A stretch of 64,000 nucleotides of DNA from Acidimicrobiaceae bacterium (GTDB lineage Bacteria > Actinomycetota > Acidimicrobiia > Acidimicrobiales > JAUTXP01), in contig JAUTXP010000053.1 of assembly GCA_030837965.1 (NCBI GenBank), forward strand, positions 16,893 through 80,892. The letters are read 5' to 3'. Positions 1 to 64,000 of the stretch are shown one piece after another. A model generated the notes under the pieces. The model did not search any database and was not told where the DNA came from. It was given only the letters and a program-made list of their open reading frames with translations. How positions within the stretch are numbered: position 1 is the stretch's first letter; each line of letters starts with the position of its first letter. A program made the position numbers and the translations under genes.

Positions 1-54
1 GCCGAAACGAGGGCGGCCGGGGCGAGACGAGGGCGGCCGGCGGCAAGGCCGGGG

Positions 55-825
55 CTAGCGGCCCTCGAACCGGGCCTCGCGCTTTTGCACGAATGCGGCC
101 ATGGCCTCGGCCATGTCGGCGGTGGTGAAGTTCACCGACTGGCTGCGGGCCTCGTCCTCCAACGCCTGGTCCATGGAGACGGCGAAGCTGTTGTTGAGCA
201 TGGTCTTGGTCATGGACAGGGCCAGCGGCGGCCCGGCCGCCAGCCGCGACGCCCAGTCGGCCACGAACGCGTCGAGATCACCCGCGGGCACCACCCGGTT
301 GACGATGCCGAACTCGAGTGCCTCCTTGGCCGAGATGACGTCGGCGAAAAAGGCCAACTCCTTGGCCCGGTGCAGGCCGATGAGTCGAGGCAGCAGCCAC
401 GACCCGCCGAAGTCGATGGACAGCCCCCGCCGGGAGAAGATCTCCGAGAAGCGGGCCCTGTCGGAGGCCACGACCAGATCACATCCCAAGGCCAGGTTGC
501 AGCCCGCGCCCGCGGCCACGCCGTTGACCTTGGCGATCGTGGGCTTGGGCAGCCGGTGCAGACGCAGGGCGGCGTTGCCGATGTGACGCATCCGGGGCAG
601 GCCGTGGCGCTGGTCCGCGGCCACGTCCGTGAGGTCGGCGCCCGAGCAGAAGGCGTCGCCCGCGCCGGTCACCACCACCACTCGGTCGTCGGCGTTGTCA
701 GCCACCTCGTCGAACGCGGCCAACAGCTCGTTCCACATCACGTTGTTGGCCGCGTTCTTCTTCTCGGGCCGGTTCAGCGTGATGGTGACGACGCCGTCGG
801 CCCGGTCCAGCACAAGGGTCTCCAT
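55..825 (-). CDS. Enoyl-CoA hydratase/isomerase (crotonase) family protein
   Basis: Motifs TLNRPEKKNA, FCSGADL, KVNGVAAGAG and DFGGSWLLPRL. Start trimmed to the ATG at 825 (METLVL), which has TAGCGT 7 nt upstream. Confidence 0.93.
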   Translation of the reverse strand: METLVLDRADGVVTITLNRPEKKNAANNVMWNELLAAFDEVADNADDRVVVVTGAGDAFCSGADLTDVAADQRHGLPRMRHIGNAALRLHRLPKPTIAKVNGVAAGAGCNLALGCDLVVASDRARFSEIFSRRGLSIDFGGSWLLPRLIGLHRAKELAFFADVISAKEALEFGIVNRVVPAGDLDAFVADWASRLAAGPPLALSMTKTMLNNSFAVSMDQALEDEARSQSVNFTTADMAEAMAAFVQKREARFEGR

Positions 826-848
826 GTGGCCGACGCTATCGCCGCCCG

Positions 849-1049
849 TCAGCGGCCGGGGCGGCGGCGTTGGCGGTGATCCCAGCACGGGCGATGCCAA
901 TGCCGGCGCAGGTCGGGCGCGTGGAGCGGGACGACCACCACGTGGCCCACGCCCACGCCGATCTCCTGGTTGCAGCCCGGGCACACGTAGGCCTTGACCG
1001 CTTGATAGGGCTGGACGGGCCGAACCTCCACGTCGTCCTCGGACGTCAT
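849..1049 (-). CDS. Small actinobacterial hypothetical protein with CPGC...HWH..C putative Zn-binding motif
   Basis: 66 aa, YVCPGCNQEIGVGVGHVVVVP...RRHWHRPCW. It fills the gap between two genes on the same strand. Confidence 0.75.
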   Translation of the reverse strand: MTSEDDVEVRPVQPYQAVKAYVCPGCNQEIGVGVGHVVVVPLHAPDLRRHWHRPCWDHRQRRRPGR

Positions 1050-1065
1050 CGGACGACCCTCACGG

Positions 1066-2136
1066 TCACGGCCGAGCGGCTACCGACCCCGCTTCGGCCG
1101 CCGACCCCGCCGACGCCGCCGACCCCGCCGACCCCAGAGCGGCAGCCAGGTCGTCCCACAGGTCCTCGACGTGCTCCAGGCCGACGCTGAAACGCAACAG
1201 GCCAGGAGGGACGTGCTCCTCCCCCACCAACTTGTTGCGCCGCTCGACCAACGACTCCACCCCGCCCAGGCTGGTGGCGGGCACGACCAGCCGCAGCGCG
1301 CCCACCACCGCGTCAGCCCCGGCCGCACCGCCGCGCACCTCGAAGGCCATGACCGTCCCCCATCCCGGATAGCGCACGCGCTCCACCGCCGGGTGGGCGG
1401 CCAGCCGGTCAGCCAGGACAAGGGCCGACGCCGAAGCCCGCTCCAGTCGAACCGGAAGCGTCCGCAGGCCGCGCAGCGCGAGCCACGTCTCGAACGGACC
1501 GGGGATGGCGCCGTGCTTGTACCTCCGCAGCCGCAAGCGGTCGACCCATTCGTCGGACCGGGCCACGGCCACGCCCAGCAACAGGTCCGAGTGGCCGGAG
1601 AGCAGCTTGGTCGCACTGTGCACGACGACATCCGCGCCCAGTTCCAAAGGCCGCTGGAGCAACGGCGTGGCGAAGGTGTTGTCGACCGCGACCGGCCCCG
1701 AGGCCGAAGCCACCACGGCCGCGATGTCAGCCACCTCCATCATCGGGTTGGAAGGGGACTCGACCCACACCAGATCGGCGCCGGCCGCCTCGGCCTGGTC
1801 GACCACCACAAAGCGGTCCTCGCCCCGCTCGGCCACGAAGCTGCGCGTCCCGACGTAGGCGCCACCGGGCACGGCCACCTTGGCCCCGACCGGCATGGAT
1901 TCGAACACGGCCGCGGCGGCCGCCATCCCCGAGGCGAAGGCCACGGCCACGCCGCCCTCCAACTCCCCGACCGCGTCCTCGAAGGCGCGCCACGTCTGGT
2001 TGTCCTCGCGGCCATAGGCGACAGGTCCGTCCTGCACGTAGGTCGACGACAGCTCGATGCCGGGCGCGAGCGGCGCGCCCGGTACCCGCGGCGGGCGCCC
2101 CGCGTGCACGGCAATCGTCTCAGGCCGCCTCGTCAA
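1066..2136 (-). CDS. metB: PLP-dependent trans-sulfuration enzyme (cystathionine gamma-synthase/lyase family)
   Basis: HSATKLLSGHSD (PLP lysine), ESPSNP, VDNTFATP, TSLGGVESL and LLRFSVGLE. TTG start overlaps the yraN stop. Confidence 0.85.
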   Translation of the reverse strand: MTRRPETIAVHAGRPPRVPGAPLAPGIELSSTYVQDGPVAYGREDNQTWRAFEDAVGELEGGVAVAFASGMAAAAAVFESMPVGAKVAVPGGAYVGTRSFVAERGEDRFVVVDQAEAAGADLVWVESPSNPMMEVADIAAVVASASGPVAVDNTFATPLLQRPLELGADVVVHSATKLLSGHSDLLLGVAVARSDEWVDRLRLRRYKHGAIPGPFETWLALRGLRTLPVRLERASASALVLADRLAAHPAVERVRYPGWGTVMAFEVRGGAAGADAVVGALRLVVPATSLGGVESLVERRNKLVGEEHVPPGLLRFSVGLEHVEDLWDDLAAALGSAGSAASAGSAAEAGSVAARP

Positions 2137-2486
2137 AACGCCCCCTCCAGCACTTCGAGCCTGCCGTCCGTGACCGCGGCCACGTCGAAGCGTATCTCCC
2201 GGGCCAGCGCGGGCGCGTCCGATTCGAGCCAGCGAGCAGCCAGCCTGCGCAGCCGCTGCTGCTTGTCATGAGTGACGGCCTCCGCGGCCACGCCGAACGC
2301 GTCCGACGTGCGCGCCTTCACCTCGCAGAAGACGTACATGCGGCCGTCGCGCACGATGAGGTCCAACTCGCCCTCCCGACAGCGCCAGTTGCGGGCCAGC
2401 ACCTCGAAGCCCTTCGCCTCGTACCAGGCCGCGGCCATGTCCTCGCCGGACAGGCCGAGAGCACGCCGGGCCGACCGGTCGGCCAT
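2133..2486 (-). CDS. yraN: YraN family (UPF0102) nuclease-like protein
   Basis: GEDMAAAWY, RNWRCREGELDLI, FCEVKAR, RFDV. Confidence 0.92.
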   Translation of the reverse strand: MADRSARRALGLSGEDMAAAWYEAKGFEVLARNWRCREGELDLIVRDGRMYVFCEVKARTSDAFGVAAEAVTHDKQQRLRRLAARWLESDAPALAREIRFDVAAVTDGRLEVLEGAF

Positions 2487-2490
2487 CGGA

Positions 2491-2784
2491 CTACAGCTCC
2501 TTTTCCGGGAGCTCCTCGATGTTGACGTCCTTGAACGTCACCACCCGGACCGAGGACACGAAGCGGGCTGGGCGGTACATGTCCCAGACCCACGCATCCC
2601 CCAGCTCGATCTCGAAGTAGGTGCGGCCCTCTTGATTGCGGGCCTCCATCTTCACCTCGTTGGAGAGGTAGAACCGGCGCTCGGTCTCCACCACGTAGCG
2701 GAACATGGGGAGCACGGCGCGGTACTCCTGATAGAGCTGGAGCTCGATCTCGGTCTCGTACCGTTCGAGGTCCTCGGCGCTCAT
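2491..2784 (-). CDS. DUF2469 family protein
   Basis: MSAEDLERYETEIELQLYQEY...ETERRFYL...WVWDMYRPARF, in its usual position upstream of yraN in actinobacteria. Confidence 0.9.
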   Translation of the reverse strand: MSAEDLERYETEIELQLYQEYRAVLPMFRYVVETERRFYLSNEVKMEARNQEGRTYFEIELGDAWVWDMYRPARFVSSVRVVTFKDVNIEELPEKEL

Positions 2785-2811
2785 CGCTGCGTCACGTCGG
2801 TCATGGTACGT

Positions 2812-3453
2812 CTAGAGAAAGCTCATATTCGGCACCGGCCACACCTTGGCGATGGTCCGGCCCACCACCGTCTTGCGCTGAATGGGCCCGAAGACGCGCG
2901 AGTCCGACGAATTCCCGCGGTTGTCCCCCATCACCCACAACTGCCCAGGCTGGATCTTGATCGGGAACTTGGCCCCGTTGGGCAAGGTCAACATGCCTTT
3001 GGGCAGGTAGGGCTCTTCGAGCTGTCGGCCGTCCACGTAGACGTGGCCGTCCTTGACGTCCACCGTCTCGCCGGGCAGGGCGATGACCCGCTTGATGAAC
3101 TCCTCGGTGCTGGGCTGGATGACCCCCACGCCCGTCCCGATCTTGCGCAACAGCGTGGTCAGCGGGTTGCGCTTGGGCACGGGCGGGCCGAAGGCGGCCT
3201 GCTTGGGCGCGTCGAACACGACGATGTCGCCCCGGTGCGGCTTGTGCAGGTGGTAGGAGACCTTGGACACGACGACGCGGTCGTTGATCTGGAGCTGCGG
3301 GATCATCGAGCCCGACGGGATGTAGAAGGCCTGGGCCACGAACGTCTTGACCAAGAAGGCGATGACGCCGGCGGCGATCAGCAGGACGGGCAGCTCGCGC
3401 GCCGTGCGGGCCGCGATGGGGAGGCCGTCCTCATCGCTGACATGGGCGACCAC
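2812..3453 (-). CDS. lepB: Signal peptidase I
   Basis: TM helix followed by IPSGSM (catalytic Ser), FIKRVIALPG (catalytic Lys) and GDNRGNSSDSR. Confidence 0.96.
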   Translation of the reverse strand: MVAHVSDEDGLPIAARTARELPVLLIAAGVIAFLVKTFVAQAFYIPSGSMIPQLQINDRVVVSKVSYHLHKPHRGDIVVFDAPKQAAFGPPVPKRNPLTTLLRKIGTGVGVIQPSTEEFIKRVIALPGETVDVKDGHVYVDGRQLEEPYLPKGMLTLPNGAKFPIKIQPGQLWVMGDNRGNSSDSRVFGPIQRKTVVGRTIAKVWPVPNMSFL

Positions 3454-3458
3454 CTGGG

Positions 3459-3809
3459 TCAGCGGACGGTTCGCTTCTCTTTGATCTTGGCCGCCTTGCC
3501 CACGCGATCACGCAGGTAGTACAGCTTCGCTCTGCGCACGTCGCCCTGGGTGATGGGCTCGATCCTGGCGAGGATGGGCGAGTGCACGGGGAACGTGCGC
3601 TCCACGCCGACGCCGAAGCTCACCTTGCGAACGGTGAAGGTCTCACGCACACCTGAGCCCTGCCTGCGGATGACGACGCCCTGGAACACCTGGACGCGCT
3701 CGCGGGTGCCCTCCACCACTCGGACGTGCACCTTCAGCGTGTCCCCTGGCGCAAAGACGGGGATGTCGTCGCGCAGGCTGTCGCGGTCGACCAGATCGGT
3801 GGGGTTCAT
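3459..3809 (-). CDS. rplS: 50S ribosomal protein L19
   Basis: [40 protein letters not shown]. Confidence 0.98.
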
Positions 3810-4573
3810 GGCGCGTCAGGCTCCTCGTTGGCGTCGCCGGGGGACGACACAGGATAGCCATGGTCTTCGAGCACTTTCACCTCGTCCGGCCGCAGCCCTC
3901 CCCTGGCCTCGATGAGATCGGGTCTGCGGGACAGCGTGCGACGCAGCGCCTGGGCCCGACGCCACCGGGCCACGTTGGCGTGGTGGCCGCTCAAGAGGAC
4001 CTCGGGCACGGCCCACCCGCGGAACTCGGCGGGCCTTGTGTACTGCGGGTATTCGAGCAGTCCGTCCGTGAACGACTCGTCCTCGGCCGACGCCTCGTTG
4101 CCCATCACGCCCGGCACCAGACGGGCCGTGGCCTCGATGACCACCAGCGCCGCGACCTCGCCGCCCGCCAGCACGTAGTCCCCCACTGACAGCTCGTCGT
4201 CGACCAGGTGCTCGACCACCCGCTGGTCCACGCCCTCGTACCGGCCGCAGAGGAGGGAGAACCCGTCGGGCCGTTGGGCCAGCTCGTGGGCCAGGGCCTG
4301 GTCGAATCGCCGTCCTCCTGGGCCCAGGAGGTAGAGGGGGCGAGGCGGGTCGACCTTCTCGACTGCGCCGAACACCGGCTCAGGCGCCAGCACCATTCCC
4401 GCCCCGCCCCCGAAGGGCGCGTCGTCCACCGAGCGGTGCGGGTCGATGGCGGCCGAGCGCAGGTCGTGGACGCGGATGTCGACCACGCCTTCCCGACGGG
4501 CCTTGCCCAACAGGCTCTGGCCGACGAAGCCCTCCACCATGGCCGGGAAGATGGTGAAGACGTCGACCCTCAC
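3806..4573 (-). CDS. trmD: tRNA (guanine37-N1)-methyltransferase
   Basis: [54 protein letters not shown] start at 4573 overlaps the upstream stop (GTGA). Confidence 0.97.
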
Positions 4574-5559
4574 GGGGCGGTCTTGACCACGATCTTGCCC
4601 ACCGTTCCCCGACTCCCCAGCGCGGCCAGGGCCTCGGGCGCCTGCTCCATGGGCAGGACTTGCGACACCAGCGGGTCGATGCGGCCTTCCCCGTAGAGGC
4701 GCATCAGGTCGTCGTGGATCTCGTGCGGGACGTGGGGCGCCAGGCGGTTGTAGAGGCCCCAGTGCACGCCGACCACCGAGTAGTTCTTGATGAGGACATG
4801 GTTGGCGGGGGCCTCGGGGATGCGGCCGCTGGTGAAGCCGATGACGAGGATGCGGCCCTCGAAGGCGATGCACTTGCGGGAGCGGTCGAAGGTGTCGCCG
4901 CCCACGGGGTCGTAGATCACGTCCGCGCCCTTGCCGTCAGTGGCCTCCTTGACCACAGCGACGAAGTCGTCGGCTTGGTAGTCGATGGCCACGTCGGCGC
5001 CGAGCTTCTTGCAGACGGCCACCTTGTCCGGGCCGCCCCCGGTGGCCAGCACCCTTGCGCCCGCGGCCAGTCCCAGTTGGATGGCCGCGCTGCCCACGCC
5101 GCCCGCGCCCGCGTGGACGAGCAGGGTCTCGCCTGCTTGCAGGGCGGCCCTGCGGTGCAGGGCGATGTGGCCCGTCTGGTAGGTGATGTGCAGGGCCGCG
5201 GCCGACTCCATGGGCATGGCGTCGGGGATGGGATAGGTGGTGGCCGCGGCGGCCACGGTGCGCTCGGTCAGCCCGCCGGTGCGAAAGCTCGGTGCAGCCA
5301 ACACCCGTTGGTGGACACGGAAGCCCTCGACGCCAGGTCCGACGGCGGCGATGGTGCCCGCCACCTCCACGCCAGGGGTGAAGGGCAGCGGCGGCTTCTC
5401 CTGGTACTGGCCTCGGCACAGCAGGATGTCCGGGAAGTTGAGGGCGGCCGCGGCCACGTCGATGGCCACCTCGCCAGGGCCGGGCTCGGGCCCGTCCACC
5501 TCCTCCAGCCGCAAGACCTCGAGGGGCTCGCCCAGCTCGTGGAGTCGCCATGCGCGCAT
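4570..5559 (-). CDS. NADPH:quinone oxidoreductase (zeta-crystallin/MDR family)
   Basis: ALNFPD, PFTPGVE, LLVHAGAGGVG, GADVIYDPVGG, GKIVV. Start trimmed to MRAWRL at 5559. Confidence 0.92.
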   Translation of the reverse strand: MRAWRLHELGEPLEVLRLEEVDGPEPGPGEVAIDVAAAALNFPDILLCRGQYQEKPPLPFTPGVEVAGTIAAVGPGVEGFRVHQRVLAAPSFRTGGLTERTVAAAATTYPIPDAMPMESAAALHITYQTGHIALHRRAALQAGETLLVHAGAGGVGSAAIQLGLAAGARVLATGGGPDKVAVCKKLGADVAIDYQADDFVAVVKEATDGKGADVIYDPVGGDTFDRSRKCIAFEGRILVIGFTSGRIPEAPANHVLIKNYSVVGVHWGLYNRLAPHVPHEIHDDLMRLYGEGRIDPLVSQVLPMEQAPEALAALGSRGTVGKIVVKTAP

Positions 5560-5610
5560 GGCCCCGGACGATAGGCCGCGCCTGCCCTCTTGCCGCCCCG
5601 GCCTTTGCCG

Positions 5611-5657
5611 GTCTGGAGGACATGCCCTGCGGATTGCGCAGTCCATGTCCTCCAGTC
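5611..5657. repeat. REP-like palindrome, family B, copy 1
   Basis: CTGGAGGACATG (5613-5624) and CATGTCCTCCAG (5644-5655) inverted arms. The same arms recur at 15300, 41760 and 45789. Confidence 0.85.
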
Positions 5658-5690
5658 GCGAGAGGGGGAGGACGGGAGAAGGGGGGCGGG

Positions 5691-6143
5691 TCAGTCCAGC
5701 AGACCGGCGGGGACGTCGACCACAACCCGACCGGGTTGACGCTCAACCAAGAAGGTCAGCGGGATGAGCCCGCCCGACTCGAGAACCAGCAGATCGCTGG
5801 CCGGGTTGGCCTGCACCGACTCGACCCGCCCGAGGACGTTGCCATCGGGATCAGCGACGTCGGACCCGATCAGCTCGTGCACCCACAGGACATCGGCATC
5901 GTCCAAGGGCTCGGCCCGCAGGACCACGTTGCGGAGGGCGTCGGCGTCCTCACGCGTCTCCACGCCCTCGAAGACCACGATCCAGCGCCCGAGGTGCGGG
6001 CTCGACCGAACGATGTGCAGGTCGCCGCGGTCGCTGGCCAAGACGGTCCCCGGCTCGATGCGCTCGACGCGGTTGGTGGTCAGCTCGACCACCACCTCGC
6101 CTCGCAGGCCATGGGGCTTGACCACCCGCCCCACGTCCAGCAT
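5691..6143 (-). CDS. rimM: Ribosome maturation factor RimM
   Basis: VGRVVKPHGLRGEV N-terminus and a PRC-barrel C-terminus, in S16 operon position. Confidence 0.95.
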   Translation of the reverse strand: MLDVGRVVKPHGLRGEVVVELTTNRVERIEPGTVLASDRGDLHIVRSSPHLGRWIVVFEGVETREDADALRNVVLRAEPLDDADVLWVHELIGSDVADPDGNVLGRVESVQANPASDLLVLESGGLIPLTFLVERQPGRVVVDVPAGLLD

Positions 6144-6521
6144 CTAATCGACGATGTCGACCGAAGCCTCGACGCCCTCGCGGGCGCCCGCGGCCCGGAC
6201 GAGGGTGCGGATGGCCTGGGCCACCCGGCCCCGCTTGCCGATGATCTTGCCCATGTCGTCGGGGGCCACGTGCAGGCGCAGGTCGATCCGCCTGCCCCGC
6301 TCGTCCACCTCGACCTCCACCGAGTCGGGGTCGTCCACGATCTGGCGGGCCACGTATTCGAGGACCGAGCGCGACACCGCGCCCGTCACCCGGTTGGCGT
6401 CGCCCTGCTCGTACTCGTCGACGTCATCGGCTTCGTCGACGGGATCGTCGGCCACATTGCCGTCGACGTCATCGGCTTCGTCGAGATCCTCGGCGTCGTC
6501 CTGGGGCTCGGTGTCGCTCAT
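6144..6521 (-). CDS. khpA: KH-domain RNA-binding protein KhpA with acidic N-terminal extension
   Basis: [24 protein letters not shown] (GxxG loop), between rpsP and rimM. Start MSDTEP overlaps the rpsP stop. Confidence 0.92.
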
Positions 6522-6781
6522 TTGCCGCCCTTGAACTCGTCCCACGTGCCCGTGATCTTCAGGAGCTTCTGCACCGTCTCGGTGGGCTGGGCGCCCTGCG
6601 ACAGCCACTTGAGCGCCTTGTCGTTGTCGATGTTGATGCGGGACGGCTCGGCCCGGGGCTCGTACGTGCCCACGATCTCGATGAAGCGGCCGTCTCGCGG
6701 CGAGCGGCTGTCGGCCGCCACGACCCGGTAGGTCGGCTGCTTCTTCTTGCCCATCCGCATCAGGCGGAGCTTCACTGCCAC
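6518..6781 (-). CDS. rpsP: 30S ribosomal protein S16
   Basis: [35 protein letters not shown]. Confidence 0.98.
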
Positions 6782-6824
6782 GGTTCTTCGTCTTCCTCTC
6801 GCATGCGGCGGGCCTGCTTGGCCT

Positions 6825-8171
6825 TTAGCGCCGCTTGTTCTTCTTCTTGTTGGACTTGCTGGACTTGGCCTTCTTCTTCTGCAAGACCCGGCCCAGGCCC
6901 ATGGAGCTCATCATCCGCTGCATCTCGTTGAACTGCTTCAGGACCAGGTTCACCTCAGAGGTGGTGGCCCCGCTCCCGTTGGCGATCCGCAGGCGCCGCG
7001 ACCCGTTGATGATCGACGGCTCCCTTCGCTCCTCCAGGGTCATCGAGCGGATGATGGCCTCGACCCTGGCCAGCTCCCGGTCGTCGATGTTGGCCTGCTT
7101 GAGCTCTTTTGGAAGCCCGGGCATCATACCGATGATCCCCGACAGGGGGCCCATCTTCTTCACCTGCTGCATCTGCTCGAGGAAGTCCTCGAGGGTGAAG
7201 CGGCCCTCCTGCAACGCGGTCGCGGCCTTCTCGGCCACGTCCTTGTCGTAGGCCTCCTCGGCCCGCTCGATCAGGGTCAGCACGTCGCCCATGCCCAGGA
7301 TGCGACTGGCCATGCGGTCCGGGTGGAACAGGTCGAAGTCGGCCAGCTTCTCGCCCGTGGAGGCGAAGGCGATGGGCCTGCCCACCACCTCCTTGACGCT
7401 GAGGGCGGCCCCGCCCCGCGCGTCGCCGTCGAGCTTGGTGAGGATCACGCCGTCCAGGTTCAGGGTCTGGTGGAAGGCCTCGGCCGTGGTCACCGCGTCC
7501 TGGCCGATCATGGCGTCGATCACCAGGAACGTGTAGTGCGGGCTGGTCTTGTCCGAGATCTGGCGGACCTGGTCCATCATCTCGGCGTCGATGGTGAGGC
7601 GGCCCGCGGTGTCGACGATGAGCACGTCCTTGCCCAGCCGCTGGGCCTCCTCCAGGCCCCGCTGGGCCACGTCCACCGGATCGGTGGGCTCGCTGAACAT
7701 GGTCACGCCCGCCTGGCCGGCGAGGACCCGGAGCTGCTCCACCGCAGCCGGGCGCTGGAGGTCGGCGCCCACGAGCATGGGGTTGCGGCCCTGCTGCTTG
7801 AACCAGCGGGCCAGCTTGCCCGCGGCGGTGGTCTTGCCCGAGCCCTGGAGGCCGGCCAACAGGATGACGGTGGGCGGGCGGGAGGCGAAGGTGAGCTTGA
7901 GGGTCTGGCCGCCGAGGATGTTGATCAGTTCCTCGTGGACGATCTTGATGACCTGCTGGGCCGGGCTCAGGGCCAACGACAGCTCGATCCCGACCGTGCG
8001 CTCCTTGATGCGCTTGACCATCTCGCGCACCACGATGAAGTTGACGTCCGCCTCCAACAGCGCGACCCGGATCTCCCGCAGCACCTCGTCCACGTCCGCC
8101 TCGTTGAGGCGGCCGCGTGAGCGCAGGCGCGTGAAGATGCCGTCGAAACGGTCGGACAGGGACTCGAACAT
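6825..8171 (-). CDS. ffh: Signal recognition particle protein Ffh
   Basis: [24 protein letters not shown] and the M-domain FTLEDF. Confidence 0.98.
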
Positions 8172-8252
8172 GCGGGGGCCAAGGGTACCGGGCCGGTCGG
8201 TGGCCCTTCACGTCCGGCCTGCGGGTCCGCACCTGTTGCGGTCGGGCCGTCC

Positions 8253-9545
8253 CTATTTGGGCGTGGTTTGCGGCACTTTCTCGCCCGTTCCACGCCCAGA
8301 TGCGTCAGGGGCGATGAGGTCGTCGGGCACGGCCGGGATGGCCGGGGTGTCCGCGCCCGTCTCACTGGTGAAGACGTAGACGGGCAGCAGGCTGTCGCCC
8401 CGGTACTGGAGAACGAGACGCACGCTGGTGAGGGTCTCGACCCGCTTGGGCGGGACGGGCATGGGCTGGGGGACGGGTACGGGCTGCGGCTGCGACGGCT
8501 CGTCGACGGGCGCACCGTCGGTGGGCGGCGTGGCGACCGGCGGCTTGTCCGCGGTCGGTTTGCCCAAGGCGGGCGGCGGGTCGGTGGGCGGCGCGCTGGC
8601 CGTCGCCCCCGCGCTGTCCGTCGCGGTCATGGGCTCGGGCACACCCATGCGGCGGCCGGCCCCGCCCTGGCTGGTCATCGTGCTCGGGTCGTTGAGCCGC
8701 TTGAGCGCGGTGGCCATGTCGACCAGCGGGTAGTCGCCCAGCTTCTCCGGCGCGCCCAGCCAGCCGGAGGCGAAGTTGACGACGCCGTGCAGGCCCACGT
8801 CGACCATGGTGTCGAGTCCCAGGACGGGCAGGCCCTCGACCAGCGGCGAGAAGCTGACGGACGCGGTGCCGTATCCGGGCTTGACCTGCACCTCGGCCGA
8901 GCCTGGGTCGATGCCCGCCTTCCGCCACATGGTCCTGGCCGCCTGTTCGGCCTCGTCGTCGGCCGGGCCAGGCGGGTCGGGCGTGGGCTTGCACTGCATG
9001 GCGCAGACCGCATCGGGCGGGCATGGCGCGCAAGCGGTGATCGAGGACGAGACCGAGCCCGACGACGCGGACCCAACCGCGGTGTTGGGGTTGGGACCAA
9101 AGGTCCACAGTCCGGTGCGCTGGTCGACCTGGAGGTGGTGCTCGGCGGTGTCGTCGGCCACCCAGAACCCGTCGCCCTCGGATGCCGGGCCCAGGCCCAG
9201 GGCCGCAGCCAGCCTGGCCACCGCTTCCTTGGTGGGGCCGTGCAGGCGGTACGCAGGCGCGGAGTCGACGGGGCGGCCCACGCCGGGGTCGAGCCGGTAC
9301 TCGACGGCGAAGTAGGGGAACATGGCCGGCGCGGCCCCCACCGAGTCGGCCGACAGCGCCATGCCCGCCGTGGCCCGGGCCGAGTCGGCCGTACCGGAGG
9401 CCCCGTAACTCAGGCGGGGCGGCGACGACTTCGTGTCCCGGGACGCCACCGCCACCATGCCGGCCACGGCCACGGCGAAGGCGAGGACGGCGGCCAGCAG
9501 GGCGGCTCGGGTGCGCATGCCCGTACGACGGGTGGTGGGCTCCAT
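8253..9545 (-). CDS. Exported or membrane-anchored hypothetical protein, Pro-rich, with a Cys cluster
   Basis: N-terminal hydrophobic helix, CAPCPPDAVCAMQC motif and Pro-rich linkers. It is a long ORF filling the ftsY-ffh gap. Confidence 0.7.
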   Translation of the reverse strand: MEPTTRRTGMRTRAALLAAVLAFAVAVAGMVAVASRDTKSSPPRLSYGASGTADSARATAGMALSADSVGAAPAMFPYFAVEYRLDPGVGRPVDSAPAYRLHGPTKEAVARLAAALGLGPASEGDGFWVADDTAEHHLQVDQRTGLWTFGPNPNTAVGSASSGSVSSSITACAPCPPDAVCAMQCKPTPDPPGPADDEAEQAARTMWRKAGIDPGSAEVQVKPGYGTASVSFSPLVEGLPVLGLDTMVDVGLHGVVNFASGWLGAPEKLGDYPLVDMATALKRLNDPSTMTSQGGAGRRMGVPEPMTATDSAGATASAPPTDPPPALGKPTADKPPVATPPTDGAPVDEPSQPQPVPVPQPMPVPPKRVETLTSVRLVLQYRGDSLLPVYVFTSETGADTPAIPAVPDDLIAPDASGRGTGEKVPQTTPK

Positions 9546-9563
9546 CCGGTTCCCGTCAGGCCG

Positions 9564-10733
9564 TCACGGGCTGAAGAGGGCGTCGACGAACTCGTCGGGG
9601 TCGAACTCGATCAAGTCCTGCGCTGTCTCCCCCAAGCCCACCAGCTTGATGGGCAGGCCCATGTCGGTCTGGATGGCGACGGCGATGCCGCCCTTGGCCG
9701 TGCCGTCGAGCTTGGTCAGTACCACGCCCGTGCACCCCACCGCCTCGCTGAACTCCTTGGCCTGGACCAGTCCGTTCTGGCCCGTGGTGGCGTCGAGCAC
9801 GAGCAGCACCTCGGTGAGCTGGGCGGGCGGGCGCTCGGCGATGCGGCGGACCTTCTTCAACTCCTCCATCAGGTTGACCTTGGTGTGCAGGCGGCCCGCA
9901 GTGTCGGCCAGGACCAGGTCCGCCCCCTTGGCCGCGGCCCGCTCGACGGCGTCGAACACGACCGACCCGGGGTCGCCGCCCTCCGCGCCCCGAACCAGGT
10001 CGGCCCCCACCCGGGTGGCCCACAGTTCCAACTGCTCGGCCGCCGCGGCCCGGAAGGTGTCGCCCGCGGCCATCACCACCTTGCGGCCGTTGGCCGCCTC
10101 CCGCAGGCCCAGCTTGCCAATGGTGGTGGTCTTGCCCACACCGTTCACCCCCACGAACAGCCACACGTTGGGCCCGCCGGGCTCGAAGCGCAGCCCCCGG
10201 TCCCCCTGGGCCAGTCGCTTCTTGAGATCCTCCTTGAGGGCGTCGACCAGGGCCTGGGGCTCCTTGATGCCCTCGGCCTTGACCCTCATCCGCAGGTCGT
10301 CGAGCAGGGCCTGCGTGGCCTTGACGCCCATGTCGGCCCGGATCAGAGCCTCCTCGAGCTCCTCCCACGTCTGGTCGTCGATGCTGCTGCGCGACAACAG
10401 CGACCCGACGTACCCGGACAACAGCGATCGGGCCTTGCCCAGCCGGTCTCTGAAGCGGGGTCGGGCCGCAACCTCGACGACGGGCTCTGGCTCGGCGTCA
10501 TACTCCGGCTCGGCGTCGGGCTCGGCGTCGGCCAGCGCGGCCTCGATCTCGGCGACCTGCTCGGGCGCCAGGTCAGGCGGGGCCTCGACGGCGGGACGGG
10601 ACGACTGCGGGCGAAGCGGCGGGCGGGCGGGCGGCTCCAACTCCGGGGCCCGGCCCCTGCGCCTGCTCACGGCCACGCCCGCCACCGAGCCGACGATCAC
10701 GAGGGCGACGATCAGGACAAGGACGATCTCCAT
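9564..10733 (-). CDS. ftsY: SRP receptor FtsY
   Basis: GVNGVGKTTT, DTFRAAA, DTAGRL, TKLDGTAKGG, plus an N-terminal TM helix. Confidence 0.97.
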   Translation of the reverse strand: MEIVLVLIVALVIVGSVAGVAVSRRRGRAPELEPPARPPLRPQSSRPAVEAPPDLAPEQVAEIEAALADAEPDAEPEYDAEPEPVVEVAARPRFRDRLGKARSLLSGYVGSLLSRSSIDDQTWEELEEALIRADMGVKATQALLDDLRMRVKAEGIKEPQALVDALKEDLKKRLAQGDRGLRFEPGGPNVWLFVGVNGVGKTTTIGKLGLREAANGRKVVMAAGDTFRAAAAEQLELWATRVGADLVRGAEGGDPGSVVFDAVERAAAKGADLVLADTAGRLHTKVNLMEELKKVRRIAERPPAQLTEVLLVLDATTGQNGLVQAKEFSEAVGCTGVVLTKLDGTAKGGIAVAIQTDMGLPIKLVGLGETAQDLIEFDPDEFVDALFSP

Positions 10734-10776
10734 GGCCGCCGCACTCTACCGACCGACCCCCCGACCCACCCCCCTC

Positions 10777-10811
10777 ATCTTTTCCACAGCAGCAGGTGCT
10801 GTGGAAAAGAT
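10777..10811. repeat. REP-like palindrome, family A, copy 1 (two inverted TTTTCCACA)
   Basis: ATCTTTTCCACAGCA-gcagg-TGCTGTGGAAAAGAT, a perfect 15-bp inverted repeat. Near-identical copies at 23181 and 27274. Confidence 0.9.
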
Positions 10812-11755
10812 CAGGCCAGGCAGTGGGGGACGGCGCCGTGGAAGGCGATCCTGTCCCCGATGACGGCGGGCACGTCGAGCGGCGTGCCCCAGGGCTCGCC
10901 CCGAAGCTCCGAATAGGCCCGATGCAGATTGGGGGCCAGCCGCTCGGTCTCGCCCCACGACGCGAACTCCCCCAGCCCGCCCTCGTCCCGCAGCCTGACC
11001 GCAGCCTCCAGCGGCGTGCGCCCGGCGGCCAGCCCGTCGGCGGCCACGTCCTGCACCCATCGCAGATAGCGGCCCAGTCGGTCGAACACGTCGGGCTCGC
11101 ACACCGGGCCGTGGCCGGGCACGACGCGCTCGGCGTCCAGCGCGCGCAGCGAGTCGAGCACCTGCAACCAGCCCGCCACGGAACCCTGCATCACCAGCGG
11201 GCAGCCGCCGTTGAAGACCAAATCGCCCGAGATCAGCAGTCGGCGCGACGGCACCCACGCCACCACGTCGTTAGTGGTGTGCGCGGGCACCCCGAAGTGC
11301 AGAAGCTGCACTTCCAGGTCGTCCACCCAGATGGTGAGTCGATCGCTGAAGGTGACGAAGGGCGGCGTGACCTCGATGCGGCCCCACTCCACATCCGGGA
11401 ACAGGGCCGTGCCCAGCAGCCCGGCCGCCACCATCTCGTCCCTGCACCGGTCGTGCCCGACGATGGTGGCCTCGGGCAGCAGCCAGTTGGTGTGCGAGTG
11501 GTCGCCGTGGTGGTGGGTGTTGACCAGCGTGCGCACGGGCCGGTAGCTCACCGATCGAACGGCGTCGAGCAGGGCCCGGCCTCTTCGCTCGGTCGACGTG
11601 CTGTCCACCAGCACCACGCCCTCGCCGCCCACCAGGAAGGCGGAGTTGTTCAGGTACCAGGACCCGTCGGGCTGCACGTGGGCCCAGATCCCAGGGCTGA
11701 CTTCTTCCAGCCGGGGATCGGGGGCGCCCTCAGGCGCCGGCCCCGACCCGCTCAC
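10811..11755 (-). CDS. MBL-fold metallo-hydrolase (cyclase-like)
   Basis: THHHGDHS, HTTND, LISGDLV, VPGHG. Confidence 0.9.
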   Translation of the reverse strand: MSGSGPAPEGAPDPRLEEVSPGIWAHVQPDGSWYLNNSAFLVGGEGVVLVDSTSTERRGRALLDAVRSVSYRPVRTLVNTHHHGDHSHTNWLLPEATIVGHDRCRDEMVAAGLLGTALFPDVEWGRIEVTPPFVTFSDRLTIWVDDLEVQLLHFGVPAHTTNDVVAWVPSRRLLISGDLVFNGGCPLVMQGSVAGWLQVLDSLRALDAERVVPGHGPVCEPDVFDRLGRYLRWVQDVAADGLAAGRTPLEAAVRLRDEGGLGEFASWGETERLAPNLHRAYSELRGEPWGTPLDVPAVIGDRIAFHGAVPHCLA

Positions 11756-14700
11756 TGACCACCTTCGACGACCCGCCCGGCTGCATGGTCACGCCGTACA
11801 GCGCGTCGGCCGCTTCCATCGTGCGCTTCTGGTGGCTCACGATCAGCAACTGGGCGTCGTTGCGGAACTCGTGGATGAGGTCGAGGAAGCGGTGCAGGTT
11901 GACGTCGTCCAGCGCGGCCTCGACCTCGTCCATCATGTAGAAGGGCGAGGGCCGGCTGCGGAAGACGGCGAACAAGAAGGCCAGCGCGGTCAGGGACCGC
12001 TCGCCGCCCGACAGCAGCGACAGCTTGCGCACGTTCTTGCCCGACGGCCTGGCCTCGACCTCGATGCCGGTGTCCAACAGGTTGTCCGGGTCGGTGAGCC
12101 GCAGCCGCCCGGTGCCGCCCGGGAACAGGGTGGCGAAGAGCTTGGAGAAGTTGTCGGACACGTCGGCGAACGCGGCCGCGAAGACCTCCACGATCTCGGC
12201 GTCGATGGCCCTGATCACCTTGGCCAAGTCCCTGCGGCCCGACTTCACGTCCTCCAACTGGCCCTCCAGGAACTGCGAGCGCTCCTGCAAGGCGTTGAAC
12301 TCCTCCAGCGCCAGCGGGTTGATGGGCCCCATGAGCCGCAGCTCGCGCTCCAACTCTCGCACCCGTGACGCGCCGGACGTGCCGTCGGGCAGCGGCGGGC
12401 ACTCGGCGGCACGGGCCGAGTCCGGCTCGCAGTCGAAGTCCCGACGCACCGTCTCCACCGCGGCCTCGAGCCGCATGCGGACCTCGGCCTCGTCGATCTC
12501 GGCCCGTTGGGCCCGCTCTCGAAGCTCGGTCAACTGGCGCTCGGCCGTGGCCCGCTCCCTGCGCAACTGGTCGAGCCGCTCGACTGCGGCCCGCACCTTC
12601 TCGTGGTGCCTGCGCCTGGCCTCGCGCACCTCGGCCAACTCCCGTTCGACCAGGGCCAGGCGCTCGCCCACCGCCGCCTCCAGCCGCGCCGTGGCCACGG
12701 CCACCGCCTCCAGCCTGACCCGGCGCGTCGACGCCACCGCCCGTGCGGCCACGTTGTGCTCCAGGCGCTGTTCGACCTCGGCCAGCCTCCGGGTGAGCAT
12801 GCCCTGGCGCTCCTCCAGGCTGGCGGCCCGCACCTCCAGCTCGCGGCGCAAGGCGCCCACCGCCGCGGCCCGCTCGGTGAGCCTGCCCTGGGCGGCGCGC
12901 ATGGCCATCACCCGCTCGGCCCCAGCCGACTCCTCGGCCTCCAGGCCGGGCAGCAGCCGCTCCAAGTCGGCCACCCGGGCCGCCTCGCGCTCGACCCGCT
13001 CGGCCAACTCGGCCATCTGCGAGCGCAGGGCCTCGTGCTCGATGCCCACGTCCCTGCGCTCGGTCTCCGTGCGCTGCAAGGCGTCGGCCGCGGCCGACAG
13101 TCGCGAGTCGTTGTCGTCCAGTTGCTTGGCCAGTTGCCGCTCGACCCGGCCTGCCTCTTCCACGTCGACGCGCGCCGTGCGGACCCGCTCGCGGGCGTCG
13201 GCCGTGGCCGACTCGGCCGCCGCAGCCTGGGCCCGGGCCTCTTCCAGGGCGGCGCCGGTGGCGCCCGTTCCGGCCGCTCCCGCCCGCCAGCCGCCTGCCG
13301 CGAAGCGGTCGCCCTCGCGGGTGACGGCCACCAGGCCGGGGTGGGCCAGGGCCAAGTCCAAGGCCTGCTCCCAGCCCCCGTCGACCACCACGGCCGAGCC
13401 CAGCAGGGTGTCGAGCAGGCGGTCAACGCTGGGCAGGCGGGACCGCACGTGGGCCCGAACCGGCTCGGCCGCCACTGCCGCGGTGTCGAGGGCCAGGCTG
13501 GCGGGCGGGCCGGCCACGTCGAGGGCGAGCACGGCCCCGTTGGCGCCGCTGTCGCGCAAGTGGCGCAACGCGTTGCGAGCCGTGTCCACCCCGTCGACCA
13601 CGACGGCGGCGATGGCCTCGCCCGCGGCGGCCTCGAAGGCGGCCTCCCAGCCCTCGTCCACCTCCACCAGTTCGAGCAGCGTGCCGACCACGCCCGCGAT
13701 CTCGGCCAGCCGCTCCGCGCCCGCTCGGGCCCGGGCCTCGTCGAGGGCCAGGCTCAAGGCCTCGGCTCGGGCCGACCACGTGTGCCGGGCCTGCTCCGCG
13801 TCCCGAAGCTCGGCCTCGGCCTGTTGCAGGGCGGCGTCGGCCTGAGCCCGGCGGGCCTCGGCCCCGTCCACCTCGGTGGCCAGCGGGCGCTCGGCCTCGT
13901 CGGCGTCCTGGATCTCACCTCGCAGGCGATCGGCCTCGGTGGCCAGTCGGGCCGCCTTCTGCTCCAAGGCGTTGATGCGGGACTGGAGGCGGGCGACCTC
14001 GGTGTGGCCCCGCTCCAGGCCCTGTCGCAGGGCGCCCAGCTCGCCCCTGATCTCGGCCGCCTCGCCGCCGACGGCGGGGACGCCCTCGCCCCACTCGGCG
14101 TCGAACGAGGCCCGGTCGGCGGCCAGCGAGGCCTCGGCCCCGGCCAATTCCTCGGCTTGCGGCACCAGCCCCTCGGCCTCGGTCTCGACCTCTTGCAACT
14201 GGGCGGCCAGGTGGGCGGCGTCGGCCTCCAGCGAGGCGATCACGCCTTCGTCCACCGACGAGGCCAGCTCCCGCTCCGCCCCCCGACGGCGCTCGGCCAG
14301 CAGGGCGGCCATGCCCCTGGCCCGCTCCCGCAGGGACTCGTAACGGACCAAGTCGTCGCTCAACTCGTCGCCGCCCTGGGCGCTGACCGCGGCCTCGGCG
14401 ACGGCCACGTCGGTGTCCAGCCGGGCCAGCGCGGCGCGGATGGCCGACTCGTTCTGGGCCAGGTCCGCCCGTGCCCTGGCCCCTGTCTCCAAGCGGGTCT
14501 GGAGGCTGCTCAGCTCGCGGCCTGCGAGGAAGAGGCGGATGGCCCGAAGCTCCTCGACCAGCGAGCCGTGGCGGCGGGCCGCGTCGGCCTGTCGCTCCAA
14601 GGGGCGGAGCTGGCGGCGGACCTCCCGAAGGAGGTCTTGCAGGCGGAGCAGGTTGCCCTCGGTGGACTCCAGCCTGCGCTGGGCCTTCTCCCTGCGCTTG

Positions 14701-15212
14701 CGGTACTTGAGGACGCCCGCGGCCTCCTCGATGACGAGGCGGCGTTCCTCGGGTCGGGAGTCGAGGATGGCGGCCAGTTGGCCCTGGCTGATGATGACGT
14801 GCTGCTGGCGGCCCACGCCCGTGTCGCTCAGCAGCTCTTGGATGTCGAGCAGACGGCAGGGCACGCCGTTGATGGCGTACTCGCTGTCGCCGCTGCGAAA
14901 CAGCGTGCGGGTGATGGTCAGCTCGCTGAACTCGATGGGGATGAGGCCGGCCGAGTTGTCGATGGTCAGGCTGACCTCGGCCCGGCCCAGGGCCTGGCGC
15001 TTGGCCGTGCCCGCGAAGATGACGTCCTCCATCTTCGTGGAGCGCACCGACTTGGCCGCCTGGGCGCCCAGCACCCACGCCACCGCGTCCACGATGTTCG
15101 ACTTGCCGCTGCCGTTGGGCCCGACGACGACCGTGATGCCGGGCTCGAACTCGAGGTTCGTGGTCTCGGCGAAGGACTTGAAACCCTTGAGGGTCAGGGA
15201 CTTCAGGAACAC
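11730..15212 (-). CDS. smc: Chromosome segregation protein SMC
   Basis: Walker A GPNGSGKSN, long coiled coils with a hinge, LSGGE signature and Walker B DEVEAALD. Confidence 0.97.
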   Translation of the reverse strand: MFLKSLTLKGFKSFAETTNLEFEPGITVVVGPNGSGKSNIVDAVAWVLGAQAAKSVRSTKMEDVIFAGTAKRQALGRAEVSLTIDNSAGLIPIEFSELTITRTLFRSGDSEYAINGVPCRLLDIQELLSDTGVGRQQHVIISQGQLAAILDSRPEERRLVIEEAAGVLKYRKRREKAQRRLESTEGNLLRLQDLLREVRRQLRPLERQADAARRHGSLVEELRAIRLFLAGRELSSLQTRLETGARARADLAQNESAIRAALARLDTDVAVAEAAVSAQGGDELSDDLVRYESLRERARGMAALLAERRRGAERELASSVDEGVIASLEADAAHLAAQLQEVETEAEGLVPQAEELAGAEASLAADRASFDAEWGEGVPAVGGEAAEIRGELGALRQGLERGHTEVARLQSRINALEQKAARLATEADRLRGEIQDADEAERPLATEVDGAEARRAQADAALQQAEAELRDAEQARHTWSARAEALSLALDEARARAGAERLAEIAGVVGTLLELVEVDEGWEAAFEAAAGEAIAAVVVDGVDTARNALRHLRDSGANGAVLALDVAGPPASLALDTAAVAAEPVRAHVRSRLPSVDRLLDTLLGSAVVVDGGWEQALDLALAHPGLVAVTREGDRFAAGGWRAGAAGTGATGAALEEARAQAAAAESATADARERVRTARVDVEEAGRVERQLAKQLDDNDSRLSAAADALQRTETERRDVGIEHEALRSQMAELAERVEREAARVADLERLLPGLEAEESAGAERVMAMRAAQGRLTERAAAVGALRRELEVRAASLEERQGMLTRRLAEVEQRLEHNVAARAVASTRRVRLEAVAVATARLEAAVGERLALVERELAEVREARRRHHEKVRAAVERLDQLRRERATAERQLTELRERAQRAEIDEAEVRMRLEAAVETVRRDFDCEPDSARAAECPPLPDGTSGASRVRELERELRLMGPINPLALEEFNALQERSQFLEGQLEDVKSGRRDLAKVIRAIDAEIVEVFAAAFADVSDNFSKLFATLFPGGTGRLRLTDPDNLLDTGIEVEARPSGKNVRKLSLLSGGERSLTALAFLFAVFRSRPSPFYMMDEVEAALDDVNLHRFLDLIHEFRNDAQLLIVSHQKRTMEAADALYGVTMQPGGSSKVVSERVGAGA

Positions 15213-15294
15213 GCGCGGAGCAGGGTAGCGGGGGTTCGCGAGTGTGGCGCGGAGCCTCGCGAACCCGCTGGTCGGGACCCCGCCCCTACCCCCG

Positions 15295-15346
15295 CACGTC
15301 TGGAGGACATAGCTCGGCGATTCACTTCGCTATGTCCTCCAGTCCG
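15295..15346. repeat. REP-like palindrome, family B, copy 2
   Basis: cacgt-CTGGAGGACATAGC (15300-15313)...GCTATGTCCTCCAG (15329-15342)-tccg. Confidence 0.88.
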
Positions 15347-15354
15347 AGAAAGGA

Positions 15355-16200
15355 TCAGACCTGGCACTGGTTGCAGAGGAACGTCGAGCGGCCTTGCCAC
15401 TTGACCCGGGCGATGGGGCTGCGGCACCGGCGGCAGGCTTGGCCCTCCCGGTCGTAGACGTTGTGGTGGCTCTGGTAGTCCCCCACCTCGCCGAACAGAT
15501 CCCGGTACTGCTCGTCGGCCAGCGACGACCCGCGGTGCTTGATGGCGTCCTGCAGCGTCTCCACCATGGCCCGGTACAGCCTGCGCACCTCTTGCGACGA
15601 CAGCGCGTCCGACGTGCGGTCGAACCGCAGACCCGCGGCCCACAGGATCTCGTCGGCGTACATGTTGCCGATGCCGGCCAGGAACTTCTGGTCCATCAGC
15701 AACGGCTTCAGCCGGGCCCGACGGGCGGCCAGCATCTCGCCGAAGCGCTGCCAGCTCATCACGTCCTCCAGCGGGTCGAAGCCGAGGTGGGCCAACTCGG
15801 GGACGGCGTCGAGCAGGTCGTCGGGCGTGGTGATGAACAGCTCGCCGAAGGTGCGGGGATCGACGTAGCGCAACTCGCCGCCCTGGGTGAAGCGGATGAC
15901 CACATGCGTGTGCTTGGCCGTGGGCTCCTTGGCCGACTTGGCCCGCAGGAGCTGACCGCTCATGCCCAGGTGGACGACGAGGATCTCGCCCGGCGGGGTG
16001 TCGAGGCGCAGCAGGAGGTACTTGCCCTTGCGCTGCACGCCCGCGACCTTGCGGCCCTCCAGCCGGGACACGAAGTCCTTCTTGTTCTTGTGCCTGCGAA
16101 TGGACCGCAGCCCGGTGGCCTCGACCTGCTTGATCTTTTTGCCCACGACCTCCTTTTCGAGGTCGCGCCGGATCGTCTCGACCTCGGGCAGCTCAGGCAT
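15355..16200 (-). CDS. mutM: Formamidopyrimidine-DNA glycosylase
   Basis: N-terminal MPELPEVE, HLGMSG, DPRTFG, H2TH GIGNMYADE and a C-terminal zinc finger CxxC...CxxC. Confidence 0.97.
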   Translation of the reverse strand: MPELPEVETIRRDLEKEVVGKKIKQVEATGLRSIRRHKNKKDFVSRLEGRKVAGVQRKGKYLLLRLDTPPGEILVVHLGMSGQLLRAKSAKEPTAKHTHVVIRFTQGGELRYVDPRTFGELFITTPDDLLDAVPELAHLGFDPLEDVMSWQRFGEMLAARRARLKPLLMDQKFLAGIGNMYADEILWAAGLRFDRTSDALSSQEVRRLYRAMVETLQDAIKHRGSSLADEQYRDLFGEVGDYQSHHNVYDREGQACRRCRSPIARVKWQGRSTFLCNQCQV

Positions 16201-16214
16201 GTCGGGCCGACGCC

Positions 16215-17099
16215 TCAGGCACCGGCTTCGGCCGCGTCCGCCGTCTCGGCGGCATCGGTAGCGGCATCGGCATCGCCGTCGGCATCGCCGTCGGCATCGC
16301 CATCCGGCCCGGCGTCGGCCATGTCCGCGCCATCGGGGACATCCACGACGTCGGCCGCGTCGGCCACCTCAGCCACGTCGGCCGCGTCAGCTACGTCGGC
16401 CAGGGCGGCCAGCTCCTGCCAGGCCAAACGGGCCGCGGCCTGCTCGGCCTGCTTCTTGGACCGGCCCTCCCCCCGGCCCCGCACCAGCCCAGCCACGGTC
16501 ACGGTGGCGAAGAAGCGCTTGGCGTGGTCGGGCCCGTCGTCGAGCACGTCGTAGCGGGGCAGCTCGTCGAACGACCGGGCGGCCAGCTCCTGGAGCCGGG
16601 TCTTGAAGTCCTGCCCGCCCGGCCCGGCCGCGGCCTCGGAGATGCGCTCGCCCAGCAGCCGCATGACGAAGTCGTCGGCCGCCTCCCACCCGCCATCCAG
16701 GTACACCGCGCCGATCACGGCCTCCATGGCGTCGGCCAGGATGGACGGCTTCTCCCGCCCGCCCGACTGGTCCTCCCCCTTGCCCAGCAGCAGCCCCGCG
16801 CCCAGGTCGAGCACGGCGGCCACCTCGGCCAGGGCGGCCGAACTCACCACCGATGCCCGGACCTTGGCCAGCTCGCCCTCGGGCAGGTCGGGATAGGTGT
16901 TGAAGATGTGGTTGGTCACCACCAGTTGGAGCACGGCATCGCCCAAGAACTCGAGCCGCTCGTTGGACGGCTCCCCCGTGGTCTCCGCGCACCAGGACCG
17001 GTGGGCCAGGGCGCGCGGCAGCAGCTCGGGGTCGTCGAACCGCCGTCCGAGGCGCTCGGTGAGCGCAGCGACCGCAGCCGAGTTGTCCGTGTCAGGCAG
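16215..17099 (-). CDS. rnc: Ribonuclease III (start probably a non-canonical CTG; long acidic C-terminal tail)
   Basis: NERLEFLGDAVL signature, ADAMEAVIGAVYLDGG and a dsRBD (DFKTRLQEL...GRSKKQAEQAAA). The ORF-track start (TTG 16946) lies inside the signature; the frame is open upstream to a stop at 17145-17147. Confidence 0.9.
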   Translation of the reverse strand: MPDTDNSAAVAALTERLGRRFDDPELLPRALAHRSWCAETTGEPSNERLEFLGDAVLQLVVTNHIFNTYPDLPEGELAKVRASVVSSAALAEVAAVLDLGAGLLLGKGEDQSGGREKPSILADAMEAVIGAVYLDGGWEAADDFVMRLLGERISEAAAGPGGQDFKTRLQELAARSFDELPRYDVLDDGPDHAKRFFATVTVAGLVRGRGEGRSKKQAEQAAARLAWQELAALADVADAADVAEVADAADVVDVPDGADMADAGPDGDADGDADGDADAATDAAETADAAEAGA

Positions 17100-17394
17100 C
17101 CTCGAGCTTGGCGACGACGTAGTCGACGGCGTCTCGCACCGTCTTCAAGTCCTCGAGATCCTCGTCGTCGATGCGGAAACCGACGGTCCGCTCCCCCAGC
17201 TCCTCCTCCAAGGCCTCGACCAACTCGATGAGGGCCAGCGAGTCGGCGGCCAGGTCGTCGGTGAACGACGCACTTTCGGCAATGGCCCCCGGGTCGATCT
17301 CGAGGATGTCCGACAGGCGGTCGCGAATCAGCTCGAAGACCTGCTCACGGTCCATCGGGCTGCGTTCCACGTGGGTCTCAGCGGGCACGAACAC
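17092..17394 (-). CDS. acpP: Acyl carrier protein
   Basis: DLAADSLALIEL (phosphopantetheine Ser), LKTVRDAVDYV, with an AGGAG ribosome-binding site upstream. Confidence 0.9.
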   Translation of the reverse strand: MFVPAETHVERSPMDREQVFELIRDRLSDILEIDPGAIAESASFTDDLAADSLALIELVEALEEELGERTVGFRIDDEDLEDLKTVRDAVDYVVAKLEAA

Positions 17395-17460
17395 TCCTGA
17401 AAAAGTCTGGCAACCGGCTCGGGATGGTACCGCAGCCTGGCAAGACCCCTCTGCGGGCTG

Positions 17461-18381
17461 TCAATGGCCCCCGCTGAGCAGCACGTTGAGCTGGTCGGGG
17501 GAGTCGATGCGGGTGACCTGGTCGGCCGGCGGCGGCTGCACGTCCACAGGCAGGCCGAAATCGTACAGATCGGTGGTGGCCACGACCGTGACGTGCGTGC
17601 CGTCGCCTCTGTTGCCCATGTGGGCTTGCATCCTGAGCACCTGTCTTCGCACCAGCCCGTCGCCGTCGACATACACCTCGAGCGACGGCGAATCGAGCCG
17701 GACCAGCCCGCCCGCGCCTGGCCCTCCCACGACCGCGTCGACGAACTTCTGCCCGTCCAGCACGACCCGGTAGACGTCGGTGCGCGCCCCCCGCACGTCG
17801 GCCTGACCCGAGCGGGCCGCGGAGCGCACCAGGCCGCTGGTGCGAAGGGCCTTCAGCACGTGGGCCGGATCGCCGCCGGTGCCCAAGGTGGGGCCGGTGA
17901 GCCCGCTCACCGGGCTGTTGGGGGGCAGCTTGCCCAGGTCGATGGCCACCCATGGGGTCTTGACCGCGCTCCCCGGCCCCGCGCCGAAGCGCGGCACCTT
18001 GATGTAGACGACGGAGCCCGCCAGCCTGGTCTCGACCGTGGCCAGGCCGCCGAGCGTCATGGTCAAGGCCATCCGCCGACCGGCGAAGTCGACCACCCCG
18101 TCCATGGTCAAGCCGCCCGCCGCGGGCGCGCCTGGGAACGAGGTCTGGGTTGTGGAGGACATGCGGGCCGTCGACACGGCCGAGGTCTTGTCCGCCGCAG
18201 CCAGTACGGCGGCGACCGCCGCGCCGCCAGTGGGCCCGGCGCCGACCGGGTCCACCACGGCCACACCCAGCACGCCGAGCACAAGCAGCACCGCGACGGC
18301 CGCGGCCAGCAGGCGCGACTGCGTGCGCACCCGCGCCTCGTCGGCCTCGGGGCCCTGCAACTCGACCGGCGTGTAGCTCAT
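17461..18381 (-). CDS. Membrane-anchored LppX/LprAFG-like (LolA-fold) protein
   Basis: N-terminal TM helix; pattern GVVDF...VYIK...PWVAIDL...GDP..L..L...VYVDGDGLVRR...LYDFG.PVDVQPP. Start set at MSYTPV (TAGCAT 7 nt upstream). Confidence 0.65.
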   Translation of the reverse strand: MSYTPVELQGPEADEARVRTQSRLLAAAVAVLLVLGVLGVAVVDPVGAGPTGGAAVAAVLAAADKTSAVSTARMSSTTQTSFPGAPAAGGLTMDGVVDFAGRRMALTMTLGGLATVETRLAGSVVYIKVPRFGAGPGSAVKTPWVAIDLGKLPPNSPVSGLTGPTLGTGGDPAHVLKALRTSGLVRSAARSGQADVRGARTDVYRVVLDGQKFVDAVVGGPGAGGLVRLDSPSLEVYVDGDGLVRRQVLRMQAHMGNRGDGTHVTVVATTDLYDFGLPVDVQPPPADQVTRIDSPDQLNVLLSGGH

Positions 18382-18391
18382 GGCGGCGATG

Positions 18392-19369
18392 CTACGCAGG
18401 GGGTGTGACAACAACGGCTCGGAGCCGCTCGACCAGCCCCTTGTCGACCATGTCCCTGGCCACCCGCACGGCGTTGACCACGGCCCGCGCCGACGACGAC
18501 CCGTGGCTGATGATGCACACGCCGTCCACGCCGAGGAGCATGGCCCCGCCGTGGGCGTCGGGGTCGAGCTCGTCGGCCACCGGGGCCAGGGCGGGCAGCA
18601 GGACCTTGGCCGCCTCCTTGGCCTCGTCGCTCGACATCATGGCCTCGAACACCTTGCCCACGATGAACTTGAGCCCGCCCTCCAGCGTCTTGAGGGCCAC
18701 GTTGCCGGTGAACCCGTCGGTGACGACCACGTCGATGTCGTCGGTGAGGATGTCCCTGCCCTCGACGTTGCCCACGAACCGGATGCCGTCGGCCGCTCGC
18801 AGCAGGGCGTGGGCCTCTTTGACCAAGGTGTTGCCCTTGGTCTCCTCCTCGCCGATGGACAGCAGGCCGACCCTGGGCTTGTCGATCCCGTAGCGGTCGG
18901 TGGCCAGCACCGAGCCCATGCGGGCGAACTGGACAAGCCACTCGGGCGCACACTCGGCGTTGGCCCCTGCGTCCAAGAGGATGGTGGGCGTGGTGCCCGG
19001 CACCGGGATGGGCGTGGCGATGGCGGGTCGGTGAACGCCCTTCAGCCTGCCCATGCGCAACAAAGCCGCCCCCATGGTGGCGCCGGTATTGCCCGCGCTG
19101 ACCATGGCCGACGCCTTGCCGTCGCGCACCGCCTCTGCGGCCCGCACCAGGGACGAGTCCTTCTTACGGCGAACGCCCTGCCCGGGGTCGTCGTCCATGG
19201 CGATGACCTCGCTGCACGTCAGCGTGGGCAGGCCGTGGCCCTCCACCGCCTCGGGCAGGCCGACGAGCAGGACGTCGACACCAAGCTGTTCGGCGGCCTG
19301 CACACCGCCGGCCACGATCTCATCCGGGGCGCGGTCGCCCCCCATCGCGTCGAGGGCGATGGGCAGCAC
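18392..19369 (-). CDS. plsX: Phosphate acyltransferase PlsX
   Basis: IALDAMGGDRAP, SAGNTGA, LDAGAN, GEEETKG, FVGNVEGRD, DGFTGNVALK. Confidence 0.96.
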   Translation of the reverse strand: MLPIALDAMGGDRAPDEIVAGGVQAAEQLGVDVLLVGLPEAVEGHGLPTLTCSEVIAMDDDPGQGVRRKKDSSLVRAAEAVRDGKASAMVSAGNTGATMGAALLRMGRLKGVHRPAIATPIPVPGTTPTILLDAGANAECAPEWLVQFARMGSVLATDRYGIDKPRVGLLSIGEEETKGNTLVKEAHALLRAADGIRFVGNVEGRDILTDDIDVVVTDGFTGNVALKTLEGGLKFIVGKVFEAMMSSDEAKEAAKVLLPALAPVADELDPDAHGGAMLLGVDGVCIISHGSSSARAVVNAVRVARDMVDKGLVERLRAVVVTPPA

Positions 19370-19376
19370 CGGGGCG

Positions 19377-19556
19377 CTAGCCGACGTCGATGGCCTGGCG
19401 CCCGCCGTACCACCCGCAGTTGGGGCACACGACGTGGGGCAGCTTGCTGTGCCTGCACTGCGGGCACACGCTGCGGGCCGGCGCGCTGAGGGACCAGTTG
19501 CTGGCCCTGCGGCTGCGGCTCTTCGCCTTGGAGGTCTTCTTCTTGGGGACGGCCAT
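19377..19556 (-). CDS. rpmF: 50S ribosomal protein L32 (Zn-binding form), absent from the ORF track
   Basis: Translated by hand: [59 protein letters not shown] (59 aa). Confidence 0.96.
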
Positions 19557-19569
19557 CGTCGGTCTTCCT

Positions 19570-19633
19570 CAGTGTCTCGTGTGAGTCAGTGTCTTGGGTG
19601 AGGCAGTGTCAGTGTCTTTGGTGAGGCGGTGTC
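19570..19633. repeat. Imperfect tandem repeat (CAGTGTC core, ~23-nt unit) between yceD and rpmF
   Basis: CAGTGTC at 19570, 19587, 19604 and 19610, plus CGGTGTC at 19627. Confidence 0.75.
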
Positions 19634-20144
19634 AGTCGTCTCGGGCGCGGAGCACGTCGAGCGCCGCCCACCGGGGATCATTCAGTTCGGTTTCGCAGGA
19701 GCACGTGCCCGTGTTGCGGTCGATGCCGCAGACCGGGCACAACCCCGCGCACGACGCCGAGCACAGCGGTGCATGGGGAAGTTCCAGCAGGACAGCGTCG
19801 CGCACAAGCGGCTCCAAGTCGAGTTGGTCGCCGTGGAGCTTGTACGTCTCCTCCGGGTCAGGCCGGTCCTCGTACAGCTCGCGCACGGTGCTGACGAGGG
19901 TGCCCTCGGCGGGCCCGAGGCAGCGTCGACAGTCGCCCACCCAAGGCGCCGTGATCGTGCCGGTGACCAGGATGCTGGTGCCCGACGCCACTTCGAGCAC
20001 GGCGTCGACCTGGATCTCGGCATTGTCCGGGACATGCGACGCGCTCACCGCGATGCCGGTCAACCCGCCGCAACAATGGGCCTCGGTGGCGTGCACGCCC
20101 CCGCGCCTGAGCGCGCCGACGTTGACGACGAACGGCTTGTGCAC
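19632..20144 (-). CDS. yceD: YceD/DUF177 family protein
   Basis: GDCRRCL, LDLEPLVRDAVLLELP, LCSASCAGLCPVCG, DPRWAAL, upstream of rpmF. Confidence 0.93.
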   Translation of the reverse strand: MHKPFVVNVGALRRGGVHATEAHCCGGLTGIAVSASHVPDNAEIQVDAVLEVASGTSILVTGTITAPWVGDCRRCLGPAEGTLVSTVRELYEDRPDPEETYKLHGDQLDLEPLVRDAVLLELPHAPLCSASCAGLCPVCGIDRNTGTCSCETELNDPRWAALDVLRARDD

Positions 20145-20213
20145 CCAGCCAGTGTAGGAGCGCCCCGCCCCCTTTTCGGACTGTCGGACTGGAGGACAGG
20201 CGGGAAAAGCGCG

Positions 20214-20798
20214 TTATTCGGGCGGGTCCGAGTCCTGGTCGAAGAAGGCGTCGTCGACCGGCTCCTCGGCCAGGCCCGACACGTCGCCTGACGACGGCGC
20301 GGGCAACGGCGTCACCCGCAGCTTCTCCCGCCCGGCCTGGACCGTCTTCGTCGTCCGCTCGAGCACGATCTCGAACGAGGCCAGCTTCTGGTCGCAGTAG
20401 TCCTCGGCCTCGTGGCGCAGCCGCAGGGCCTCGTCCCTGGCCTGCTCGACCGTGCGCTTGGCCGTGTGCTGGGCCTCGCGCACGATCTCGGTCCGCTGCA
20501 CCATGCGCTCGGCCCTGACCCTCGCCTGTTCCAGGATCTCGTCGGCGTCGCGCTGGTTGCGGGCCAGGAACTCCTCGCGCTCCTTGAGCATCCACCGGGC
20601 CTGGCGCAGCTCCTCCGGCAGTCGGTCCAAGGCCTCGCCCAACAGCTCCAAGACCTCTTCTTTGTTGTCGAGCTTGGCCGACGAGGAGAGCGGGATGGAC
20701 CTGGCGTTGTTGATGATCTCGGCCACGCGGCGGATGAGCGTCTCCGCGTCGGGCTGGTCCGAGCCGCCCGAGCCGATGCCCTCGAAGAACGTGGTCAT
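20214..20798 (-). CDS. Coiled-coil DivIVA-like protein (SepIVA/Rv2927c-like)
   Basis: IINNARSIPLSS...LPEELRQARWMLKERE...EAEDYCDQKLASFE, between coaD and yceD as in other actinobacteria. Start MTTFFE at 20798. Confidence 0.75.
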   Translation of the reverse strand: MTTFFEGIGSGGSDQPDAETLIRRVAEIINNARSIPLSSSAKLDNKEEVLELLGEALDRLPEELRQARWMLKEREEFLARNQRDADEILEQARVRAERMVQRTEIVREAQHTAKRTVEQARDEALRLRHEAEDYCDQKLASFEIVLERTTKTVQAGREKLRVTPLPAPSSGDVSGLAEEPVDDAFFDQDSDPPE

Positions 20799-21280
20799 CC
20801 GCGGAACTTCTCCGACAGGCGCTTGGCCACAGGGGGCGGCACCATCGAGCTGACCCGGGCGCCGCCGCCGAAGCGGGCGATGTCGCGCACGAACCGGGAG
20901 GCCACGAACGAATGGGCCGACGCGCAGGGGATGAACAGCGTGTCCATGCCCGAGACTTGATGGTTCATCTGGGCCATCTGCAACTCGTTCTCGAAGTCCG
21001 ACACGGCCCGCAGGCCCTTCACGATCACGTCGGCGCCCACCTCCTTGGCCAGGTCCACCACCAGTGACGACAGGCCCACGACCTTGACGTTGGACAGGTG
21101 GGCCACCGACTCCTCGATCATGGCGCTGCGCTCCTCGAGCGTGAAAAGCGGCTCGCCCTTCTGCGGATTGCGCATGGCCGCGACAATCAGCGAGTCGAAC
21201 AGTCGGGAGGCCGTCTCGATGATCTCGAGGTGTCCGTTGTGGAGCGGGTCGAACGACCCGGGGAACAGCGCGGTCCTCAC
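20795..21280 (-). CDS. coaD: Phosphopantetheine adenylyltransferase
   Basis: ALFPGSFDPLHNGHLEII and VKGLRAVSDFENELQMAQMN. GTG start at 21280. Confidence 0.97.
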   Translation of the reverse strand: MRTALFPGSFDPLHNGHLEIIETASRLFDSLIVAAMRNPQKGEPLFTLEERSAMIEESVAHLSNVKVVGLSSLVVDLAKEVGADVIVKGLRAVSDFENELQMAQMNHQVSGMDTLFIPCASAHSFVASRFVRDIARFGGGARVSSMVPPPVAKRLSEKFRG

Positions 21281-21804
21281 GCGCCACCTTTCTGAGCACT
21301 CGGAGCGACGAGCACGACCACCGTACCGCCGTAGCGCTTCGACCTGAGAACTTCCCAGCCCGGTCCCGGATCGACGGGCCGGTCGGATTCGAGCACGGCA
21401 AGACCGGCGGGGAGCACGGCCAGCAGGTCGGGCCAGGCCTCGAACGAATAGGGCGGGTCGACGATGGCCAGGTCGACGGGCGCCGCCGTCTGGGCCCACC
21501 GCAGCACGTCGTCCCTTCGGACCTGGCCTGCAAAGCCGAGCGCGGTCAGGTTGGCCTTGACCACCGCGACCGCGGCCGTGTCGTGGTCGACGAAGACGGC
21601 CGACGCCGCGCCGCGGGACAACGCCTCGATGCCCATGGCCCCGGAGCCGGCGAAGAGGTCGGCGACCGACGCGCCCTGGACCGCGTCGAGGGAGGCGAGC
21701 ATGTTGAACACCGACTCGCGCACGCGGTCGCTGGTGGGCCGGGTGTGGTTTCCGGGCGGCGCCGTCAGCCGCCGGCCGCGCGCCGATCCCCCCACCACTC
21801 GCAT
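21277..21804 (-). CDS. rsmD: 16S rRNA m2G966 methyltransferase
   Basis: MRVVGG, TRPTSDRVRESVF, DLFAGSGAMGIEALSRGA, DPPY. Confidence 0.96.
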   Translation of the reverse strand: MRVVGGSARGRRLTAPPGNHTRPTSDRVRESVFNMLASLDAVQGASVADLFAGSGAMGIEALSRGAASAVFVDHDTAAVAVVKANLTALGFAGQVRRDDVLRWAQTAAPVDLAIVDPPYSFEAWPDLLAVLPAGLAVLESDRPVDPGPGWEVLRSKRYGGTVVVLVAPSAQKGGA

Positions 21805-21822
21805 GCCGTGCGAGGCTACGGC

Positions 21823-22026
21823 GTGCCCCAACCGCCCGACCGATATGGCCCGGCCGACCCGCTCATCGACTGCATCGACTGCGGTGGGCGCTGCCACCTC
21901 ATGGTGACGTGGGCCGACGACAACCCGCCCGAGCCGGGCGACGTCGTGGTCTATCGCTGCGAGGACTGCAACGACCGCTGGGACATCGTCATCCCAGCCT
22001 CTCCTGACGAAGGCGACGCCACCTGA
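21823..22026 (+). CDS. Small putative zinc-ribbon protein (CxxC...CxxC)
   Basis: GTG at 21823 gives 67 aa: ...LIDCIDCGGRCHL...VYRCEDCNDRWDIV. It is the 3' part of ORF 21583-22026. Confidence 0.6.
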   Translation: MPQPPDRYGPADPLIDCIDCGGRCHLMVTWADDNPPEPGDVVVYRCEDCNDRWDIVIPASPDEGDAT

Positions 22027-22195
22027 GGAACCGCCGGAACACGGCGGCCACGTAGCCCACGCCGGCAACCGCGACCAGGTGGAAGAGCCCGCCCCTTCGC
22101 ACCCCGATGAGCACGGCGGCCACGCCGAGGGCGGCGTCGGTCAACAGGATGCGACGCCAGTTGGCGGCGTAGGCGGCGTCGTCGGGCACGGCCAT
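21989..22195 (-). CDS. Small membrane protein, hypothetical (2 TM helices, basic tail)
   Basis: MAVPDDAAYAANWRRILLTDAALGVAAVLIG...VAAVFRRFLRWRRLRQERLG. Confidence 0.6.
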   Translation of the reverse strand: MAVPDDAAYAANWRRILLTDAALGVAAVLIGVRRGGLFHLVAVAGVGYVAAVFRRFLRWRRLRQERLG

Positions 22196-22240
22196 ACCAT
22201 CGCATCCGTCGCACCATCTCAGCGGACAAGGGGGAGATGC

Positions 22241-23179
22241 ATGCCGCTCGATCCGCAGGCCCAGGTCCTGCTCGACGGTCTGGCCGCGCTGGACTCGCCG
22301 GTGCTGGCCTCGCTGTCGCCGCCCGAAGCGCGTGAGCTGTTCCGAGGCATGGCCGCGCTGACGCCGGTGCCGGAGACGGCGCGCACGGAGGAGCGGGTCA
22401 TCCCGGTCGACGGAGGCGAGTTGACGGCCCACGTGTTCTGGCCGTTGGGCGGCGACGCCTCAGGCGCGCCAGACGCGCCGCCCGTCCTGGTCTATTTCCA
22501 CGGCGGCGGCTGGATCGTGGGCGACCTGTCGACCAGCGACTCCAGCGCGGCCGAGCTGTGCAACCTGTCGGGCTGCGTGGTCGTCAACGTCGACTATCGA
22601 CTGGCTCCCGAGCACGCCTTCCCGGGGCCGTTGGAGGACGCGTACGCGGCCGTGCGATGGGTGGTCGACAACGGCGAGAGCCTGGGCGCGGACCCGACCC
22701 GACTGGCGGTGGGCGGCGACAGCGCGGGCGCCAACCTCAGCACGGCCGTGTGCCTGTTGGCCCGGGATCGGAACGGGCCGGACATCCGCTTCCAACTGCT
22801 GCTGTATCCGCCTGTCGACGGGCGCCGCAGCTATCCGTCGTTTCGCGAGAACGCAGAGGGCTACTTCCTCACGGCCGAGACCATGGACTGGTTCTGGGGC
22901 CACTACTTGGGCGACACCGACCCCGAGGACCCGCTGGCCTCGCCCCTTTACGCGTCGGACCTGGCGGGCCTGCCGCCCGCGCTGGTGGTCACGGCCGAGT
23001 TCGACCCGCTGCGCGACGAGGGCGAGGCCTACGCCGAGCGCCTGCGCCAGGCCGGCGTCATCGCCCACGCCAGTCGATACGACGGCCAGGTCCACGGGTT
23101 CGCGGGCATGTTCAACATCTTCGACGCGGGCCGCAAGGCCATGGACGAGGCGGCCCGAGCCCTGCGCGCCGCCCTCTGA
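22241..23179 (+). CDS. Alpha/beta hydrolase, HSL/family IV esterase
   Basis: HGGGW oxyanion motif, GDSAG nucleophile, EFDPLRDEG, HGF. Purine-rich RBS before MPLDPQ. Confidence 0.94.
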   Translation: MPLDPQAQVLLDGLAALDSPVLASLSPPEARELFRGMAALTPVPETARTEERVIPVDGGELTAHVFWPLGGDASGAPDAPPVLVYFHGGGWIVGDLSTSDSSAAELCNLSGCVVVNVDYRLAPEHAFPGPLEDAYAAVRWVVDNGESLGADPTRLAVGGDSAGANLSTAVCLLARDRNGPDIRFQLLLYPPVDGRRSYPSFRENAEGYFLTAETMDWFWGHYLGDTDPEDPLASPLYASDLAGLPPALVVTAEFDPLRDEGEAYAERLRQAGVIAHASRYDGQVHGFAGMFNIFDAGRKAMDEAARALRAAL

Positions 23180-23180
23180 A

Positions 23181-23215
23181 ATCTTTTCCACAGCACCTGC
23201 TGCTGTGGAAAAGAT
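23181..23215. repeat. REP-like palindrome, family A, copy 2 (opposite orientation)
   Basis: ATCTTTTCCACAGCA-cctgc-TGCTGTGGAAAAGAT between convergent genes. Confidence 0.9.
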
Positions 23216-23223
23216 GAGGGGGG

Positions 23224-25320
23224 TCAGCTCTTGAAGAGGAAGGCGGCCTCGTCGTCGTCCAGCAGGGCCCTGACCTCGTCGGCCAGGACGGGGTTGTCGT
23301 CAAGGAGCGGGTCGGCGTCCACCATGCGAAAGGCGATGGACCTGGCCTGCTCGATGAGGTCCCGGTCCCGCCGCAGCGACGCCAGCTTCAAGTCGCTCAC
23401 GCCCTTCTGCTTGGTGCCCAGCACGGTGCCCTCGCCCCGTATCTCCAAGTCGACCTCGGCCAAGGCGAAGCCGTCCGTCGACCGCTCGACCGCGGCCAGC
23501 CGCTCGCTCTCCGGGTCGCCGCCCAGCAAGTAGCACCACGACTCCGCCGCGCCCCGCCCCACTCGGCCCCGCAACTGGTGGAGCTGGGCGATGCCGAAGC
23601 GGTCGGCGTCCTCGATGACCATGACCGTCGCGTTGGGCACGTCGACCCCGACCTCGATGACGGTGGTGGCGACGAGCACATCCAACTCGGCCCGCCGGAA
23701 GGCGGCCATGGCCGACTCCTTGTCGGCGGGCCTCATCTGTCCGTGCAACAGGCCCAGCCGCAAGTCGGGGAAGACCTCGGCCCGGAGCCGCTCGAACTCG
23801 TCGGTGGCCGACCGGGCCTGCACCCGCTCGGACTCGTCGACCAGAGGGCACACCACATACGCCTGCCTGCCCGCGGCCACCTCCGCCTTGACCCGGGCCC
23901 ACGCCTCCGCCTCCTCCAGCGGCCCGCGGGCCCACACCGTGCGGATGGGCGTGCGCCCCGGCGGCAGCTCGTCCAGCACGGTCACGTCCAGGTCGCCGTA
24001 GACGGTCATGGCCGCGGTGCGGGGGATGGGCGTGGCCGTCATCACCAACACGTCGGGGTCGTTTCCCTTGCCCCGCAAGGCCGCCCGCTGCTCCACGCCG
24101 AAGCGGTGCTGCTCGTCGATGACGACGACGCCGAGGTCCTTGAACGCCACCCCCTCGGTGAGCAGCGCGTGGGTGCCGATGAGGATGTCGACACTGCCGT
24201 CGTCCAAGCCCGCCAGCAGCCGGGTCCGCTCCTTGGCCGTAGTTCGGTTGGTGAGCAGGTCCACGCGCACAGGCCGCTCCTCGAACAGCGAGCCGGTCTC
24301 GTCCGGGACGGTGAGGTCGGCCAGCAGCGACCGGACGCCGAGGAAGTGCTGCTCGGCCAACACCTCGGTCGGCGCCATCAGCGCGCCTTGGTGCCCGCCT
24401 TGCACTGACACCAGCAGCGCGCTCACGGCCACGACCGTCTTGCCCGCGCCCACGTCCCCTTGCAGCAGCCGGTGCATGGGATGCACGCCCGCCAGGTCCG
24501 ACTCGATCTGGTCGATCGCCCGCCGCTGCGCGCCCGTGAGCGGGAAGGGCAGACGCTGCCGGAAGCGCTGGGCCAACTCGCCGTCCACGTTGTGCTGGAT
24601 GCCCTTGGCCTCACGCTCGACGGCCCGCTTGCGCATCACGAGCGCCACTTGCAGTCGGAACAGCTCGTCGAAGGCCAGCCGCTTGCGCGCCGCGCCGACC
24701 GCGCCCATCGAGTCTGGCTGGTGGATCTGGCGGAAGGCCCACGTTCGGTCGACCACATCGAGCTCGTCGCGCACGGGCTGGGGCAGCGGGTCGGCGAAGT
24801 CGCCCGCGCGCTGCAACGCCTCCTCCACCCAGCGGCCGATCTCCCACGTCGACAGGTCGGCCGACTGCGGGTAGATGGGCACGATCTTGCCCGTCTTGTT
24901 GCCGATCAGGTCGACCAGCGGGTTGGCCATCTGGCGCTTGCCCCGGAAGGTCGTGACCTTGCCGAAGAAGGCCGCGTTGGCCCCTTCGGAGAGCTGCTTG
25001 GCCCGCCACGACTGGTTGAAGAACGTGCAGCGAAGGAACCCCGACTCGTCGGACACGTCGACCTCGACAAGGATCTTGTGGTTGCGGGCCCGACGTGTGG
25101 CGACCCGCTTGATCTCGGCCAGCACCAGGCCGTCGTCGCCCTCGCGCAGGTCGGCGATGCGGGCCTCCCTGGACCGGTCGACGTGGCGGCGCGGGTAGTG
25201 CGTGAGCAGGTCGAGAACGGTCAGGACGTCGATGGCGGCCAGGTCCGCCGCGCTCTTGGCGCCGACGCCGTTCAGGACCGACACGGGCAGGTCGGCCAGT
25301 TGGCTGAGGCGGCGGGCCAC
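23224..25320 (-). CDS. recG: ATP-dependent DNA helicase RecG
   Basis: OB wedge domain, LQGDVGAGKT, DEQHRFGV, MTATPIPRT, QLHQLRGRVGRG. Confidence 0.97.
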   Translation of the reverse strand: MARRLSQLADLPVSVLNGVGAKSAADLAAIDVLTVLDLLTHYPRRHVDRSREARIADLREGDDGLVLAEIKRVATRRARNHKILVEVDVSDESGFLRCTFFNQSWRAKQLSEGANAAFFGKVTTFRGKRQMANPLVDLIGNKTGKIVPIYPQSADLSTWEIGRWVEEALQRAGDFADPLPQPVRDELDVVDRTWAFRQIHQPDSMGAVGAARKRLAFDELFRLQVALVMRKRAVEREAKGIQHNVDGELAQRFRQRLPFPLTGAQRRAIDQIESDLAGVHPMHRLLQGDVGAGKTVVAVSALLVSVQGGHQGALMAPTEVLAEQHFLGVRSLLADLTVPDETGSLFEERPVRVDLLTNRTTAKERTRLLAGLDDGSVDILIGTHALLTEGVAFKDLGVVVIDEQHRFGVEQRAALRGKGNDPDVLVMTATPIPRTAAMTVYGDLDVTVLDELPPGRTPIRTVWARGPLEEAEAWARVKAEVAAGRQAYVVCPLVDESERVQARSATDEFERLRAEVFPDLRLGLLHGQMRPADKESAMAAFRRAELDVLVATTVIEVGVDVPNATVMVIEDADRFGIAQLHQLRGRVGRGAAESWCYLLGGDPESERLAAVERSTDGFALAEVDLEIRGEGTVLGTKQKGVSDLKLASLRRDRDLIEQARSIAFRMVDADPLLDDNPVLADEVRALLDDDEAAFLFKS

Positions 25321-25329
25321 CTGCTCGAT

Positions 25330-27009
25330 CTACTCGATCGAGAACAGGTACGGGTACAGGGGCTGGCCGCCGTGATGGACCTCGCTGCCCACCTCGGGTC
25401 TGTGCTCTCCCAGCCACTCGGTGATGCGCCGGGTGTCGGCCGGGCTGGCCCCTGCGCCCTCGATGATGGTGACCAGCTCGTGGTCGTCGGTGACGAGCTT
25501 GGCCAGCAGTCCGGTGGCGGCCTCGGCCAAGGTCGGCGCCACCGTCTCGATGCGCTTGCTGGACAGGCCCAGCCAGTCGCCTTCATGGATGGGGCCGGCC
25601 TCGGCGGACGAGTCGCGCACCGCCCTCGTCACCTCGCCGCTCACCACCCGGTCCGCGGCCTGGGCCATGGCCTCGGCGTTGTCGTCGGCGGTGGCGTACG
25701 GGTCGTATTCGAGGAGGGCGGCGAAGCCTTGGGCGATGCCGGTGGTCTTGACGACGCGCACGGTCTTGTCGGTGAGGGGGGCGACCTGCTCGGCCACCGG
25801 GATGATGTTCTTGTTGTTGGGCAGGACGACCACTTCTTGGGCGGGCGCCCTCTCGACTGCTTCGAGGATCTGTGCGGTGGAAGGGTTCATGGACTGGCCG
25901 CCCGCCACGATCTGATGCACGCCCAGCGATCGGAAGATGCGCCGGATGCCCTCGCCGGTGGCCACGGCCACGACGGCGGTGGGGACGGGCTCGGCATCGG
26001 CGTCGGGGTCGTCGCCATCCGGTGGCGCTGTGTCCGCCGCCTCCCTGACCCAGCGCTCCTCCTCGACCTGCTCCATGAGGTCGGTGACCCGGATGTTGCG
26101 GGGGCGGCCGCAGTCCAGCGCGGCCTCGACGGCGGCGCCGATGTCATCGGTGTGGATGTGGCAGTTCCATATGCCGTCGCCGCCAACCACGACGATCGAG
26201 TCGCCGATGCCCGCCCACACGTCCTTGAAGGCGGGGATGGTCTGGTCGGGCGCTTCGAGGAAGTACATGACCTCGTAGCGCAAGTCCGACACGGCGTCGT
26301 GGGCGGCGTCGATCTCGGGGGTGTGCGCCGGCGCCGCCCCGCTCGTGCCCGAGGACGGAAGGGCTTGCGGCGTGTCCGTCGGCTCGGGCAGGGGGCGGTC
26401 CGCGACGATGTGCAAGAGCGCGTCGAGCAGCAGGAGGAAGCCGGCGCCGCCCGCGTCGACCACGCCCGCCTGCTTGAGGACGGGCAACAGGTCCGGCGTC
26501 TCGGCCAGGGCGATGCCGCCCGCGGTACGGGCCGCGTCGAGCACGTCGACCAGAGCCTTGTCCTGGTCGGCCGCCTCGCGTGCCCCCGCGGCCGAGGCCT
26601 TGACGACCGTGAGGATGGTGCCCTCGACGGGACGCATCACCGCTTGATAGGCGGCCGCGCTGGCCCCGTCGAGCGCTTCGGCCAGCTCCTTGGGGCCAGC
26701 CGCGTCCACGCCCTTGCAGCCGTCGGCGATGCCTCGCAGGACTTGGCTCAAGATCACGCCCGAGTTGCCCCGGGCGCCCATGAGGGAGCCGTGGCTGATG
26801 GCCTTGCAGGTGGAGACCATGTCCTCGGCCCCGTCCAGGGCGGCCATGACCGACTCGAGGGTGAGGGCCATGTTGGTGCCCGTGTCGCCGTCGGGCACGG
26901 GGTAGACGTTGAGGCGGTTGACGGACTCCTGGTGCGAGCGGAGGAGGTCGCGGTAGGCGGCGACCGTGGCGCGGAGGTCGGCCGCGTCCAACCGCTCGAG
27001 GAGTGTCAT
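25330..27009 (-). CDS. DAK2-domain fatty acid kinase subunit A-like protein
   Basis: LNVYPVPDGDTGTNM, GARGNSGVILSQ, EGTILTV, VVDAGG, GGQSMNPST. Adjacent to rpmB and recG. Confidence 0.93.
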   Translation of the reverse strand: MTLLERLDAADLRATVAAYRDLLRSHQESVNRLNVYPVPDGDTGTNMALTLESVMAALDGAEDMVSTCKAISHGSLMGARGNSGVILSQVLRGIADGCKGVDAAGPKELAEALDGASAAAYQAVMRPVEGTILTVVKASAAGAREAADQDKALVDVLDAARTAGGIALAETPDLLPVLKQAGVVDAGGAGFLLLLDALLHIVADRPLPEPTDTPQALPSSGTSGAAPAHTPEIDAAHDAVSDLRYEVMYFLEAPDQTIPAFKDVWAGIGDSIVVVGGDGIWNCHIHTDDIGAAVEAALDCGRPRNIRVTDLMEQVEEERWVREAADTAPPDGDDPDADAEPVPTAVVAVATGEGIRRIFRSLGVHQIVAGGQSMNPSTAQILEAVERAPAQEVVVLPNNKNIIPVAEQVAPLTDKTVRVVKTTGIAQGFAALLEYDPYATADDNAEAMAQAADRVVSGEVTRAVRDSSAEAGPIHEGDWLGLSSKRIETVAPTLAEAATGLLAKLVTDDHELVTIIEGAGASPADTRRITEWLGEHRPEVGSEVHHGGQPLYPYLFSIE

Positions 27010-27066
27010 ACGGGCGACGATGCTAACCTTCTCCGGTTCCCCTTCCGACCTTGAGGAGTGCGCGTC

Positions 27067-27261
27067 ATGGCAGCGGTGTGCGAGGTGTGCGGCAAGCATC
27101 CCTCATTCGGCATGAGCATCAGCCACTCGCATCGGCGCACCAAGCGGCGGTGGAATCCGAACATCCAGCGGATCAGGGCCATCGTGAACGGCGCCCCCAA
27201 GCGCCTGCACGTGTGCACGTCGTGCATCCGCGCGGGCAAGGTCCAGAAGGCCTCCCACTAG
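27067..27261 (+). CDS. rpmB: 50S ribosomal protein L28 (Zn-binding form)
   Basis: [34 protein letters not shown]...[11 protein letters not shown], with GAGGAG RBS. Confidence 0.97.
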
Positions 27262-27273
27262 CAGGCCCCTCCG

Positions 27274-27306
27274 ACTTTTCCACAGCAGCAGGTGCTGTGG
27301 AAAAGT
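27274..27306. repeat. REP-like palindrome, family A, copy 3
   Basis: ACTTTTCCACAGCA-gcagg-TGCTGTGGAAAAGT. The outer pair differs from copies 1-2 but stays complementary. Confidence 0.9.
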
Positions 27307-27313
27307 TGAGATC

Positions 27314-27529
27314 TCAGTCGGGCTCGGGCTGGGCGGTCTCGGCGGGGGCGGTGGCCTCGTCCGACGTGCGGTGCTCCACGTAGGTCGTGGGCGCCGCGTC
27401 CCTGTCCGCTTGACGCTCGTCCGACTCGGCCAGGATGGCCTCGGCTTGGGCCTCGGCGTCGTCGGTGCCCGCCAGCCGTTCTGGATCGGTCAGCTCCTGG
27501 GCCCTGCGGGCCACTCGGTCATCTGCCAT
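27314..27529 (-). CDS. Small acidic hypothetical protein
   Basis: 71 aa, MADDRVARRAQEL...EAQAEAILAESDER...VEHRTS. Confidence 0.6.
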   Translation of the reverse strand: MADDRVARRAQELTDPERLAGTDDAEAQAEAILAESDERQADRDAAPTTYVEHRTSDEATAPAETAQPEPD

Positions 27530-27589
27530 AGGTCTTGATGTCCCCCGAGACGGCGCGTTCCCAACCGGGGTTGTTCCCAGCGGGCTGCG

Positions 27590-27850
27590 TCAGGCAGTGA
27601 CGAGAAGTCGAAGCTCCTCTTCGCCCGAGGCGGTATTGGGCTGGCCCAACACCTCCCAGGACTTCATCTTGACGTGCACGGTTCGCTTCGGACCCGACAA
27701 ATAGAGGCCGATCGCTTCAAGGAGGTTCTCGAGCAACTCGTCCATGTTCTCACCGGAGGCGAAACAGCCCTCCAATTCGACGACCTCGGCCCAAAGGCAG
27801 CCTGGGTCCTCGTTGACACGAACTCGGTATTCGACCTCGCGCCGTCTCAC
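27590..27850 (-). CDS. hicB: HicB-like antitoxin (N-terminal HicB domain only)
   Basis: YRVRVNEDPGCLWAEVVELEGCFASGENMDELLENLLEAIGLYL matches the HicB pattern. Confidence 0.82.
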   Translation of the reverse strand: MRRREVEYRVRVNEDPGCLWAEVVELEGCFASGENMDELLENLLEAIGLYLSGPKRTVHVKMKSWEVLGQPNTASGEEELRLLVTA

Positions 27851-27853
27851 TGC

Positions 27854-28093
27854 CTACCTCTCGTCGGAGCCTGGGCCTCCCTTGAGGCCAGCTTGCCGCA
27901 GAATCCGATCACTCAAGTCGGCACTGTAATCACGGCCGTGATGCTGTGGGAGCGTGATGGGCCGGTGGCCCTCTTTCTCCATCTTCACGGAATGCCGTCC
28001 GCCGAGCGTCCTGACCCAGCCGTATTGCTCAAGCAGTGCCTGCGCTTTGGACTGGGAGAGAATCCGCGGGAGGGCGCGGCGACCTTTTGCCAA
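27854..28093 (-). CDS. hicA: HicA-like mRNA interferase toxin
   Basis: LLEQYGWVRTLGGRHSVKM...ITLPQH...DLSDRILRQAGL. TTG start at 28093 with AGGAG 7 nt upstream. Confidence 0.8.
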   Translation of the reverse strand: MAKGRRALPRILSQSKAQALLEQYGWVRTLGGRHSVKMEKEGHRPITLPQHHGRDYSADLSDRILRQAGLKGGPGSDER

Positions 28094-28282
28094 TACCTCA
28101 CTCCTAATCGTGCTCGGCACCCCCCAGAAGCTGGGCCGCGCCTGATTGGAACTGCGTTCATCGTCGTCCTCCCAGGTGCTATTACGAGCACGCGCCGCGA
28201 CCGTGTCTGGAAACTTGCGCAAAGCCGACAATTGGCGTGTGCGGCGCACTCGGGCGCCGAACATTACGGACGCGATGTGCGC

Positions 28283-29125
28283 TTAAACGGCGCGTTCCCA
28301 ACCGGGGTTGACGGGGCCGATGCCGCCGCCCAGGGTCACGCCCGCGGCGATGGCGTGGTCGATGAACCGCTTGGCCGCCACACACGCGTCGGCGGGCTCC
28401 ATGCCCCGAGCCAACTCGGCCGCGATGGCGGCCGACAGGACGCAGCCCGTCCCATGCGTGTGCCTGCCCTCGATGCGGCGCGACTCAAGCCACACCGGGT
28501 CGCCCCCTGCGGCCAGCAACAGGTCGGGCGACTCGTCGCCGCCCAGGTGCCCGCCCTTCACCAGCACGACCTTGGCTCCGTGGCCGGACAAGGCCCGCGC
28601 CGCCTCCTCCATGGCAGGCCGCCCGTCGATCTCGAAGCCGACCAGGGCCGCGGCCTCGGGCAGGTTGGGCGTGACCACAGTGGCCAGCGGCAGAAGCTCG
28701 GCCCGCAGCGCGCCGACGGCGTCGTCGGCCAACAGCGTGTCGCCGTGCTTCGAGACGAACACCGGGTCGACCACCAGATTCGGCACGCCGAAGTCGCGCA
28801 CGGCTGCGGCCACGGCCGACACCAGCGTGGCCGAAGCCAGCATCCCCGTCTTGGCCGCGTCCACGCCGATGTCGGTGACGACCGAGTCGATCTGGCGACG
28901 CACCAATTCGGGCGACAGGGCGTCGAACCCCTGCACGCCCAACGTGTTCTGGGCCGTCACCGCAACCAGCGCGCACGTGCCCCATACGCCGTGGGCCTCG
29001 AACGTCTTGAGGTCGGCGACGACGCCTGCGCCGCCGCCGGAGTCCGACCCCGCGATGGTCAGGGCCACCGGCGGCCTGGGCGACGAAGCAGACCCCAAAG
29101 ACGTCGACCGGTCGGTCAGGCCCAC
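28283..29125 (-). CDS. thiD: Hydroxymethylpyrimidine/phosphomethylpyrimidine kinase
   Basis: [48 protein letters not shown]. Start GTG 29125 (alternative TTG 29098). Confidence 0.95.
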
Positions 29126-30027
29126 TGGTGCTGCCACCCGGCCGACGGCAGCTCGCCGTCGCCCAGGGTGCGCTCGGCCGGGTCGGCCGTGCACCGGCCG
29201 ATGGCGATGGGCTGGCGCAGCCCGGCCTCGGCGAACGACGCGCAGATGTGCCCGGCGTTGGTCGCGGTGAAGGCCAGCTCGTAGTCCTCCCCGCCGCCCA
29301 GGGCCTGGGCCAGCGACGCGCCCTCGGCGACGGGCACGTGGTCGAGGGCGAGCCCCACCCCCGACGCGTCGGCCAGGTGGCGCAGGTCGGCGGCCAAGCC
29401 GTCGGACACGTCGACCATGGCCGTGGCGCCCGCGGCCCGAGCGGCCCGGCCCTCTGCGACCCGTGCGATAGGGCGGCGATGGGCCGCAGCCAGGGCGGGC
29501 ACCAAGTGCCCCCGTCCCTCGCGCAACGCCTCCAAGCCCGCGGCCGACGAGCCCAGCGGGCCGGTGACGAAGATGGTGTCGCCCGGCAGCGCGCCGGATC
29601 GCAGCACCGGCGGCCTGCTGCCCGCATCACCGAGCACGGCGACGGACACGACCAGTTGCGCGCCCGACGACAGGTCGCCGCCGACCACCGGGCATCCGTA
29701 TGCGTCCACCGCCTCCGCGATGCCCTCGTACAGCAGCTCCAAGTCGATGTCGGGCGGCCCGGCCACCGACACCAGCGCGTGCGTCGGGTCGCCGCCCATG
29801 GCCGCGATGTCGCTCACGTTGACCGACATGGCCTTCCAGCCGAAGTCGTCCAAGCCCACGAAGCTCAGGTCGGCGTGCACGCCCGCCACCACCAGGTCCG
29901 AGGCCAGCAGCAGGCCGCCCAGCGGAGCCACCACCACGGCCGCGTCATCGCCTATCCACGTCTCGCCCGCGGGCGGGCTGGGGAGGAGCCTCCGCAGCCG
30001 CTCGATGGCCTCGAACTCGCCCGTCAT
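29116..30027 (-). CDS. thiL: Thiamine-monophosphate kinase
   Basis: [41 protein letters not shown]. Confidence 0.95.
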
Positions 30028-30089
30028 CGAGGCCCTGCAATAACGTCCATCGCCGCGCAGCGTAGGCCGTCGGTGGAGGGAGCCCGTCC

Positions 30090-30329
30090 GTGCAAGGCGT
30101 CATCAAGTCGTACGACCCCGGCACCCGCCTCGGCGTGGTGGTCAGGGACACCGACAGAAGCGAGTACGACCTGGCCGCCGACGCCCTCGCCGGGTCCATC
30201 TTCCGCATGCTGCGGCAGGGCCAGCGGGTCGTCTTCGAGTTGGACGACCGGGGTCTGGCGACCCGCCTGCGGCTGGGCTCCGAGGTGGACATGGGCAGCC
30301 CGGACGACCCGCCCGAACAACGGGGCTGA
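30090..30329 (+). CDS. Cold-shock-domain-like small OB-fold protein (degenerate RNP motifs)
   Basis: MQGVIKSYD...[14 protein letters not shown] resembles the CSD skeleton G.VKWF...F..L.EGQ.V.FE. Confidence 0.6.
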
Positions 30330-30390
30330 CCGCCCGCGACCAGGCGGCGTGAATTGGTCGTCCACTGGCCCGCATTCCTACGATTGCGGG

Positions 30391-32193
30391 ATGGGTTCGT
30401 CCACTCCTCTCACGAATAACCGCAAGCTGCTGGCCTGGGTCGAGGAGGTGGCCGCACTCACGCAGCCGGACCGGGTCGTGTGGTGCGACGGGTCGGCTGA
30501 CGAGTACGACGAACTCTGCCAAGGGCTCGTCGACCAAGGAACGTTCACCCGACTCAGCGACGCCAAGCGGCCCAACTCGTACTGGGCTGCGTCGGACCCG
30601 GGCGACGTGGCCAGGGTCGAGGGCAGGACGTACATCTGCTCGGCCAAGGAGGACGACGCGGGCCCCACCAACAACTGGCGTGACCCGGCCGAGATGAAGC
30701 GCATCCTCACCGAGCTGTTCCGCGGCTCCATGCGCGGACGCACCATGTACGTGGTGCCCTTCTCCATGGGGCCGTTGGGCTCGCGCATCGCCCACATCGG
30801 CGTGCAGCTCACCGACTCGGCCTATGTCGCCGTCAACATGCGGATCATGACCCGCATGGGCAAAGGCGCGTTGGACGTCCTCGGCGACGACGGCGAGTTC
30901 GTGCCCTGTCTGCACTCGGTGGGCTTCCCGCTCACCGACGGCCGGGCCGACGTGCCCTGGCCGTGCGACGCCGAGAACAAGTACATCGTCCATTTCCCCG
31001 AGACCCGCGAGATCTGGTCGTACGGGTCCGGCTATGGCGGGAACGCGCTGTTGGGCAAGAAGTGCTTCGCGCTGCGCATCGCATCGGTCATGGCGCGCGA
31101 CGACGGCTGGCTGGCCGAGCACATGCTGATCCTCAAGCTCACCTCGCCCGACGGCGAGACCCGCTACGTCACCGGCGCCTTCCCCTCCGCGTGCGGCAAG
31201 ACCAACCTGGCCATGCTCATCCCCACCGTCCCGGGCTGGAAGGTGGAGACGGTGGGCGACGACATCTGCTGGATGAAGTTCGGCCCCGACGGCCGGCTGT
31301 ACGCCATCAACCCGGAGGCGGGCTTCTTCGGTGTGGCGCCCGGCACCAACCACAAGACCAACCCCAACGCCATGCTCACGCTGGACGGGAACTGCATCTT
31401 CACCAACACCGCGCTGACGGACGACGGCGACGTGTGGTGGGAGGGCATGACCGACGAGTCGCCCGCCCACCTCACCGACTGGAAGGGCCAGGACTGGACG
31501 CCCGCGTCGGGCACGCCCGCGGCCCATCCCAACGCCCGCTTCACGGCGCCGGCCGCGCAGGACCCGGCCATCGCCCCCGAGTGGGAGGACCCGGCCGGCG
31601 TCCCCATCGACGCCATCCTCTTCGGCGGCCGGCGCTCGACCACGGTTCCGCTGGTGAGCGAGGCCTACGACTGGCAGCACGGCGTCTTCCTCGGCTCGAT
31701 CATGGCGTCGGAGACGACGGCCGCGGCCGAAGGCCCGGTGCGGGTGCGCCGTGACCCCTTCGCCATGCTCCCGTTCTGCGGCTACAACATGGCCGACTAC
31801 TTCGCCCATTGGCTGTCGGTCGGCGGGTCTTCGTCACCCGACAAGCTGCCCAAGATCTTCTACGTCAACTGGTTCCGCAAGGACCCGAACGGCAAGTGGC
31901 TGTGGCCCGGCTACGGCGAGAACAGCCGGGTGCTGGAGTGGGTGTTCAACCGGGTGGCAGGCCGCGGCGGGGCCGACGAGACGCCGATCGGCTACGTGCC
32001 GAGCCCTGACGACTTGAACGTGGACGGGCTCGACGTGTCCGCTGAGGACTTGACCGAGCTGCTCAAGGTGGACGCCGAGGAGTGGCGGGGCGAGCTGCCC
32101 AGCATCGAGGAGCACTACGCCCAGTTCGGCGACCGCCTGCCGGGAGCGCTGCGCGACGAGTTGGCCAACCTGGAGAAGCGCCTCTCCTCCTGA
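30391..32193 (+). CDS. pckG: Phosphoenolpyruvate carboxykinase (GTP)
   Basis: [49 protein letters not shown] 30391 with TACGAT 6 nt upstream. Confidence 0.97.
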
Positions 32194-32204
32194 CCCCGTC
32201 TTTG

Positions 32205-32257
32205 CGCATTTGGGCGCAGTTCTGGTCGCTTGCTCGACACAACTGCGCCCAAATGCG
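32205..32257. repeat. REP-like palindrome, family C (one copy in window)
   Basis: CGCATTTGGGCGCAGTT (32205-32221) and AACTGCGCCCAAATGCG (32241-32257), a perfect 17-bp inverted repeat after the pckG stop. Confidence 0.7.
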
Positions 32258-32387
32258 TGGAGGCGGCGTGGTGGTGGTGGGGTGGTAGCCGGGCGTGCGG
32301 CGGGTGGTCGCAGGGGGGGCCTGCGCGGGCCGGCTACGATGCCGGATTCCGGTAGAGGCTCCGGCTGAGGCATGAGGAGGCTGGCAA

Positions 32388-32624
32388 GTGTCGGTTAGCG
32401 CGTACGTGCTCATCCAGACCGAGGTGGGCAAGGCGGCTCAAGTCGCCGAGGAGGTCGGTCTGATCGACGGCGTCGTGTCCGCCGAGGATGTGACCGGCCC
32501 CTACGACGTCATCGTCAGGGCCGAGGCCAACTCGGTGGACGAGCTGGGCCGCATGGTCGTCAGCAAGGTCCAGCTCATCGACGGCATCACCCGCACCCTC
32601 ACCTGCCCGGTGGTGCACCTCTAA
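32388..32624 (+). CDS. Lrp/AsnC ligand-binding (RAM) domain protein
   Basis: AYVLIQTEVGK...VTGPYDVIV...IDGITRTLTC, with GAGGAGG RBS. Confidence 0.9.
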   Translation: MSVSAYVLIQTEVGKAAQVAEEVGLIDGVVSAEDVTGPYDVIVRAEANSVDELGRMVVSKVQLIDGITRTLTCPVVHL

Positions 32625-32657
32625 CCAGAGCAAGAGCCAGAAGGCCGCTCACGCCGC

Positions 32658-33026
32658 TCACGCTTTGAGCATGGCCCGGATGCCGAGCCCCATCACGAAC
32701 AGCCCGCCTCCGCCGTACAGCAGGTACAGGCGGTGCCTGAGCTGCTGTCGGTACGAGTAGACGATGCCCACGGCGATGATGGCCACGAAGCCGTAGAACA
32801 TGTGGAACTGCGGGGCCTTGGCCTTCTCCCCCGCCACCAGCCCGACGCCCAAGCCGACCTGCACGAACACGGCGAACTCGACGATGCCGGTGAACCACCA
32901 CAACGCGCGCGTCCGCAGCACCGGGTAGCGGTGGGCGGCCAGGGCCCACAGCCCGGCCAGGCCGTTGCCGATGACCACGACCCATGCCCACGTGGCGTGG
33001 ACGTCCAGCAGCGTGGTGGCGGGCAC
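32658..33026 (-). CDS. Small integral membrane hypothetical protein (4 TM)
   Basis: Four hydrophobic segments and an FHMFYGF motif. Confidence 0.72.
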   Translation of the reverse strand: MPATTLLDVHATWAWVVVIGNGLAGLWALAAHRYPVLRTRALWWFTGIVEFAVFVQVGLGVGLVAGEKAKAPQFHMFYGFVAIIAVGIVYSYRQQLRHRLYLLYGGGGLFVMGLGIRAMLKA

Positions 33027-33035
33027 GAGGCCGCA

Positions 33036-33081
33036 GTCTTGTCGCGCTCAGTCCCAAATACGGCAATCAGCGCGACAAGAC
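33036..33081. repeat. REP-like palindrome, family D, copy 1
   Basis: GTCTTGTCGCGCT / AGCGCGACAAGAC arms. A related copy lies at 41129 in the opposite orientation. Confidence 0.72.
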
Positions 33082-33084
33082 GGG

Positions 33085-33900
33085 TTAGACGTTGGCGGCC
33101 GCGTAGGCGGCCTCGGCGTCGCGCTTGGCCTCGGCCGCGATGTCGACCAGCTCGGTGATCTCGTCGTCGGTGAACCCGGCCATGCCCCGGAACTTGCGGG
33201 CCAGGTGGATCGGGTTGTCCTCGTCCTCGCCCCGGAACCCGCCGAAGCTGAACAACTTGTCGACCGTGCGCTGGAACTCGAGGGCCTGGGCCTGGCGCTC
33301 CTTGTCGGTGGCCGTCAGCTTGCGCAGCCAGTCCGACCCCATCTTCACGTGGGTGACCTCGTCGGCCAGCATCCAGTCCTCGCAGAAGAACAGCACCGGG
33401 TCCGACGTCTCCGAGCCGAAGTCCCGCATGGTGTTGAACACGTCGATGGCCAGCCCCTCGAGAGCCCGGTTGACGCCGGTCAGCCGCAGCACGGGATCGG
33501 CGTTGCAGGCCGCCTCGAACAGCAGCGTCTGCTCGGCGAACTGGCCGATCTCGGTACCCATGTGCTCGGTCAGCTTCACGCTGATCTCGACGTGCCTGGC
33601 CTCGTCCCAGCACTGACGGGCCATGTCGAGCTTGAGCTCGAAGGGCACGTCCTCGCGCTCCTTGCCGACCTCGAAGTCGTAACACGTCCGGCCCGCCCCT
33701 TCGAGGGCCTGGATCTCGCCCACGAAGATGCTGTGCATCAACTGACGGGCCGCGTCGGGCGACTCGGGGTCGGCGGCCCGAAAGGCGTTCTCCCGCTTGC
33801 CCACGTTGGCGTTGCGGGGGTCGAAGATGGCGTCTTCGATGCGGATCCGGGTGAACCGGTCGTCCCTCGCCAGGTCCTCAACGGTCAGCATGCGCTTCAT
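33085..33900 (-). CDS. Ferritin-like di-iron protein (DUF455-like)
   Basis: GEIQALE, DEARH, LEGLAID and ADEVTHV give two ExxH carboxylate-His motifs. Start MKRMLT at 33900. Confidence 0.8.
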   Translation of the reverse strand: MKRMLTVEDLARDDRFTRIRIEDAIFDPRNANVGKRENAFRAADPESPDAARQLMHSIFVGEIQALEGAGRTCYDFEVGKEREDVPFELKLDMARQCWDEARHVEISVKLTEHMGTEIGQFAEQTLLFEAACNADPVLRLTGVNRALEGLAIDVFNTMRDFGSETSDPVLFFCEDWMLADEVTHVKMGSDWLRKLTATDKERQAQALEFQRTVDKLFSFGGFRGEDEDNPIHLARKFRGMAGFTDDEITELVDIAAEAKRDAEAAYAAANV

Positions 33901-33976
33901 CGGCTGGTTCCCCCATACGAATGACGGCGGTGCGAAAGACGGCGGTGCCAAAGATGACGGGCGCGTCAGGGAAAGT

Positions 33977-35104
33977 CTACCCCCGCCTCCGCAGCCTGCC
34001 CACCCCCACGCCGACGCCCACGCCGACCACCAGCCCGACGCCGATGACGACCGGCCACGGCATCGAGCCGCCCCGGCCGGACTGGCCGGGCAGTTGCGAC
34101 TCCTGCCAGCGCGTCTCCCCCACGATCTCGACCCGCTTGTCCCCCACCTGCACCGGCAGCCGCCACGTCTTCTTCAGCCCCTTGCGGCCCTGGCCGTCGG
34201 GCGTGAAGAACTGGGCCCGCCGGTCGAGCCACAGCACCTGGTCCGAGGACTGGGCCACCCACCGCGCCGGCTCCCTCGACCCCACCGGCCCGGTGGGCTG
34301 ATGGCCGCCCTTGGCCTCGGCCGTGAAGGTCCACGTGGGGCTGGCCTCGTTGACCTCGACCTTGCCGCCCGCAAACCGGGCCATGGGCTCGTCGGCCTCG
34401 CCCAGCACGACGACGGTGGGCCCGTCGGCGGGCACGCCGAACACGGACAGCAGCGGGATCTGGCTGCTGAAGGCCATGGCCTTCAGCCCGTCGGGGACCC
34501 TGGTGATCTTGGCCTCCCAGTCGCCGCTCGGGAACTGGTACTCCCGGTGGCCCTTCACCGTCACGGCCTGGTCGCCGTAGCGCATGGGCACGGTCCACGA
34601 CTCGAGCCGCACCGGCTTGCGGTTCTTGACCGCGGGCGGGGTCGCCATCACGCCCCTGTGCAGCCGGTGGTCGAACCAGCCCCACGCGGGCTCGGATGTC
34701 ATCCGCCCGAACACGGGCTCGGCCGCAGGGTCGGCGTCCTTGGGCGGGATGGCCGCGCCCGTCGGGTCGTTGGACTTGTACCAGGTCGGCGACTTCAGGT
34801 TGGCGAAGGCGCCCTGCGGGCCGATGCGCAAGAAGGGCTCGCCCTGCTCGCCCAGCACGATCAGGTCGGTCGACGTGGCGTTCTGCACCACGAGCTGGTC
34901 GGCCACGGAGATGCGGGCCTCGATCACCACGCCCTTGGGGAGGCGAGGCGTGATCGAGTCGATGACGGCCCGCACGCCCGGCACCTCCTCATGGGCCTGC
35001 GCCGCAGGCCATGTCTGCCAGCCGCCAAGCCCGAGCCCGGACGCGACAGTCGCCGCCACCCCGAGCAGGGCAGCGGCGACCAGTCGTACGGCGGTGGGTC
35101 TCAC
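33977..35104 (-). CDS. Secreted, C-terminally anchored hypothetical protein with a duplicated domain
   Basis: Signal peptide ending AQA-H; two similar repeats (VLGEQGEPFLR...SPTW / VLGEADEPMAR...SPTW); C-terminal TM plus RLRRRG. Confidence 0.75.
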   Translation of the reverse strand: MRPTAVRLVAAALLGVAATVASGLGLGGWQTWPAAQAHEEVPGVRAVIDSITPRLPKGVVIEARISVADQLVVQNATSTDLIVLGEQGEPFLRIGPQGAFANLKSPTWYKSNDPTGAAIPPKDADPAAEPVFGRMTSEPAWGWFDHRLHRGVMATPPAVKNRKPVRLESWTVPMRYGDQAVTVKGHREYQFPSGDWEAKITRVPDGLKAMAFSSQIPLLSVFGVPADGPTVVVLGEADEPMARFAGGKVEVNEASPTWTFTAEAKGGHQPTGPVGSREPARWVAQSSDQVLWLDRRAQFFTPDGQGRKGLKKTWRLPVQVGDKRVEIVGETRWQESQLPGQSGRGGSMPWPVVIGVGLVVGVGVGVGVGRLRRRG

Positions 35105-37437
35105 TCTTCGATTCTGACCGCTGTCCTGCGCCTTCGGGTGCCGGCCAGGGCCATGACCGCCATGAGGGCGGCCGCCCCGACCGCGACCAGCGCCGAGCGC
35201 CGAGGCCGGTCCGATGCCCGGTCAGCGGCCACCGTCTTGGCCGAGAGGGGCGTGCCCGCGGGCGACGCCTTGGCCACGGCCTTGGTCACGGGCTGGGCCG
35301 TGGCCGCCACGGGCAGGCCGCCCAGGACGGACGGGGCCGCAGTCGAGCCGCCCGTTGCCGCCACCGGGGGAACGGCCATGGCCGCGGCCTTCGGGTAGGT
35401 CGGGGCGTTGCGGGTCCACGCCGGGGCGCTGACGCCCACGAAGACCTGCTTGGCCACCGAGGGCACCATGCCCTTGTCCGTGCCCTTGTTGAGGAAGAGC
35501 ATGTACGCACCCGAGGGCAGAACCGCCTTGTTCGAGGTCACCGAGACCTGCAGGGCGTCGCCCGTGCGGCTGGTGATGGGCAGCTCGACCACGCGCTGGT
35601 CGGCGTCGATGAGGTGCGTCTCGGCCGGGTTCTTGACCAGGACGACGCTCTCGACGGAGCCGGGGTCGGTGGTCGGGATGACCAGGTTCTGGCCGTAGTT
35701 GATGCGGGCCGACATGTTGCCGATGACCGGCCTGCTCACGCCCCAGTGCAGGTACGGCGGCTCGTACAACTCGAAGCTGGCGTCCTTGAAGTTGTTGGAG
35801 GACGTGCGCACTCCGTTGTCGGGATCGTTCATCACGTTGTAGTAGGTGTTCGGGATCGGGGCATGGCCGCCGATCAGCACCCGGCCGTCGGGCAGGAGCA
35901 CGGCGTTGTTGTGGTACGTCCGGCGACGGTTGGCCACGGCCACGTCGCTCCACGTGCCGCCCACATAGCTGCCGTCGTCGTCCCTGACGGGCGTGAACAG
36001 CTCGGCCTGGCGGATGGGGCTCTCATGACCGGGCGACACGACCTCGTCCACGTCGGCCCCGCTGAACGCCAGCACCTGGCCGGTGGGCAGGGTCACACCG
36101 CTGGAGTACCAACGACGGCGGCCCAAGGGGCCGGCGGGCATCGACACCAGCGTGTCCTTGTTGCCGTCCGTCGTCACCGTGTCGATGCGGCTCGAGTCGG
36201 TGGGGATGTAGCTCCCCGGCGACATGAGGGTCACACCGCCGGCGGTGAGGTAGGCGGCCTTGTTGTACTGGCCGTTCTCACCCGGGTGGAAGGGCAGGGC
36301 CTGCGAGAAGGTCGAGCCACGGAAGCCGGGCTCTGAGATGTTGCGCTCGCCGTTGGTGGGGTGGTCGAGGCCGGGCACGCCCAGGTCGGTCCACGTCTTG
36401 GTGGCCGGGTCGTAGCTGGCCGCGATGTTCCAGAGCGCCTGCTTGTAGGACTGGCCCATCGGGTTGAAGGCCTGGCCCGCGGCGTCGTAGTAGACGTGGC
36501 CGTTGGGCAGCAGGTGCAGACGAGGGAACAGCGGAAGCGAGCGCTGGGCCGACGTGCCGTTGTCCGTCCACGTGCCTGCCTGGACGTTGTAGGTCTCCGT
36601 CTCGGGCACGTTGTCGCCGCTGCGCTGCGGGTCCTTGTTCGGGTAGATGGGCTTGATCAGCTTGGTGACGCCGCTGGCGATGAAGATGTTGCCGTCGGCC
36701 AGGGTCACCATCGACGGGTACCAGCGGCCGTAGTTCAGCGAGCCGGTGGGCTTCCACGCGTTGGCGGCGGGGTCGAAGATGCGGGCGTTGCGCACGCCCT
36801 CAAGCTCGATGACACCGTGCGACTCGTCGATGCGGGGCTCGGCGTAGTAGTTGGTGCCGCCCGCGGCCAGGATGCTGCCGTCGGCCAACTGCTTCTGGTC
36901 CGAGCAGAACAGGCTGCCGTCGCTGTTGTTGTCCGGGTTCGGGTTGGCGTTGGTGGTGTTGGGGATCAGCGGGGGCTCGCCCGGTGCGGGGAAGTAGCCG
37001 TCGGCGTGGGCCGGGGTCAGCCACGAGCTGCTGAGCGGATCGGCCCAGTTGATGGAGAGCACCCGGCTGCGGTCGTTGCGCGCCAGGTCGCCGCCCGAGG
37101 GGACGACGGCCTCGTCCGGGCTGTCCAGGTCCTCGGAACCCTCGATGGCGTTCCAGTACAGGACCCTGCCGTCGGCCAGGACGTTCTCCGACGCGCCTGC
37201 GGGCAGGCAGTCGTGGTGGCCCTTGTCGTCGGCGGGCAGACAGCCGGTGTCGCCCCGAGGCGTGCCCGTGAAGGTGTTGTCGGCCGCGTTGTACGTGGCC
37301 CTGTCCTCACGGAACGGCGTGGTGAAACGTCCGATGGTCGCGGCCGAGTCGCCTTCTGCATGTGCTGCGGGCACGACGGCTGGAGCCAGCCCCATGCCCG
37401 CGGCGAGGACGACAGCAACAAGGTTGCGCTTGCGCAC
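35101..37437 (-). CDS. Copper radical oxidase (galactose oxidase/GlxA-like, AA5) with C-terminal membrane anchor
   Basis: Signal peptide, kelch repeats, LFCS (Cys), RWYP (Tyr), RTYHNNAVLLPDGRV (Tyr-His), ETHLIDADQR (His), Ig-like domain, TM plus RRRR. Confidence 0.88.
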   Translation of the reverse strand: MRKRNLVAVVLAAGMGLAPAVVPAAHAEGDSAATIGRFTTPFREDRATYNAADNTFTGTPRGDTGCLPADDKGHHDCLPAGASENVLADGRVLYWNAIEGSEDLDSPDEAVVPSGGDLARNDRSRVLSINWADPLSSSWLTPAHADGYFPAPGEPPLIPNTTNANPNPDNNSDGSLFCSDQKQLADGSILAAGGTNYYAEPRIDESHGVIELEGVRNARIFDPAANAWKPTGSLNYGRWYPSMVTLADGNIFIASGVTKLIKPIYPNKDPQRSGDNVPETETYNVQAGTWTDNGTSAQRSLPLFPRLHLLPNGHVYYDAAGQAFNPMGQSYKQALWNIAASYDPATKTWTDLGVPGLDHPTNGERNISEPGFRGSTFSQALPFHPGENGQYNKAAYLTAGGVTLMSPGSYIPTDSSRIDTVTTDGNKDTLVSMPAGPLGRRRWYSSGVTLPTGQVLAFSGADVDEVVSPGHESPIRQAELFTPVRDDDGSYVGGTWSDVAVANRRRTYHNNAVLLPDGRVLIGGHAPIPNTYYNVMNDPDNGVRTSSNNFKDASFELYEPPYLHWGVSRPVIGNMSARINYGQNLVIPTTDPGSVESVVLVKNPAETHLIDADQRVVELPITSRTGDALQVSVTSNKAVLPSGAYMLFLNKGTDKGMVPSVAKQVFVGVSAPAWTRNAPTYPKAAAMAVPPVAATGGSTAAPSVLGGLPVAATAQPVTKAVAKASPAGTPLSAKTVAADRASDRPRRSALVAVGAAALMAVMALAGTRRRRTAVRIEE

Positions 37438-37530
37438 GCGGTTTCCCCCCAACTTCCCAGACGGAACGGTCAGGGGAAGATTTCGCCATGGCCGTGCATG
37501 ATCCTGCCCGCCATCGTTCGCCGGGCTGCC

Positions 37531-37824
37531 TTACCTGTCGACGGTGTGAACCATCCAGGTCTCCACTTTGTCGAGGTATTGGACCGGGTCGACCATGGCC
37601 GCCCGTTCGGGGCTGGCGTAATAGGCCCGCTCGGCCGACTCGAAGTCGCCGTCGCCCTCGTAGGCGATCAGCCAGCCGAATTCGGCCTCGTCATCGCTCT
37701 GCCAGGCGGCCAGGACCCGAAAGCCGAACTGGCCCCGAACGGGGGCGGCGCCGTTGCGCCACGCGGCGAGGAAGGCCGCCATCTGGCCGGGCTTGACCTG
37801 ATAGCGACGGAGCTGGGCCAGCAC
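37531..37824 (-). CDS. NIPSNAP family protein
   Basis: QLRRYQVKPGQM...FGFRV..AW...FGWL...YYASPER. Confidence 0.78.
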   Translation of the reverse strand: MLAQLRRYQVKPGQMAAFLAAWRNGAAPVRGQFGFRVLAAWQSDDEAEFGWLIAYEGDGDFESAERAYYASPERAAMVDPVQYLDKVETWMVHTVDR

Positions 37825-37827
37825 TGG

Positions 37828-38403
37828 TCAGGCCGGGTCGAGGATCGGGTCGCCCACCAGGCGGGTCTGCGGCGTCCAGGCCAGTTGGCCCTGGGCCATC
37901 AGCTCGCGCACGGCCGGAACAGGGTCGGGGTCGGAGAAGACCCGCCTGTCCTCGTAGTCCGCGGGACGTCCGGTGACGTCGACCACCCACCACGAGGCCT
38001 CCAAGGCGATGCCGTTGGGGTCGGTGAAGTAGACGCTGTGCATGATGTCGTGGTCGACCACCTCGGTGATCTCCACGCCCGCGGCGAGCAGCCTGGCCCG
38101 CAGGTCGACGAGCGACTGCTCGTCGGGGAGGTTGAACGACAGGTGGTCGAGTTGGAGGGGCTCGGGCACGGGCACGCCCGCGGGCTTGGAGAAGGTGCCC
38201 GCCCCAAGCCATTCGAAGAAGGCGACCGTGTTCTGCGGGCCCATCTCGAAGAAGTAGTGGCGCATGGGCCCCGCCTTCAAGGTGGCGGCCAACCGCATCC
38301 CCAACACCCCGTGGTAGAAGCGCACGGTCGCGTCCATGTCCGGGGTGACGAGGGCGAGGTGGTTGATGCCTCGCCAGCGGGGTGCTTCCACAGGTCGTGC
38401 CAT
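37828..38403 (-). CDS. VOC/glyoxalase family protein
   Basis: GINHLALVTPDMDATVRFY, LDHLSF, SVYFTDPNGIALE. Start MARPVE at 38403. Confidence 0.9.
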   Translation of the reverse strand: MARPVEAPRWRGINHLALVTPDMDATVRFYHGVLGMRLAATLKAGPMRHYFFEMGPQNTVAFFEWLGAGTFSKPAGVPVPEPLQLDHLSFNLPDEQSLVDLRARLLAAGVEITEVVDHDIMHSVYFTDPNGIALEASWWVVDVTGRPADYEDRRVFSDPDPVPAVRELMAQGQLAWTPQTRLVGDPILDPA

Positions 38404-38469
38404 AGGGCGAGGGTACGCCCTTGCGCGCCCGTACGGTTCGCCGGGGCGAACCGGTACCCTCTTGCCCCG

Positions 38470-41118
38470 GTGGGGCGAGACAAGAAGGCGGAGGTCCATG
38501 ACGAGGCGCTGACGCTCGCGCTCTTGGACACGTTGCTCCACACCGCCCCCGTCGGCATGGGATTCGTCGACGCCGACCTGCGCTTCGTGCGGGTGAACGA
38601 GGTGCTGGCAGCCATGAACGGCGCCTCGGTCGAGGACCACGTAGGCCGACGGGTGGACGAGGTTTTGACCGGACTGGCCGACACCCTCGTCCCCATCCTC
38701 ACCCGCACGCTCGAGACCGGCGTGCCCAGCGACGAGATCGAGGTCAAGGCGGGCCCGGCCGACGACCAGCGCTGGGTCATCAGCTACTACCCCGTGCGCG
38801 AGGGCCAAGGCCCGGTGGTGGGCGTCGGCGTCGTGGTGCGGGACGTGACCGAGCAGCGCCGGGCGGCCGAGGAGCTCGACACCAGGGCCCGCCACCTCGG
38901 GGCCTTGGCCGAGCTGGGCCAACGGGCCCTCATCGTGGACGACTTCGACGGCCTCCTGCACGAAGGGGCGGGCCTGCTGGGCGCCATCTTGGGCGCCGAC
39001 TTCGTGGACGTGCTCGAACACGACCCGGACGCGGGCCAGTTCGTGCTGCGACTGGCCCAGGGCTTCGGCGCCGAGGTGGGCACGCGCCTGTCGGCGGGAG
39101 TCGACGTGCAAGCAGGCTTCGCCCTGCACCACCGCATGCCGGTGGCCGTGCCCGACGTGGGCCAGGAGTCGCGGTTCACCACCCACCCCGCGGCGCACGG
39201 GCTGGAGGCCCAGGCCTCGTTGACCGTCGTGATCCGCGGCCCGGGCCGGCCCTTCGGCGTGCTGGGCGTGTCGAGCAAATCGCCGAGGGAGTTCCGCTCG
39301 GCCGAGGTCGACTTCGTGCAGTCGATGGCCAACGTGTTGGGCACCGCCGCGGCCAGGGCCCGCATCGACGCGGCCCTGCGCTCCGAGCGCGAGCGCCTCC
39401 GGTTGGCCCTGGACGCGGGCGGCCTGGGCGACTGGGAATGGGACATGGACGCCAACCAGGTGTCGTGGTCCGACTCGCTGCACGAGATCTACGGCTTGGC
39501 GCCCGGCGAGTTCGACGGCTCCTTCGAGCAGTACGTGTCCCTCATCCACCCGGACGACCGCCAGCACGTGCGAGACACCATCGACGCGGCCTTGCAGGGG
39601 GGGCTCGAGACCTACACCGTCGAGCACCGAGTGGTCACTCCGGACGGCTCGACCCGCTGGGTCGCGGGCCAGGGCATCGTGCGGCGCAAGGACGACGGGA
39701 CGCCGTTCGGGATGATCGGCGTGTCGTCCAACATCACCGACCGGGCCGAGGCCGAGTACAAGCAGACCGTGCTGTTCGCGGCCGAGCAGGAGGCCCGGAC
39801 GGAGGCCGAGGCAGCCCGAGACAGGCTCGAGTTCCTGGCCGAGGCCAGCGAGGTGTTGGCCAGCTCGCTCGACTACCGGGCCACGTTGAGCCAGGTCGCC
39901 TACCTGGCCGTGTCCCGACTGGCCGACTGGTGCGCGGTCGACATCGTCGAGGAGGAGGGCGACCTGCCCACCACCGTGGCCCTGGCCCACATCGACCCGG
40001 ACAAGATCGCCATGGCCGCCGACTTCAGGGCCAAGTACCCGCCCGACCCGTACAGCGACGAGGGCGTGGGCGGCGTCATCCGCTCCGGCCAGCCCTACGT
40101 CATCCCGATGATCACCGAGGAGATGCTGATCGGAGCCGCGCTGGAACCCGATCATCTGGAGGCGATCAGAGCCTTGCGCCTCACGTCTTCGATGATCGTG
40201 CCGCTGGTGGCGCGGGGCCGGACACTCGGCGCCATCACCCTCATCACGGCCGAGTCGGGCCGGGTCTACGCCGACGACGACTTGGCCTTGGCCATGGACC
40301 TGGCCCGGCGGGCCGCGGTCGCCATCGACAACGCCCGCCTCTACCGCGAGCGGTCCCAGGTCGCCGAGGCCTTGCAGCGCAGCCTCCTCCCGCCCAGCAG
40401 TCCGGAGATCCCCGGCCTGGAGGTGGCAGTCCGCTACCGGCCCATCGGCCAGGGCGCGGAGATCGGCGGCGACTTCTACGACGTGTTCGAGGCCAGCGAG
40501 TCCTCGTGGGTCGTGGTCATCGGCGACGTCTGCGGGAAGGGCACGGCCGCTGCGGCCTTGACCGGCCTGGCCCGCGACACCATCAGGGGCGTGTCCATCC
40601 GAGAGCGGGCGCCGCGCCGCGTGCTGCGCGTCCTCAATGAGGTCGTGGTCCGCAGGCAGGACGAGGACCCTCGGTTCTTGACCGTGGCCCTGGCCCGGCT
40701 GGAGGTCGACGCCTCCGGGGCCCGCATGTTGATTGCGTGCGGCGGCCATCCCCTGCCGCTGCTGCTGCGGGCCGACGGCACGCTGGAGGAGGCCGGGGCA
40801 CCGGGCATGCTGCTCGGCCTGTTCCCGGACGTGGACCCGGCCGACGTGAGCGTGGAGCTGCGACCCGGTGACGCGGTCGTGTTCTACACCGATGGGGTCA
40901 CCGAGGCCCGGGGTGAGGACGGGCAGTTCGGCGAGGGCAGGCTGCGGGCCTTGCTGGAGGCCGCCGGCGGGTCCGGCTCTGGCTCTGCCGGCTCTGGCTC
41001 TGTCGCCGACGCCGAGGGGTTGGCCCAGGCCGTGATCGACGCGCTGGACCAGTTCCAGCCCGGCCCGGCCCAAGACGACGTGGCCGTGGTGGTGCTGCGG
41101 GTCCCCACCCCGGCCTAA
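38470..41118 (+). CDS. PAS-GAF-PAS-GAF SpoIIE/PP2C phosphatase (RsbU/RsbP-like)
   Basis: PAS (FVRVNE..AAMNG), GAF, PAS (WEWD...IHPDDR), GAF, and PP2C motifs IGGDFYD, VIGDVCGKG, FYTDGVTEAR, QDDVAVV. GTG 38470 with TACCCT upstream. Confidence 0.92.
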   Translation: MGRDKKAEVHDEALTLALLDTLLHTAPVGMGFVDADLRFVRVNEVLAAMNGASVEDHVGRRVDEVLTGLADTLVPILTRTLETGVPSDEIEVKAGPADDQRWVISYYPVREGQGPVVGVGVVVRDVTEQRRAAEELDTRARHLGALAELGQRALIVDDFDGLLHEGAGLLGAILGADFVDVLEHDPDAGQFVLRLAQGFGAEVGTRLSAGVDVQAGFALHHRMPVAVPDVGQESRFTTHPAAHGLEAQASLTVVIRGPGRPFGVLGVSSKSPREFRSAEVDFVQSMANVLGTAAARARIDAALRSERERLRLALDAGGLGDWEWDMDANQVSWSDSLHEIYGLAPGEFDGSFEQYVSLIHPDDRQHVRDTIDAALQGGLETYTVEHRVVTPDGSTRWVAGQGIVRRKDDGTPFGMIGVSSNITDRAEAEYKQTVLFAAEQEARTEAEAARDRLEFLAEASEVLASSLDYRATLSQVAYLAVSRLADWCAVDIVEEEGDLPTTVALAHIDPDKIAMAADFRAKYPPDPYSDEGVGGVIRSGQPYVIPMITEEMLIGAALEPDHLEAIRALRLTSSMIVPLVARGRTLGAITLITAESGRVYADDDLALAMDLARRAAVAIDNARLYRERSQVAEALQRSLLPPSSPEIPGLEVAVRYRPIGQGAEIGGDFYDVFEASESSWVVVIGDVCGKGTAAAALTGLARDTIRGVSIRERAPRRVLRVLNEVVVRRQDEDPRFLTVALARLEVDASGARMLIACGGHPLPLLLRADGTLEEAGAPGMLLGLFPDVDPADVSVELRPGDAVVFYTDGVTEARGEDGQFGEGRLRALLEAAGGSGSGSAGSGSVADAEGLAQAVIDALDQFQPGPAQDDVAVVVLRVPTPA

Positions 41119-41128
41119 TCCCGTCCGA

Positions 41129-41170
41129 CTTGTCTTGCTGATTGCCGTATACGGCATCTGGCGCGACAAG
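41129..41170. repeat. REP-like palindrome, family D, copy 2 (degenerate)
   Basis: CTTGTC..GCTGATTGCCGTAT...GCGCGACAAG, shared with the reverse complement of 33036-33081. Confidence 0.62.
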
Positions 41171-41216
41171 AGCGGGCTGACCGCCTATTCGGCGCCAACC
41201 GGACAATGATGGGTCC

Positions 41217-41723
41217 ATGCGCAACCTTGTGAGGCTGGTGGCCGTCATGACCCTCGTCGGCGTGGTGGCGGGCGGATGCGGCAAGTCCAACAGCGGTAGT
41301 GCCGGCAGCGGGACGGGAACGGGGACGGCGGACACGGCCGCGCCGGTCAAGCTCTCGGGAACGACCAATAACCACGGGACCAAGGACTTCACCGGCAAGG
41401 GCGGATCGGCCGACGTCACGGTCGAGCTGGACGACTTCTACATGGCCCCGACCTTCATCAAGGCCAAGGCGGGCCAGACGCTGTCGATCACGATCAAGAA
41501 CGACGGCAAGAACGCCCACACGTTCACGACCGGCGGCGGCGTGGACGAGCAGGTGAACCCCGGCAAGTCGGCCAAGGCCAGCCTGACTGCGCCCGCATCC
41601 GGCGTGCTCGTCTACTACTGCCGGTTCCATCAGGGCCAGGGCATGCAGGGCGCGGTGTACTTGAAGGACGGCGCCAGCTCCGAGACGCCCAGCACCGCAG
41701 GCTCCGGCGGCAGCGGCTACTAA
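41217..41723 (+). CDS. Cupredoxin-domain lipoprotein
   Basis: Lipobox VAGG-C, HTFT and YYCRFHQGQGM (type-1 copper ligands H, C, H, M). Confidence 0.86.
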   Translation: MRNLVRLVAVMTLVGVVAGGCGKSNSGSAGSGTGTGTADTAAPVKLSGTTNNHGTKDFTGKGGSADVTVELDDFYMAPTFIKAKAGQTLSITIKNDGKNAHTFTTGGGVDEQVNPGKSAKASLTAPASGVLVYYCRFHQGQGMQGAVYLKDGASSETPSTAGSGGSGY

Positions 41724-41753
41724 CTCCGCCGGCCTCCCCGGCCCGCGCTGACT

Positions 41754-41805
41754 CACGTGTGGAGGACATAGCCACCCGTTGGGTGTGGCTATGTCCTCCA
41801 GTCCG
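41754..41805. repeat. REP-like palindrome, family B, copy 3
   Basis: TGGAGGACATAGCCAC (41760-41775) / GTGGCTATGTCCTCCA (41785-41800), with cacgt and gtccg flanks. Confidence 0.88.
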
Positions 41806-41847
41806 TTGACAAGGGCCTTCCGGGAATGCATGCTCGGTATGCATTCC
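41806..41847 (+). promoter_or_regulatory. Sigma70-type promoter with an overlapping palindromic operator (probable PadR autoregulation)
   Basis: TTGACA (41806-41811), 17 nt, CATGCT (41829-41834); GGAATGCAT-N7-ATGCATTCC (41823-41847) covers the -10. Confidence 0.7.
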
Positions 41848-41863
41848 ACAGGAGGGGGCGCGG

Positions 41864-42445
41864 ATGTCGGTGCGGGAAGGGCTGTTGGCCCTGTTGGGGG
41901 ACGAGCCGGTCCACGGCTACGTCCTGAAGACTGGCTTCGAGGCCGCAACCGGCGGGGTCTGGCCCCTCAACGTGGGGCAGGTCTACAAGACGCTTGAACG
42001 GCTCGAGCGCGACGGGCTGGTCCACGCCCGAGAGCGCCAGGGGCAGCGCCAGTACCGCATCACCGATGACGGCCTGGCCGCGCTGGGCGCGTGGTGGGAC
42101 GCCGTGCCCGACGACGAGCCGCCGCCGCGCGACGAGTTGATGCTCAAGGTCTTGATGGCGGTGGGCCAAGGCCGCGACCACGCGCTGGACGTCATCACCA
42201 AGCAGCGGAGCGCGGTGATGGCCCAGTTGCAGCTCCGCAGGCGGGGGCCGAGCACGGCCCGTCGACGCGGCCGCGACCCGATGGTGGCGGCCATGGTGGA
42301 CGACGCCCTGGTGGTGCGGGCCGAGGCCGACCTGCGCTGGCTGGACCTGTGCGAGGAGCGGCTGACCCATCCCGATCCATCCGAGGAGACCGGCCGTCGG
42401 CCCGTCACCCGGCCCCGACGCGGCACCCGAGGAGCGCGCTCATGA
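41864..42445 (+). CDS. PadR family transcriptional regulator
   Basis: LLALL...HGYVLK...LNVGQVYKTLERLERDG...YRITDDG..AL..W, with a C-terminal Vir_act-like helix. Confidence 0.92.
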   Translation: MSVREGLLALLGDEPVHGYVLKTGFEAATGGVWPLNVGQVYKTLERLERDGLVHARERQGQRQYRITDDGLAALGAWWDAVPDDEPPPRDELMLKVLMAVGQGRDHALDVITKQRSAVMAQLQLRRRGPSTARRRGRDPMVAAMVDDALVVRAEADLRWLDLCEERLTHPDPSEETGRRPVTRPRRGTRGARS

Positions 42446-43176
42446 CCACCCCGATCCTGGAACTGCGAGACGTGGTCAAGAGCTACGGCGCAGGTCCCAC
42501 CGAGGTCCGGGCCGTGACCGGCGTGTCGCTGGCCGTGGCGCCGGGCGAGTTCGTAGCCGTGCGGGGCCCGTCGGGGTGCGGCAAGTCGACCCTGCTGCAC
42601 ATGGCGGGCGGCCTCGAGGACCCCACCGCGGGCCACGTGCTGTTCGACGGACGGGCCTTGTACGAGATGAGCGCGGCAGAGCGGGCCGGGCTGCGGCGAG
42701 GCGGCGTGGGCTACGTCTTCCAGCGGCTGAACCTGGTGCCCAGCCTCACGGCCATGGAGAACGTCATGCTCCCCTTGGAGTTGGACGGTGTGGGCTCGCG
42801 GGAGGCCAAGGAGCGGGCGGCCGAGGCGCTCGACGCGGTGGGGCTCGACCGCCATCTCGAGCGCTACCCGGACGACTTCTCGGGCGGGCAGCAACAGCGC
42901 ATCGCCATCGCCCGGGCCATCGTCGGGACCCGTCGGCTGTTGTTGGCCGACGAGCCCACCGGCTCGCTGGACACGCCCACTGGCGACGCCGTGGTCGAGC
43001 TGATCGCCTCGTTGCCCGCACGGCTGGGCACGGCCGTGGTCCTCGTTACGCACGAGCCGCGGTACGCGGCGTGGGCCGACCGGGTCGTCTCCATGCGGGA
43101 CGGGTGCGTGGTCGACACCACCGTCGCCCCGCCAGTGCGCAAGTCGGCCAGGCGGACGGTCGGGGCCCGGCGGTGA
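42442..43176 (+). CDS. ABC transporter ATP-binding protein (LolD/MacB-like)
   Basis: GPSGCGKST, VFQRLNL, FSGGQQQR, LADEPTG, VTHE. Confidence 0.94.
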   Translation: MTTPILELRDVVKSYGAGPTEVRAVTGVSLAVAPGEFVAVRGPSGCGKSTLLHMAGGLEDPTAGHVLFDGRALYEMSAAERAGLRRGGVGYVFQRLNLVPSLTAMENVMLPLELDGVGSREAKERAAEALDAVGLDRHLERYPDDFSGGQQQRIAIARAIVGTRRLLLADEPTGSLDTPTGDAVVELIASLPARLGTAVVLVTHEPRYAAWADRVVSMRDGCVVDTTVAPPVRKSARRTVGARR

Positions 43177-45770
43177 GGACCCGCGGCGGTGCCCGGCTGG
43201 CGGCCCGGTTGGCACGACGGGAGGTGCGGCGCAGGCCCTGGCGCTCGGCCTTGGTGGCCTTGCTGGTCGCCGGGCCGGTGGCGGGGATGACGGCCGCGAC
43301 CGTGCTGGTCCGCACCAACCACCTCACGGCCATGCAGGAGTGGCGGTTCAACAGCGGACAGGCCGACGCCGTGTTGCCTGCTCGCGCCGCGGGCGATCTG
43401 CCGCCCGGCAGCCGAGCCGTGCCCTTCGAGACCGACTACCCGTTGCTGCGGACCGCGGCCGGTGACCGGGTGCGGGCCCAGGTCACGTCCATGCCGCTCG
43501 CCGACCCCATGGCCAAAGGCGTGTTCAACCTGCGGTCGGGGCGGGACCGGGTCGGTCCAGGCGAGGTCGTGTTGAGCAGCCATGCCGCCCACCGGCTCCA
43601 TGTCCGGCTGCACGACGTGCTCCACGTCGAGCGGCCGGTGGCGCAAGACCTGACGGTGGTCGGCGTGGGCGAGGCCGCGGGATGGAAGGACAGCGATGTC
43701 GTCGCCCTCGAAGCAGGAAGGCCGTTCGGGTGGCGCACGCAATCCGAGCCCGGGTTGCTGGTCGACCTGCCCGCGGGGGTGACCGGCCATCGGCTGGACG
43801 CGTGGCTGAAGGCCTCGTTGGCCAAGGGCGGCGGCGTGAGCCTGGCGCCCGATCTGACCGCAGGCTTGGCGCCCGGCTCGGCCTCGGACAACGCCACCCG
43901 AGTGGTGGCGTGGAGCTGGGTGATCGGCGCCGCCGCCCTCACCGTGATCGGGATCGTGATCGCGGCTGCCTTCGCGGCCGGCGCCCGCAGGCAGTTGACG
44001 ACCATGGGCCAGTTGGCGGCCAACGGGGCCACTCCGAAGATGCTGCGGCGCATGCTGTTGCTGCAAGGGACGTGGACCGGAGTCGTGGGCGCGGCCGGGG
44101 GTCTGATGCTTGGCTTCGTCTTGTTGGCCGCGGGCGCGCCATACCGGTACCAACTCCTTGGTCGGGACGTGGGGCCGTACAAGGTGCACGTGCCCGACCT
44201 GGTGCCTGCGGTGCTGCTCGGCGTGATCGCCGCCACCATGGCCGCCCTCATCCCGGCCCGAACCGCGAGCCGCACGCCCGTCCTGGCTGCGCTGGCGGGC
44301 CGACGGCCCGTCGCACCCGTTCCCGCCTGGCTGGCCACCGCGGGCGGCATCACGATCGGGGGCGGCCTGGCCTTGCTGGCCCTGTCCGTTCTCGGGGCCA
44401 AGAGCAACGCCAATGGCGATGTGTGGACGCTGACCGGCGGGGTGGGCGGAATGGCCGTGCTGTTGGGCGCGTGCGCGGTGGCCCCGGCCTACGTGAGCTG
44501 TCTGGAGCCGGTGGCGGCCCGGCTGCGAGGGACGTGGCGGCTGGCGGCCCGGAGCCTGGCCCGCCAGCGGACGCGCACCTCCGCGGTGGTTGCCGCCGTG
44601 GCCGCGGCGACCGCGCTGGCCGTGGCCGCGTCGGCCGTGGTCCTGGCCGTCGACACCCAGCGCAGGCACCGCAGCCCGCTGCTGGCCCTCGACCAGGTGC
44701 AGGTCGTCACCACGGTGAACTCGGTGGGTGGGGAGGGGGACACCCAGCCCCCGCCTGCAGTGCCCGCCCCGTCGCCGCCAGAGCTGGTGGACAGGATGCG
44801 GGCCGTGCTGCCGTCGGCTTCTGTGCTGCGGCTGACGACGCTGACCCCAGCCGTGGACGGGCCGTCGACGCCGCTGGTCGGCGGGTTCACGCCCGACCAT
44901 CGAGGTCAGGCCGAGCATGCGGGCGATCCCCAAGCCGTCAGCAACACCACCGTCGCCGCGTTGGCGGACGCCGATGCCATGGCCGCGTACAAGCTGGATC
45001 GGGTGGCGCGGTCGGCTCTTGACCGCGACGGGGCCGTGGCCTTCGCCTTCGGCGCGTCGGGCCGCGTCGACCTCGGGGCGCCATCGGCCGCCGTGCCCAT
45101 CCGGGTCCTGGACCGAGGTCGGTACTCGGTGGGCAGCCTGCCCCAGCTTCTGCTGACGCGGGCCAGGGCCCAGAGCCTCGGTCTGGTGGCCCAGCCCACC
45201 CACGTGGTGTTCCAGTTGCCGGAGCGGCTGACGGCCGACCAGCGCGACCAGGCCAGGGGCGTGCTCGAGGACTACGACGATCTGCACCCGATGGAGATCG
45301 TGGTCGACCCCGACGTTCCCGTGACGCGGCCCAGCACGACCGTGGACTTCGCGGTGCCGGAGAGCGGCCCCGACCCGCTGGTGCTGGAGACGCTGTTGGC
45401 CTTGTTCGCACTGGGTTTCTGCCTCTTCGTGGTCGCCGTCAACCTGGCGTTGGCCGCGGCCGAGACCCGCGAGGAGCGCGACACCCTCACTGTCGTCGGG
45501 GCTGCGCCTCGCACCATCAGCCGGGCCAACGGCCACAAGGCCCTCTTGCTCAGCCTGTTGGGCGCGGGTCTGGGCATCCCCGTCGGCCTGGTGCCCGTGT
45601 TCGTGCTGACCCGCGTGGACGCGGGCGACCTGCCCTTCGTGATGCCGTGGCGCCTGCTGGCCGCGCTGGCCGTGGCCGTCCCGTTGGTGGCCGCCGCGGC
45701 CACCAACGCGGCCAGCGCCGTCGGCCTGCGTCTGCGTCCCGCGCAGGTGTCGACCATGGCCTTCGACTGA
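43173..45770 (+). CDS. FtsX-like ABC permease (two FtsX domains)
   Basis: RRRPWRSALV, two TM clusters with RRQLTTMGQLAANGAT and ERDTLTVVGAAP. GTGA overlap with the ATPase gene. Confidence 0.86.
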   Translation: MRTRGGARLAARLARREVRRRPWRSALVALLVAGPVAGMTAATVLVRTNHLTAMQEWRFNSGQADAVLPARAAGDLPPGSRAVPFETDYPLLRTAAGDRVRAQVTSMPLADPMAKGVFNLRSGRDRVGPGEVVLSSHAAHRLHVRLHDVLHVERPVAQDLTVVGVGEAAGWKDSDVVALEAGRPFGWRTQSEPGLLVDLPAGVTGHRLDAWLKASLAKGGGVSLAPDLTAGLAPGSASDNATRVVAWSWVIGAAALTVIGIVIAAAFAAGARRQLTTMGQLAANGATPKMLRRMLLLQGTWTGVVGAAGGLMLGFVLLAAGAPYRYQLLGRDVGPYKVHVPDLVPAVLLGVIAATMAALIPARTASRTPVLAALAGRRPVAPVPAWLATAGGITIGGGLALLALSVLGAKSNANGDVWTLTGGVGGMAVLLGACAVAPAYVSCLEPVAARLRGTWRLAARSLARQRTRTSAVVAAVAAATALAVAASAVVLAVDTQRRHRSPLLALDQVQVVTTVNSVGGEGDTQPPPAVPAPSPPELVDRMRAVLPSASVLRLTTLTPAVDGPSTPLVGGFTPDHRGQAEHAGDPQAVSNTTVAALADADAMAAYKLDRVARSALDRDGAVAFAFGASGRVDLGAPSAAVPIRVLDRGRYSVGSLPQLLLTRARAQSLGLVAQPTHVVFQLPERLTADQRDQARGVLEDYDDLHPMEIVVDPDVPVTRPSTTVDFAVPESGPDPLVLETLLALFALGFCLFVVAVNLALAAAETREERDTLTVVGAAPRTISRANGHKALLLSLLGAGLGIPVGLVPVFVLTRVDAGDLPFVMPWRLLAALAVAVPLVAAAATNAASAVGLRLRPAQVSTMAFD

Positions 45771-45783
45771 CGCCGACCCTTTT

Positions 45784-45835
45784 CACGTCTGGAGGACATG
45801 GCCTGTCGTTTCCGCAGGCCATGTCCTCCAGTCCG
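45784..45835. repeat. REP-like palindrome, family B, copy 4
   Basis: CTGGAGGACATGGCCTG (45789-45805) / CAGGCCATGTCCTCCAG (45815-45831). Confidence 0.88.
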
Positions 45836-45849
45836 AGGACGGGTGGTGG

Positions 45850-46218
45850 TTAGGCGCCGACCGCGCTGGCCGCGGCCACCCCGTTGCCGTAGAGCACGAC
45901 CAGGCACGGTCCGCCCCTGGGCGTGAACGGGACCACCAGCACACCCGGCCCCACCACGGTTGCCACCGCAGGCCCGCCGATGGCGCAGATGACGATGGCC
46001 GTGGCCATCTCGCCCGCCGCCGCGGTGACCGTCAGCGTGCCCAGCCCGATGGCCGCGGGCAGGTAGTCACACTCGGCCGCGCCGTCGGCCGTGACCGCGG
46101 CCGTGCACGTGAGCGGGGGCGGGATGGCGCCTGCCGGTGCCGCGGGAAGCAGCAGGCCCGCGAGGGCCAGCACCGAGACGACGGCGACTGCGGATGAGTA
46201 CCTCGTGCGTCGTCGCAT
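45850..46218 (-). CDS. Small secreted Cys-containing hypothetical protein (paralog 1)
   Basis: MRRRTR signal peptide ending PAGA; mature IPPPLTCTAAVTADGAAEC, 4 Cys. Confidence 0.72.
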   Translation of the reverse strand: MRRRTRYSSAVAVVSVLALAGLLLPAAPAGAIPPPLTCTAAVTADGAAECDYLPAAIGLGTLTVTAAAGEMATAIVICAIGGPAVATVVGPGVLVVPFTPRGGPCLVVLYGNGVAAASAVGA

Positions 46219-46220
46219 GG

Positions 46221-46592
46221 CTAGAACCCCACCGCCGTGGCCCAGCCCACACCCGTGCCCACCACTTCCACCACGCACAGCCCGGCTCTCGGCAGCGGCG
46301 GCGAGGGCGAGAATCCAGGCCCGACCACCACCAAGGCGAACGTGCCCACCGTGCAATGCAGCGTGGCCGCCGCGATCTCCCCCGCCGCCACCGTCAGCGT
46401 GAACCCGCCCACTGCGGCCGCGGGCGTGAGGGGCACCACCATGAACAGGCACTGCGCGGCACCGTCGCCGGTGACTGCGGCCGTGCACGTGGCGGGCGGT
46501 GGCAGGGCTCCCGCCGGTGGGGCCCCACCCACCCACATCAACGCGGTCGTCCCGATGGCCAGGGCGACCAGGAATCTGGTCAGACGTCGCAT
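46221..46592 (-). CDS. Small secreted Cys-containing hypothetical protein (paralog 2)
   Basis: MRRLTR signal peptide ending PAGA; mature LPPPATCTAAVTGDGAAQC, 4 Cys, GGGGAG RBS. Confidence 0.72.
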   Translation of the reverse strand: MRRLTRFLVALAIGTTALMWVGGAPPAGALPPPATCTAAVTGDGAAQCLFMVVPLTPAAAVGGFTLTVAAGEIAAATLHCTVGTFALVVVGPGFSPSPPLPRAGLCVVEVVGTGVGWATAVGF

Positions 46593-46698
46593 CACTCCCC
46601 CTTGGTCCTGCATTTGCCGGGGGGAGGTCCCGAGTTGTGCGAACGACCCTAACCCACGACGGCGGTGGCGCGCCCGGCCCCACCCCGCGAGTGGTGCG

Positions 46699-47811
46699 TC
46701 AGTAGGCCGCGTGCAGAAGGGCGCGCAGGTCGTCCTCGCTGACCGGACGAGGGTTGGTGGCCACGTTGCGGTTGTCCATGGCCAAGCGGGCCACGACGTC
46801 GAGCTCGGCCTCATCCACCCCGCAGTCGCGCAGCCCAGCGGGTAGGCCGAGCCGCGACCGCAGACGGTCGACCGCGCCTGCCGGATCGTCGGCATCGCCC
46901 AGCGCGTCCCCGATGCGACGGGCCTGGTCGGGCACGGCCTCGGCCGTGAAGCGCAAGGTGTGGGCCAACAGCACGGCGTTGGCCAGGCCGTGGGCGATGC
47001 CGGTGCGCGCCCCCACCACCTGGGCCAGTCCGTGGTGCACGCCCATGGCCGCGTTCTGCAGGCACCGTCCGCCGAGCACCGCGCCTTCGAGCATGCGGGT
47101 GCGAGCAGCCAGGTCGCCCGGCTCGTCGACCACTGCGGGCAGCGCCGACGCGACCCGCTCGATGCACGCCATGGCGATGGCCTCGGCCTCAGGAGTGCGC
47201 GTCGACGAGTAGGCGCACTCGATCCCGTGGGCCAGACAGTTCATCCCCGTCTCCGCGCTCACGCGCTGCGGAGTGTCCAAGGTGACCACCGGGTCGTACA
47301 CCGCGGCCATGGGCGCCACCGTTGGCCCACCCGCGGCCTGCTTCTGGCGGCTGGCCTCGTCGGTCATGCCGAAGAACGGCGTGAGCTCGGCGCCCGAGTA
47401 CGTGGTGGGCACCGAGACATGGGCCAGCAGGGGCTTGTCGGCGAAGGACCGGCCGGACATGCCCGCCTGCTGCTCGGTGAAGAAGCACACGCCCTTGGCC
47501 AGGTCCGAGCACGACCCGCCGCCGAACGACACCACCGCGTCCACGTTGTCGTCCGCGGCCTGGCCCAGGGCGGCCTGGAGCGCGGCAGTCGGAACATGCG
47601 GGCGCACGCCGTCGAACACCGACACCAAGGCGCGACCCAGCGAGCGCACGACCCGCTGCCCGGCGTCGGAGTCACGCCGCCCCGCGGTGGTCACCAGCAG
47701 CACTCGGCGGCCGCCCACCTCCTTCACCACCTCGCCCAACCGATCGACCGCGTCGGTGCCGAAGACGATCTTCTGGGTGTACCCGGTGTGGGTCCACGAC
47801 CGAAGGGTCAC
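46699..47811 (-). CDS. Iron-containing alcohol dehydrogenase / maleylacetate reductase-like protein
   Basis: GGGSCSDLAK, VPTTYSGAE, GMNCLAH, GVHHGLAQ, AHGLAN. GTG 47811 overlaps the upstream stop. Confidence 0.87.
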   Translation of the reverse strand: MTLRSWTHTGYTQKIVFGTDAVDRLGEVVKEVGGRRVLLVTTAGRRDSDAGQRVVRSLGRALVSVFDGVRPHVPTAALQAALGQAADDNVDAVVSFGGGSCSDLAKGVCFFTEQQAGMSGRSFADKPLLAHVSVPTTYSGAELTPFFGMTDEASRQKQAAGGPTVAPMAAVYDPVVTLDTPQRVSAETGMNCLAHGIECAYSSTRTPEAEAIAMACIERVASALPAVVDEPGDLAARTRMLEGAVLGGRCLQNAAMGVHHGLAQVVGARTGIAHGLANAVLLAHTLRFTAEAVPDQARRIGDALGDADDPAGAVDRLRSRLGLPAGLRDCGVDEAELDVVARLAMDNRNVATNPRPVSEDDLRALLHAAY

Positions 47812-49337
47812 AGCTCCTGCTTGCGCAGCTCGGCTTTGAGGATCTTGCCCGTGCCGCCCTTGGGCAGGTCGGGCAGGAAGTCGACGCGCTTGGGCGCTTT
47901 GAAATGGGCCAGACGGTCGCGCACGAACTTGATCAGCTCCCGCTCCGTCACCGGCCCCGCGCCGGGTCGCAGCGACACGAACGCCCGCGGCACTTCGCCC
48001 CAGCGCTCGTCGGCCATGCCCACGACCGCGACCTCGTAGACGGCGGGGTGGGCGGCGAGGACCGACTCGACCTGCACGGACGACACGTTCTCGCCGCCGC
48101 TGATGATGATGTCCTTCTTGCGGTCGACGATGGTCACGTAGCCCTCGGCATCGACGGTGGCCAGGTCGCCCGTGCGCAGCCAGCCGCCGCGCAGAGCGGC
48201 GTCGGACTCCTCTGGCTTCTTCCAATAGCCCGCCATGACGTGGTTGGAGCGCACGCATATCTCCCCCACCTGGTGGCCGTCCCACGCCACCTCGACGTCG
48301 TCGTCGTCGAACACGCGCAGGTCCACTCCCACGTTGGGCAGGCCGGTGGTGGCGTTGCGCAGACGCCGCTCTTCCACGGGCAATTCGTCGTGCGAGCGCA
48401 AGGTGACGGCCTTGGTCAACTGCGGGCTGGCCTCGGTCAGCCCGTAGCCGCACATGACCTCGCAGCCGAACAAGTCCTCCAGCTCACGCAGCAGGTCGGG
48501 CGGCGACGCCGCGCCCCCCAGCGTCACCTGCACCAGCGACGACGTGTCGCGCCGCTTCACGTCCGGGTGCACGGCGATGGCCGCGGCCATGGTGGGCACC
48601 AGCGACAGCCGGGTCACGCCCTCCTGCTCGACCAGCCGCAGCACCTCGGCCGCGTCGAACTTCTCGATGAGGACGTGCCGCGCCCCGAGGGCGGTGACGT
48701 AGTGCGGCGTGCCCCATCCGTTCACGTGGAAGAGGGCGATGGTGTGGAGGATGACGTCGCGATGGGTGAGACCCAGCGTGAGCGCGCTGTCCACCGCGTG
48801 GGTGGCCAAGGCCCGATGGGTGAGCATGGCCCCCTTGGGCGTTGACGTGGTGCCGCTCGTGTAGAAGATCTCGCACACGTCGTCCTCGCCGAACGGATCG
48901 GGCTCGAACAGCGCGTCCGGCTGGGAGGCGAGCATCTCCTCGTAGCCCGAGTCGAGGTCGAGCCGACGGCGGGGCAGCAGGTCCTCGGCCGCCTCTGCGA
49001 ACGACGGGTGCACGAACAGGATGGACGCGTGGCAGTCGCGCAGGATGTCCTGCATCTCGGCCGGCCCCAGTCGCACGTTCAGCGGGACGAGGATGGCGCC
49101 CGCCATGACCACGCCGTAGTACGCCTCCAGCAGCTCCAGCGTGTTGCCGCACAGGTAGGCCACTCGCTGTCCGGGCTTGATGCCGAGGTCGGACCGCAAG
49201 GCGTGGGCCAGGCGGTGGCAGCGAGAGGCGTACTCCCGGTAACACAAGCGCCGGTTACCGTCGGTAACACCAAGCAGCTCTCCGTACAGGCGGCGGGCGC
49301 GCTCCAAGAAGTCGAGGGGCGTGAGAGGGACGTTCAC
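47808..49337 (-). CDS. Acyl-CoA synthetase / AMP-binding enzyme
   Basis: YTSGTTSTPKG, GYGLTE, WLRTGD, DRKKDIIISGGEN, HFKAPK, GKILK. GTG 49337. Confidence 0.93.
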   Translation of the reverse strand: MNVPLTPLDFLERARRLYGELLGVTDGNRRLCYREYASRCHRLAHALRSDLGIKPGQRVAYLCGNTLELLEAYYGVVMAGAILVPLNVRLGPAEMQDILRDCHASILFVHPSFAEAAEDLLPRRRLDLDSGYEEMLASQPDALFEPDPFGEDDVCEIFYTSGTTSTPKGAMLTHRALATHAVDSALTLGLTHRDVILHTIALFHVNGWGTPHYVTALGARHVLIEKFDAAEVLRLVEQEGVTRLSLVPTMAAAIAVHPDVKRRDTSSLVQVTLGGAASPPDLLRELEDLFGCEVMCGYGLTEASPQLTKAVTLRSHDELPVEERRLRNATTGLPNVGVDLRVFDDDDVEVAWDGHQVGEICVRSNHVMAGYWKKPEESDAALRGGWLRTGDLATVDAEGYVTIVDRKKDIIISGGENVSSVQVESVLAAHPAVYEVAVVGMADERWGEVPRAFVSLRPGAGPVTERELIKFVRDRLAHFKAPKRVDFLPDLPKGGTGKILKAELRKQEL

Positions 49338-49858
49338 CGAACGACAGTCTGCCGTTGCGCGCCGCGCTCTACGACATGCAATCCGTCGTGGTTGTCGATC
49401 ACCGTCACCGAGCAGTAGTCGGGGTGATAGCGGTCGTCGCCGACCACCGACCTGATGGCCACGAAGTGGGAGACGACCACCGTGTCCGCGCCCAGCCCTT
49501 CGAGCGCGTCCGCGATGGAACGTCGCCAGGCCTGGACGGGCGCAGGCCATGACGCCATCGGCTGGGACAGCAGGTCCGCCAACCAGGCCGAGCGCTCGGC
49601 CAGATCGTTCGTAGGCGAAGGAACCTCGCCCACCGCGGGCTCGACGGTTGCCGCTGTGCCCCACAACTCTTCGAGCGCGGCAGCCGTCTCGCGGGTCCGA
49701 CGCAGCGGGCTGACCAGGATCCCAAGTGGACCCATCGGTGCCAGGCGGGCGGCCATGGCCTGGGCCTGAGCTCTCCCCGCCTCGCTCAAGCCCGGGTCGG
49801 CGTCGTCGCCCCAGCCTGCCGCCGCCTCGCCGTGGCGGACCAGGTACAGCCTGCTCAA
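49334..49858 (-). CDS. Histidine phosphatase (phosphoglycerate mutase-like) family protein
   Basis: LYLVRHGE, SPLRRTRETA, VVSHF. TTG 49858 overlaps the upstream stop. Confidence 0.86.
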   Translation of the reverse strand: MSRLYLVRHGEAAAGWGDDADPGLSEAGRAQAQAMAARLAPMGPLGILVSPLRRTRETAAALEELWGTAATVEPAVGEVPSPTNDLAERSAWLADLLSQPMASWPAPVQAWRRSIADALEGLGADTVVVSHFVAIRSVVGDDRYHPDYCSVTVIDNHDGLHVVERGAQRQTVVR

Positions 49859-50664
49859 GCGATGGCCTCGCCGATGCCTTCGAACAGGTCGGTCTCGACC
49901 GTGCCCTCGGGCGCGCCGCGCAGGATGAAGCACTCAGTGCCCCACGCGGCCTCGAAGGCGACCGGCGGCATCGAGAGGAAGAACGACGTCTCGCTGATCT
50001 GACTGGCATGGGCTTGCATGGCCCGCCGCTTGGTGTCGAGGAAGGCGCGCACGTCCACCCGCGTGGTGATGAGGTGGCCAGGCATGCCCATGTTGAACTC
50101 GTCGGGATCGGTGGGGCCGTCGGGCACATCGGCCATGCCCAGCTCGGACGCCATCTTGATGAGGCCGCGGACGTAGTCCTGGTCGATGGTGGCCTCGTAG
50201 ACCTTCGCCGTGCCTGCCAGGGCCGCGGCCCGAACACCGACGCGGTTGACCTGGATGTGGTCGGGGTGGCCGTAGTTGCCGTTCTCGTCGTAGGCCACGA
50301 GCACGTCGGCCTGCTCCTCGCGCAGGATGGCGGCCAGGCGCTCGGCCGCCTCGTCCAGATCGGCCTGCCAGAAGGACTCGGGCGCCTCGTTCTCGGGCGT
50401 GCCCATCATCCCGCTGTCGACGTAGCCGAGGTAGGCCACGCGGTGCGCGCCCTCGATCTCGGCCGCCGCCTCCACCTCCTTCATCCGCCGCTGCCACAGC
50501 TCCTCGCCAGGGTCGAGGAAGCCGTCCTCCACCTCGCCGTGCTCGCCCTTGGTGGCCAGCACCAGCACGACCCGATGGCCCTCGCTGTTCGCTTTGGCCA
50601 TGGTCCCGCCCGTGGCAATGGCCTCGTCGTCGGGATGGGCGTGGAAGAACACGGCGGTGGCCAT
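49855..50664 (-). CDS. PIG-L family deacetylase (MshB/Mca-like)
   Basis: HAHPDDE Zn motif, GYVDSGM, YGHPDHI, AHASQ. Confidence 0.9.
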   Translation of the reverse strand: MATAVFFHAHPDDEAIATGGTMAKANSEGHRVVLVLATKGEHGEVEDGFLDPGEELWQRRMKEVEAAAEIEGAHRVAYLGYVDSGMMGTPENEAPESFWQADLDEAAERLAAILREEQADVLVAYDENGNYGHPDHIQVNRVGVRAAALAGTAKVYEATIDQDYVRGLIKMASELGMADVPDGPTDPDEFNMGMPGHLITTRVDVRAFLDTKRRAMQAHASQISETSFFLSMPPVAFEAAWGTECFILRGAPEGTVETDLFEGIGEAIA

Positions 50665-50742
50665 AAGTCCTCATCCTCGCGCGGCGTACGGGGCTTGGTG
50701 AGGTGACGTCGGTCTCCCGGCTTGGCCGGGTGTGCGACGCTG

Positions 50743-51885
50743 CTAGCGGATGGCCCCGGTCTCGCGCAGCTTGGCCACCTCGCCCGCGGGGATGCCCCAG
50801 TCGGCCAAGGCCTCGTCGGTGTGCTGCCCCGGCTGCGCGGGCGGGCGCGCAATGGCGCCGGGGGTGCGGCTGAAGCGGGGCGCGGGCGCGGGCTGCACGA
50901 CGCCGGCCACGTCCACGAACGTCTGGCGGGCCACGTTGTGCGGGTGCTGCGGGGCCTCGGCCAGCGACAGCACGGGGGCGAAGCACACGTCCGTGTGCTC
51001 CATCAACGCGCACCACTCGTCACGCGTGCGCTGGGCGAAGACGGCGGCCAGCTTCTCCTTGAGGCCCGGCCAGGCCGAGCCGTCCATCTGCGCGTCCCAC
51101 TCGTCGGCGTCGAGGCCCGCCAGCCTGCGCAGCTCGGCGTAGAACTGCGGCTCGATGGACCCGATGGAGACGTACTCGCCGTCCGCGCACTGATAGACGT
51201 CGTAGAAGTGGGCGCCGGTGTCGAGCAGGTTGGTGCCCCGCTCCTCGGTCCACATGCCGATGCCCATCATCGAGTGGAACATGGTGGTCAGGCTGGCGGC
51301 GCCGTCGACCATGGCGGCGTCGACCACCTGGCCCTGGCCCGAGCGGCCCGCCTCGACCAGGGCGGCGGCGATGCCGAAGGCGAGGTAGAGGGCGCCGCCG
51401 CCGAAGTCGCCCACCAGGTTCAAGGGGGGCACCGGTGCCTGGCCCGCCCGGCCGATGGGATGGAGGGCGCCCGCCAAGGCGATGTAGTTGATGTCGTGGC
51501 CCGCGGCCTGGGCATAGGGGCCGTCCTGGCCCCAGCCCGTCATGCGGCCGTAGACCAGTCGGGGGTTGCGGGCCAGGCAGTCGTCGGGGCCGAGGCCGAG
51601 CCGTTCGGTCACGCCGGGCCGGAACCCCTCGATGAGGGCGTCGGCCTGCTCGACCAGCCGCAGCACCGTCTCCACGCCCTCGGGGTTCTTGAGGTCGACG
51701 CCGATGGAGCGGCGGCTGCGGTTGAGGATGTCCCAGTGGGGCCGGTCGTGCTGGCCGGAGACGAGCGAGGACCGCTCGACGCGCACGATGTCGGCGCCCA
51801 GGTCGGCGAGGAGCATGGCGGCGAAGGGGCCGGGGCCGATGCCTGCCAGCTCGACGATGCGTATGCCGGTGAGAGGACCGCTCAT
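50743..51885 (-). CDS. CaiB/BaiF family III CoA-transferase (alpha-methylacyl-CoA racemase-like)
   Basis: [50 protein letters not shown]. Confidence 0.92.
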
Positions 51886-51910
51886 GGCAGTCGATACTAC
51901 GGTCCCGGCC

Positions 51911-52807
51911 ATGACGGTCTTCGGTGTGCACACCGGCTTGCAGCGGACCACCGTCGATGAGCTCGTCGCCTTGTGGCAGCGGATCGAGTCGCTCGGCTTC
52001 GGCTGGATCTCCATCTGGGACCACTTCTACGCGGCCGACATGACGGGCGACGCCGACTGCCTGGAGGCGGTGGCGGCCCACGCCGCCCTGGCCTGCTCGA
52101 CCGAGCGGGTCACATGCGGCTCGCTCGTCTACTGCGTGGGCTACCGCCACCCGGCCGTGCTGGCCAAGGCGGTGACGACCATCGACCACCTCTCCAACGG
52201 CCGGGCTGCCATCGGCCTGGGCGCGGGCTGGAGCCAGGTGGAGTACGACGCCTACGGCATCCCCTTCCCGGCACCGGGCGTGCGGCTCGACATGTTGGAA
52301 GAGGCCGCCGCCTGCGTCCGAGGGCTGCTGCACGACGAGGTGACGACCTTCGAGGGGGCGCACTTTCGGCTGGCCGAGGCCCGCAACGAGCCCCGCCCCG
52401 TGCAGTCGCGACTGCCCGTGTGGATCGGAGGCGGCGGCGAACGGCGCACGTTGCGCATCGCCGCCCAGCACGCCGACGGCTGGAACGTGCCGTTCCTGTC
52501 GCCGGAGGAGTTCGCCCGCAAGCGGGGCGTCCTGCACTCGCACTGCGAGGCGGTAGGGCGCGACCCGGCGACCATCCGGTGCGCGGCGAACGTGGGGCTG
52601 GCCCGTGACGACGACGATGTGGCCGCCCAGTTCGGCAACATCGCCAAGGTCGTGGCGCCGGGCGTGTTGCGGGGCTCCGAGGCCGAGCTGGTCGAGCGGG
52701 TGGGGCGATACGTCGAGGCCGGCGCCGACCAGGTGAACATCGCCGTGCGGGCGCCGTGGGACGTCGACGCCCTCGAGCGGTTGGCAGGCGCCTTGGGGTT
52801 GGCATGA
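51911..52807 (+). CDS. LLM-class (probably F420-dependent) oxidoreductase
   Basis: [44 protein letters not shown]. Confidence 0.88.
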
Positions 52808-54186
52808 GCGAGGTAGCACTGCCCGCCGGCTTCCGCTTCGGCGTGGCCACCGCGGGCTTCCAGGTCGAGGGCGGCTACAACGACCGCGGCCAGCCCGCCA
52901 ACAACTGGGCCGAGTGGGAGCAGTCGGACCGGGTCGAGCGGTCGGGCGTTGCCGTCGAGTTCTGGACCACATACGAGCGCCACCTCGACCGGGCCGTGGC
53001 CGCCGGGTGCGACGCCTTCCGCATGTCGGTGGAGTGGGCCCGGTGCGAGCCGCTGGAAGGCCAGGTCGACGAAGTAGCCGTCACTCACTACAACGCCATC
53101 CTCGACGCCTGCCACGACCGAGGCCTCCAGCCGCTGGTCACCCTGCACCACTTCACCCACCCGAGCTGGTTGGGCGTCGACTTCTGGCTGCGGCCCGACT
53201 CGCCCGAGCGGTTCGCCGAGTGGGTGGCGCTGGCCGTCGACCGCTTCGCAGGCCGGTGCCGCCACTGGGTCACGATCAACGAGCCCAACGTCTACGCCGT
53301 GCAGTCGTACGTGCTCGGCTACTTCCCGCCGGGCCGCAAGCTCAACATCGGCAAGGCCGTGCGGGCCCTCGACCACCTGCTGGCGGGCCACGTGCTGGCC
53401 TACGAGGTGATCAAGGACCGCCAGCCCCAAGCGGTGGTCACCACCAACACCTATCCGATGTCGGTGTACGAGCCCGACCGGCTGCTGGTCGACGTCCTCC
53501 TGGCCCGCAGCAACGGCGTGAGTCGCTACGACCTGGGGCCGTGGTTGCGCGAGCGGCGCCAGCAGTACCACGCCCGGTCGCTGCCTGCGCCGAGCCGGTT
53601 CGAGTGGCTGTTGCGCAAGCGGATCAACTCGGCCGTGCCCATGGAGAAGGCGCTGCCCCGGGCCGTGGCCGCCGTCTACGACAGCCCGTCCGAGCGCACC
53701 CTCGACGTTGTGGCCATCGACTACTACGACCCGGTCGTGCACACGCACCTGCGGGTGCCCCCGCCCAAGCTGTGGGACGACACCGTGTGGCCCGCGGGGC
53801 TCACCCGCTACGCCGAGCTGAACACCGAGCCGGGCCTCGACCTGTGGGTGGTCGAGAACGGGTTGTGCAACCGGGTGACGGGATCGTTGTCGTACCCCCG
53901 GCGGGACCGATGGACGAGGCCGCGGTACCTGGCCGCCAACCTGGGTGCGGTCGTCGCCGCTTTGGATGCGGGCATCCCCGTCGGGTCGTACTACCACTGG
54001 ACGCTGGCCGACAACTACGAGTGGGGCAGCTACCAGCCCCGCTTCGGCCTGCACGGCATCGCCCGCACCGGCGACGGCATCGAGTGGTGCGACCTCGACT
54101 CCCTGGGCGACGACTCGGCCGGTGCCTACCGCCGCATCATCGAGGGCCTGCGCGCCGGCGACCGCTCCGTCGTCTCGAGTACATAG
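52804..54186 (+). CDS. Glycoside hydrolase family 1
   Basis: FGVATAGFQVEGG, FRMSVEWAR, VTLHHF, TINEP (acid/base), VVENG (nucleophile), DNYEWG, RFGL. Confidence 0.92.
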   Translation: MSEVALPAGFRFGVATAGFQVEGGYNDRGQPANNWAEWEQSDRVERSGVAVEFWTTYERHLDRAVAAGCDAFRMSVEWARCEPLEGQVDEVAVTHYNAILDACHDRGLQPLVTLHHFTHPSWLGVDFWLRPDSPERFAEWVALAVDRFAGRCRHWVTINEPNVYAVQSYVLGYFPPGRKLNIGKAVRALDHLLAGHVLAYEVIKDRQPQAVVTTNTYPMSVYEPDRLLVDVLLARSNGVSRYDLGPWLRERRQQYHARSLPAPSRFEWLLRKRINSAVPMEKALPRAVAAVYDSPSERTLDVVAIDYYDPVVHTHLRVPPPKLWDDTVWPAGLTRYAELNTEPGLDLWVVENGLCNRVTGSLSYPRRDRWTRPRYLAANLGAVVAALDAGIPVGSYYHWTLADNYEWGSYQPRFGLHGIARTGDGIEWCDLDSLGDDSAGAYRRIIEGLRAGDRSVVSST

Positions 54187-54217
54187 CCGGCGAATTCCGG
54201 GGGCTATGTACTCGAGA
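54173..54217. repeat. REP-like palindrome, family B variant, overlapping the GH1 stop codon
   Basis: TCTCGAGTACATAGCC / GGCTATGTACTCGAGA, perfect 16-bp arms sharing the GAG(G/T)ACATAGC core with family B. Confidence 0.75.
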
Positions 54218-54887
54218 GCGCGGTTTGCAGGCGGGTGAGGGCGGCGGGGGTGCGCACGCCCCACCAGAACAGGTCCTTGCCGTCGACCACCACCACCGGC
54301 CCGACCTTTTCCAGTTCGGGGACGTGGTCGATGCGGAACGGGTAGGGCTCGGTGGGCGCCAGCACCACATCCGGCCCGCGATCGATCGCGTCCTCCAACG
54401 TGACCGTCGGATAGCGCTCGACATCCTCCGCATAGACGTTGGCCATGCCGATGGCAGCCAGCATCGACGAGCCGTAGGTGTCGCCGTTGAGCGTCATCCA
54501 CGGCCTGCGCCAGATGGGCACGAACGCCGTGCGCGTGGCAGGCGGCGGCACCGGAGGCAACGTCGGCCACGGGTCGAAGCGGGCACCCACTCGGTCGGCC
54601 AGCCCGGCCAGCGCGGGCGCCACGTCGGCCACCGACCGCACCGTCACCACGTGGACGTCGAGGCCTGCGGCCACCAGCGCGTCGGCGTCCTCCCGGCGGT
54701 TCTCCTCGTCGTTGACCACGACCAGGTCGGCCGCCAGCTCGACGATGGCGGCGATGTCGGGGTTCTTGGTGCCGCCCACGTGGCGCAGCGACGGCTGCTC
54801 GCAGAAGCGGGTGCACGCCACCGGCTCGATCCCCCACGCCAGCAGCGTCTCGGTCACCGAGGGGACGAGGCTGACGACCCGCATCAC
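54204..54887 (-). CDS. Helical-backbone metal receptor / cobalamin-binding-like protein
   Basis: RVVSLVPSVTETL, VGGTKNPD, DLVVVNDEEN, WMTLNGDTY. Confidence 0.8.
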   Translation of the reverse strand: MMRVVSLVPSVTETLLAWGIEPVACTRFCEQPSLRHVGGTKNPDIAAIVELAADLVVVNDEENRREDADALVAAGLDVHVVTVRSVADVAPALAGLADRVGARFDPWPTLPPVPPPATRTAFVPIWRRPWMTLNGDTYGSSMLAAIGMANVYAEDVERYPTVTLEDAIDRGPDVVLAPTEPYPFRIDHVPELEKVGPVVVVDGKDLFWWGVRTPAALTRLQTALSST

Positions 54888-55498
54888 ATGCGTTCGAGCA
54901 GTTGGGCCTTCTTGGCCTCGAACTCGGCCTGGCTGACGACGCCTCGCTGCCGCAGCTCGTCGAGCTTCTCGATCTGCTCGGGGATCGACAGCTCACGAGA
55001 CCCTGTGGCCCGTTCGGCGTCGCGGGCGCCCGCCCGCTCCATCTCGCGATAGATGGTGTTCTGCACCACGAACGGGCGACGCACGTCGGTGAAGTGCTGC
55101 TGGCCTCGTTCGCCGCCCGACTCGATCATCAAATCGCCCTTGCCGATCAGGCGTTCGAGGAACGTCTGGTTGACGGCGATGTCGTTCACCCGCTCCAAGG
55201 GGATCTCCCGGCCCGACTTGCCCAGCACGCCCGCCCGGTGGATGAGGCGGTCGGTGGTGACGACGAAGTTGGTGGAGGCCCAGCCCAGGTAGCGGGCCAC
55301 CATCCACCCGACGGTGAAGACAAGGAGGGCGACCGCTGCGTAGGTCGGGATGTCGTTGTCGATGGCGTTGGCAACCAGGATCACCAGCGCGGCGGCCACG
55401 ATCACGGCGAGTGCGGGCTTCACCAGGCCCCACCAGTGGGGGCGCAGGTCGAGGACAATGTCCTCGCCCTCGTTGAGCAGCTTCCGTGGGAAGGGCAT
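54884..55498 (-). CDS. Membrane PH-domain (bPH_2) protein with C-terminal SHOCT
   Basis: 2 TM helices, FVVTTDRLIHRAGVL, EIPLERVNDI and EKLDELRQRGVVSQAEFEAKKAQLL. Confidence 0.85.
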   Translation of the reverse strand: MPFPRKLLNEGEDIVLDLRPHWWGLVKPALAVIVAAALVILVANAIDNDIPTYAAVALLVFTVGWMVARYLGWASTNFVVTTDRLIHRAGVLGKSGREIPLERVNDIAVNQTFLERLIGKGDLMIESGGERGQQHFTDVRRPFVVQNTIYREMERAGARDAERATGSRELSIPEQIEKLDELRQRGVVSQAEFEAKKAQLLERM

Positions 55499-55592
55499 CA
55501 CCGTCGATGGTAGGCGGGGGGTCGTCGCTCTGGCGTGACACTGCGACCGGGCTCGGTCGTAGTCACTCGAAACGACCGAAGGAGCCTGAACG

Positions 55593-56048
55593 ATGCGACG
55601 CGTCGCCCTGTGCACTGTGACCCTCCTGGCCGCCACCGGGCTCATGGCGGCACCGCCGGCTGCCATCGCCACGCAGACCGGCTCGTGCAACGGCCACGGC
55701 GTCCTCATCACCTCGACCCCTGTCCGCATCGACGTTGTGACGACGGCGGACTACTACTTCACGGTGCAAGGGGTCTGCATGTTCGGGCTCCTCGGCAACC
55801 CGACCTTCGGCACCACCCTCACAGGCACAGGCGTGCTGACAGGCCGTTGCGGAGCATGGACGGGCCAAGGCGTCGTTCACGGCGACCACGACCACGACCA
55901 TGAACTGGTGGGCACCACATGGTTCATCGGGGTGCCCAACGGCAAGGCCGTCGGGCAGTTCGAGGTGGCGCCCGACATAAGCAACGGCCAGAGCTGCGTG
56001 ACGGGGGCCTCCCGCTGGCTCTTGGTCGGGGGGGTGGAGCTTCTCTAG
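55593..56048 (+). CDS. Secreted beta-rich hypothetical protein (4 mature Cys, His cluster)
   Basis: MRR signal peptide, AAGGAG RBS, HGDHDHDH segment. Confidence 0.68.
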   Translation: MRRVALCTVTLLAATGLMAAPPAAIATQTGSCNGHGVLITSTPVRIDVVTTADYYFTVQGVCMFGLLGNPTFGTTLTGTGVLTGRCGAWTGQGVVHGDHDHDHELVGTTWFIGVPNGKAVGQFEVAPDISNGQSCVTGASRWLLVGGVELL

Positions 56049-56545
56049 CGATAGACCTTGCGGTGGAACACGGCGTCGGCCGAAACCACCCGGTCGAGGA
56101 ACAACAGGCCGTCGAGGTGGTCGATCTCGTGCTGGAAAGCGCGGGCCTCGAAGGCGTCGACATGCAGCACCCGATCCTCGCCGTCGACGGTGATGCCCCG
56201 CACCACCAACCGGGTGGCCCGGGCCACGTCGCCGGTGAGGTCGGGCACGCTCATGCAACCCTCTCGGGCCACCACCGGCCCGTGAGCCAACACCACCTCG
56301 GCGTTGAACAGCACCAGCTCGCCGTGGCACGAGCGGGCCTTCCTGTGGCCGCTGACGTCGACGGCGAAGGCCCGCAGCCCCACGCCGATCTGCGGCGCGG
56401 CGAGGCCGACGCAGGCAGGCGACACGCGCATGGTGTCGACCAGGTCCTGGGCCAGCGCCCGCGCGGTGTCGTCGATCCCCACGACCGACATGGCCGGCTG
56501 CTTGAGGACGGCCTCGGGCAGCCGCAGGACGGGGCGGACGGCCAT
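56045..56545 (-). CDS. def: Peptide deformylase
   Basis: VGLAAPQIG, EGCMS, FQHEIDHLDG. Confidence 0.95.
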   Translation of the reverse strand: MAVRPVLRLPEAVLKQPAMSVVGIDDTARALAQDLVDTMRVSPACVGLAAPQIGVGLRAFAVDVSGHRKARSCHGELVLFNAEVVLAHGPVVAREGCMSVPDLTGDVARATRLVVRGITVDGEDRVLHVDAFEARAFQHEIDHLDGLLFLDRVVSADAVFHRKVYR

Positions 56546-56552
56546 CTGTCCG

Positions 56553-57089
56553 CTAGAGGATGTCGGCTTCGGACGGGTGCATGGCGCACTCGACACCGAG
56601 GGTGCGGCCCAGCTCGTCGAGGCGGCGGCCGACCTCCGACCCCGCGATCGTCGGCGGCAGGGTGGCGTCGAGCAGCATGGCGTAGACGGGCCGATCGGCG
56701 TCCCCGATGACCCGGGTGGTGACGTCGGTGACGTTGACGCCCGCCTCGGCCAACAGCTTCGTCACCTCATGGACGATGCCGGGCCTGTCGGCGCCGTACA
56801 CCGACACCGTCCACTGGTCGCCCTCGGGCGAGGTGGGCACGTCGTCGTCGATGGCCCGCACGGCGAGCACCAGGTCGAGGTCACGGGCGGGATCGCCGAG
56901 CGCCTGCTCCAACCGGGCGGCGTCGAGGTCGTCGGGCCCCGCGACCACCAGCATCATGGCGAAGTGGCCCCGGAGGATCGACATCGAGGAGTCCTCGATG
57001 TTGCACCCGGTGCCCACCAGCACGCCGGTCACCGCGGCCACGATCCCCGGCTGGTCCGCCCCCACCGCGCTCACTGCGAAGTGCCCCAT
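56553..57089 (-). CDS. Double ACT-domain protein (GcvR-like)
   Basis: VSAVGADQPGIVAAV and VSVYGADRPGIVHEV. Confidence 0.88.
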   Translation of the reverse strand: MGHFAVSAVGADQPGIVAAVTGVLVGTGCNIEDSSMSILRGHFAMMLVVAGPDDLDAARLEQALGDPARDLDLVLAVRAIDDDVPTSPEGDQWTVSVYGADRPGIVHEVTKLLAEAGVNVTDVTTRVIGDADRPVYAMLLDATLPPTIAGSEVGRRLDELGRTLGVECAMHPSEADIL

Positions 57090-57113
57090 CGGCGCATTCT
57101 GGCAGGGCCGGCG

Positions 57114-57458
57114 TCAGCCCCAGCCCAGCTCGTCCAAGCGGTGGTCGTCGATGCCGAAGTGGTGGGCCACCTCGTGCACCACGGTGACCCGCACCTGGTC
57201 CACCACATCGGCCTCCGACGAGCAGGCCGAACAGATGGCGCGGCGGAAGATGGTGATGCGATCCGGTGTGGCGAAGGTGTAGTCCGCACCCCGTTCGGTC
57301 AACGGCACGCCTTGGTACAACCCGAGCAAGGCGCCGGGCGGGGATGCGTCGTCGACCATGACGGCCACGTTGTCCATCAGCCGCCCCAGTTCGGGCGGGA
57401 TGCCGTCGAGCGCCTCCCCCACCAGCTCGGCGAACCGAGCGGGCTCGATGTCGACCAT
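57114..57458 (-). CDS. Zinicin-like metallopeptidase family protein
   Basis: LLGLYQGVPL, PDRITIFR, TVVHEVAHHFGI (HExxH). Confidence 0.87.
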   Translation of the reverse strand: MVDIEPARFAELVGEALDGIPPELGRLMDNVAVMVDDASPPGALLGLYQGVPLTERGADYTFATPDRITIFRRAICSACSSEADVVDQVRVTVVHEVAHHFGIDDHRLDELGWG

Positions 57459-58513
57459 CAGCCGAGCTTGCCCGCGATGCTCCCCGCCGAGCGCAGGGCG
57501 GTCCCGTCGGCCCCGGCCGAGGTGTAGTGGTGCGTCGGCCGCTGCTCGGCCTCGGCCAGCAGGTCGGCCAGCAGGCGGGGGAACGGCACGTCCCACAGGT
57601 ACTTGGCCAGCGACCCGGGGATGGTGTTGATCTCGTTGACGTACAGCTCCTCGCCGTCGACCAGGAAGTCGATGCGGGCCACGCCCCGTACGCCGGCGAG
57701 GTCGGCCACCTGCGAGGCAATGGAGCGCACCTGCTTCTCCATGGCCTCGGGCAACGCCGCGGGCAGTTCCCGAGGAGCCGACGCCATGCCGCCCTCGCCG
57801 CCCGCAGCGAGGTACTTGTCGGCGAAGCCGAGGATGCTGCCGCCCGTCGACCGCACCGGCTTCTCGATCATCGACAGCTCGACGGCGGGCCAGGAGCGCA
57901 CCCCGACGTTGAGGTCGTAGGCCTGGGGACGGTACGGCTCCACCACGTAGCCATTGCGGAGATGGGGCGACGACCGGGCCAGGGCGGCAAGCGTGTCGGC
58001 GTCGTCGACCAGCTCGATGCCGATCGACGACCCCCCGAAGCGGGGCTTGACGATCCACGGGCCGGGGAGCTCCGGCACGCCGCCGGTGCGCGGCAGCGAC
58101 GGCAACCCCGCGGCCGTCATCACGTTGCCGAAGGCCAGCTTGTCCATGCCCAGCGCGGCGCCCGCCACCGTCGGCCCCGTGTAATGCAGCCCGGCCAAGT
58201 CGAGCGCGGCCTGCAAGGTGCCGTCCTCGCCCGGCCCGCCGTGGCAGCAGTTCACGATGGGGCCGAGGTCGAGCGCCCGTTTCCTGCCCACGAACCCCTC
58301 TCCCGCCACCAGCCGCAACGGCGGTGCCTTGCGGGGCGGCCCGTCGAGGAAGTCGCGCCCCTCGGCCCCGGCGTCGACCTCGAAGAAGTCGCCGGTCTTG
58401 GCCCAGTAGATCGCCGTCACCGCGCCCAGCGCCCGGGCCGCCTGCAAGCCGGTGAGGATGCTCACGTCGTGCTCGGGGGACGGGCCGCCGAAGATCACGG
58501 CAGGGTTGGGCAC
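57458..58513 (-). CDS. ddl: D-alanine--D-alanine ligase (ATP-grasp)
   Basis: GGPSPEHDVS, HGGPGEDG, MDK, KPRFGGSSIGI, FADKY, RIDF, NEINTIPG. Confidence 0.86.
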   Translation of the reverse strand: MPNPAVIFGGPSPEHDVSILTGLQAARALGAVTAIYWAKTGDFFEVDAGAEGRDFLDGPPRKAPPLRLVAGEGFVGRKRALDLGPIVNCCHGGPGEDGTLQAALDLAGLHYTGPTVAGAALGMDKLAFGNVMTAAGLPSLPRTGGVPELPGPWIVKPRFGGSSIGIELVDDADTLAALARSSPHLRNGYVVEPYRPQAYDLNVGVRSWPAVELSMIEKPVRSTGGSILGFADKYLAAGGEGGMASAPRELPAALPEAMEKQVRSIASQVADLAGVRGVARIDFLVDGEELYVNEINTIPGSLAKYLWDVPFPRLLADLLAEAEQRPTHHYTSAGADGTALRSAGSIAGKLG

Positions 58514-58522
58514 AGCGGGCTC

Positions 58523-59980
58523 CTAGGGGAAATGGTCGGGCAGGTCGTTCTCGTAGAGGACGACGTCGCCCGGCTGCAAGTGCTCGCGCACCCAGGCCAC
58601 TGCGTCCTCGCGCGTCTCCACGACGAGCACCTCAGCCTGCCCGGCCCGCGCCCCCTCCAGCAACGCCGCCCGGTTGGTGTGGCCCACGACGACGAGGTGG
58701 GTGGCCTGGGCGACGGCGGCGGCGGCGAACCGGCGGTTCTCCTCGGCCTGGCGGGGGCCGAGCTCGACCATGCCCGGCGTGACCACCACCTGCTTGTGCC
58801 CCTGCCCGGCCTGCCCATGACGGGCCAGCGCGGCCAGGGCGGCGACCGTGCCCGCCGGGTTGGCGTTGTAGGTGTCGTCGACGATGGTGAACCCGCCCGA
58901 GCCGGTGGACGCCGTCAGCCGGTGCTCGGCGGTGGGCAGGTCGGCCACCCGGGCCTCGACCACCTCGGGGGGCACGCCCAGCTCCAGGGCCACGGCCACG
59001 GCACAGGCGACGTTGCCCGGGTGGGCGCCCTCGGGCACGCCCGCAGGCACGTCGGCGGCGCGGCACCGCACCACCCGCTTGCCCGTCGCCTCCACCTTGT
59101 CGGCCAGCGCGGCGAGCAGCGGGTGGTCGACGTTGAGCACCGCCACCGGGGCCGCCTCCAGGATCTCCGCCTTGGCCTCGACGATCCCCTCCTCGGTCTT
59201 CATGCGCTCCAGGTGCACGGGCCCGATGGCGGTGATCACGGCGATGTCGGGCGGCACGAACCGGCACAGCTCGGCGATCTCCCCCTTGCCGTAGGTGCCC
59301 ATCTCGGCCACGAACACCTCGGTGCCCAACGCCAGGTGCTCGTTGATCGCCCGCGCCAAGCCGGCCCGGTTGTTGAACGACCGCGGCGTGGGCACCACCG
59401 CCTTGGTCCCGGCCACCAAGTGGGCCACGTAGCCCTTGGTGGTGGTCTTGCCGTAGGAGCCGGTGATGCCCACCACTGTGGGCCGCACCTGCCTGAGCCG
59501 GATGGACGCCTGGTGGACGTAGGGCTGGGCCAACCGGTCCTCGATGGGCTTGGCGATCGCCAGCGCGGCGTCGACCAGGACGGGCACCAGCAGGGCGCCG
59601 AGGACGGCGAACGGCACCGCCAGGCCGATCGCCCACCCCACCAGCACGAGCACCACCTGGAGGCCCGCCCACAGCCCGGCCAGCGTGCGCAGCCGGCGGG
59701 TCCAGGCGAGAGGGGCGGTGCGGCCCAGGACCGACAGGCCGAAGGGGCCGGTGGCGACGGCCAGGCTGCCCACCACCCCGGCCAGCGGCGATCGGGCCGA
59801 CAGCACCACGCCCAGCACGCCCGCCACGGCCAAGAGCCGGTTGGCCCCCACCTGCCACCACCGCCCGGCGAAGCGGGAGACGGCCCCGGGCAGGTAGTGC
59901 TCGCGCTGGGCCACCCGCAGCCACCGCAGCCCGCCCGCGCCCGCGGCGGCCAGCCCCACCAGCACGGCGAACAGCTTCAC
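58523..59980 (-). CDS. murF: MurF-like Mur ligase with N-terminal TM segments
   Basis: About 4 N-terminal TM helices, GITGSYGKTT, SFNN, VAEMG, DDTYNANP, TPGMVELG, C-terminal ENDLPD. GTG 59980. Confidence 0.78.
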   Translation of the reverse strand: MKLFAVLVGLAAAGAGGLRWLRVAQREHYLPGAVSRFAGRWWQVGANRLLAVAGVLGVVLSARSPLAGVVGSLAVATGPFGLSVLGRTAPLAWTRRLRTLAGLWAGLQVVLVLVGWAIGLAVPFAVLGALLVPVLVDAALAIAKPIEDRLAQPYVHQASIRLRQVRPTVVGITGSYGKTTTKGYVAHLVAGTKAVVPTPRSFNNRAGLARAINEHLALGTEVFVAEMGTYGKGEIAELCRFVPPDIAVITAIGPVHLERMKTEEGIVEAKAEILEAAPVAVLNVDHPLLAALADKVEATGKRVVRCRAADVPAGVPEGAHPGNVACAVAVALELGVPPEVVEARVADLPTAEHRLTASTGSGGFTIVDDTYNANPAGTVAALAALARHGQAGQGHKQVVVTPGMVELGPRQAEENRRFAAAAVAQATHLVVVGHTNRAALLEGARAGQAEVLVVETREDAVAWVREHLQPGDVVLYENDLPDHFP

Positions 59981-60717
59981 GGCGCCGCCCGCAGGGCGCG
60001 GTCGACGGCGGCGCGGAGCTCGGCAGGCGCCGCCGTCGGCACCAAGTGGCCCACGCCCGGCAGCACCGTCACCGTCGCCGTCGCACCGGCCACCAGGCCG
60101 GCCGCGGCCGAGGCCACCGACAGGGGCACGTCGGCGTCGCCCTCGCCCCACACCAGTTCCACCGGGCACCGCAGGGCCCGCAACTGCTCCTCGTAGGTCT
60201 CGCTGACCGCCACCACGTGCACCGCCCGCATGATGCCCTGCGCCGCCCGGTAGTCGGCCGACCCGTACCGCTGCCGCACCGCCTCCATCCGCTCGTCGCC
60301 CACCACGCCTCGCCGGTGCAGCGCCCGGGCCAGCCGGAACCGCCAGGCCGGCTTGCGCCGCACCGCCCCCGGCGGCCGCACCAACGGCACGCCGGTCAGC
60401 ACCAGCGCCCGCACCAGCTCAGGTCGGGCCGTGGCCAGGTGGACGGCCACCCGCCCGCCGAAGGAGTGCCCCACCACCACGACCGGCTCCTCGATCGCCT
60501 CGGCCACGGCGGCGGCGTACCCGGCCGCACCCCACGCCTCCGTCGGGGGTGGGGTGGCGCCGAAGCCGGGCAGGTCGAGGGCAACCGCGTCGCAGCCCGC
60601 CAAGGCGGCGTCGAAGTCGCGCGACGTCCGTCCCCACCCGTGCAGGGCGAGCACCCGGGGGGGCGGGTTGCCATGGAGGGTGCCGAACAGGCGGCCGCCG
60701 GCGAAGGCCTTGAGCAC
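59977..60717 (-). CDS. Alpha/beta hydrolase (Ser-Asp-His triad)
   Basis: LHGWG, DLPGFG, GHSFGG, WGEGD, GVGH. GTG 60717 with TACCGT 7 nt upstream. Confidence 0.9.
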   Translation of the reverse strand: MLKAFAGGRLFGTLHGNPPPRVLALHGWGRTSRDFDAALAGCDAVALDLPGFGATPPPTEAWGAAGYAAAVAEAIEEPVVVVGHSFGGRVAVHLATARPELVRALVLTGVPLVRPPGAVRRKPAWRFRLARALHRRGVVGDERMEAVRQRYGSADYRAAQGIMRAVHVVAVSETYEEQLRALRCPVELVWGEGDADVPLSVASAAAGLVAGATATVTVLPGVGHLVPTAAPAELRAAVDRALRAAP

Positions 60718-60808
60718 GCCGGCGACGGTAATCGAAGGACAACCTGTGGACGCGCCGGGGGATTTCTCCTCTATTCGGGGGAAGACCTGGGGATTTACCA
60801 ATACCCCC

Positions 60809-60837
60809 TTGACGCCTATGCAGGGCAGGCGCACACT
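60809..60837 (+). promoter_or_regulatory. Sigma70/SigA-type promoter with no adjacent ORF
   Basis: TTGACG (60809-60814), 17 nt, CACACT (60832-60837). Predicted +1 at about 60844. Confidence 0.6.
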
Positions 60838-60843
60838 TCGATC

Positions 60844-61145
60844 ACTCCGGTAGGAACGCACGGAGCGAACGAGCAGGATGAAGGCCTCAGGCCGACGCCC
60901 GACTCGGGAGCGAAGTGCGGGAGACCCGGAGGAGGGCCGAAGCCGAGGGTGGTGCAGCTTCTCCGGAAGATGCCCGCCAGGTCCGCCTCGCACCGCAAGG
61001 TGAGAGGCGTCACGGAGGCAGAGGACCGAAGGACGGGCCCCAAGAAGTTCGGGCGGCGCTTGCGTCGAATCGGCTACTTGGGGTTCCGTCGCGTACGGCC
61101 CAGGCTGGATGCCGACGGGACCCCCCGCCCGCCGGCGTCCCCTGG
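60844..61145 (+). ncRNA. Candidate structured non-coding RNA of unknown family
   Basis: Series of hand-foldable stems with GNRA-type loops and purine-rich junctions, downstream of a consensus-like promoter. No credible CDS. Confidence 0.55.
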
Positions 61146-61204
61146 CCCCGCCGCTCCCCCGGGCATCCACCGTGGCGCCGGGCCACGTTCCTACGCTCGG
61201 CGAG

Positions 61205-62986
61205 ATGGACCTGCTCGACGACCTCGATCCCGCCCAGCGGGCCGCGGTCACGTCGCAGGCCGCCCCCCTCGCCATCCTGGCGGGCGCCGGGTCGGGCAAG
61301 ACCCGGGCCCTCACCCGCCGCATCGCCTACCGGGTGCACACCGGGGAGGCCGAGGCGGGCCACGTCCTGGCCGTCACCTTCACCCGCAAGGCGGCGGGTG
61401 AGCTGCGCAACCGCCTGCATGCCCTCGGCGTCGACGGCGCCACCGTAGGCACCTTCCACGCCCTGGCCTGGGCCCAACTCCGGCGCCGGGCCCTCGACGA
61501 CGGCCGATGGGCGCCCGCCATCCTGCGCGACAAGGCACGCCTGGTCCCCCGCCACGTCGCCACCCGGATCGAGCGGGCCAAGGCCCAGGGCATCGGCCCG
61601 GCAGGCGACCCCGACTACGAGCACTACGAGGCCGAGAAGCGCCGCTTGGGCCTGCTCGACTTCGACGACCTGCTGCTGCACTGCGCCCAGGCCGTCGAGG
61701 ACGACCCCGCCTTCGCCAAGGCCCTGCGGTGGCGATTCCGCCACTTCTTCGTGGACGAGTACCAGGACGTCAACCCCCTCCAGTTCCGGCTCCTGCGGGC
61801 CTGGCTGGGCGATCGGCTCGACCTCACCGTGGTGGGCGACCCCAACCAGTCGGTGTACGGCTGGAACGGCGCCGATCCCACCCTCCTGGCCCGCTTCGCC
61901 GAGCACTTCCCCACGGCCGAGTCGGCCCGGCTCGACACCAACTACCGGTCGACCGGCGCCATCGTCACCGTGGCTGCGTCGGTCCTCCCGGAGGCGACTG
62001 GTGGGGCGGGCCCGCCGCGTCCGCCGCGGCACGCGGACCGCCCCGGCGCCTCGGTACCCACGGTGCGCGCCTGTGACACCGAACGGGACGAAGCGGACGC
62101 GGTGGCCCGGGCCGTGCGGCTGGCCCGCGCCCCGGGCACGCCGTGGTCCGACATCGCCGTGCTCGTGCGCACCAACGCCCAGCTCCGGCTGCTGGAGGCG
62201 GCCTTCCGGGCCCGGGCCATCCCCCACGCCTCGCCGGGCAACGCCTGGCTGCGCACGACCGAGACCCGGGCCGCCCTGCGAGCCCTGGTCGACACGCCGC
62301 CCGCGGTGCCGTTCCGCTCGGCAGTCAAGGACCTCACCACCGAGCCCCTGGCCGAGCTGGCGGCCGAGTACCAGCGGTTCGACCGGGCGCCGTCAGGTCC
62401 CGGCTTCGTGTCGTGGCTGCACGCCGTGGTGCGCCCCCACGACCGCGACGGCCAGGGCAACGCCGTCACGCTGGCGACCTTCCATGGGGCCAAGGGACTG
62501 GAGTGGCCCACGGTGTTCGTGGCCGGGCTGGAGGACGGGCTGGTGCCGGTGGCGGGCGGCGACGACGACGAAGAGCGCCGCCTGCTCTACGTGGCCCTGT
62601 CGCGGGCCGTCACCTCCCTGCACTGCTCGTGGGCGGCCGAGCGCAACGGCCGGGCCCGACAACCGTCGCCGTGGCTGGCCGACATCGAGGCCGCTGTGGC
62701 CGCTGTGGCCGCTGTGGCCGCGCCTGCCCCCGTGGCCCTTCGCCCCCGTCGCTGCCCGCCCAAGGGCGACGGCGACGCCGTCCTCGACGCCCTGCGGCGC
62801 TGGCGGGCCAACCAGGCCAAGGCAGCCCGGGTGCCTGCCGCTGCCGTCGTCCCCGACGCCGTCCTCGCCGCCGTGGCCAGGGCCCGCCCGACCACGCCCG
62901 GCGAGCTGCAGGCCGTGCTCGGTCCCATGAAGGCCGCCGCCTTCGGCCCGTCGCTCCTGGCCGTGGTGGCGGGCGCCGGGTCGTAG
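61205..62986 (+). CDS. UvrD2-like SF1 DNA helicase with C-terminal HRDC
   Basis: AGAGSGKT, VTFTRKAA, DFDD, VDEYQD, GDPNQSVY, NYRS, TFHGAKGLEW, EERRLLYVALSRA, then HRDC (LRRWR...VPAAAV). ATG 61205 with TACGCT 7 nt upstream. Confidence 0.92.
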   Translation: MDLLDDLDPAQRAAVTSQAAPLAILAGAGSGKTRALTRRIAYRVHTGEAEAGHVLAVTFTRKAAGELRNRLHALGVDGATVGTFHALAWAQLRRRALDDGRWAPAILRDKARLVPRHVATRIERAKAQGIGPAGDPDYEHYEAEKRRLGLLDFDDLLLHCAQAVEDDPAFAKALRWRFRHFFVDEYQDVNPLQFRLLRAWLGDRLDLTVVGDPNQSVYGWNGADPTLLARFAEHFPTAESARLDTNYRSTGAIVTVAASVLPEATGGAGPPRPPRHADRPGASVPTVRACDTERDEADAVARAVRLARAPGTPWSDIAVLVRTNAQLRLLEAAFRARAIPHASPGNAWLRTTETRAALRALVDTPPAVPFRSAVKDLTTEPLAELAAEYQRFDRAPSGPGFVSWLHAVVRPHDRDGQGNAVTLATFHGAKGLEWPTVFVAGLEDGLVPVAGGDDDEERRLLYVALSRAVTSLHCSWAAERNGRARQPSPWLADIEAAVAAVAAVAAPAPVALRPRRCPPKGDGDAVLDALRRWRANQAKAARVPAAAVVPDAVLAAVARARPTTPGELQAVLGPMKAAAFGPSLLAVVAGAGS

Positions 62987-62995
62987 TCTCCGGGC

Positions 62996-63490
62996 GTGCG
63001 GTTCCGCCTCGAACAGCGTTTCACCGCCCCCGTGGCCGCCGTCGAGGCCGCCCTCGTCGACCCCGCCTTCCTGGAACGGCTGGCCGAGCTGCCCAACCTG
63101 GGCCGCCCGGAGCTGCTGCGCCGCGAGGAGGTGGGGCCCATCGTGCACTTCGACGTGCGCTATGCCTTCGCCGGGCAGTTGTCGTCGGCCGTCACCGCCG
63201 TGGTCGACCCCGCCCGCCTGACCTGGGTCGACAGTGCCACCTACGACCGCACCACTCACCGCAGCGAGCACCGCATCCTCCCCGAGCACTACACCGGCCG
63301 CCTCACGTGCAGCTACCGCACCCGCCTCGAAGCCGACGGCGACGGCGACACCACGGTGCGCACGGTCGAAGGAGAGTTGCGGGTGCACTTCCCGCTGGTG
63401 GGCGGCCGGGTGGAGAAGGCCATCGTGGCGGGCATGGCCGAGCACGCCACGCTCGAGGCGGGGGTCCTCGACCAATGGATCGAGGGTTGA
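62996..63490 (+). CDS. DUF2505 (SRPBCC/START-like) family protein
   Basis: MRFRLEQRFTAPV...GELRVHFPLVGGRVEKAI. Confidence 0.72.
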   Translation: MRFRLEQRFTAPVAAVEAALVDPAFLERLAELPNLGRPELLRREEVGPIVHFDVRYAFAGQLSSAVTAVVDPARLTWVDSATYDRTTHRSEHRILPEHYTGRLTCSYRTRLEADGDGDTTVRTVEGELRVHFPLVGGRVEKAIVAGMAEHATLEAGVLDQWIEG

Positions 63491-63521
63491 CGAAAGCCGG
63501 CGGCGGCGCGACAACCGCGGT

Positions 63522-63821
63522 ATGCCACCGACCTTTCTCTGGCCTGCCGAGGACGGGTGGCCCTACCCCGACAGCGCCCCGGAGATCGTCGACCTCGACG
63601 CCGATGTGGACGACGACCTCCTGTCGCTGACCTCGCCGTCGACCCACGTCTTCGACGACCTCGAGCCGCTGGAGCGCCGGGTCATCACCTCGGTGTACGG
63701 GTTGGGTGGCGAGCCCGTGCTGTCGTTCGAGCAGTTGCGCCACCAACTCGGCGTCCCCGATGTCGACCTGCGCAACGCCCTGGGCTCGGGCTTGGGCAAG
63801 TTGCGCACCCACCTGGCCTGA
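63522..63821 (+). CDS. Stand-alone sigma70 region-4-like HTH protein
   Basis: FDDLEPLERRVITSVYGLGGEPVLSFEQLRHQLGV...LRNALGSGLGKLR follows the sigma region 4 pattern. No region 2. Confidence 0.68.
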   Translation: MPPTFLWPAEDGWPYPDSAPEIVDLDADVDDDLLSLTSPSTHVFDDLEPLERRVITSVYGLGGEPVLSFEQLRHQLGVPDVDLRNALGSGLGKLRTHLA

Positions 63822-63858
63822 CGGGTTCGTCCGGGGGCAGTCGGGGAAAACGAGGCCC

Positions 63859-64000
63859 ATGGCGGAGATCTCCCGGCGCGGGTTCCTCGGCGGCGCGGGC
63901 GCACTGGCCGCCGCGGGCTGGCTGGCTCCCGGCTTCTTCCGGTCGGAACGGGCCGCCGCCCAAGCCCTGGCCGGGCTGGCCTCGCCTCGGGGCACCACCC
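63859..64000 (+). CDS. Tat-exported protein, N-terminal fragment (truncated by window end)
   Basis: MAEISRRGFLGGAGALAAAG twin-arginine signal. Confidence 0.7.
   Translation, partial: MAEISRRGFLGGAGALAAAGWLAPGFFRSERAAAQALAGLASPRGTT

Follow-up and report, generated by a model that had tools for sequence, protein, structure and literature searches.

A dispersed hairpin-forming palindrome of an Acidimicrobiaceae genome, probably a repeat of the REP/TRIT/RPE kind

A family of short hairpin repeats at gene ends

Three near-identical palindromes in an Acidimicrobiaceae genome probably belong to a small, non-autonomous dispersed repeat that folds into a hairpin and falls into one class with REP sequences, mycobacterial TRITs and Rickettsia palindromic elements (RPEs). 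The repeat is a previously undescribed member of this known class of REP/TRIT/RPE-like hairpin repeats. A sequence-only reading of the same DNA had proposed a REP-like element, possibly accompanied by a RAYT transposase and acting as a DnaA sink, recruiter or mimic. The first part stands: the element is dispersed, hairpin-forming and lineage-specific, has 170-179 copies concentrated at gene 3' ends, and spreads by insertion. The RAYT partner and a DnaA-related role as the reason for the element are not supported.

The window, that is the whole stretch of DNA analyzed, comprises 64,000 nt (Acidimicrobiaceae bacterium, assembly GCA_030837965.1, contig JAUTXP010000053.1, positions 16,893-80,892, forward strand). 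The carrier genome holding it (G000; 3.55 Mb, 70% GC, 97.9% complete) is considered here together with its two sister genera (G001 and G002) and a distant genome (G061). The palindromes at 10777, 23181 and 27274 are all exact, occur in both orientations and all adjoin stop codons, as had been noted from the letters. Copy 1 (10777-10811) reads ATCTTTTCCACAGCA-GCAGG-TGCTGTGGAAAAGAT and is a perfect palindrome around a 31-nt core, C-TTTTCCACAGCA-GCAGG-TGCTGTGGAAAA-G (10779..10809; like the other cores not assigned to a strand), with a C-rich left flank, CCCCCCTCAT, and a predicted RNA hairpin of -22.9 kcal/mol. The stop codon (TCA on the plus strand, 10811-10813) of a minus-strand gene for a metallo-beta-lactamase-fold (MBL-fold) protein (10811..11677) shares the last base of the palindrome, and the start of ftsY (9564-10733, minus strand) is found 44 nt beyond it. 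Copy 2 (palindrome 23181-23215, 31-nt core 23183..23213) has the arms of copy 1 with the loop CCTGC and is therefore its reverse complement; the flank common to both copies, CCCCCCTCAT in copy 1 and ATGAGGGGGG to the right of copy 2, is likewise present as reverse complements. It lies between convergent stops, 1 nt past the TGA of an esterase gene (23177-23179) and 8 nt short of the TCA of recG (23224-23226). Copy 3 (palindrome 27274-27306, 31-nt core 27275..27305) reads ACTTTTCCACAGCA-GCAGG-TGCTGTGGAAAAGT and is also located between convergent stops, 12 nt past the TAG of rpmB/L28 (27259-27261) and 7 nt short of the TCA of a 71-aa ORF (27314-27316). The 12-mer TTTTCCACAGCA occurs six times in the window compared with 0.04 expected, a number reached in 0 of 100 shuffles. 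Rfam 15 searched at gathering threshold returned 0 matches in the 64-kb window.

Genome-wide, the family comprises about 175 copies in G000 (170-179 depending on the pattern used), with 341 exact 12-nt arms. The unit is a 31-nt core, CTTTTCCACAGCA-[G/A]CAGG-TGCTGTGGAAAAG, 98-100% invariant overall and consisting of a 13-bp stem and an asymmetric 5-nt loop, bordered by short, degenerate, C-rich and G-rich flanks. Conservation is 94-100% at every core position including the loop, with the exception of the first loop base (G/A, 82/18%), and three discrete loop subfamilies can be distinguished (GCAGG, ACAGG and GGGGG). The stem is AT-richer than the genome and the predicted RNA hairpin has a free energy of -20 to -23 kcal/mol in either orientation. 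Rare decayed copies have kept CCACA and lost the T-run. Six of nine arm positions agree with the MtrA motif GTCACAGCG as well (motif from PMC4285127). Within a set of 151 relatives the family is confined to two genera of uncultured Acidimicrobiia, with 170 copies in G000 and 55 copies of a variant in G002; it is absent from G001 and 149 other relatives and from 300 further genomes of the class.

Insertion at stop codons and in tolerant coding positions

New copies arise by the insertion of about 39-45 nt, as seen from filled and empty orthologous sites. The site of copy 2 is empty in G002 and holds an unrelated palindrome in G001, while that of copy 3 is empty in G002 and holds a different hairpin in G001. 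Both copies are present in sister populations (97.5% identical, a value given for copy 2). Eight sites compared with 97-98%-identical populations yielded no clean presence/absence polymorphism and hence define neither a target-site duplication nor the exact end of the element; at the 75-80% identity of the sister genera no target-site duplication is resolvable.

Surviving copies are mostly found just 3' of stop codons and above all between convergent genes. The gene context is convergent for 61, tandem for 81 and divergent for 10 copies, representing a roughly 3-fold enrichment at convergent pairs, with a median of 15 nt separating a copy from the gene 3' end. The loop has no preferred orientation relative to transcription (same in 34 copies, opposite in 47) or to GC skew. 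The stop codon TGA falls within the linker in 16 copies, and about 13 ORFs read through the core and end 2-25 codons further on. About 17-23 copies are located within ORFs, several of them deep inside genes; some occupy tolerant protein linkers and C-terminal tails. A Mur-ligase-like gene carries a clean 39-nt in-frame insertion that is absent from both sister genera, and more in-frame copies are present in a nadB-like gene and in interdomain linkers. The translation of in-gene copies in G000 is nearly always FSTA(AG/PA)AVEK. The frame tally is 17:2:0 in a caller-independent count and 22 of 23 with our own gene calls. This single-frame bias was not replicated in G002 (4:3:1, n = 8).

Copies are homogenized within each genome

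Copies are uniform within one genome, and orthologous copies in the sister genus carry the version of that genome. Eleven of 31 evaluable G002 sites are occupied in G000 as well, compared with about 1.6 expected by chance, and at these shared sites each genome has its own variant, even where both copies occupy one gene in an identical codon register. Six cores compared with 97-98%-identical sister populations show 0 differences in 186 nt, with 23 in 1202 nt of flanking sequence, while the core at C51:25495 shows four differences from a near-identical sister population with none in 240 nt of flanks. The genome-specific versions at shared sites and the four-difference core between identical flanks point to copy-and-convert (concerted) evolution; alternatively, this core, in which the direction of change is not polarized, could have mutated locally or come under selection in the sister population. 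Homogenization may proceed by repeated short-tract gene conversion or by re-copying off a master sequence, and may be set off when the hairpin or a cruciform breaks.

A RAYT or IS200-type transposase flanked by the repeat had been suggested as something to look for. A six-frame search with PF01797 for RAYT/Y1 transposases gave 0 matches in all four genomes tested (G000, G001, G002 and G061), with positive controls in 6 of 14 genomes. Genes of the Pfam family DEDD_Tnp_IS110 are absent from G000, G001 and G002, although MAG assemblies may drop multicopy IS elements. With Y1_Tnp and DEDD_Tnp_IS110 both missing from these three genomes, the copy mechanism is one that we infer, and a dedicated enzyme, if there is one, would be neither a RAYT nor an IS110 recombinase encoded in these assemblies. 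As a speculative proposal that we ourselves consider unlikely, uniformity and spread might stem from a previously undescribed, RAYT-independent process of hairpin-directed copy-and-convert in Acidimicrobiia, in which a host or cryptic enzyme would read the TTTCCACAG stem of the folded DNA and, using a master copy, rewrite existing sites or start new ones, with some 345 DnaA-box look-alikes potentially titrating DnaA as a side effect. Such a process would account for genome-specific versions at orthologous sites, for the burst-like change of 4 nt in one core, for copies translated within proteins, and for a copy having been captured at the tip of an IS110 bridge-RNA stem-loop and carried from there into a distant lineage. 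The inner stems of G000 and G002 differ symmetrically, which fits a hairpin and equally fits a duplex site of a symmetric dimer.

An IS110-family element carries the palindrome in a distant genome

In G061 (57% RecG identity), the palindrome occurs only in the 5' RNA region of an IS110-family element. All six G061 copies lie within this one element, about 80 nt from its left end, with a core that differs at one of 29 positions and is located at the apex of a long stem-loop. IS110 elements encode a bridge RNA in the region that matches the place of the G061 palindrome (PMC11208160). Rfam searches around the IS-borne copy gave chance-level matches only. An IS110 relative, 55% identical, has a different, shorter apical hairpin at that place, suggesting that the palindrome is a secondary acquisition by the G061 element. 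The IS110-borne copy makes the family appear mobile across hosts.

Alternative explanations

The sequence-only reading held that DnaA binds the two inverted TTTTCCACA boxes of each copy and that about 345 such boxes titrate or position the initiator, a function that would maintain the family. Each arm does contain TTTTCCACA, matching TTWTNCACA at 9/9 positions and the actinobacterial box TTGTCCACA (box table in PMC4285127) at 8/9; 345 of the 349 TTTTCCACA sites of the genome lie in the repeat, compared with only seven TTGTCCACA sites genome-wide, three of them within 10 kb of dnaA. The DnaA of G000 retains the canonical DNA-contact motif GGRDHTTVIHA, and TTTCCACAG is the part that the repeat has in common with the sister-genus variant. 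We nevertheless regard this function as highly improbable. The window was correctly described as lacking oriC, with dnaA-dnaN found on another contig, and the boxes in the dnaA-dnaN spacer are TTGTCCACA/TTGTCCACC, while TTWTNCACA is found 0 times on the entire oriC contig; such a difference in oriC box consensus had been named beforehand as refuting the DnaA reading. Positions of the box are no better conserved than the rest of the stem or the asymmetric loop, so that conservation extends over the entire hairpin. In the G002 variant the box is GTTTCCACA, with G in place of its first T, and the T-run is the first part to go in decayed copies. Genera differ by gains and losses of copies, with none in the equally related G001, and their positions at gene 3' ends and in frame reflect insertion tolerance rather than replication logic. 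Mapping relative to oriC cuts both ways: the 155-kb oriC contig has 0 copies compared with 7.7 expected (P = 4e-4), but it is short of other hairpins too (3 compared with 7.9 expected, none from a repeat family), so that the depletion extends beyond the box. Loose matches to a motif are also easily obtained, as the MtrA motif illustrates. Since the replication origin of this genome has boxes of another type, the agreement of each arm with the E. coli-type DnaA box at 9/9 positions is in all likelihood an incidental by-product, although DnaA, given its canonical motif, could well bind TTTTCCACA in duplex DNA incidentally. An origin in IS110 bridge recombination, with the palindrome as native bridge-RNA hairpin or preferred target and the dispersed copies as IS footprints, would explain why all six G061 copies are found at the apex of a stem-loop in the bridge-RNA region of one element. 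It is extremely improbable given the other apical hairpin of the 55%-identical relative, the missing DEDD_Tnp_IS110 genes, and the target of the G061 element, which is a different repeat, CCGCGAAAATCGGCCCCC..., and not the palindrome. IS110 elements excise precisely and are not known to leave a footprint, which likewise counts against it.

A TRIT-like 3'-end element, in which the hairpin is selected as a bidirectional terminator or mRNA-stabilizing stem-loop, perhaps with a dsRNA-binding factor, and dispersal represents terminator acquisition, is a possible though doubtful explanation. The short distance to stop codons, the convergent enrichment, the stable RNA hairpin predicted in either orientation and the orientation independence suit a bidirectional element, M. 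tuberculosis TRIT offers a close parallel with 147 copies (PMC3152330), and unrelated hairpins of G001 occupy the same two slots as copies 2 and 3. The element has no U-tract, however, with mostly one or two T within 8 nt past the core, and does not conform to a canonical intrinsic (Rho-independent) terminator. The 17-23 copies in ORFs, several of them deep, also argue against it, as does a copy between rpmI and rplT, within the conserved infC-rpmI-rplT cluster, in which efficient termination would do harm. Of the 31 G002 sites, 20 are empty in G000 and most of these are also without another strong hairpin there, indicating that the slots need no filling. Duplex sites for a symmetric dimeric DNA-binding protein, either nucleoid-associated or a regulator recognizing TTTCCACAG-N9-CTGTGGAAA, would explain why the outer half-sites and their 9-nt spacing are kept in G000, G002 and the IS-borne G061 copy while the center differs, and the symmetric changes in the center are compatible with dimer recognition. 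The 9-nt center and the asymmetric loop are, however, invariant per genome and fall into discrete subfamilies, which indicates copying and not site selection. The 3'-end and coding locations are not regulator territory, the sites are dispensable between genera and no candidate protein is known, making such sites quite improbable. For the dispersed hairpin repeat that we favor, any cellular role, for example as a 3'-end RNA hairpin shielding transcripts or attenuating read-through, would be secondary.

Implications

A mobile repeat may match a well-known binding-site consensus perfectly without this being evidence of function, a caution that follows from the use of another box at the organism's origin and from the whole hairpin being the conserved unit. 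The family provides a natural case for asking how REP/TRIT-like hairpins copy without RAYT and how hundreds of 31-nt copies stay identical over the long term while a sister genus carries another version. Hairpins of this kind can enter essential-type enzymes in frame as well as the guide-RNA region of an IS110 element. Annotators of MAG proteins may encounter a spurious FSTAAGAVEK insert, and the palindrome in the IS110 RNA region is relevant to those mining for bridge RNAs. If DnaA bound the sites, the three sister genera would represent a natural titration series, from about 345 boxes through about 110 degenerate boxes to none.

Comparison with known systems

Like datA of E. coli and the DBCs of B. 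subtilis, the family provides DnaA-box matches outside oriC in numbers that could affect the free DnaA pool. datA and the DBCs occupy a few fixed, conserved positions, and their boxes are of the high-affinity type native to the organism, whereas the boxes here are non-native (T for G at position 3), are carried on a mobile hairpin and turn over between genera without box-specific constraint or conservation in relatives. MITEs and terminator-like repeats (Correia/NEMIS, SPRITE, RUP and BOX; PMC10969869) likewise lack autonomy, are structured, lie between genes and may influence where transcripts end; MITE-type elements can also insert into each other or into IS elements (PMC10969869). Terminal inverted repeats around a longer body, a target-site duplication and a cognate transposase were not detected for the present element, the whole element being one hairpin of 31-45 nt, far below typical MITE length, with no related IS in G000 or G002.

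REP/REPIN sequences, which are mobilized by RAYT (Bertels and Rainey, 2011; PMC3116915), are extragenic palindromes of 20-40 nt in hundreds of copies and share with our family the 3' intergenic location, the enrichment between convergent genes, vertical persistence and sequence populations within genomes. Consistent with REP, the repeat is a short palindrome whose numerous extragenic copies favor 3' ends and convergent gene pairs. In contrast to REP, RAYT/Y1 is missing from every carrier and copies are also tolerated in coding sequence; neither a REP-type GTAG/CGTC tag nor REPIN doublets were found in the consensus or the copies, which are single hairpins.

TRIT of M. tuberculosis comprises 147 palindromic copies overlapping stop codons, for which a dsRNA-binding factor has been proposed (Gardner et al., 2011; PMC3152330). 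Both families are found in Actinomycetota, restricted to a narrow taxon, with about 150 conserved palindromic hairpins per genome that occur in either direction and are tightly associated with stop codons, often overlapping the end of the coding sequence, and for neither is a mobilizing enzyme known. The sequences are unrelated, and the repeat described here has a stem that is AT-richer than the genome, several in-frame copies deep in genes and genome-specific variants at orthologous sites, of which we know no demonstration for TRIT. As a high-copy, conserved palindromic hairpin at or over stop codons, our repeat resembles TRIT; any termination activity of our repeat would be putative.

RPEs (PMC10969869) are about 100-150 bp long and found in reduced, intracellular Alphaproteobacteria, whereas our insertions are about 39 nt (13 aa) and mostly intergenic. 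Both are selfish palindromes that insert in frame into unrelated coding genes, and in both the translated insert is a conserved peptide that seems compatible with the function of the protein.

Family A is a multicopy hairpin repeat with a conserved 31-nt core

The window corresponds to C41:16893-80892 of an 88-contig assembly (3.55 Mb, 70% GC) of an uncultured member of the Acidimicrobiia with the gene order dnaA-dnaN-recF-gyrB-gyrA (G000). Gene contexts in this genome were assigned using our own crude gene calls plus Pfam. The three palindromes claimed by the sequence-only reading at 10777, 23181 and 27274 were confirmed at exactly these coordinates. Copy 1 (10777-10811) separates the stop codon of an MBL-fold gene from the ftsY start. 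The other two occupy convergent gaps, copy 2 (23181-23215) where an esterase gene and recG end and copy 3 (27274-27306) where rpmB (L28) and a 71-aa ORF end. Six occurrences of the 12-mer arm TTTTCCACAGCA are found in the window compared with 0.04 expected. Copy 2 represents the reverse complement of copy 1, flanks included (CCCCCCTCAT and ATGAGGGGGG), and the orientation of each copy is set by its 5-nt loop, GCAGG or CCTGC. The genome-wide count proposed in the same reading yields 170-179 palindromes in G000, depending on the pattern used, and 341 exact 12-nt arms.

Alignment of 177 G000 copies oriented by loop defines a 31-nt core, C-TTTTCCACAGCA-[G/A]CAGG-TGCTGTGGAAAA-G, with all positions 94-100% conserved except for the first loop base (G/A, 82/18%). 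Conservation also covers the asymmetric loop and the three stem positions that the DnaA-box match leaves out. Three discrete loop subfamilies are found, namely GCAGG (82%), ACAGG and GGGGG. The flanks are degenerate yet symmetric: the left one has a C/pyrimidine-rich run and a 3-nt linker (CAT, CGA, CAA, GCG, GAT or GAA), and the right one mirrors it. Pairing between the two flanks of one copy is no stronger than between those of different copies (5.31 and 5.60 pairs of 12, respectively), indicating that the selected stem ends at the 31-nt core and that linker classes on either side combine independently; a long hairpin, or insertion at the apex of a pre-existing hairpin, was therefore rejected. 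The predicted RNA hairpin has a stability of -20 to -23 kcal/mol in both orientations (-13.7 kcal/mol as DNA), and no U-tract was found after it. An Rfam search returned no matching family and searches of viral contigs and PLSDB plasmids gave zero matches, so that a phage, plasmid or known RNA family was rejected as the source.

Other hairpin families are present as well. A second one, whose loops vary and whose arms read TGGAGGACATAGCC / GGCTATGTCCTCCA, is found at 15300-15342, 41760-41800, 45764-45856 and 54173-54217 of the window and has ca. 20 perfect-arm copies genome-wide, with AGGACAT[AG]GC-type arms. The long palindrome …TTTGCGCATTTGGGCGCAGTTCTG… at window 32193-32269, also found at G000 C5:57576-57895, resembles another multicopy G000 hairpin (ATTTGGGCGTAGTTGTGGTCCC…GGGCCACAACTACGCCCAAAT), while hairpins at window 33036-33081 and 41129-41170 have the common arm GTCTTGTCGCGC / GCGCGACAAGAC and possibly represent a further small family. 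An abundant family with the arm GCACCTTTTCT (CTTCTGGGCACCTTTTCTTCG…), located for example at C12:1753-1995, has 27 perfect-arm copies in G000 and, as in family A, a stem that is AT-richer than the genome. Family-A density is over-dispersed among G000 contigs (chi-square P = 0.008), and in this draft assembly C68 (155 kb, carrying dnaA), C61, C59 and C13 carry almost no dispersed hairpins of any family.

Family A is concentrated at gene 3' ends and also resides in frame within proteins

Convergent gaps hold 61 family-A copies, tandem gaps 81 and divergent gaps only 10. Convergent gaps make up 14% of all intergenic gaps, yet carry 40% of intergenic copies. The median distance is 15 nt to a gene 3' end compared with 55 nt to a 5' end, and in 16 copies the TGA of the upstream gene falls within the linker (TGA[A/T]CTTTTCC). 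Loop orientation shows no relation to transcription direction (34 same, 47 opposite), GC skew or gene-strand majority. The strand or replication-direction bias predicted if IS200/IS605-type ssDNA transposition were at work is consequently absent by all three measures. One copy (G000 C51:18672-18698) lies between rpmI (L35) and rplT (L20) within the conserved infC-rpmI-rplT cluster, which argues against an efficient terminator; it is kept in three sister-population contigs. Several G000 contigs start less than 60 nt from a copy (C14:2, C17:35, C29:29 and C65:36), indicating that the repeat causes assembly breaks in G000 and sister MAGs, and sister contig JAUTXK010000033.1 ends just past copy 3.

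According to the G000 gene calls, ca. 23 copies lie inside ORFs, and comparison with orthologous genes shows that several of these are genuine gene insertions. The Mur-ligase-like gene at G000 C5:42083 contains 39 extra nt, and its protein reads ...AASL-LDFSTAAGAVEKMEG-VTYG..., compared with GG or GGGA at this position in both sister genera. Further in-gene copies occupy a nadB-like linker and the interdomain linker of a response-regulator-type protein. The core is open in all three frames, but coding-like ORFs entering it use a single frame, yielding FSTA(AG/PA)AVEK, in 22 of 23 cases based on our own gene calls; a tally independent of the gene caller gives 17:2:0 in G000. As the stops preceding family A fall in all three frames (65/47/74) and the alternative frames encode LFHSSRCCGK or SFPQQQVLWKR, we infer that the bias in G000 results from selection on the encoded peptide. 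No frame bias was seen in the sister genus G002 (4:3:1, n = 8).

A sister genus carries its own variant at shared sites

Among 151 relatives from ca. 112 families of the order, the pattern TCCACAG-N9-CTGTGGA is found only in G000 (170 copies) and G002 (55 copies), the latter representing a different genus of the same family, and 300 further genomes sampled across the class contain none. RecG and FakA are 80-85% identical among G000, G002 and a third genome, G001, giving a near-star tree in which the grouping of G000 with G002 is weakly supported. G001, about equally related, contains zero family-A copies. The G002 variant reads CCCCTTCACCTCGCG-T-TTCCACAGG[G/C]AC[A/T]GT[G/C]CCTGTGGAA-A-CGCGAGGTGAAGGGG. 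The outer TTTCCACAG / CTGTGGAAA and their 9-nt spacing are common to both versions, which differ symmetrically in the inner stem and centre.

The G002 sites orthologous to copies 2 and 3 are short empty spacers. The corresponding G001 slots (G001:C277 ~1768-1970 and G001:C129 ~8000-8300) instead hold unrelated hairpins, for example TTCTCGTAACGCT…AGCGTTACGAGAA, indicating that the same convergent gaps are filled by different hairpins across genera. In the reverse comparison, G000 regions syntenic to the flanks were found for 31 G002 copies, and 11 of these sites are also occupied in G000 compared with ca. 1.6 expected (5% slot occupancy; Poisson P ~1e-6). All 11 shared sites carry the genome-specific variant in each genome, indicating that family-A copies do not diverge independently. 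At one of them, the linker, the nadB-like gene and the codon register all match. The remaining 20 sites are without a G000 copy and usually without a strong hairpin of another kind. A requirement for a hairpin at every 3' slot was rejected, as G000 sites without a G002 copy mostly lack another strong hairpin.

Besides the shared sites, closely related populations also point to concerted evolution of the copies. Two sister populations at 97.5% identity have both copy 2 and copy 3, and the cores are identical. Across six cores compared with 97-98%-identical populations, no differences were found in 186 nt compared with ca. 3.6 expected (P ~0.03), whereas the 100-nt flanks differ at 23 of 1202 nt. 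At C51:25495, 4 of 31 core positions differ from the sister population while the 240 nt of flank show no differences, and the chance of all four differences falling in the core is ca. 2e-4. G000 has the perfect consensus and the sister version three broken base pairs. A single short-tract conversion or re-copying event, its direction not polarised, would be a simpler explanation than four separate point mutations. The sister population may alternatively have undergone local selection, in line with the position of the hairpin ca. 20 nt upstream of the start of the next gene. No filled/empty polymorphism was observed at 8 sites (ca. 42 kb) in 97-98%-identical populations, where all G000 copies are present and no extras are found.

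Distant copies reside in an IS110-family element

The RAYT/IS200-type transposase suggested as a partner by the sequence-only reading is absent, as no Y1/RAYT gene (PF01797) was found in G000, G001, G002 or the distant genome G061. Similarly, no IS110-family gene was found in G000, G001 or G002. Both searches are to be read in light of the tendency of MAGs to lose multicopy IS elements. With neither gene in the carrier genomes, RAYT and IS110 were rejected as family-A mobilisers. A scan of public collections identified family A in at least one other genome, G061 (OZ251535.1), a complete MAG labelled Candidatus Spongiisociaceae with 57% RecG identity to G000. All six G061 palindromes are inside one IS110-family element, which itself has six copies in this genome (Pfam DEDD_Tnp_IS110 + Transposase_20; loci including OZ251535.1 2576001-2584000), and each palindrome has a single mismatch to the G000 core in 29 positions. 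They are located ca. 80 nt from the left end of the element and ca. 85 nt upstream of the ATG, capping a long, very stable stem-loop (z = -7) at its apex. The bridge RNA of IS110 elements is encoded in a region matching this position (PMC11208160). The element inserts into a different repeated target than the palindrome. In an IS110 relative with 55% identity, the corresponding position bears another apical hairpin, which is shorter. A metagenome scan for relatives returned one truncated locus. We read the element not as the origin of family A but as one whose RNA stem-loop apex a family-A copy would have entered before being carried horizontally. The insertion sites have a common repeated motif (…CCGCGAAAATCGGCCCCCRCCGCCGGCAAACCCGGGCCC), indicating that G061 has its own REP-like target family, and two inverted IS110 copies flank an ISL3-family transposase gene in this genome.

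DnaA binding probably does not explain the conservation of family A

The proposal that family A acts as a DnaA sink, recruiter or mimic is mostly answered negatively. An incidental interaction of DnaA with the duplex palindrome is plausible from motif content: the 9/9 match of the arm to TTWTNCACA holds, 345 of 349 genomic TTTTCCACA sites fall within family A and the host DnaA keeps the canonical contact motif GGRDHTTVIHA. In addition, the 155-kb dnaA contig, which has 23 convergent and 83 tandem slots, contains no copies compared with 7.7 expected (P = 4e-4). This depletion is real but not specific to family A. Other hairpins are also scarce on the oriC contig (3 compared with 7.9 expected, none belonging to a repeat family), indicating a general effect that lends DnaA binding no support and that plausibly reflects purifying selection in a core-gene region, or else a regional effect in a draft assembly.

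Several observations argue against DnaA function being under selection. The dnaA-dnaN spacer contains TTGTCCACA and TTGTCCACC beside an AT-rich stretch, a box type that differs from the TTTTCCACA of the repeat and represents the high-affinity box in Mycobacterium and Streptomyces (PMC4285127). Three of the seven genomic TTGTCCACA sites lie less than 10 kb from dnaA, whose 155-kb contig carries no TTWTNCACA. Box positions, which the sequence-only reading proposed to test for higher conservation, are conserved only as well as the remaining core. The sister-genus variant is GTTTCCACA, the few decayed copies retain CCACA with the T-run lost, the equally related G001 is devoid of family A, and copy positions track insertion tolerance. 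How easily partial matches to known motifs arise is illustrated by the family-A arm, which also agrees with the MtrA motif GTCACAGCG at 6 of 9 positions.

Comparison with known systems

The description of family A as REP-like is borne out, and overall it works like a REP/TRIT-type hairpin repeat with RPE-like in-frame residence in proteins. The lack of a RAYT, tag or doublets places it outside the REP-RAYT system. The missing U-tract sets it apart from canonical intrinsic terminators, and it is not a demonstrable MITE, as no TIR/TSD or parent IS was found. The nearest described analogue is the TRIT hairpin of M. tuberculosis, present in 147 palindromic copies that overlap stop codons (PMC3152330).

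What the first reader, a model, noticed from the sequence alone, without database searches (positions are those of the whole stretch)
27550..28310. hicAB-only mini-island integrated into the thiD 3' end via a 24-bp att-like repeat
Seen: ACGGCGCGTTCCCAACCGGGGTTG occurs at 27550-27573 and 28287-28310, bracketing 713 bp that contain only hicA, hicB and their upstream region. The right copy encodes the last thiD codons (NPGWERAV*). Reading the thiD frame through the left copy gives [17 protein letters not shown], whose stop overlaps the start of the 71-aa gene, as expected for the pre-insertion operon. Established: integrative elements often regenerate a target gene's 3' end. Inference: this is the remnant of a site-specific element targeting thiD, or a TA cassette mobilised in trans. 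It shortened ThiD and placed the downstream gene behind hicAB.
Basis: partly seen in the sequence, partly recalled or inferred. Interest (0 to 1): 0.66.

Follow-up and report, generated by a model that had tools for sequence, protein, structure and literature searches.

The report
hicAB insertion with 24-bp target duplication
A small foreign toxin-antitoxin gene pair (hicAB) was inserted at the very end of the thiamine gene thiD in an uncultured Acidimicrobiia bacterium and copied 24 bases of the target to both sides. The insertion is real, but nothing points to a thiD-specific integrase, and it fits a rare, poorly understood insertion mode already described for restriction-modification genes.

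Summary
ACGGCGCGTTCCCAACCGGGGTTG occurs exactly twice in the window and in the whole 3.5-Mb genome. The two copies bracket 713 bp that hold only hicA, hicB and about 190 bp upstream of hicA.

It is a true insertion:
- Four relatives (ThiD 80-89% identical) keep the order thiL-thiD-small gene-rpmB, with one copy of the repeat sequence and no hicAB.
- A 97.6%-identical sister population from another metagenome carries the same insert with both repeats intact. So it is not an assembly artefact, and it predates that split.

The "att site of a thiD-targeting element" reading is not supported:
- There is no recombinase in or near the insert.
- I found one tyrosine-recombinase hit in the genome.
- The 24-mer, or a degenerate coding version of it, is never duplicated in the public collections searched, and neither was found in the viral set.
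- Homologous hicAB pairs elsewhere sit in unrelated places without flanking repeats.
- The insert has no terminal inverted repeats.

The same genome holds a second validated case: a PIN/HTH pair with a different 20-bp duplication at another gene's 3' end.

Best reading: insertion with long target duplication (Nobusato 2000; Furuta 2010), here with toxin-antitoxin cargo. The mechanism remains inferred. The ThiD truncation falls within the natural variation of the tail. Interest is moderate.

The parts
28287..28310 (.). Right (thiD-proximal) copy of the 24-bp direct repeat. It encodes the last thiD codons (N P G W E R A and two bases of V).
27550..27573 (.). Left (distal) copy of the 24-bp direct repeat. 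It continues into the ancestral thiD tail and small-gene junction.
27574..28286 (-). Inserted segment of 713 bp, G+C 0.617. It is absent from four relatives and present in a 97.6%-identical sister population.
27854..28093 (-). hicA toxin gene, 79 aa from TTG 28093 behind AGGAG. The ORF stays open upstream to ATG 28264 (136 aa), but homologues are 63-79 aa.
27590..27850 (-). hicB antitoxin gene, 86 aa. It has only the HicB/UPF0150-like N-terminal domain and no DNA-binding domain.
28094..28286 (-). The 193 bp of the insert upstream of hicA (presumed promoter and leader). Its first bases supply the third base of thiD's last Val codon and the TAA stop. It shows no substitution against the sister population.
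28283..29068 (-). thiD (hydroxymethylpyrimidine/phosphomethylpyrimidine kinase), 261 aa as called in the public collection. The ORF is open to 29194. The protein now ends ...PGWERAV.
27530..27549 (-). Remnant of the pre-insertion thiD tail and junction (…SGDIKTY…), no longer translated as part of ThiD. It now lies just upstream of the small gene's ATG.
27314..27529 (-). Conserved 71-aa acidic protein gene with no Pfam match. It is the ancestral immediate downstream neighbour of thiD and now follows hicB by 60 nt.
27067..27261 (+). rpmB (ribosomal protein L28), convergent neighbour. It served as the anchor to find the sister population.

Best explanation
A horizontally acquired type II toxin-antitoxin operon was inserted at the thiD/small-gene junction. 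The operon encodes HicA, a small RNase-type toxin of about 79 aa, followed by a short HicB antitoxin of 86 aa, with about 190 bp of its own upstream DNA.

The insertion happened in the common ancestor of at least two Acidimicrobiia populations that are now 2.4% diverged. It duplicated 24 bp of the target, the last eight thiD codons. The thiD-proximal copy keeps the reading frame and runs into a TAA supplied by the insert. The distal copy stays attached to the old thiD tail and the small gene.

The repeat is a target duplication made from host sequence. It is not the core of a thiD-specific attachment site, and the cassette has no recombinase of its own. [quoted passage not shown]

What is shown:
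- the insertion itself;
- the host origin and uniqueness of the repeat;
- the lack of mobility genes and of terminal inverted repeats;
- a second event of the same kind in the same genome.

What is inferred:
- the molecular route, most likely capture of foreign DNA at a staggered double-strand break or a replication template switch, with fill-in by host enzymes;
- that hicAB acts as an addiction or defence module that favours its own retention.
For: - The repeat is exact, beyond chance, and found only twice in the genome.
- Four relatives show the empty site with conserved synteny PEPCK-thiL-thiD-small gene-rpmB-DAK2-recG and one copy of the repeat sequence.
- The sister contig L061 (another metagenome, 97.6% identical over 5459 bp) has the same insert and both repeats. 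There are 8 substitutions in hicAB, of which 3 change residues, so the genes are kept.
- HicA matches Pfam above the cut-off and PDB 5yrz at 2.9e-7. The HicB family profile matches TTHA1756, TTHA0281 and HicB 6g1c.
- The flanks are core genes with no recombinase. The genome gives one PF00589 hit and one partial rve hit, both on other contigs.
- The insert has no terminal inverted repeats (p = 0.3).
- The 24-mer is absent from other genomes and metagenomes. The degenerate version is never duplicated and was not found in viral contigs.
- The insert DNA is absent from the plasmid and phage collections.
- Second case, G000:C25:69438/70719: a different 20-bp host-derived repeat at the 3' end of a conserved 259-aa gene. 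The 1261-bp insert has G+C 0.628 against 0.731, holds a PIN/HTH_17 pair, and the site is empty in G001 and G002.
- Published precedent: PMC2853133 describes such insertions with no mobility genes, low-G+C inserts and repeats that overlap gene 3' ends.
Against: - 24 bp lies below the 30-bp threshold that Furuta et al. used precisely to exclude site-specific events. It lies within the range of att identity segments at gene 3' ends.
- The repeat shows partial similarity for 13 more nt on one side (8 of 13). A pure target duplication does not predict this.
- No pre-insertion allele from a near-identical strain is available, so the exact target and the exactness of the duplication are inferred from relatives only about 80% identical in DNA.
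- MAGs lose IS elements and integrative elements in assembly, so the absence of recombinases is weak evidence.
- No mechanism for this insertion mode has been shown experimentally in any organism.
Confidence: 0.6

Rival explanations
1. This is a site-specific integration. The 24-mer is the identity core of attL and attR of an integrative element that targets the thiD 3' end. The element would since have been reduced to its TA cargo, or would be a cis-mobilisable cassette moved by an integrase encoded elsewhere.
For: Integration into gene 3' ends with 20-60-bp identity segments that rebuild the gene end is typical of tyrosine-integrase elements (general knowledge). The repeat length is 24 bp and the gene end is regenerated. 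There is partial similarity of 8 of 13 nt beyond the repeat.
Against: - There is no integrase in or near the insert, and the genome gives only one tyrosine-recombinase hit.
- The 24-mer is unknown elsewhere.
- No genome among 185,579 species has the NPGWERAV-coding segment twice, and no viral contig has it.
- Sixteen other genomes of the order that carry the motif have it once. That pattern reached 5 nt beyond the repeat, so the test is weak.
- hicAB homologues are never at thiD and never repeat-flanked.
- Both copies are 24/24 identical to the host's own codons, although relatives differ at 2-5 of these positions.
- A second island uses an unrelated host-derived repeat.
Confidence: 0.2
2. This is a non-autonomous transposon mobilised by a transposase that makes unusually long target-site duplications, as IS1630 does (19-26 bp).
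For: The duplication lengths of 24 and 20 bp in the two islands fall within the 19-26 bp cited for IS1630 in PMC2853133. The PIN/HTH island has a possible imperfect terminal inverted repeat of about 55 bp (p = 0.002).
Against: The hicAB insert has no terminal inverted repeats (p = 0.3), and the ends of the three islands share nothing. The insert is single-copy in the genome. Only one partial rve-domain hit exists in the genome. Only the rve family was searched; no other transposase family was.
Confidence: 0.07
3. The locus was imported by recombination from a relative: homology in thiD on one side and an illegitimate joint on the other (homology-facilitated illegitimate recombination). The repeat would then be a by-product of where the illegitimate joint fell.
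For: The first 57 residues of the long hicA ORF align weakly with the small downstream protein: both start M...RV.RR..L, with 27% identity. TAAGCGCACAT after the right copy resembles the TAAAGCGCCAT junction of relative L047 (read by eye).
Against: The similarity is not significant. Shuffle p is 0.04-0.15 at the protein level and 0.3-0.9 at the DNA level. A donor whose small gene is this diverged would not share 24/24 nt of thiD, given that relatives with a 68-79% identical small protein (59.6% for the nearest by tblastn) already differ at 2-5 of the 24 positions.
Confidence: 0.08
4. The structure is an assembly artefact: a chimeric loop in the assembly graph of a metagenome-assembled genome.
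For: The genome is a MAG of 88 contigs, and the insert has deviant G+C.
Against: An independent assembly from another sample (L061) has the same structure with 2.4% divergence, spread over flanks and insert alike.
Confidence: 0.01

Closest known systems
[quoted passage not shown] 2000, Gene 259:99; Furuta, Abe and Kobayashi 2010, PMC2853133)
   Same: A small addiction-type gene unit with lower G+C than its host is inserted without any mobility gene. It is flanked by direct repeats that are a single copy in the empty site of relatives and unique in the genome. The repeat can overlap the 3' end of the neighbouring gene, and the repeat sequence differs from event to event (here).
   Different: The cargo is a type II toxin-antitoxin pair, not an RM system. 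The duplications are 24 and 20 bp, below the authors' 30-bp working threshold and far below the 46 to about 420 bp they list. The DNA-breakage role they suggest for restriction enzymes cannot apply to an RNase toxin.
Integrative elements and cis-mobilisable elements (CIMEs) that integrate into the 3' ends of protein genes or tRNA genes through tyrosine integrases (general knowledge, not tested against a named record)
   Same: Direct repeats of about 20-60 bp flank the element, the target gene's 3' end is rebuilt, and the cargo often includes TA modules.
   Different: There is no integrase, relaxase or excisionase in or near the insert. The core does not recur elsewhere, and no other genome has this site occupied.
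HicAB type II toxin-antitoxin systems (Streptococcus pneumoniae HicA, PDB 5yrz; Burkholderia pseudomallei HicAB, PDB 6g1c/6g1n)
   Same: The toxin gene comes first and the antitoxin second, 3 nt apart. The HicA domain is recognised by Pfam and by PDB sequence match. The HicB N-terminal domain is of the HicB/UPF0150 type.
   Different: HicB is only 86 aa and has no RHH or HTH DNA-binding domain. In this it resembles the stand-alone UPF0150 proteins TTHA1756 and TTHA0281, so autoregulation, if any, must work otherwise. Activity is untested.
ParE/ParD-like TA module of Microcystis aeruginosa PCC 7806 fenced by two identical 152-bp direct repeats (PMC7935541)
   Same: A TA pair lies directly downstream of a host gene and is bracketed by identical direct repeats.
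   Different: Those repeats are 152 bp, lie in intergenic DNA and contain inverted repeats. No empty-site comparison was found in the passages I read.
IS1630 of Mycoplasma (IS30 family), which makes 19-26-bp target duplications (as cited in PMC2853133)
   Same: The duplication length range covers the 20 and 24 bp seen here.
   Different: It is an autonomous IS with a transposase and terminal inverted repeats. The hicAB insert has neither.

Membership tests
HicAB type II toxin-antitoxin | Toxin has a HicA domain | tested here: met
   PF07927 at E 1.6e-6, 28.5 bits against a cut-off of 27. The whole-genome family scan gave 30.1 bits. PDB 5yrz HicA matches at 2.9e-7. Homologues named HicA reach up to 74% identity.
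HicAB type II toxin-antitoxin | hicA lies immediately upstream of hicB in one operon | tested here: met
   The hicA stop is at 27854-27856 and the hicB start at 27850, on the same strand. The same order is seen in every homologous locus examined.
HicAB type II toxin-antitoxin | Antitoxin has the HicB N-terminal (partial RNase H-like / UPF0150) domain | tested here: met
   The single sequence scores below the Pfam cut-offs (22.1 and 18.7 bits). Its homologues carry PF15919 or PF21748. The family profile hits TTHA1756 at 3.2e-4, TTHA0281 at 4.1e-4 and HicB 6g1c at 2.2e-3.
HicAB type II toxin-antitoxin | HicB C-terminal DNA-binding domain (RHH or HTH) for autoregulation | tested here: not met
   The protein is 86 aa, and the alignment of 10 family members shows only the N-terminal domain plus a short variable tail. 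No DNA-binding family was hit. Short HicB-like antitoxins are common, so this lowers 'canonical' rather than 'HicAB'.
HicAB type II toxin-antitoxin | Catalytic His of HicA; toxicity and neutralisation | not testable with these tools
   A His stands in the GGRHS motif next to the GSH of 5yrz in the alignment, but it is offset by one position. Activity needs expression tests.
Insertion with long target duplication (Nobusato/Furuta) | Relatives show an empty site with one copy of the repeated sequence | tested here: met
   L004/L047/L048, L046 and L049.
Insertion with long target duplication (Nobusato/Furuta) | No mobility gene in or beside the insert; the repeat is unique in the genome | tested here: met
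   The insert holds only hicAB. The flanks are core genes in conserved order. The repeat occurs only twice in the genome.
Insertion with long target duplication (Nobusato/Furuta) | Duplication longer than 30 bp (the authors' operational threshold) | tested here: not met
   24 bp are exact, or 37 bp if the imperfect extension is counted. The threshold was a filter against site-specific events, not a mechanistic criterion.
Insertion with long target duplication (Nobusato/Furuta) | Repeat sequence and length vary between events (not one att core) | tested here: met
   The second validated event in the same genome has an unrelated 20-bp repeat. A third TA pair lies between 40-bp exact repeats (about 60 bp if imperfect matches are counted) inside a mobile element.
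Site-specific integrative element / CIME | Cognate integrase in the element or the genome, with the att core recurring at the same target in other genomes | tested here: not met
Site-specific integrative element / CIME | Excision to a circle that joins the insert ends over one core | not testable with these tools
DNA transposon / MITE | Terminal inverted repeats and multiple copies | tested here: not met
   There are no inverted repeats at the ends (p = 0.3), and the insert is single-copy in the genome.

The most novel reading that the evidence does not exclude
Toxin-antitoxin modules may enter genomes by a general route that needs no recombinase and is run by the host. This route would duplicate some 20 to 150 bp of the target, the same little-understood route seen for restriction-modification units. 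This Acidimicrobiia genome would record at least two independent events (hicAB at thiD, PIN/HTH at another gene end) at the short end of the length range. The flanking repeats would later allow loss, amplification or circle formation by recombination between them. The complete lack of substitutions in the non-coding parts of the island against a 2.4%-diverged sister could then reflect cis-acting sequences.
Probability: 0.3. Interest if true: 0.65.

Novelty: new member of a known kind. Interest (0 to 1): 0.4.

Why it matters
How chromosomal toxin-antitoxin modules move is still largely unexplained. They are plainly transferred horizontally, yet most sit alone, without a transposase or integrase.

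This is a clean case: the empty site, the occupied site in two diverged populations, a host-derived flanking duplication, and a second event of the same type in the same genome. It gives concrete material for testing whether the 'long target duplication' route known for restriction-modification systems also serves TA modules. It also bears on how short the duplication can be.

For annotation, it shows that a 24-bp repeat at a gene's 3' end need not mark an integrase site. For the organism, the consequences look mild. ThiD loses a few residues of a variable tail, and the small downstream gene is now separated from thiD by hicAB.

Tried and rejected
- I asked whether the 193 bp upstream of hicA, or the first 57 residues of the 136-aa ORF, are a diverged copy of the thiD-end and small-gene region. 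The alignment looked suggestive, but shuffles give p 0.04-0.15 for protein and 0.3-0.9 for DNA, and the idea conflicts with the 24/24 identity of the repeat. Rejected.
- Terminal inverted repeats in the insert, and shared ends among the three islands: none for hicAB.
- Rfam families, sigma-70-type promoters or terminators, and RNA structure in the insert: no match, no promoter, one chance-level terminator-like site inside hicA on the other strand, z = -0.55.
- Other copies of the insert in the genome: none.
- Insert DNA in the plasmid and phage collections: none.
- HicB relatives in metagenome contigs: none.
- The 24-mer in genome contigs and metagenome contigs: none.
- The degenerate repeat pattern in viral contigs: none. 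In species genomes: 17 single matches and no duplicate.
- A 23-nt pattern over 401 genomes of the order gave single copies only. That pattern reached 5 nt upstream of the repeat and so could not have seen a 24-bp duplication. The test is weak.
- Flanking repeats around 12 homologous hicAB loci: only short or imperfect matches, none convincing, and none bracketing the pair in the way seen here.
- The second hicA in the genome (C24:73561) has no flanking repeat.
- The exact-protein look-up of the PIN/HTH island's HTH protein, meant to find the sister population's allele, is not on record. The first try had wrong coordinates.
- dif/Xer-type and integron attC-type sites were considered by eye. The 24-mer has only a 5+5 palindrome (CAACC..GGTTG) and no attC or dif architecture. 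Not pursued.
Full report
**Observation.** The 24-mer ACGGCGCGTTCCCAACCGGGGTTG stands at 27550-27573 and 28287-28310, exactly as reported. None of 100 dinucleotide-preserving shuffles gave a match, and with up to three mismatches these are the only two copies in the 3.55-Mb, 88-contig genome. The 713 bp between them (27574-28286) hold, on the minus strand:
- hicA, ORF 27854-28264 (Pfam HicA_toxin, 28.5 bits against a cut-off of 27);
- hicB, 27590-27850 (86 aa, weak UPF0150 and HicB-like matches);
- about 190 bp upstream of hicA.

thiD lies on the minus strand directly to the right (Phos_pyr_kin, E 3.6e-88). The right repeat copy encodes N-P-G-W-E-R-A and two bases of the final Val. The last base of that codon and the TAA stop belong to the insert. 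Reading through the left copy gives ...[17 protein letters not shown], which overlaps the ATG of a 71-aa gene by 11 nt. The insert has G+C 0.617, against 0.70-0.745 in the flanks.

**Gene details.** HicA homologues in the public protein collection are 63-79 aa, with the best at 74% identity (Microbispora). The only 136-aa form is that of the sister population. The real start is therefore most likely the TTG at 28093, 7 nt behind AGGAG, which gives 79 aa. HicA matches the solved Streptococcus pneumoniae HicA (5yrz, 2.9e-7). A profile of ten HicB relatives matches TTHA1756, TTHA0281 and Burkholderia HicB (3e-4 to 4e-3). This HicB family has only the N-terminal domain and no DNA-binding domain.

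**It is an insertion.** In the nearest species-level relatives the order is PEPCK, small gene, thiL, thiD, small acidic gene, rpmB (convergent), DAK2/FakA-like, recG. thiD is followed 6 nt later by the small gene, and there is no hicAB. These relatives are G002 (L004, L047, L048), L046 and L049, with ThiD 80-89% identical. Base by base, the relatives run straight from the thiD body through one copy of the repeat sequence (2-5 differences in 24) into ...CTCGGGCACGTAA... and the small gene's ATG. That is the sequence obtained when the window's insert and one repeat copy are removed.

**It is not an assembly artefact, and it is not brand new.** Looking up the identical L28 protein found a contig from another metagenome (L061, JGI 3300044704). 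It is 97.6% identical to the window over 5459 bp and has the same insert with both repeats intact. The 129 differences (128 mismatches and one gap) are spread over recG, DAK2, thiD and hicAB. hicA and hicB carry 8 substitutions and 3 residue changes, so the pair has been kept since before these populations split. The non-coding parts of the island show no substitution at all: the 193 bp upstream of hicA, both repeats, and the 36 bp around the left repeat. At 2.4% divergence, about 6-7 would be expected. I cannot explain this. No promoter consensus, Rfam family or unusual fold was found there.

**What the ThiD change amounts to.** The four closest ThiD proteins end RAVTGT, RSLSGT, RAVSGT and RAVSGTPHP, so this ThiD has lost at least three residues. 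Among 120 orthologues, however, the tail after PGWER varies freely. Many end two residues after ER, and one ends at ERAV. The truncation is within natural variation. The tail that the left copy would give (SGDIKTYGR) occurs in no relative. Relatives have a TAA where the window has TCA, so I cannot tell whether the stop was lost before or after the insertion.

**Is the repeat an attachment site?** I found nothing in favour beyond its length and its position at a gene end.
- The flanks are core genes. The genome gives a single Phage_integrase-family hit and one partial rve hit, both on other contigs.
- The 24-mer is absent from 32 million genome contigs and 241 million metagenome records.
- A degenerate pattern lying wholly within the repeat, which would code NPGWERAV in any synonymous form, matches 17 contigs among 185,579 species genomes. 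Each has it once, and it was not found in viral contigs.
- The insert DNA has no match in the plasmid or phage collections.
- Twelve loci with homologous hicAB pairs lie in unrelated contexts: a Microbispora chromosome, a prophage-like region, next to cas3, next to a primase, and in Thermoleophilia MAGs. None is at thiD, and none is bracketed by a convincing repeat.
- In all of these loci hicAB has G+C 0.59-0.63 in hosts of mostly 0.65-0.72. The low G+C is thus a family trait, not a clock.
- Both repeat copies are 24/24 identical to this host's own codons, whereas relatives already differ at 2-5 positions. This is what a duplication of host sequence predicts. An att core would need a conspecific donor to give the same result.
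- The thiD-rpmB junction is simply a permissive convergent junction. Across the order it ranges from a 7-nt overlap to 1123 bp and holds unrelated accessory genes.

**A second event of the same kind in the same genome.** I scanned the whole genome for isolated exact direct repeats. This turned up C25:69438 and 70719, a 20-bp repeat (CCGCCACCGCGGCCTGGCTC). Its left copy is the 3' end of a conserved 259-aa gene. It brackets 1261 bp of G+C 0.628 (flanks 0.731) that hold a PIN-like gene and an HTH_17 gene. Removing the insert and one copy gives a sequence colinear with both family relatives, G002 and G001. Here too the insert supplies a stop three codons after the gene-proximal copy. The two repeats and the ends of the two inserts share nothing.

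A third TA pair (RHH/Doc) lies between 40-bp exact repeats, about 60 bp if imperfect matches are counted. It sits next to a Replic_Relax gene and a Phd/PIN pair. Because it lies inside a mobile element, I could not test an empty site.

**Comparison with what is known.** Furuta, Abe and Kobayashi (PMC2853133), following Nobusato et al. [quoted passage not shown] These cases have no mobility genes, low-G+C inserts and repeats unique in the genome. In Haemophilus the repeats overlap the 3' end of the neighbouring gene. The lengths run from 46 to about 420 bp. One case is in the actinobacterium Clavibacter. The mechanism is unknown.

The present case fits on every structural point except two:
- the authors' 30-bp filter, which they set to keep site-specific events out;
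- the cargo, which here is a TA pair.

In the library searched, seven papers hold both 'long target duplication' and 'toxin-antitoxin'. Judging by their titles and abstracts and by the two I opened, none describes the mode for a type II TA pair. A Microcystis TA pair fenced by 152-bp identical repeats has been reported.

Earlier notes of this scan list several TA cassettes with 34-153-bp target duplications in other phyla. These are unchecked leads. They agree with this reading but are not independent evidence.

**Verdict.** The 'thiD-targeting att site' reading is not supported. My confidence that this is a plain insertion is about 0.95.

The best explanation, at about 0.6, is a recombinase-free insertion with a target duplication. 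The molecular route is inferred, not shown; I suggest a staggered break or a template switch with fill-in. A site-specific event in trans keeps about 0.2.

This is a new member of a known but obscure kind of event and is of moderate interest. Its value lies in the clean pair of events in one genome and in the short duplication lengths.

Noticed in passing
G000:C25:69438-70738 (outside the window; locus L052 2939-4239): A second TA-like island. A 20-bp exact direct repeat at the 3' end of a conserved 259-aa gene brackets 1261 bp of low G+C holding a PIN-like gene and a convergent HTH_17 gene. The site is empty in G001 and G002. The island has possible imperfect terminal inverted repeats of about 55 bp (p = 0.002).
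   Followed up: yes
G000:C80:89104-89954 (locus L050 3105-3955): An RHH/Doc toxin-antitoxin pair lies between 40-bp exact direct repeats (about 60 bp if imperfect matches are counted). A Replic_Relax gene is on one side and a Phd/PIN pair on the other, so each TA operon is preceded by the same leader sequence.
   Followed up: partly
window 27274-27306: A perfect 14+14 palindrome, ACTTTTCCACAGCA(gcagg)TGCTGTGGAAAAGT, lies between rpmB and the small gene. The same palindrome is scattered over many contigs of the genome (at least 20 pairs in the repeat scan), usually between convergent genes, which makes it REP-like or a bidirectional terminator.
   Followed up: partly
window 28094-28310 and 27530-27589: The non-coding parts of the island and both repeats show no substitution against the 97.6%-identical sister contig L061, where about 6-7 would be expected. 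hicA, hicB and thiD each carry 1.2-2.3% differences. This is unexplained: no promoter consensus, Rfam match or stable fold was found.
   Followed up: partly
window 27537-27549 and 28274-28286: The 24-bp repeat extends imperfectly for 13 nt on one side (GATGTCCCCCGAG against GATGTGCGCTTAA, 8 of 13 matches, including GATGT). This is a marginal excess over chance, and a pure target duplication does not predict it.
   Followed up: partly
window 27314-27529: A conserved small acidic protein (56-71 aa, consensus M.D.RVARRA.EL...AILAESDERQ...VEHRTSDE) always follows thiD in this family and has no Pfam match. Its function is unknown.
   Followed up: no
G000:C75:2844-5284: A 34-bp exact repeat (about 48 bp with one indel) brackets a 796-aa membrane-protein gene. 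It duplicates the ribosome-binding site, the start codon and the first 11 or so codons of the next gene. This may be another insertion with target duplication, carrying non-TA cargo.
   Followed up: no
loci L005, L006, L008, L009, L022 (thiD-rpmB junction in relatives): The convergent thiD-rpmB junction ranges from a 7-nt overlap to 1123 bp across the order. In different lineages it holds unrelated accessory genes, by eye an H-NOX-like protein, a luciferase-like monooxygenase and a kinase-like protein. It is a permissive insertion spot.
   Followed up: partly
window 48623-48645 and 51645-51667: A 23-bp exact direct repeat (CCTGCTCGACCAGCCGCAGCACC) occurs 3022 bp apart, with no G+C contrast. 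It is probably chance or paralogy and was not examined.
   Followed up: no
locus L041 2127-2206 and 2834-2939: In an uncultured actinomycete MAG, a diverged repeat of about 80-100 bp brackets a low-G+C ORF directly upstream of a homologous hicAB pair, downstream of an Rrf2-like regulator. Its meaning is unclear.
   Followed up: no

Follow-up and report, generated by a model that had tools for sequence, protein, structure and literature searches.

A predicted structured RNA family conserved across Acidimicrobiia and absent from Rfam

To our knowledge, large and abundant structured RNAs that occur throughout a whole bacterial class are rarely found, and each of the earlier finds, namely 6S, Ms1, raiA, OLE and RNase P, marked a basic cellular process. 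6S RNA, which binds the sigma-A/sigma-70 holoenzyme and templates pRNA, forms a single rod-like hairpin whose 5' and 3' termini are paired and whose large central bubble imitates an open promoter. Acidimicrobiia occur everywhere in soils, freshwater, oceans and wastewater; they are genetically barely studied, and we know of neither a 6S RNA nor an Ms1 in this class. Ms1 (MTS2823/scr3559) of Actinomycetes binds core RNA polymerase (PMC9130861, PMC4191392) and is reported from 14 orders of Actinomycetes, among which Acidimicrobiia are not mentioned (PMC9130861). The RNA raiA, which has 51 conserved positions, was found in Acidimicrobiia with its original covariance model (PMC10861870).

The window, that is, the whole stretch of 64,000 nucleotides analysed here, belongs to a 3.55-Mb MAG of 88 contigs. 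A preliminary description, made from the letters of the window, had proposed a large stand-alone RNA with its own promoter, possibly new, in one of its intergenic regions. The RNA is delimited as follows:

60844..61097 (+), mature structured sRNA of about 250 nt, defined by contig coverage, fold z-score and lack of an Rfam match

Judged by its sequence relatives, this RNA is the putative founder of a family that is absent from Rfam and conserved across Acidimicrobiia, and it appears to be undescribed. A cmscan search of the whole window with all 4,227 families of Rfam 15 yields no match to the RNA at gathering thresholds, and at E<=10 the segment 60650-61300 draws two junk matches only, one to a microRNA and one to a snoRNA of a trypanosome. 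Eighteen homologous loci (137 kb) return just a tRNA and a TPP riboswitch, both elsewhere in the loci, and the long variants L017 and L013 return only junk at E<=10. With no family for the window RNA or for 20 homologous loci, the suggestion that the RNA might be new holds at both thresholds; the same result separates it from raiA, which we take to be included in Rfam 15 as RF03072. In the literature on 6S RNA or structured noncoding RNAs in Acidimicrobiia, we found nothing describing this RNA.

The other large RNAs of the genome are located elsewhere. RNase P RNA lies on a separate contig (C6:37903-38276, 214.8 bits), tmRNA is placed by ARAGORN on a separate contig as well, and contig C10 carries a candidate SRP domain-IV-like motif. 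As the genome's own copies of RNase P RNA and tmRNA are accounted for, an identity with either was rejected; at the locus itself, ARAGORN detects neither a tRNA nor a tmRNA. The 6S model finds no match in the whole genome at E<=1, while the control genomes did match.

Compared to 6S (RF00013), the RNA is likewise abundant, stable, promoter-driven, roughly 200 nt long, single-copy and lineage-wide, and since no 6S is detectable in the genome, the 6S niche is vacant. The two differ in that the 6S covariance model gives no match to the RNA locus at E<=10, in the length of the Acidimicrobiia RNA, which ranges from 140 to 680 nt, and in its predicted architecture of three tandem domains, with a 5' end that pairs about 80 nt downstream and a free 3' tail. 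The resemblance to Ms1 lies in the shared phylum, a length of about 230-300 nt, very high abundance and an own strong promoter, with size and abundance fitting the RNA described here. Sequence conservation between orders is weak in both, and both are found via synteny and structure and not through Rfam. However, nhmmer searches (--max, E<=100) with two family profiles give no match to Ms1 of S. coelicolor (scr3559, PMC9130861 supplement), while the same profile picks up 103 of 114 family RNAs in the positive control. Ms1 adjoins a HAD-IB hydrolase (SerB-like) and an oxidoreductase, in contrast to the alpha/beta hydrolase and UvrD2 found here; an NT5C-type HAD-superfamily nucleotidase gene does lie upstream in a few loci, but it represents a HAD subfamily other than the HAD-IB of Ms1. 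The 3' end differs as well, being a plain GC-rich hairpin in Ms1 and a sequence-invariant internal-loop hairpin here. Like raiA (PMC10861870), the RNA is a large (>200 nt) noncoding RNA of complex fold that occurs in Actinomycetota, Acidimicrobiia among them, and contains variable insertions as well as E-loop-like elements. Whereas raiA combines its 51 near-invariant positions with a P1-P6 architecture that has two pseudoknots, invariance is limited to one hairpin in the present family.

This hairpin also provided access to the homologues. A BLAST-type DNA search of 40 relatives gave three weak true matches and one coding false positive (L005). The true matches exposed an invariant 3' hairpin and tail, CCCCRAGRAG..CUACUYGGGG-N6-CGCGU, and, as the BLAST-type search proved too insensitive, it was replaced by a scan with this hairpin pattern against one genome per GTDB species. 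The signature occurs in at least 120 genome records, nearly all of them labelled Acidimicrobiia, Acidimicrobiales or generic Actinomycetota MAGs. A few records among the matches listed are labelled as MAGs of Burkholderiales, Acidobacteriota or Bifidobacterium; in two of these four, the usual UvrD2-type gene adjoins the RNA, so they look like errors of binning. A second, clade-specific pattern adds 11 metagenome contigs. Twelve pattern matches in IMG/VR are chance occurrences in coding sequence, devoid of the tail and the inner hairpin, and a viral origin was discarded. Promoter-to-hairpin distances among the matches listed place the RNA lengths between about 140 and 680 nt, most often near 255 nt, which points to a fixed 3' module with lineage-specific expansions. 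Apart from the 3' hairpin, the clades share few invariant nucleotides.

Expression is documented by metatranscriptomes. K-mers of the RNA are present in several soil and rhizosphere runs, and contigs from four runs were aligned to 60700-61400. Coverage starts at 60852, 60853 or 60857, stops at 61094 or 61095 and leaves the rest of the intergenic region uncovered; as the contigs are unstranded assemblies from soil relatives (88-96% identity), the exact ends are approximate and the strand of the RNA is a prediction. In one contig, adapter sequence immediately precedes 60853, and three contigs from two runs stop at 61094-61095, 1-4 nt past the CGCGU tail. No contig of the four runs covers any part of 61108-61250, and none bridges the RNA and uvrD2. 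A contig 94% identical to the window reaches a word depth, a crude measure of abundance, of 3,474, compared to about 3-30 for most others on the stretch. The RNA is thus a discrete, highly expressed species in soil metatranscriptomes, with its 5' end by 60852 and its 3' end at 61095-61099. The 3' limit of 61145 given in the preliminary description lies too far out.

The region folds on the plus strand at -161 kcal/mol with z = -3.74, a value matched by none of 100 dinucleotide shuffles, while the minus strand (z = -1.11) does not exceed chance; the excess stability on the plus strand alone agrees with the earlier view of a highly structured RNA. For the comparative analysis, twelve full-length RNAs of the window's clade (clade A) were combined in alignment A3, on which RNAalifold predicts 36 pairs. 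Paired cells amount to 93.7%, against 85.7% in column shuffles and 29-50% when the 3' partners are slid by 1-3 columns. Double-changed pairs number 16, against 5.2 +/- 1.6 after shuffling (0 of 500 shuffles reach 16) and 3-6 after sliding. A second clade of 24 RNAs yields 85 pairs, 90% paired, with 28 double changes against 9-19 in the slid controls, so that pair counts stand above the controls in both clades. Covariation supports a predicted organization into three tandem domains, consisting of a long 5' hairpin, a central domain and, on the 3' side, the signature hairpin:

60845..60931 (+), domain 1, a long irregular hairpin from the MFE fold and RNAalifold, with covarying inner and apical pairs
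60845-60850 / 60926-60931 (+), P1 (CUCCGG / CCGGAG), closing domain 1
60934..61027 (+), domain 2, closed by the long-range helix Pmid and enclosing two hairpins
60934-60938 and 60942-60943 / 61018-61019 and 61023-61027 (+), Pmid (GGGCC and GC / GC and GGACC)
60954-60973 (+), domain 2 hairpin a, GCAGCUUC-UCCG-GAAGAUGC
60985-61008 (+), domain 2 hairpin b, GCCUC.CACC-GCAA-GGUG.GAGGC
61031..61090 (+), domain 3, the signature 3' hairpin with lower stem GGGCCCCAAG/CUUGGGGUUC
61090..61097 (+), 3' tail CGCGU(A/C), conserved, predicted single-stranded, 3' terminus of the RNA

Domain 1 ends in the tip GGCC-UCA-GGCC (60883-60893). Its closing stem P1 was tested separately because MAFFT misaligned it. Relatives carry the compensatory variants CUUCAGC/GCUGGAG, CCUGC/GCAGG and CCGAC/GUUGG, and own partners pair at 6.08 of 7 positions compared to 5.72 for swapped partners (permutation p = 0.015), which lends modest support to the predicted stem. 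In Pmid, the GC pairs at 60942-43 and 61018-19 are part of GCC (60942-44) and GGC (61017-19), and a GAA/AGA internal loop separates the two helices. Alignment columns 100-109 of A3 pair with columns 195-204, with 92-94% of cells paired; double changes include GGACC/GGUCC and GGAUC/GAUCC, and in the relative L032 Pmid becomes a continuous 9-bp helix. In relatives, both hairpins of domain 2 carry a UNCG or GNRA loop at their tip. At the central junction, a local GGC-CGAA-GCC or ACCAU/AUGGU hairpin is a possible alternative. An automated RNAduplex search for domain-closing stems in 114 RNAs was uninformative, giving noise at 70% GC. CCGCAAGG is present in 46 of the 114 family RNAs and in none on the reverse strand (among the matches listed), which underlines the apparent frequency of GNRA-capped helices, typical of RNAs with tertiary structure. 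The comparative analysis detected neither a pseudoknot nor a tertiary contact.

Above its lower stem, domain 3 contains an R-A mismatch and AG/CU pairs, together with an internal loop that is conserved (..CGG / GGCUA) and an apical stem-loop that varies. In 121 aligned copies (among the matches listed), the pairs flanking the search pattern covary (GC 73/AU 17/GU 16 and GC 88/GU 28/AU 5), and within the pattern the R:Y position never combines A with C. Each of the 85 distinct apical segments among the matches listed folds into a single hairpin, in most cases with a UUCG, UCCG, GAAA or GCAA cap. The CGCGU of the tail was fixed 6 nt past the hairpin in the four homologues known before the pattern was drawn up, and in the metagenome scan, which did not demand a tail, 8 of 11 matches carry CGCGU and 3 carry CGCGC. 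A search for a pairing partner of the tail found none; a helix between a 5' ACGC region and the CGCGU tail, seen by eye in a few sequences, is not general and was dropped.

Measured against this model, the preliminary description was right about the sequence strings and about the region being structured, while four of its individual stems find no support. Comparative data back GGCC-UCA-GGCC, GCCUC.CACC-GCAA-GGUG.GAGGC and the long 3' hairpin. In contrast, CUCCG/CGGAG (60845-60865) is replaced by P1, in which the 5' end pairs with CCGGAG; CCGGAGGAG/CUUCUCCGG gives way to a local hairpin CUUC-UCCG-GAAG (60958-60969); GCGGG/CCCGC is broken by two changes in an expressed relative; and the GGACC assigned to GGUCC finds its partner in GGGCC (60934-60938).

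Transcription of the RNA is attributed to a promoter directly upstream:

60809..60837 (+), RNA promoter with -35 TTGACG (60809-60814) and -10 CACACT (60832-60837), 17-nt spacer, predicted start at about 60844

Both hexamers, as first quoted, are present in the window, and some 250 nt of self-complementary, GC-rich sequence follow them. Among the matches listed, 116 of 125 homologous sequences keep an arrangement TTGAC-N17-19-nAnnnT 85-620 nt 5' of the signature hairpin, and sequence comparison thus shows a conserved, putatively housekeeping-type promoter just upstream of the RNA, in line with the original proposal. A scan of the locus for E. coli-type sigma-70 promoters and intrinsic terminators reports nothing, and no U-tract follows any hairpin; the generic scan misses the promoter because CACACT agrees with TATAAT at 3 of 6 positions only.

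Two genes flank the RNA:

61205..62986 (+), UvrD2-type helicase gene, SF1 UvrD/Rep core with a C-terminal HRDC domain, downstream of and outside the RNA
59998..60733 (-), alpha/beta-hydrolase gene (Pfam Abhydrolase_6, 1.6e-21), divergent left neighbour

The helicase is assigned by its Pfam matches to UvrD-helicase (4e-55), UvrD_C and HRDC (1e-14), and NCBIfam agrees with the UvrD2 type. The locus had been placed between a Mur/Ddl operon and uvrD2, which is correct on the right side; on the left, the immediate neighbour is the hydrolase, and Ddl follows further off at 57461-58513. The hydrolase is kept solely in the window's clade (6 of 99 loci among the matches listed). A helicase homologue is found on the same strand 3' of the RNA in 62 of the 111 loci with enough flank (56%, among the matches listed), in many families and with 42-239 nt (median 105) between the RNA and its start. 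Elsewhere, the downstream genes, as judged by eye from translations, encode a cation-diffusion-facilitator-like membrane transporter, a thiolase, a GGDEF-EAL protein, an acetyl-CoA synthetase or a cytochrome oxidase subunit, and in several of the non-helicase loci the downstream gene is convergent, on the opposite strand. As the neighbours are unrelated or convergent in these loci, the RNA is considered an independent gene and not a leader, and the helicase would be its frequent, non-obligatory neighbour. A cis role of some kind may nevertheless exist, given how often the helicase gene lies on the same strand. That the RNA is not needed as a uvrD2 leader, as proposed earlier, agrees with the share of loci that carry the helicase and with the missing bridging contig. 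In lying co-oriented and 5' of a conserved gene in slightly more than half the loci, and in ending a few nt past a stable hairpin, the RNA resembles an attenuating leader or riboswitch; it differs from these in its varying, often convergent neighbours, the missing U-tract and the lack of an Rfam cis-regulatory match.

We regard it as highly probable that the RNA represents a new, real, stand-alone and trans-acting structured RNA family, a judgement that concerns its identity and not its partner; the new RNA probably serves a housekeeping or regulatory purpose. We postulate a stable RNP RNA that would bind protein and act in trans; in it, the invariant internal-loop hairpin and the CGCGU tail may form a recognition and stabilising element for a protein partner, while the variable 5' and central domains, which set the length between 140 and 680 nt, may provide a structural scaffold. 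Among single candidates for the partner, we tentatively place RNA polymerase first, because neither a 6S nor an Ms1 is known from the class, the other RNAs of the genome are accounted for, and size and abundance fit; the RNA would then be a functional 6S/Ms1 counterpart of different architecture. It might equally tentatively be seen as a third, structurally unrelated regulator RNA that sequesters RNA polymerase, after 6S and Ms1, and fills the Acidimicrobiia gap, with the internal-loop hairpin and tail as a putative new polymerase- or sigma-binding module. The fold is nearer to a compact multi-domain RNP or ribozyme type than to a promoter mimic, so that a housekeeping role unconnected with RNA polymerase has about the same likelihood. 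Such a role, as RNP scaffold or ribozyme-type RNA with a status like raiA, OLE and ROOL, is a serious contender while falling short of probable. It would account for the GNRA (GCAA) and UNCG caps, the GA-rich internal loops and the long-range helix in a multi-domain fold, for the strand-specific CCGCAAGG, for expansions around a fixed core comparable to RNase P or the P6 of raiA, and for the very high abundance. On the other hand, ribozymes and raiA (51 positions, PMC10861870) possess more invariant nucleotides than the few seen here beyond the 3' hairpin, and the comparison detected neither pseudoknots nor tertiary contacts.

A functional tie to the UvrD2-type helicase, either as its processed or terminated 5' leader or as an RNA cofactor or decoy for the HRDC domain, seems unlikely. 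The short distance and shared strand in the 62 loci would suit it, as would a generic scan that shows no canonical terminator between RNA and gene and a 3' end lying, attenuator-like, a few nt past a stable hairpin; yet 44% of loci (among the matches listed) have an unrelated, often convergent downstream gene, no contig joins the RNA to uvrD2, the hairpin stem shows a sequence conservation far beyond that of terminators, and promoter strength and abundance are disproportionate for a repair helicase. We consider it very improbable that the RNA is a trans-acting sRNA that base-pairs through a conserved single-stranded seed, such as the CGCGU tail or a loop: its size, covarying multi-domain structure and extreme abundance are atypical for this group and the sole invariant unpaired stretch measures 5 nt, even though its own promoter, its discrete size and an unpaired, conserved tail at the 3' end match that description.

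Given word depths in the thousands, the RNA is likely central to Acidimicrobiia physiology, perhaps with a role in dormancy or stationary-phase control. The sequence signature, the draft secondary structure, the defined ends and the at least 120 homologues are resources that make the question of a 6S/Ms1 replacement in the class directly testable; if true, the polymerase reading would fill the 6S/Ms1 gap in a major soil, freshwater and marine class. The RNA further offers a ready lineage marker for metatranscriptomics.

Upstream of the promoter, the window contains a set of short boxes:

60745..60796 (+), upstream box array with TGTGGAC (60745-51), GGGGATTT (60758-65), GGGGGAAG (60777-84) and GGGGATTT (60789-96)

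Every string quoted in the preliminary description, including GGGGATTT at 60758 and 60789, is found in the window at its position. The boxes are candidate regulator sites that may serve either the RNA promoter or that of the divergent hydrolase gene, or the two together. A reading as an oriC/DnaA-box cluster was abandoned, as a GC-skew switch is absent at the locus on either contig; a genome-wide survey of box clusters found no match that could mark an origin. In many lineages, the -35 element is preceded by strand-biased arrays of TGGGGA(T/C) and GGGATTTCGCG boxes, and in several a GGGATTTCGCG box stands directly 5' of it. In 112 distinct upstream regions of homologues, boxes of the form GGGGA[TCA] occur 1.58 times per locus in forward and 0.20 times in reverse orientation, with peaks at about -110, -100, -80, -60 and -20 relative to the -35 element. 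One clade carries DnaA-box-like TGTCCACA-type repeats in place of the TGGGGA(T/C) and GGGATTTCGCG boxes.

The module in which the structured RNA lies is present a second time, in diverged form, in the same metagenome-assembled genome (MAG), outside the window:

Contig C28, ~68,950-69,300, minus strand: diverged second copy of the whole module

The order of elements in this copy is an alpha/beta hydrolase gene pointing leftwards, then upstream boxes, promoter and RNA, followed by a UvrD2-like helicase gene pointing rightwards. Its proteins share 58% and 45% identity with those of the window. The copy was picked up by the pattern search and by tblastn, and had been overlooked by a DNA search of the genome. 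It is an ancient paralogue or else belongs to a contig of another Acidimicrobiia organism that was co-binned; the contamination estimate of the MAG is 4.2%.

Among the homologous loci (L-numbers), mostly from Acidimicrobiia MAGs, much longer versions of the RNA form two sets:

L008, L017, L033, L045, L056, L071, L084, L102, L108, L119: long RNA, Ca. Aldehydirespirator and relatives
L013, L066: long RNA

The distance from promoter to hairpin in these versions is about 575 and 670 nt (L008 group; L013, L066), and the extra domains gave no match in Rfam. Three tandem GGGGATTTC boxes are located upstream of the long-RNA loci of both sets. A further clade (L006, L024, L027, L028, L039, L052) carries TGTCCACA / TTATCCAGA repeats in place of the TGGGGAT-type boxes, with five or six repeats arranged in the same orientation within 100 nt upstream of the -35 element. 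These repeats resemble actinobacterial DnaA boxes. An origin-of-replication signal was looked for at the window locus, and none was found. At the opposite end of the RNA, the tail is fixed as CGCGU except in three metagenome contigs (L127, L130, L135), where it reads CGCGC, with no compensating change seen elsewhere in these three; the U of the tail is therefore not absolutely required.

Four MAG contigs with the Acidimicrobiia RNA bear labels of other phyla, namely L036 and L110 (Burkholderiales), L066 (Acidobacteriota) and L093 (Bifidobacterium sp.). Faulty binning in co-assembly MAGs probably accounts for these labels. The usual UvrD2-type neighbour is also present in L036 and L110. On the left, the divergent neighbour in L016, L048, L054, L058 and L085 is a HAD-superfamily 5'(3')-deoxyribonucleotidase of the NT5C type, as called by Pfam on L048 (NT5C, 1.5e-9) and read by eye in the other four. 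This arrangement is loosely similar to that of Ms1, an RNA of Actinomycetes linked to a HAD-IB hydrolase, yet the HAD subfamily is a different one.

In the window, the helicase reading frame could begin earlier, at an in-frame ATG at position 61109, and would then gain 32 Pro/Gly/Arg-rich codons (61109-61204) that cover the region directly 3' of the RNA. When homologues are aligned, the ATG at 61205 is the better-supported helicase start of the two.

Elsewhere in the same genome, a sequence with the hallmark of SRP RNA domain IV (..CAGGGCCGGAAGGCAGCAGC..) was found:

Contig C10, ~1,280-1,680: likely 4.5S/SRP RNA gene, judging from this sequence hallmark
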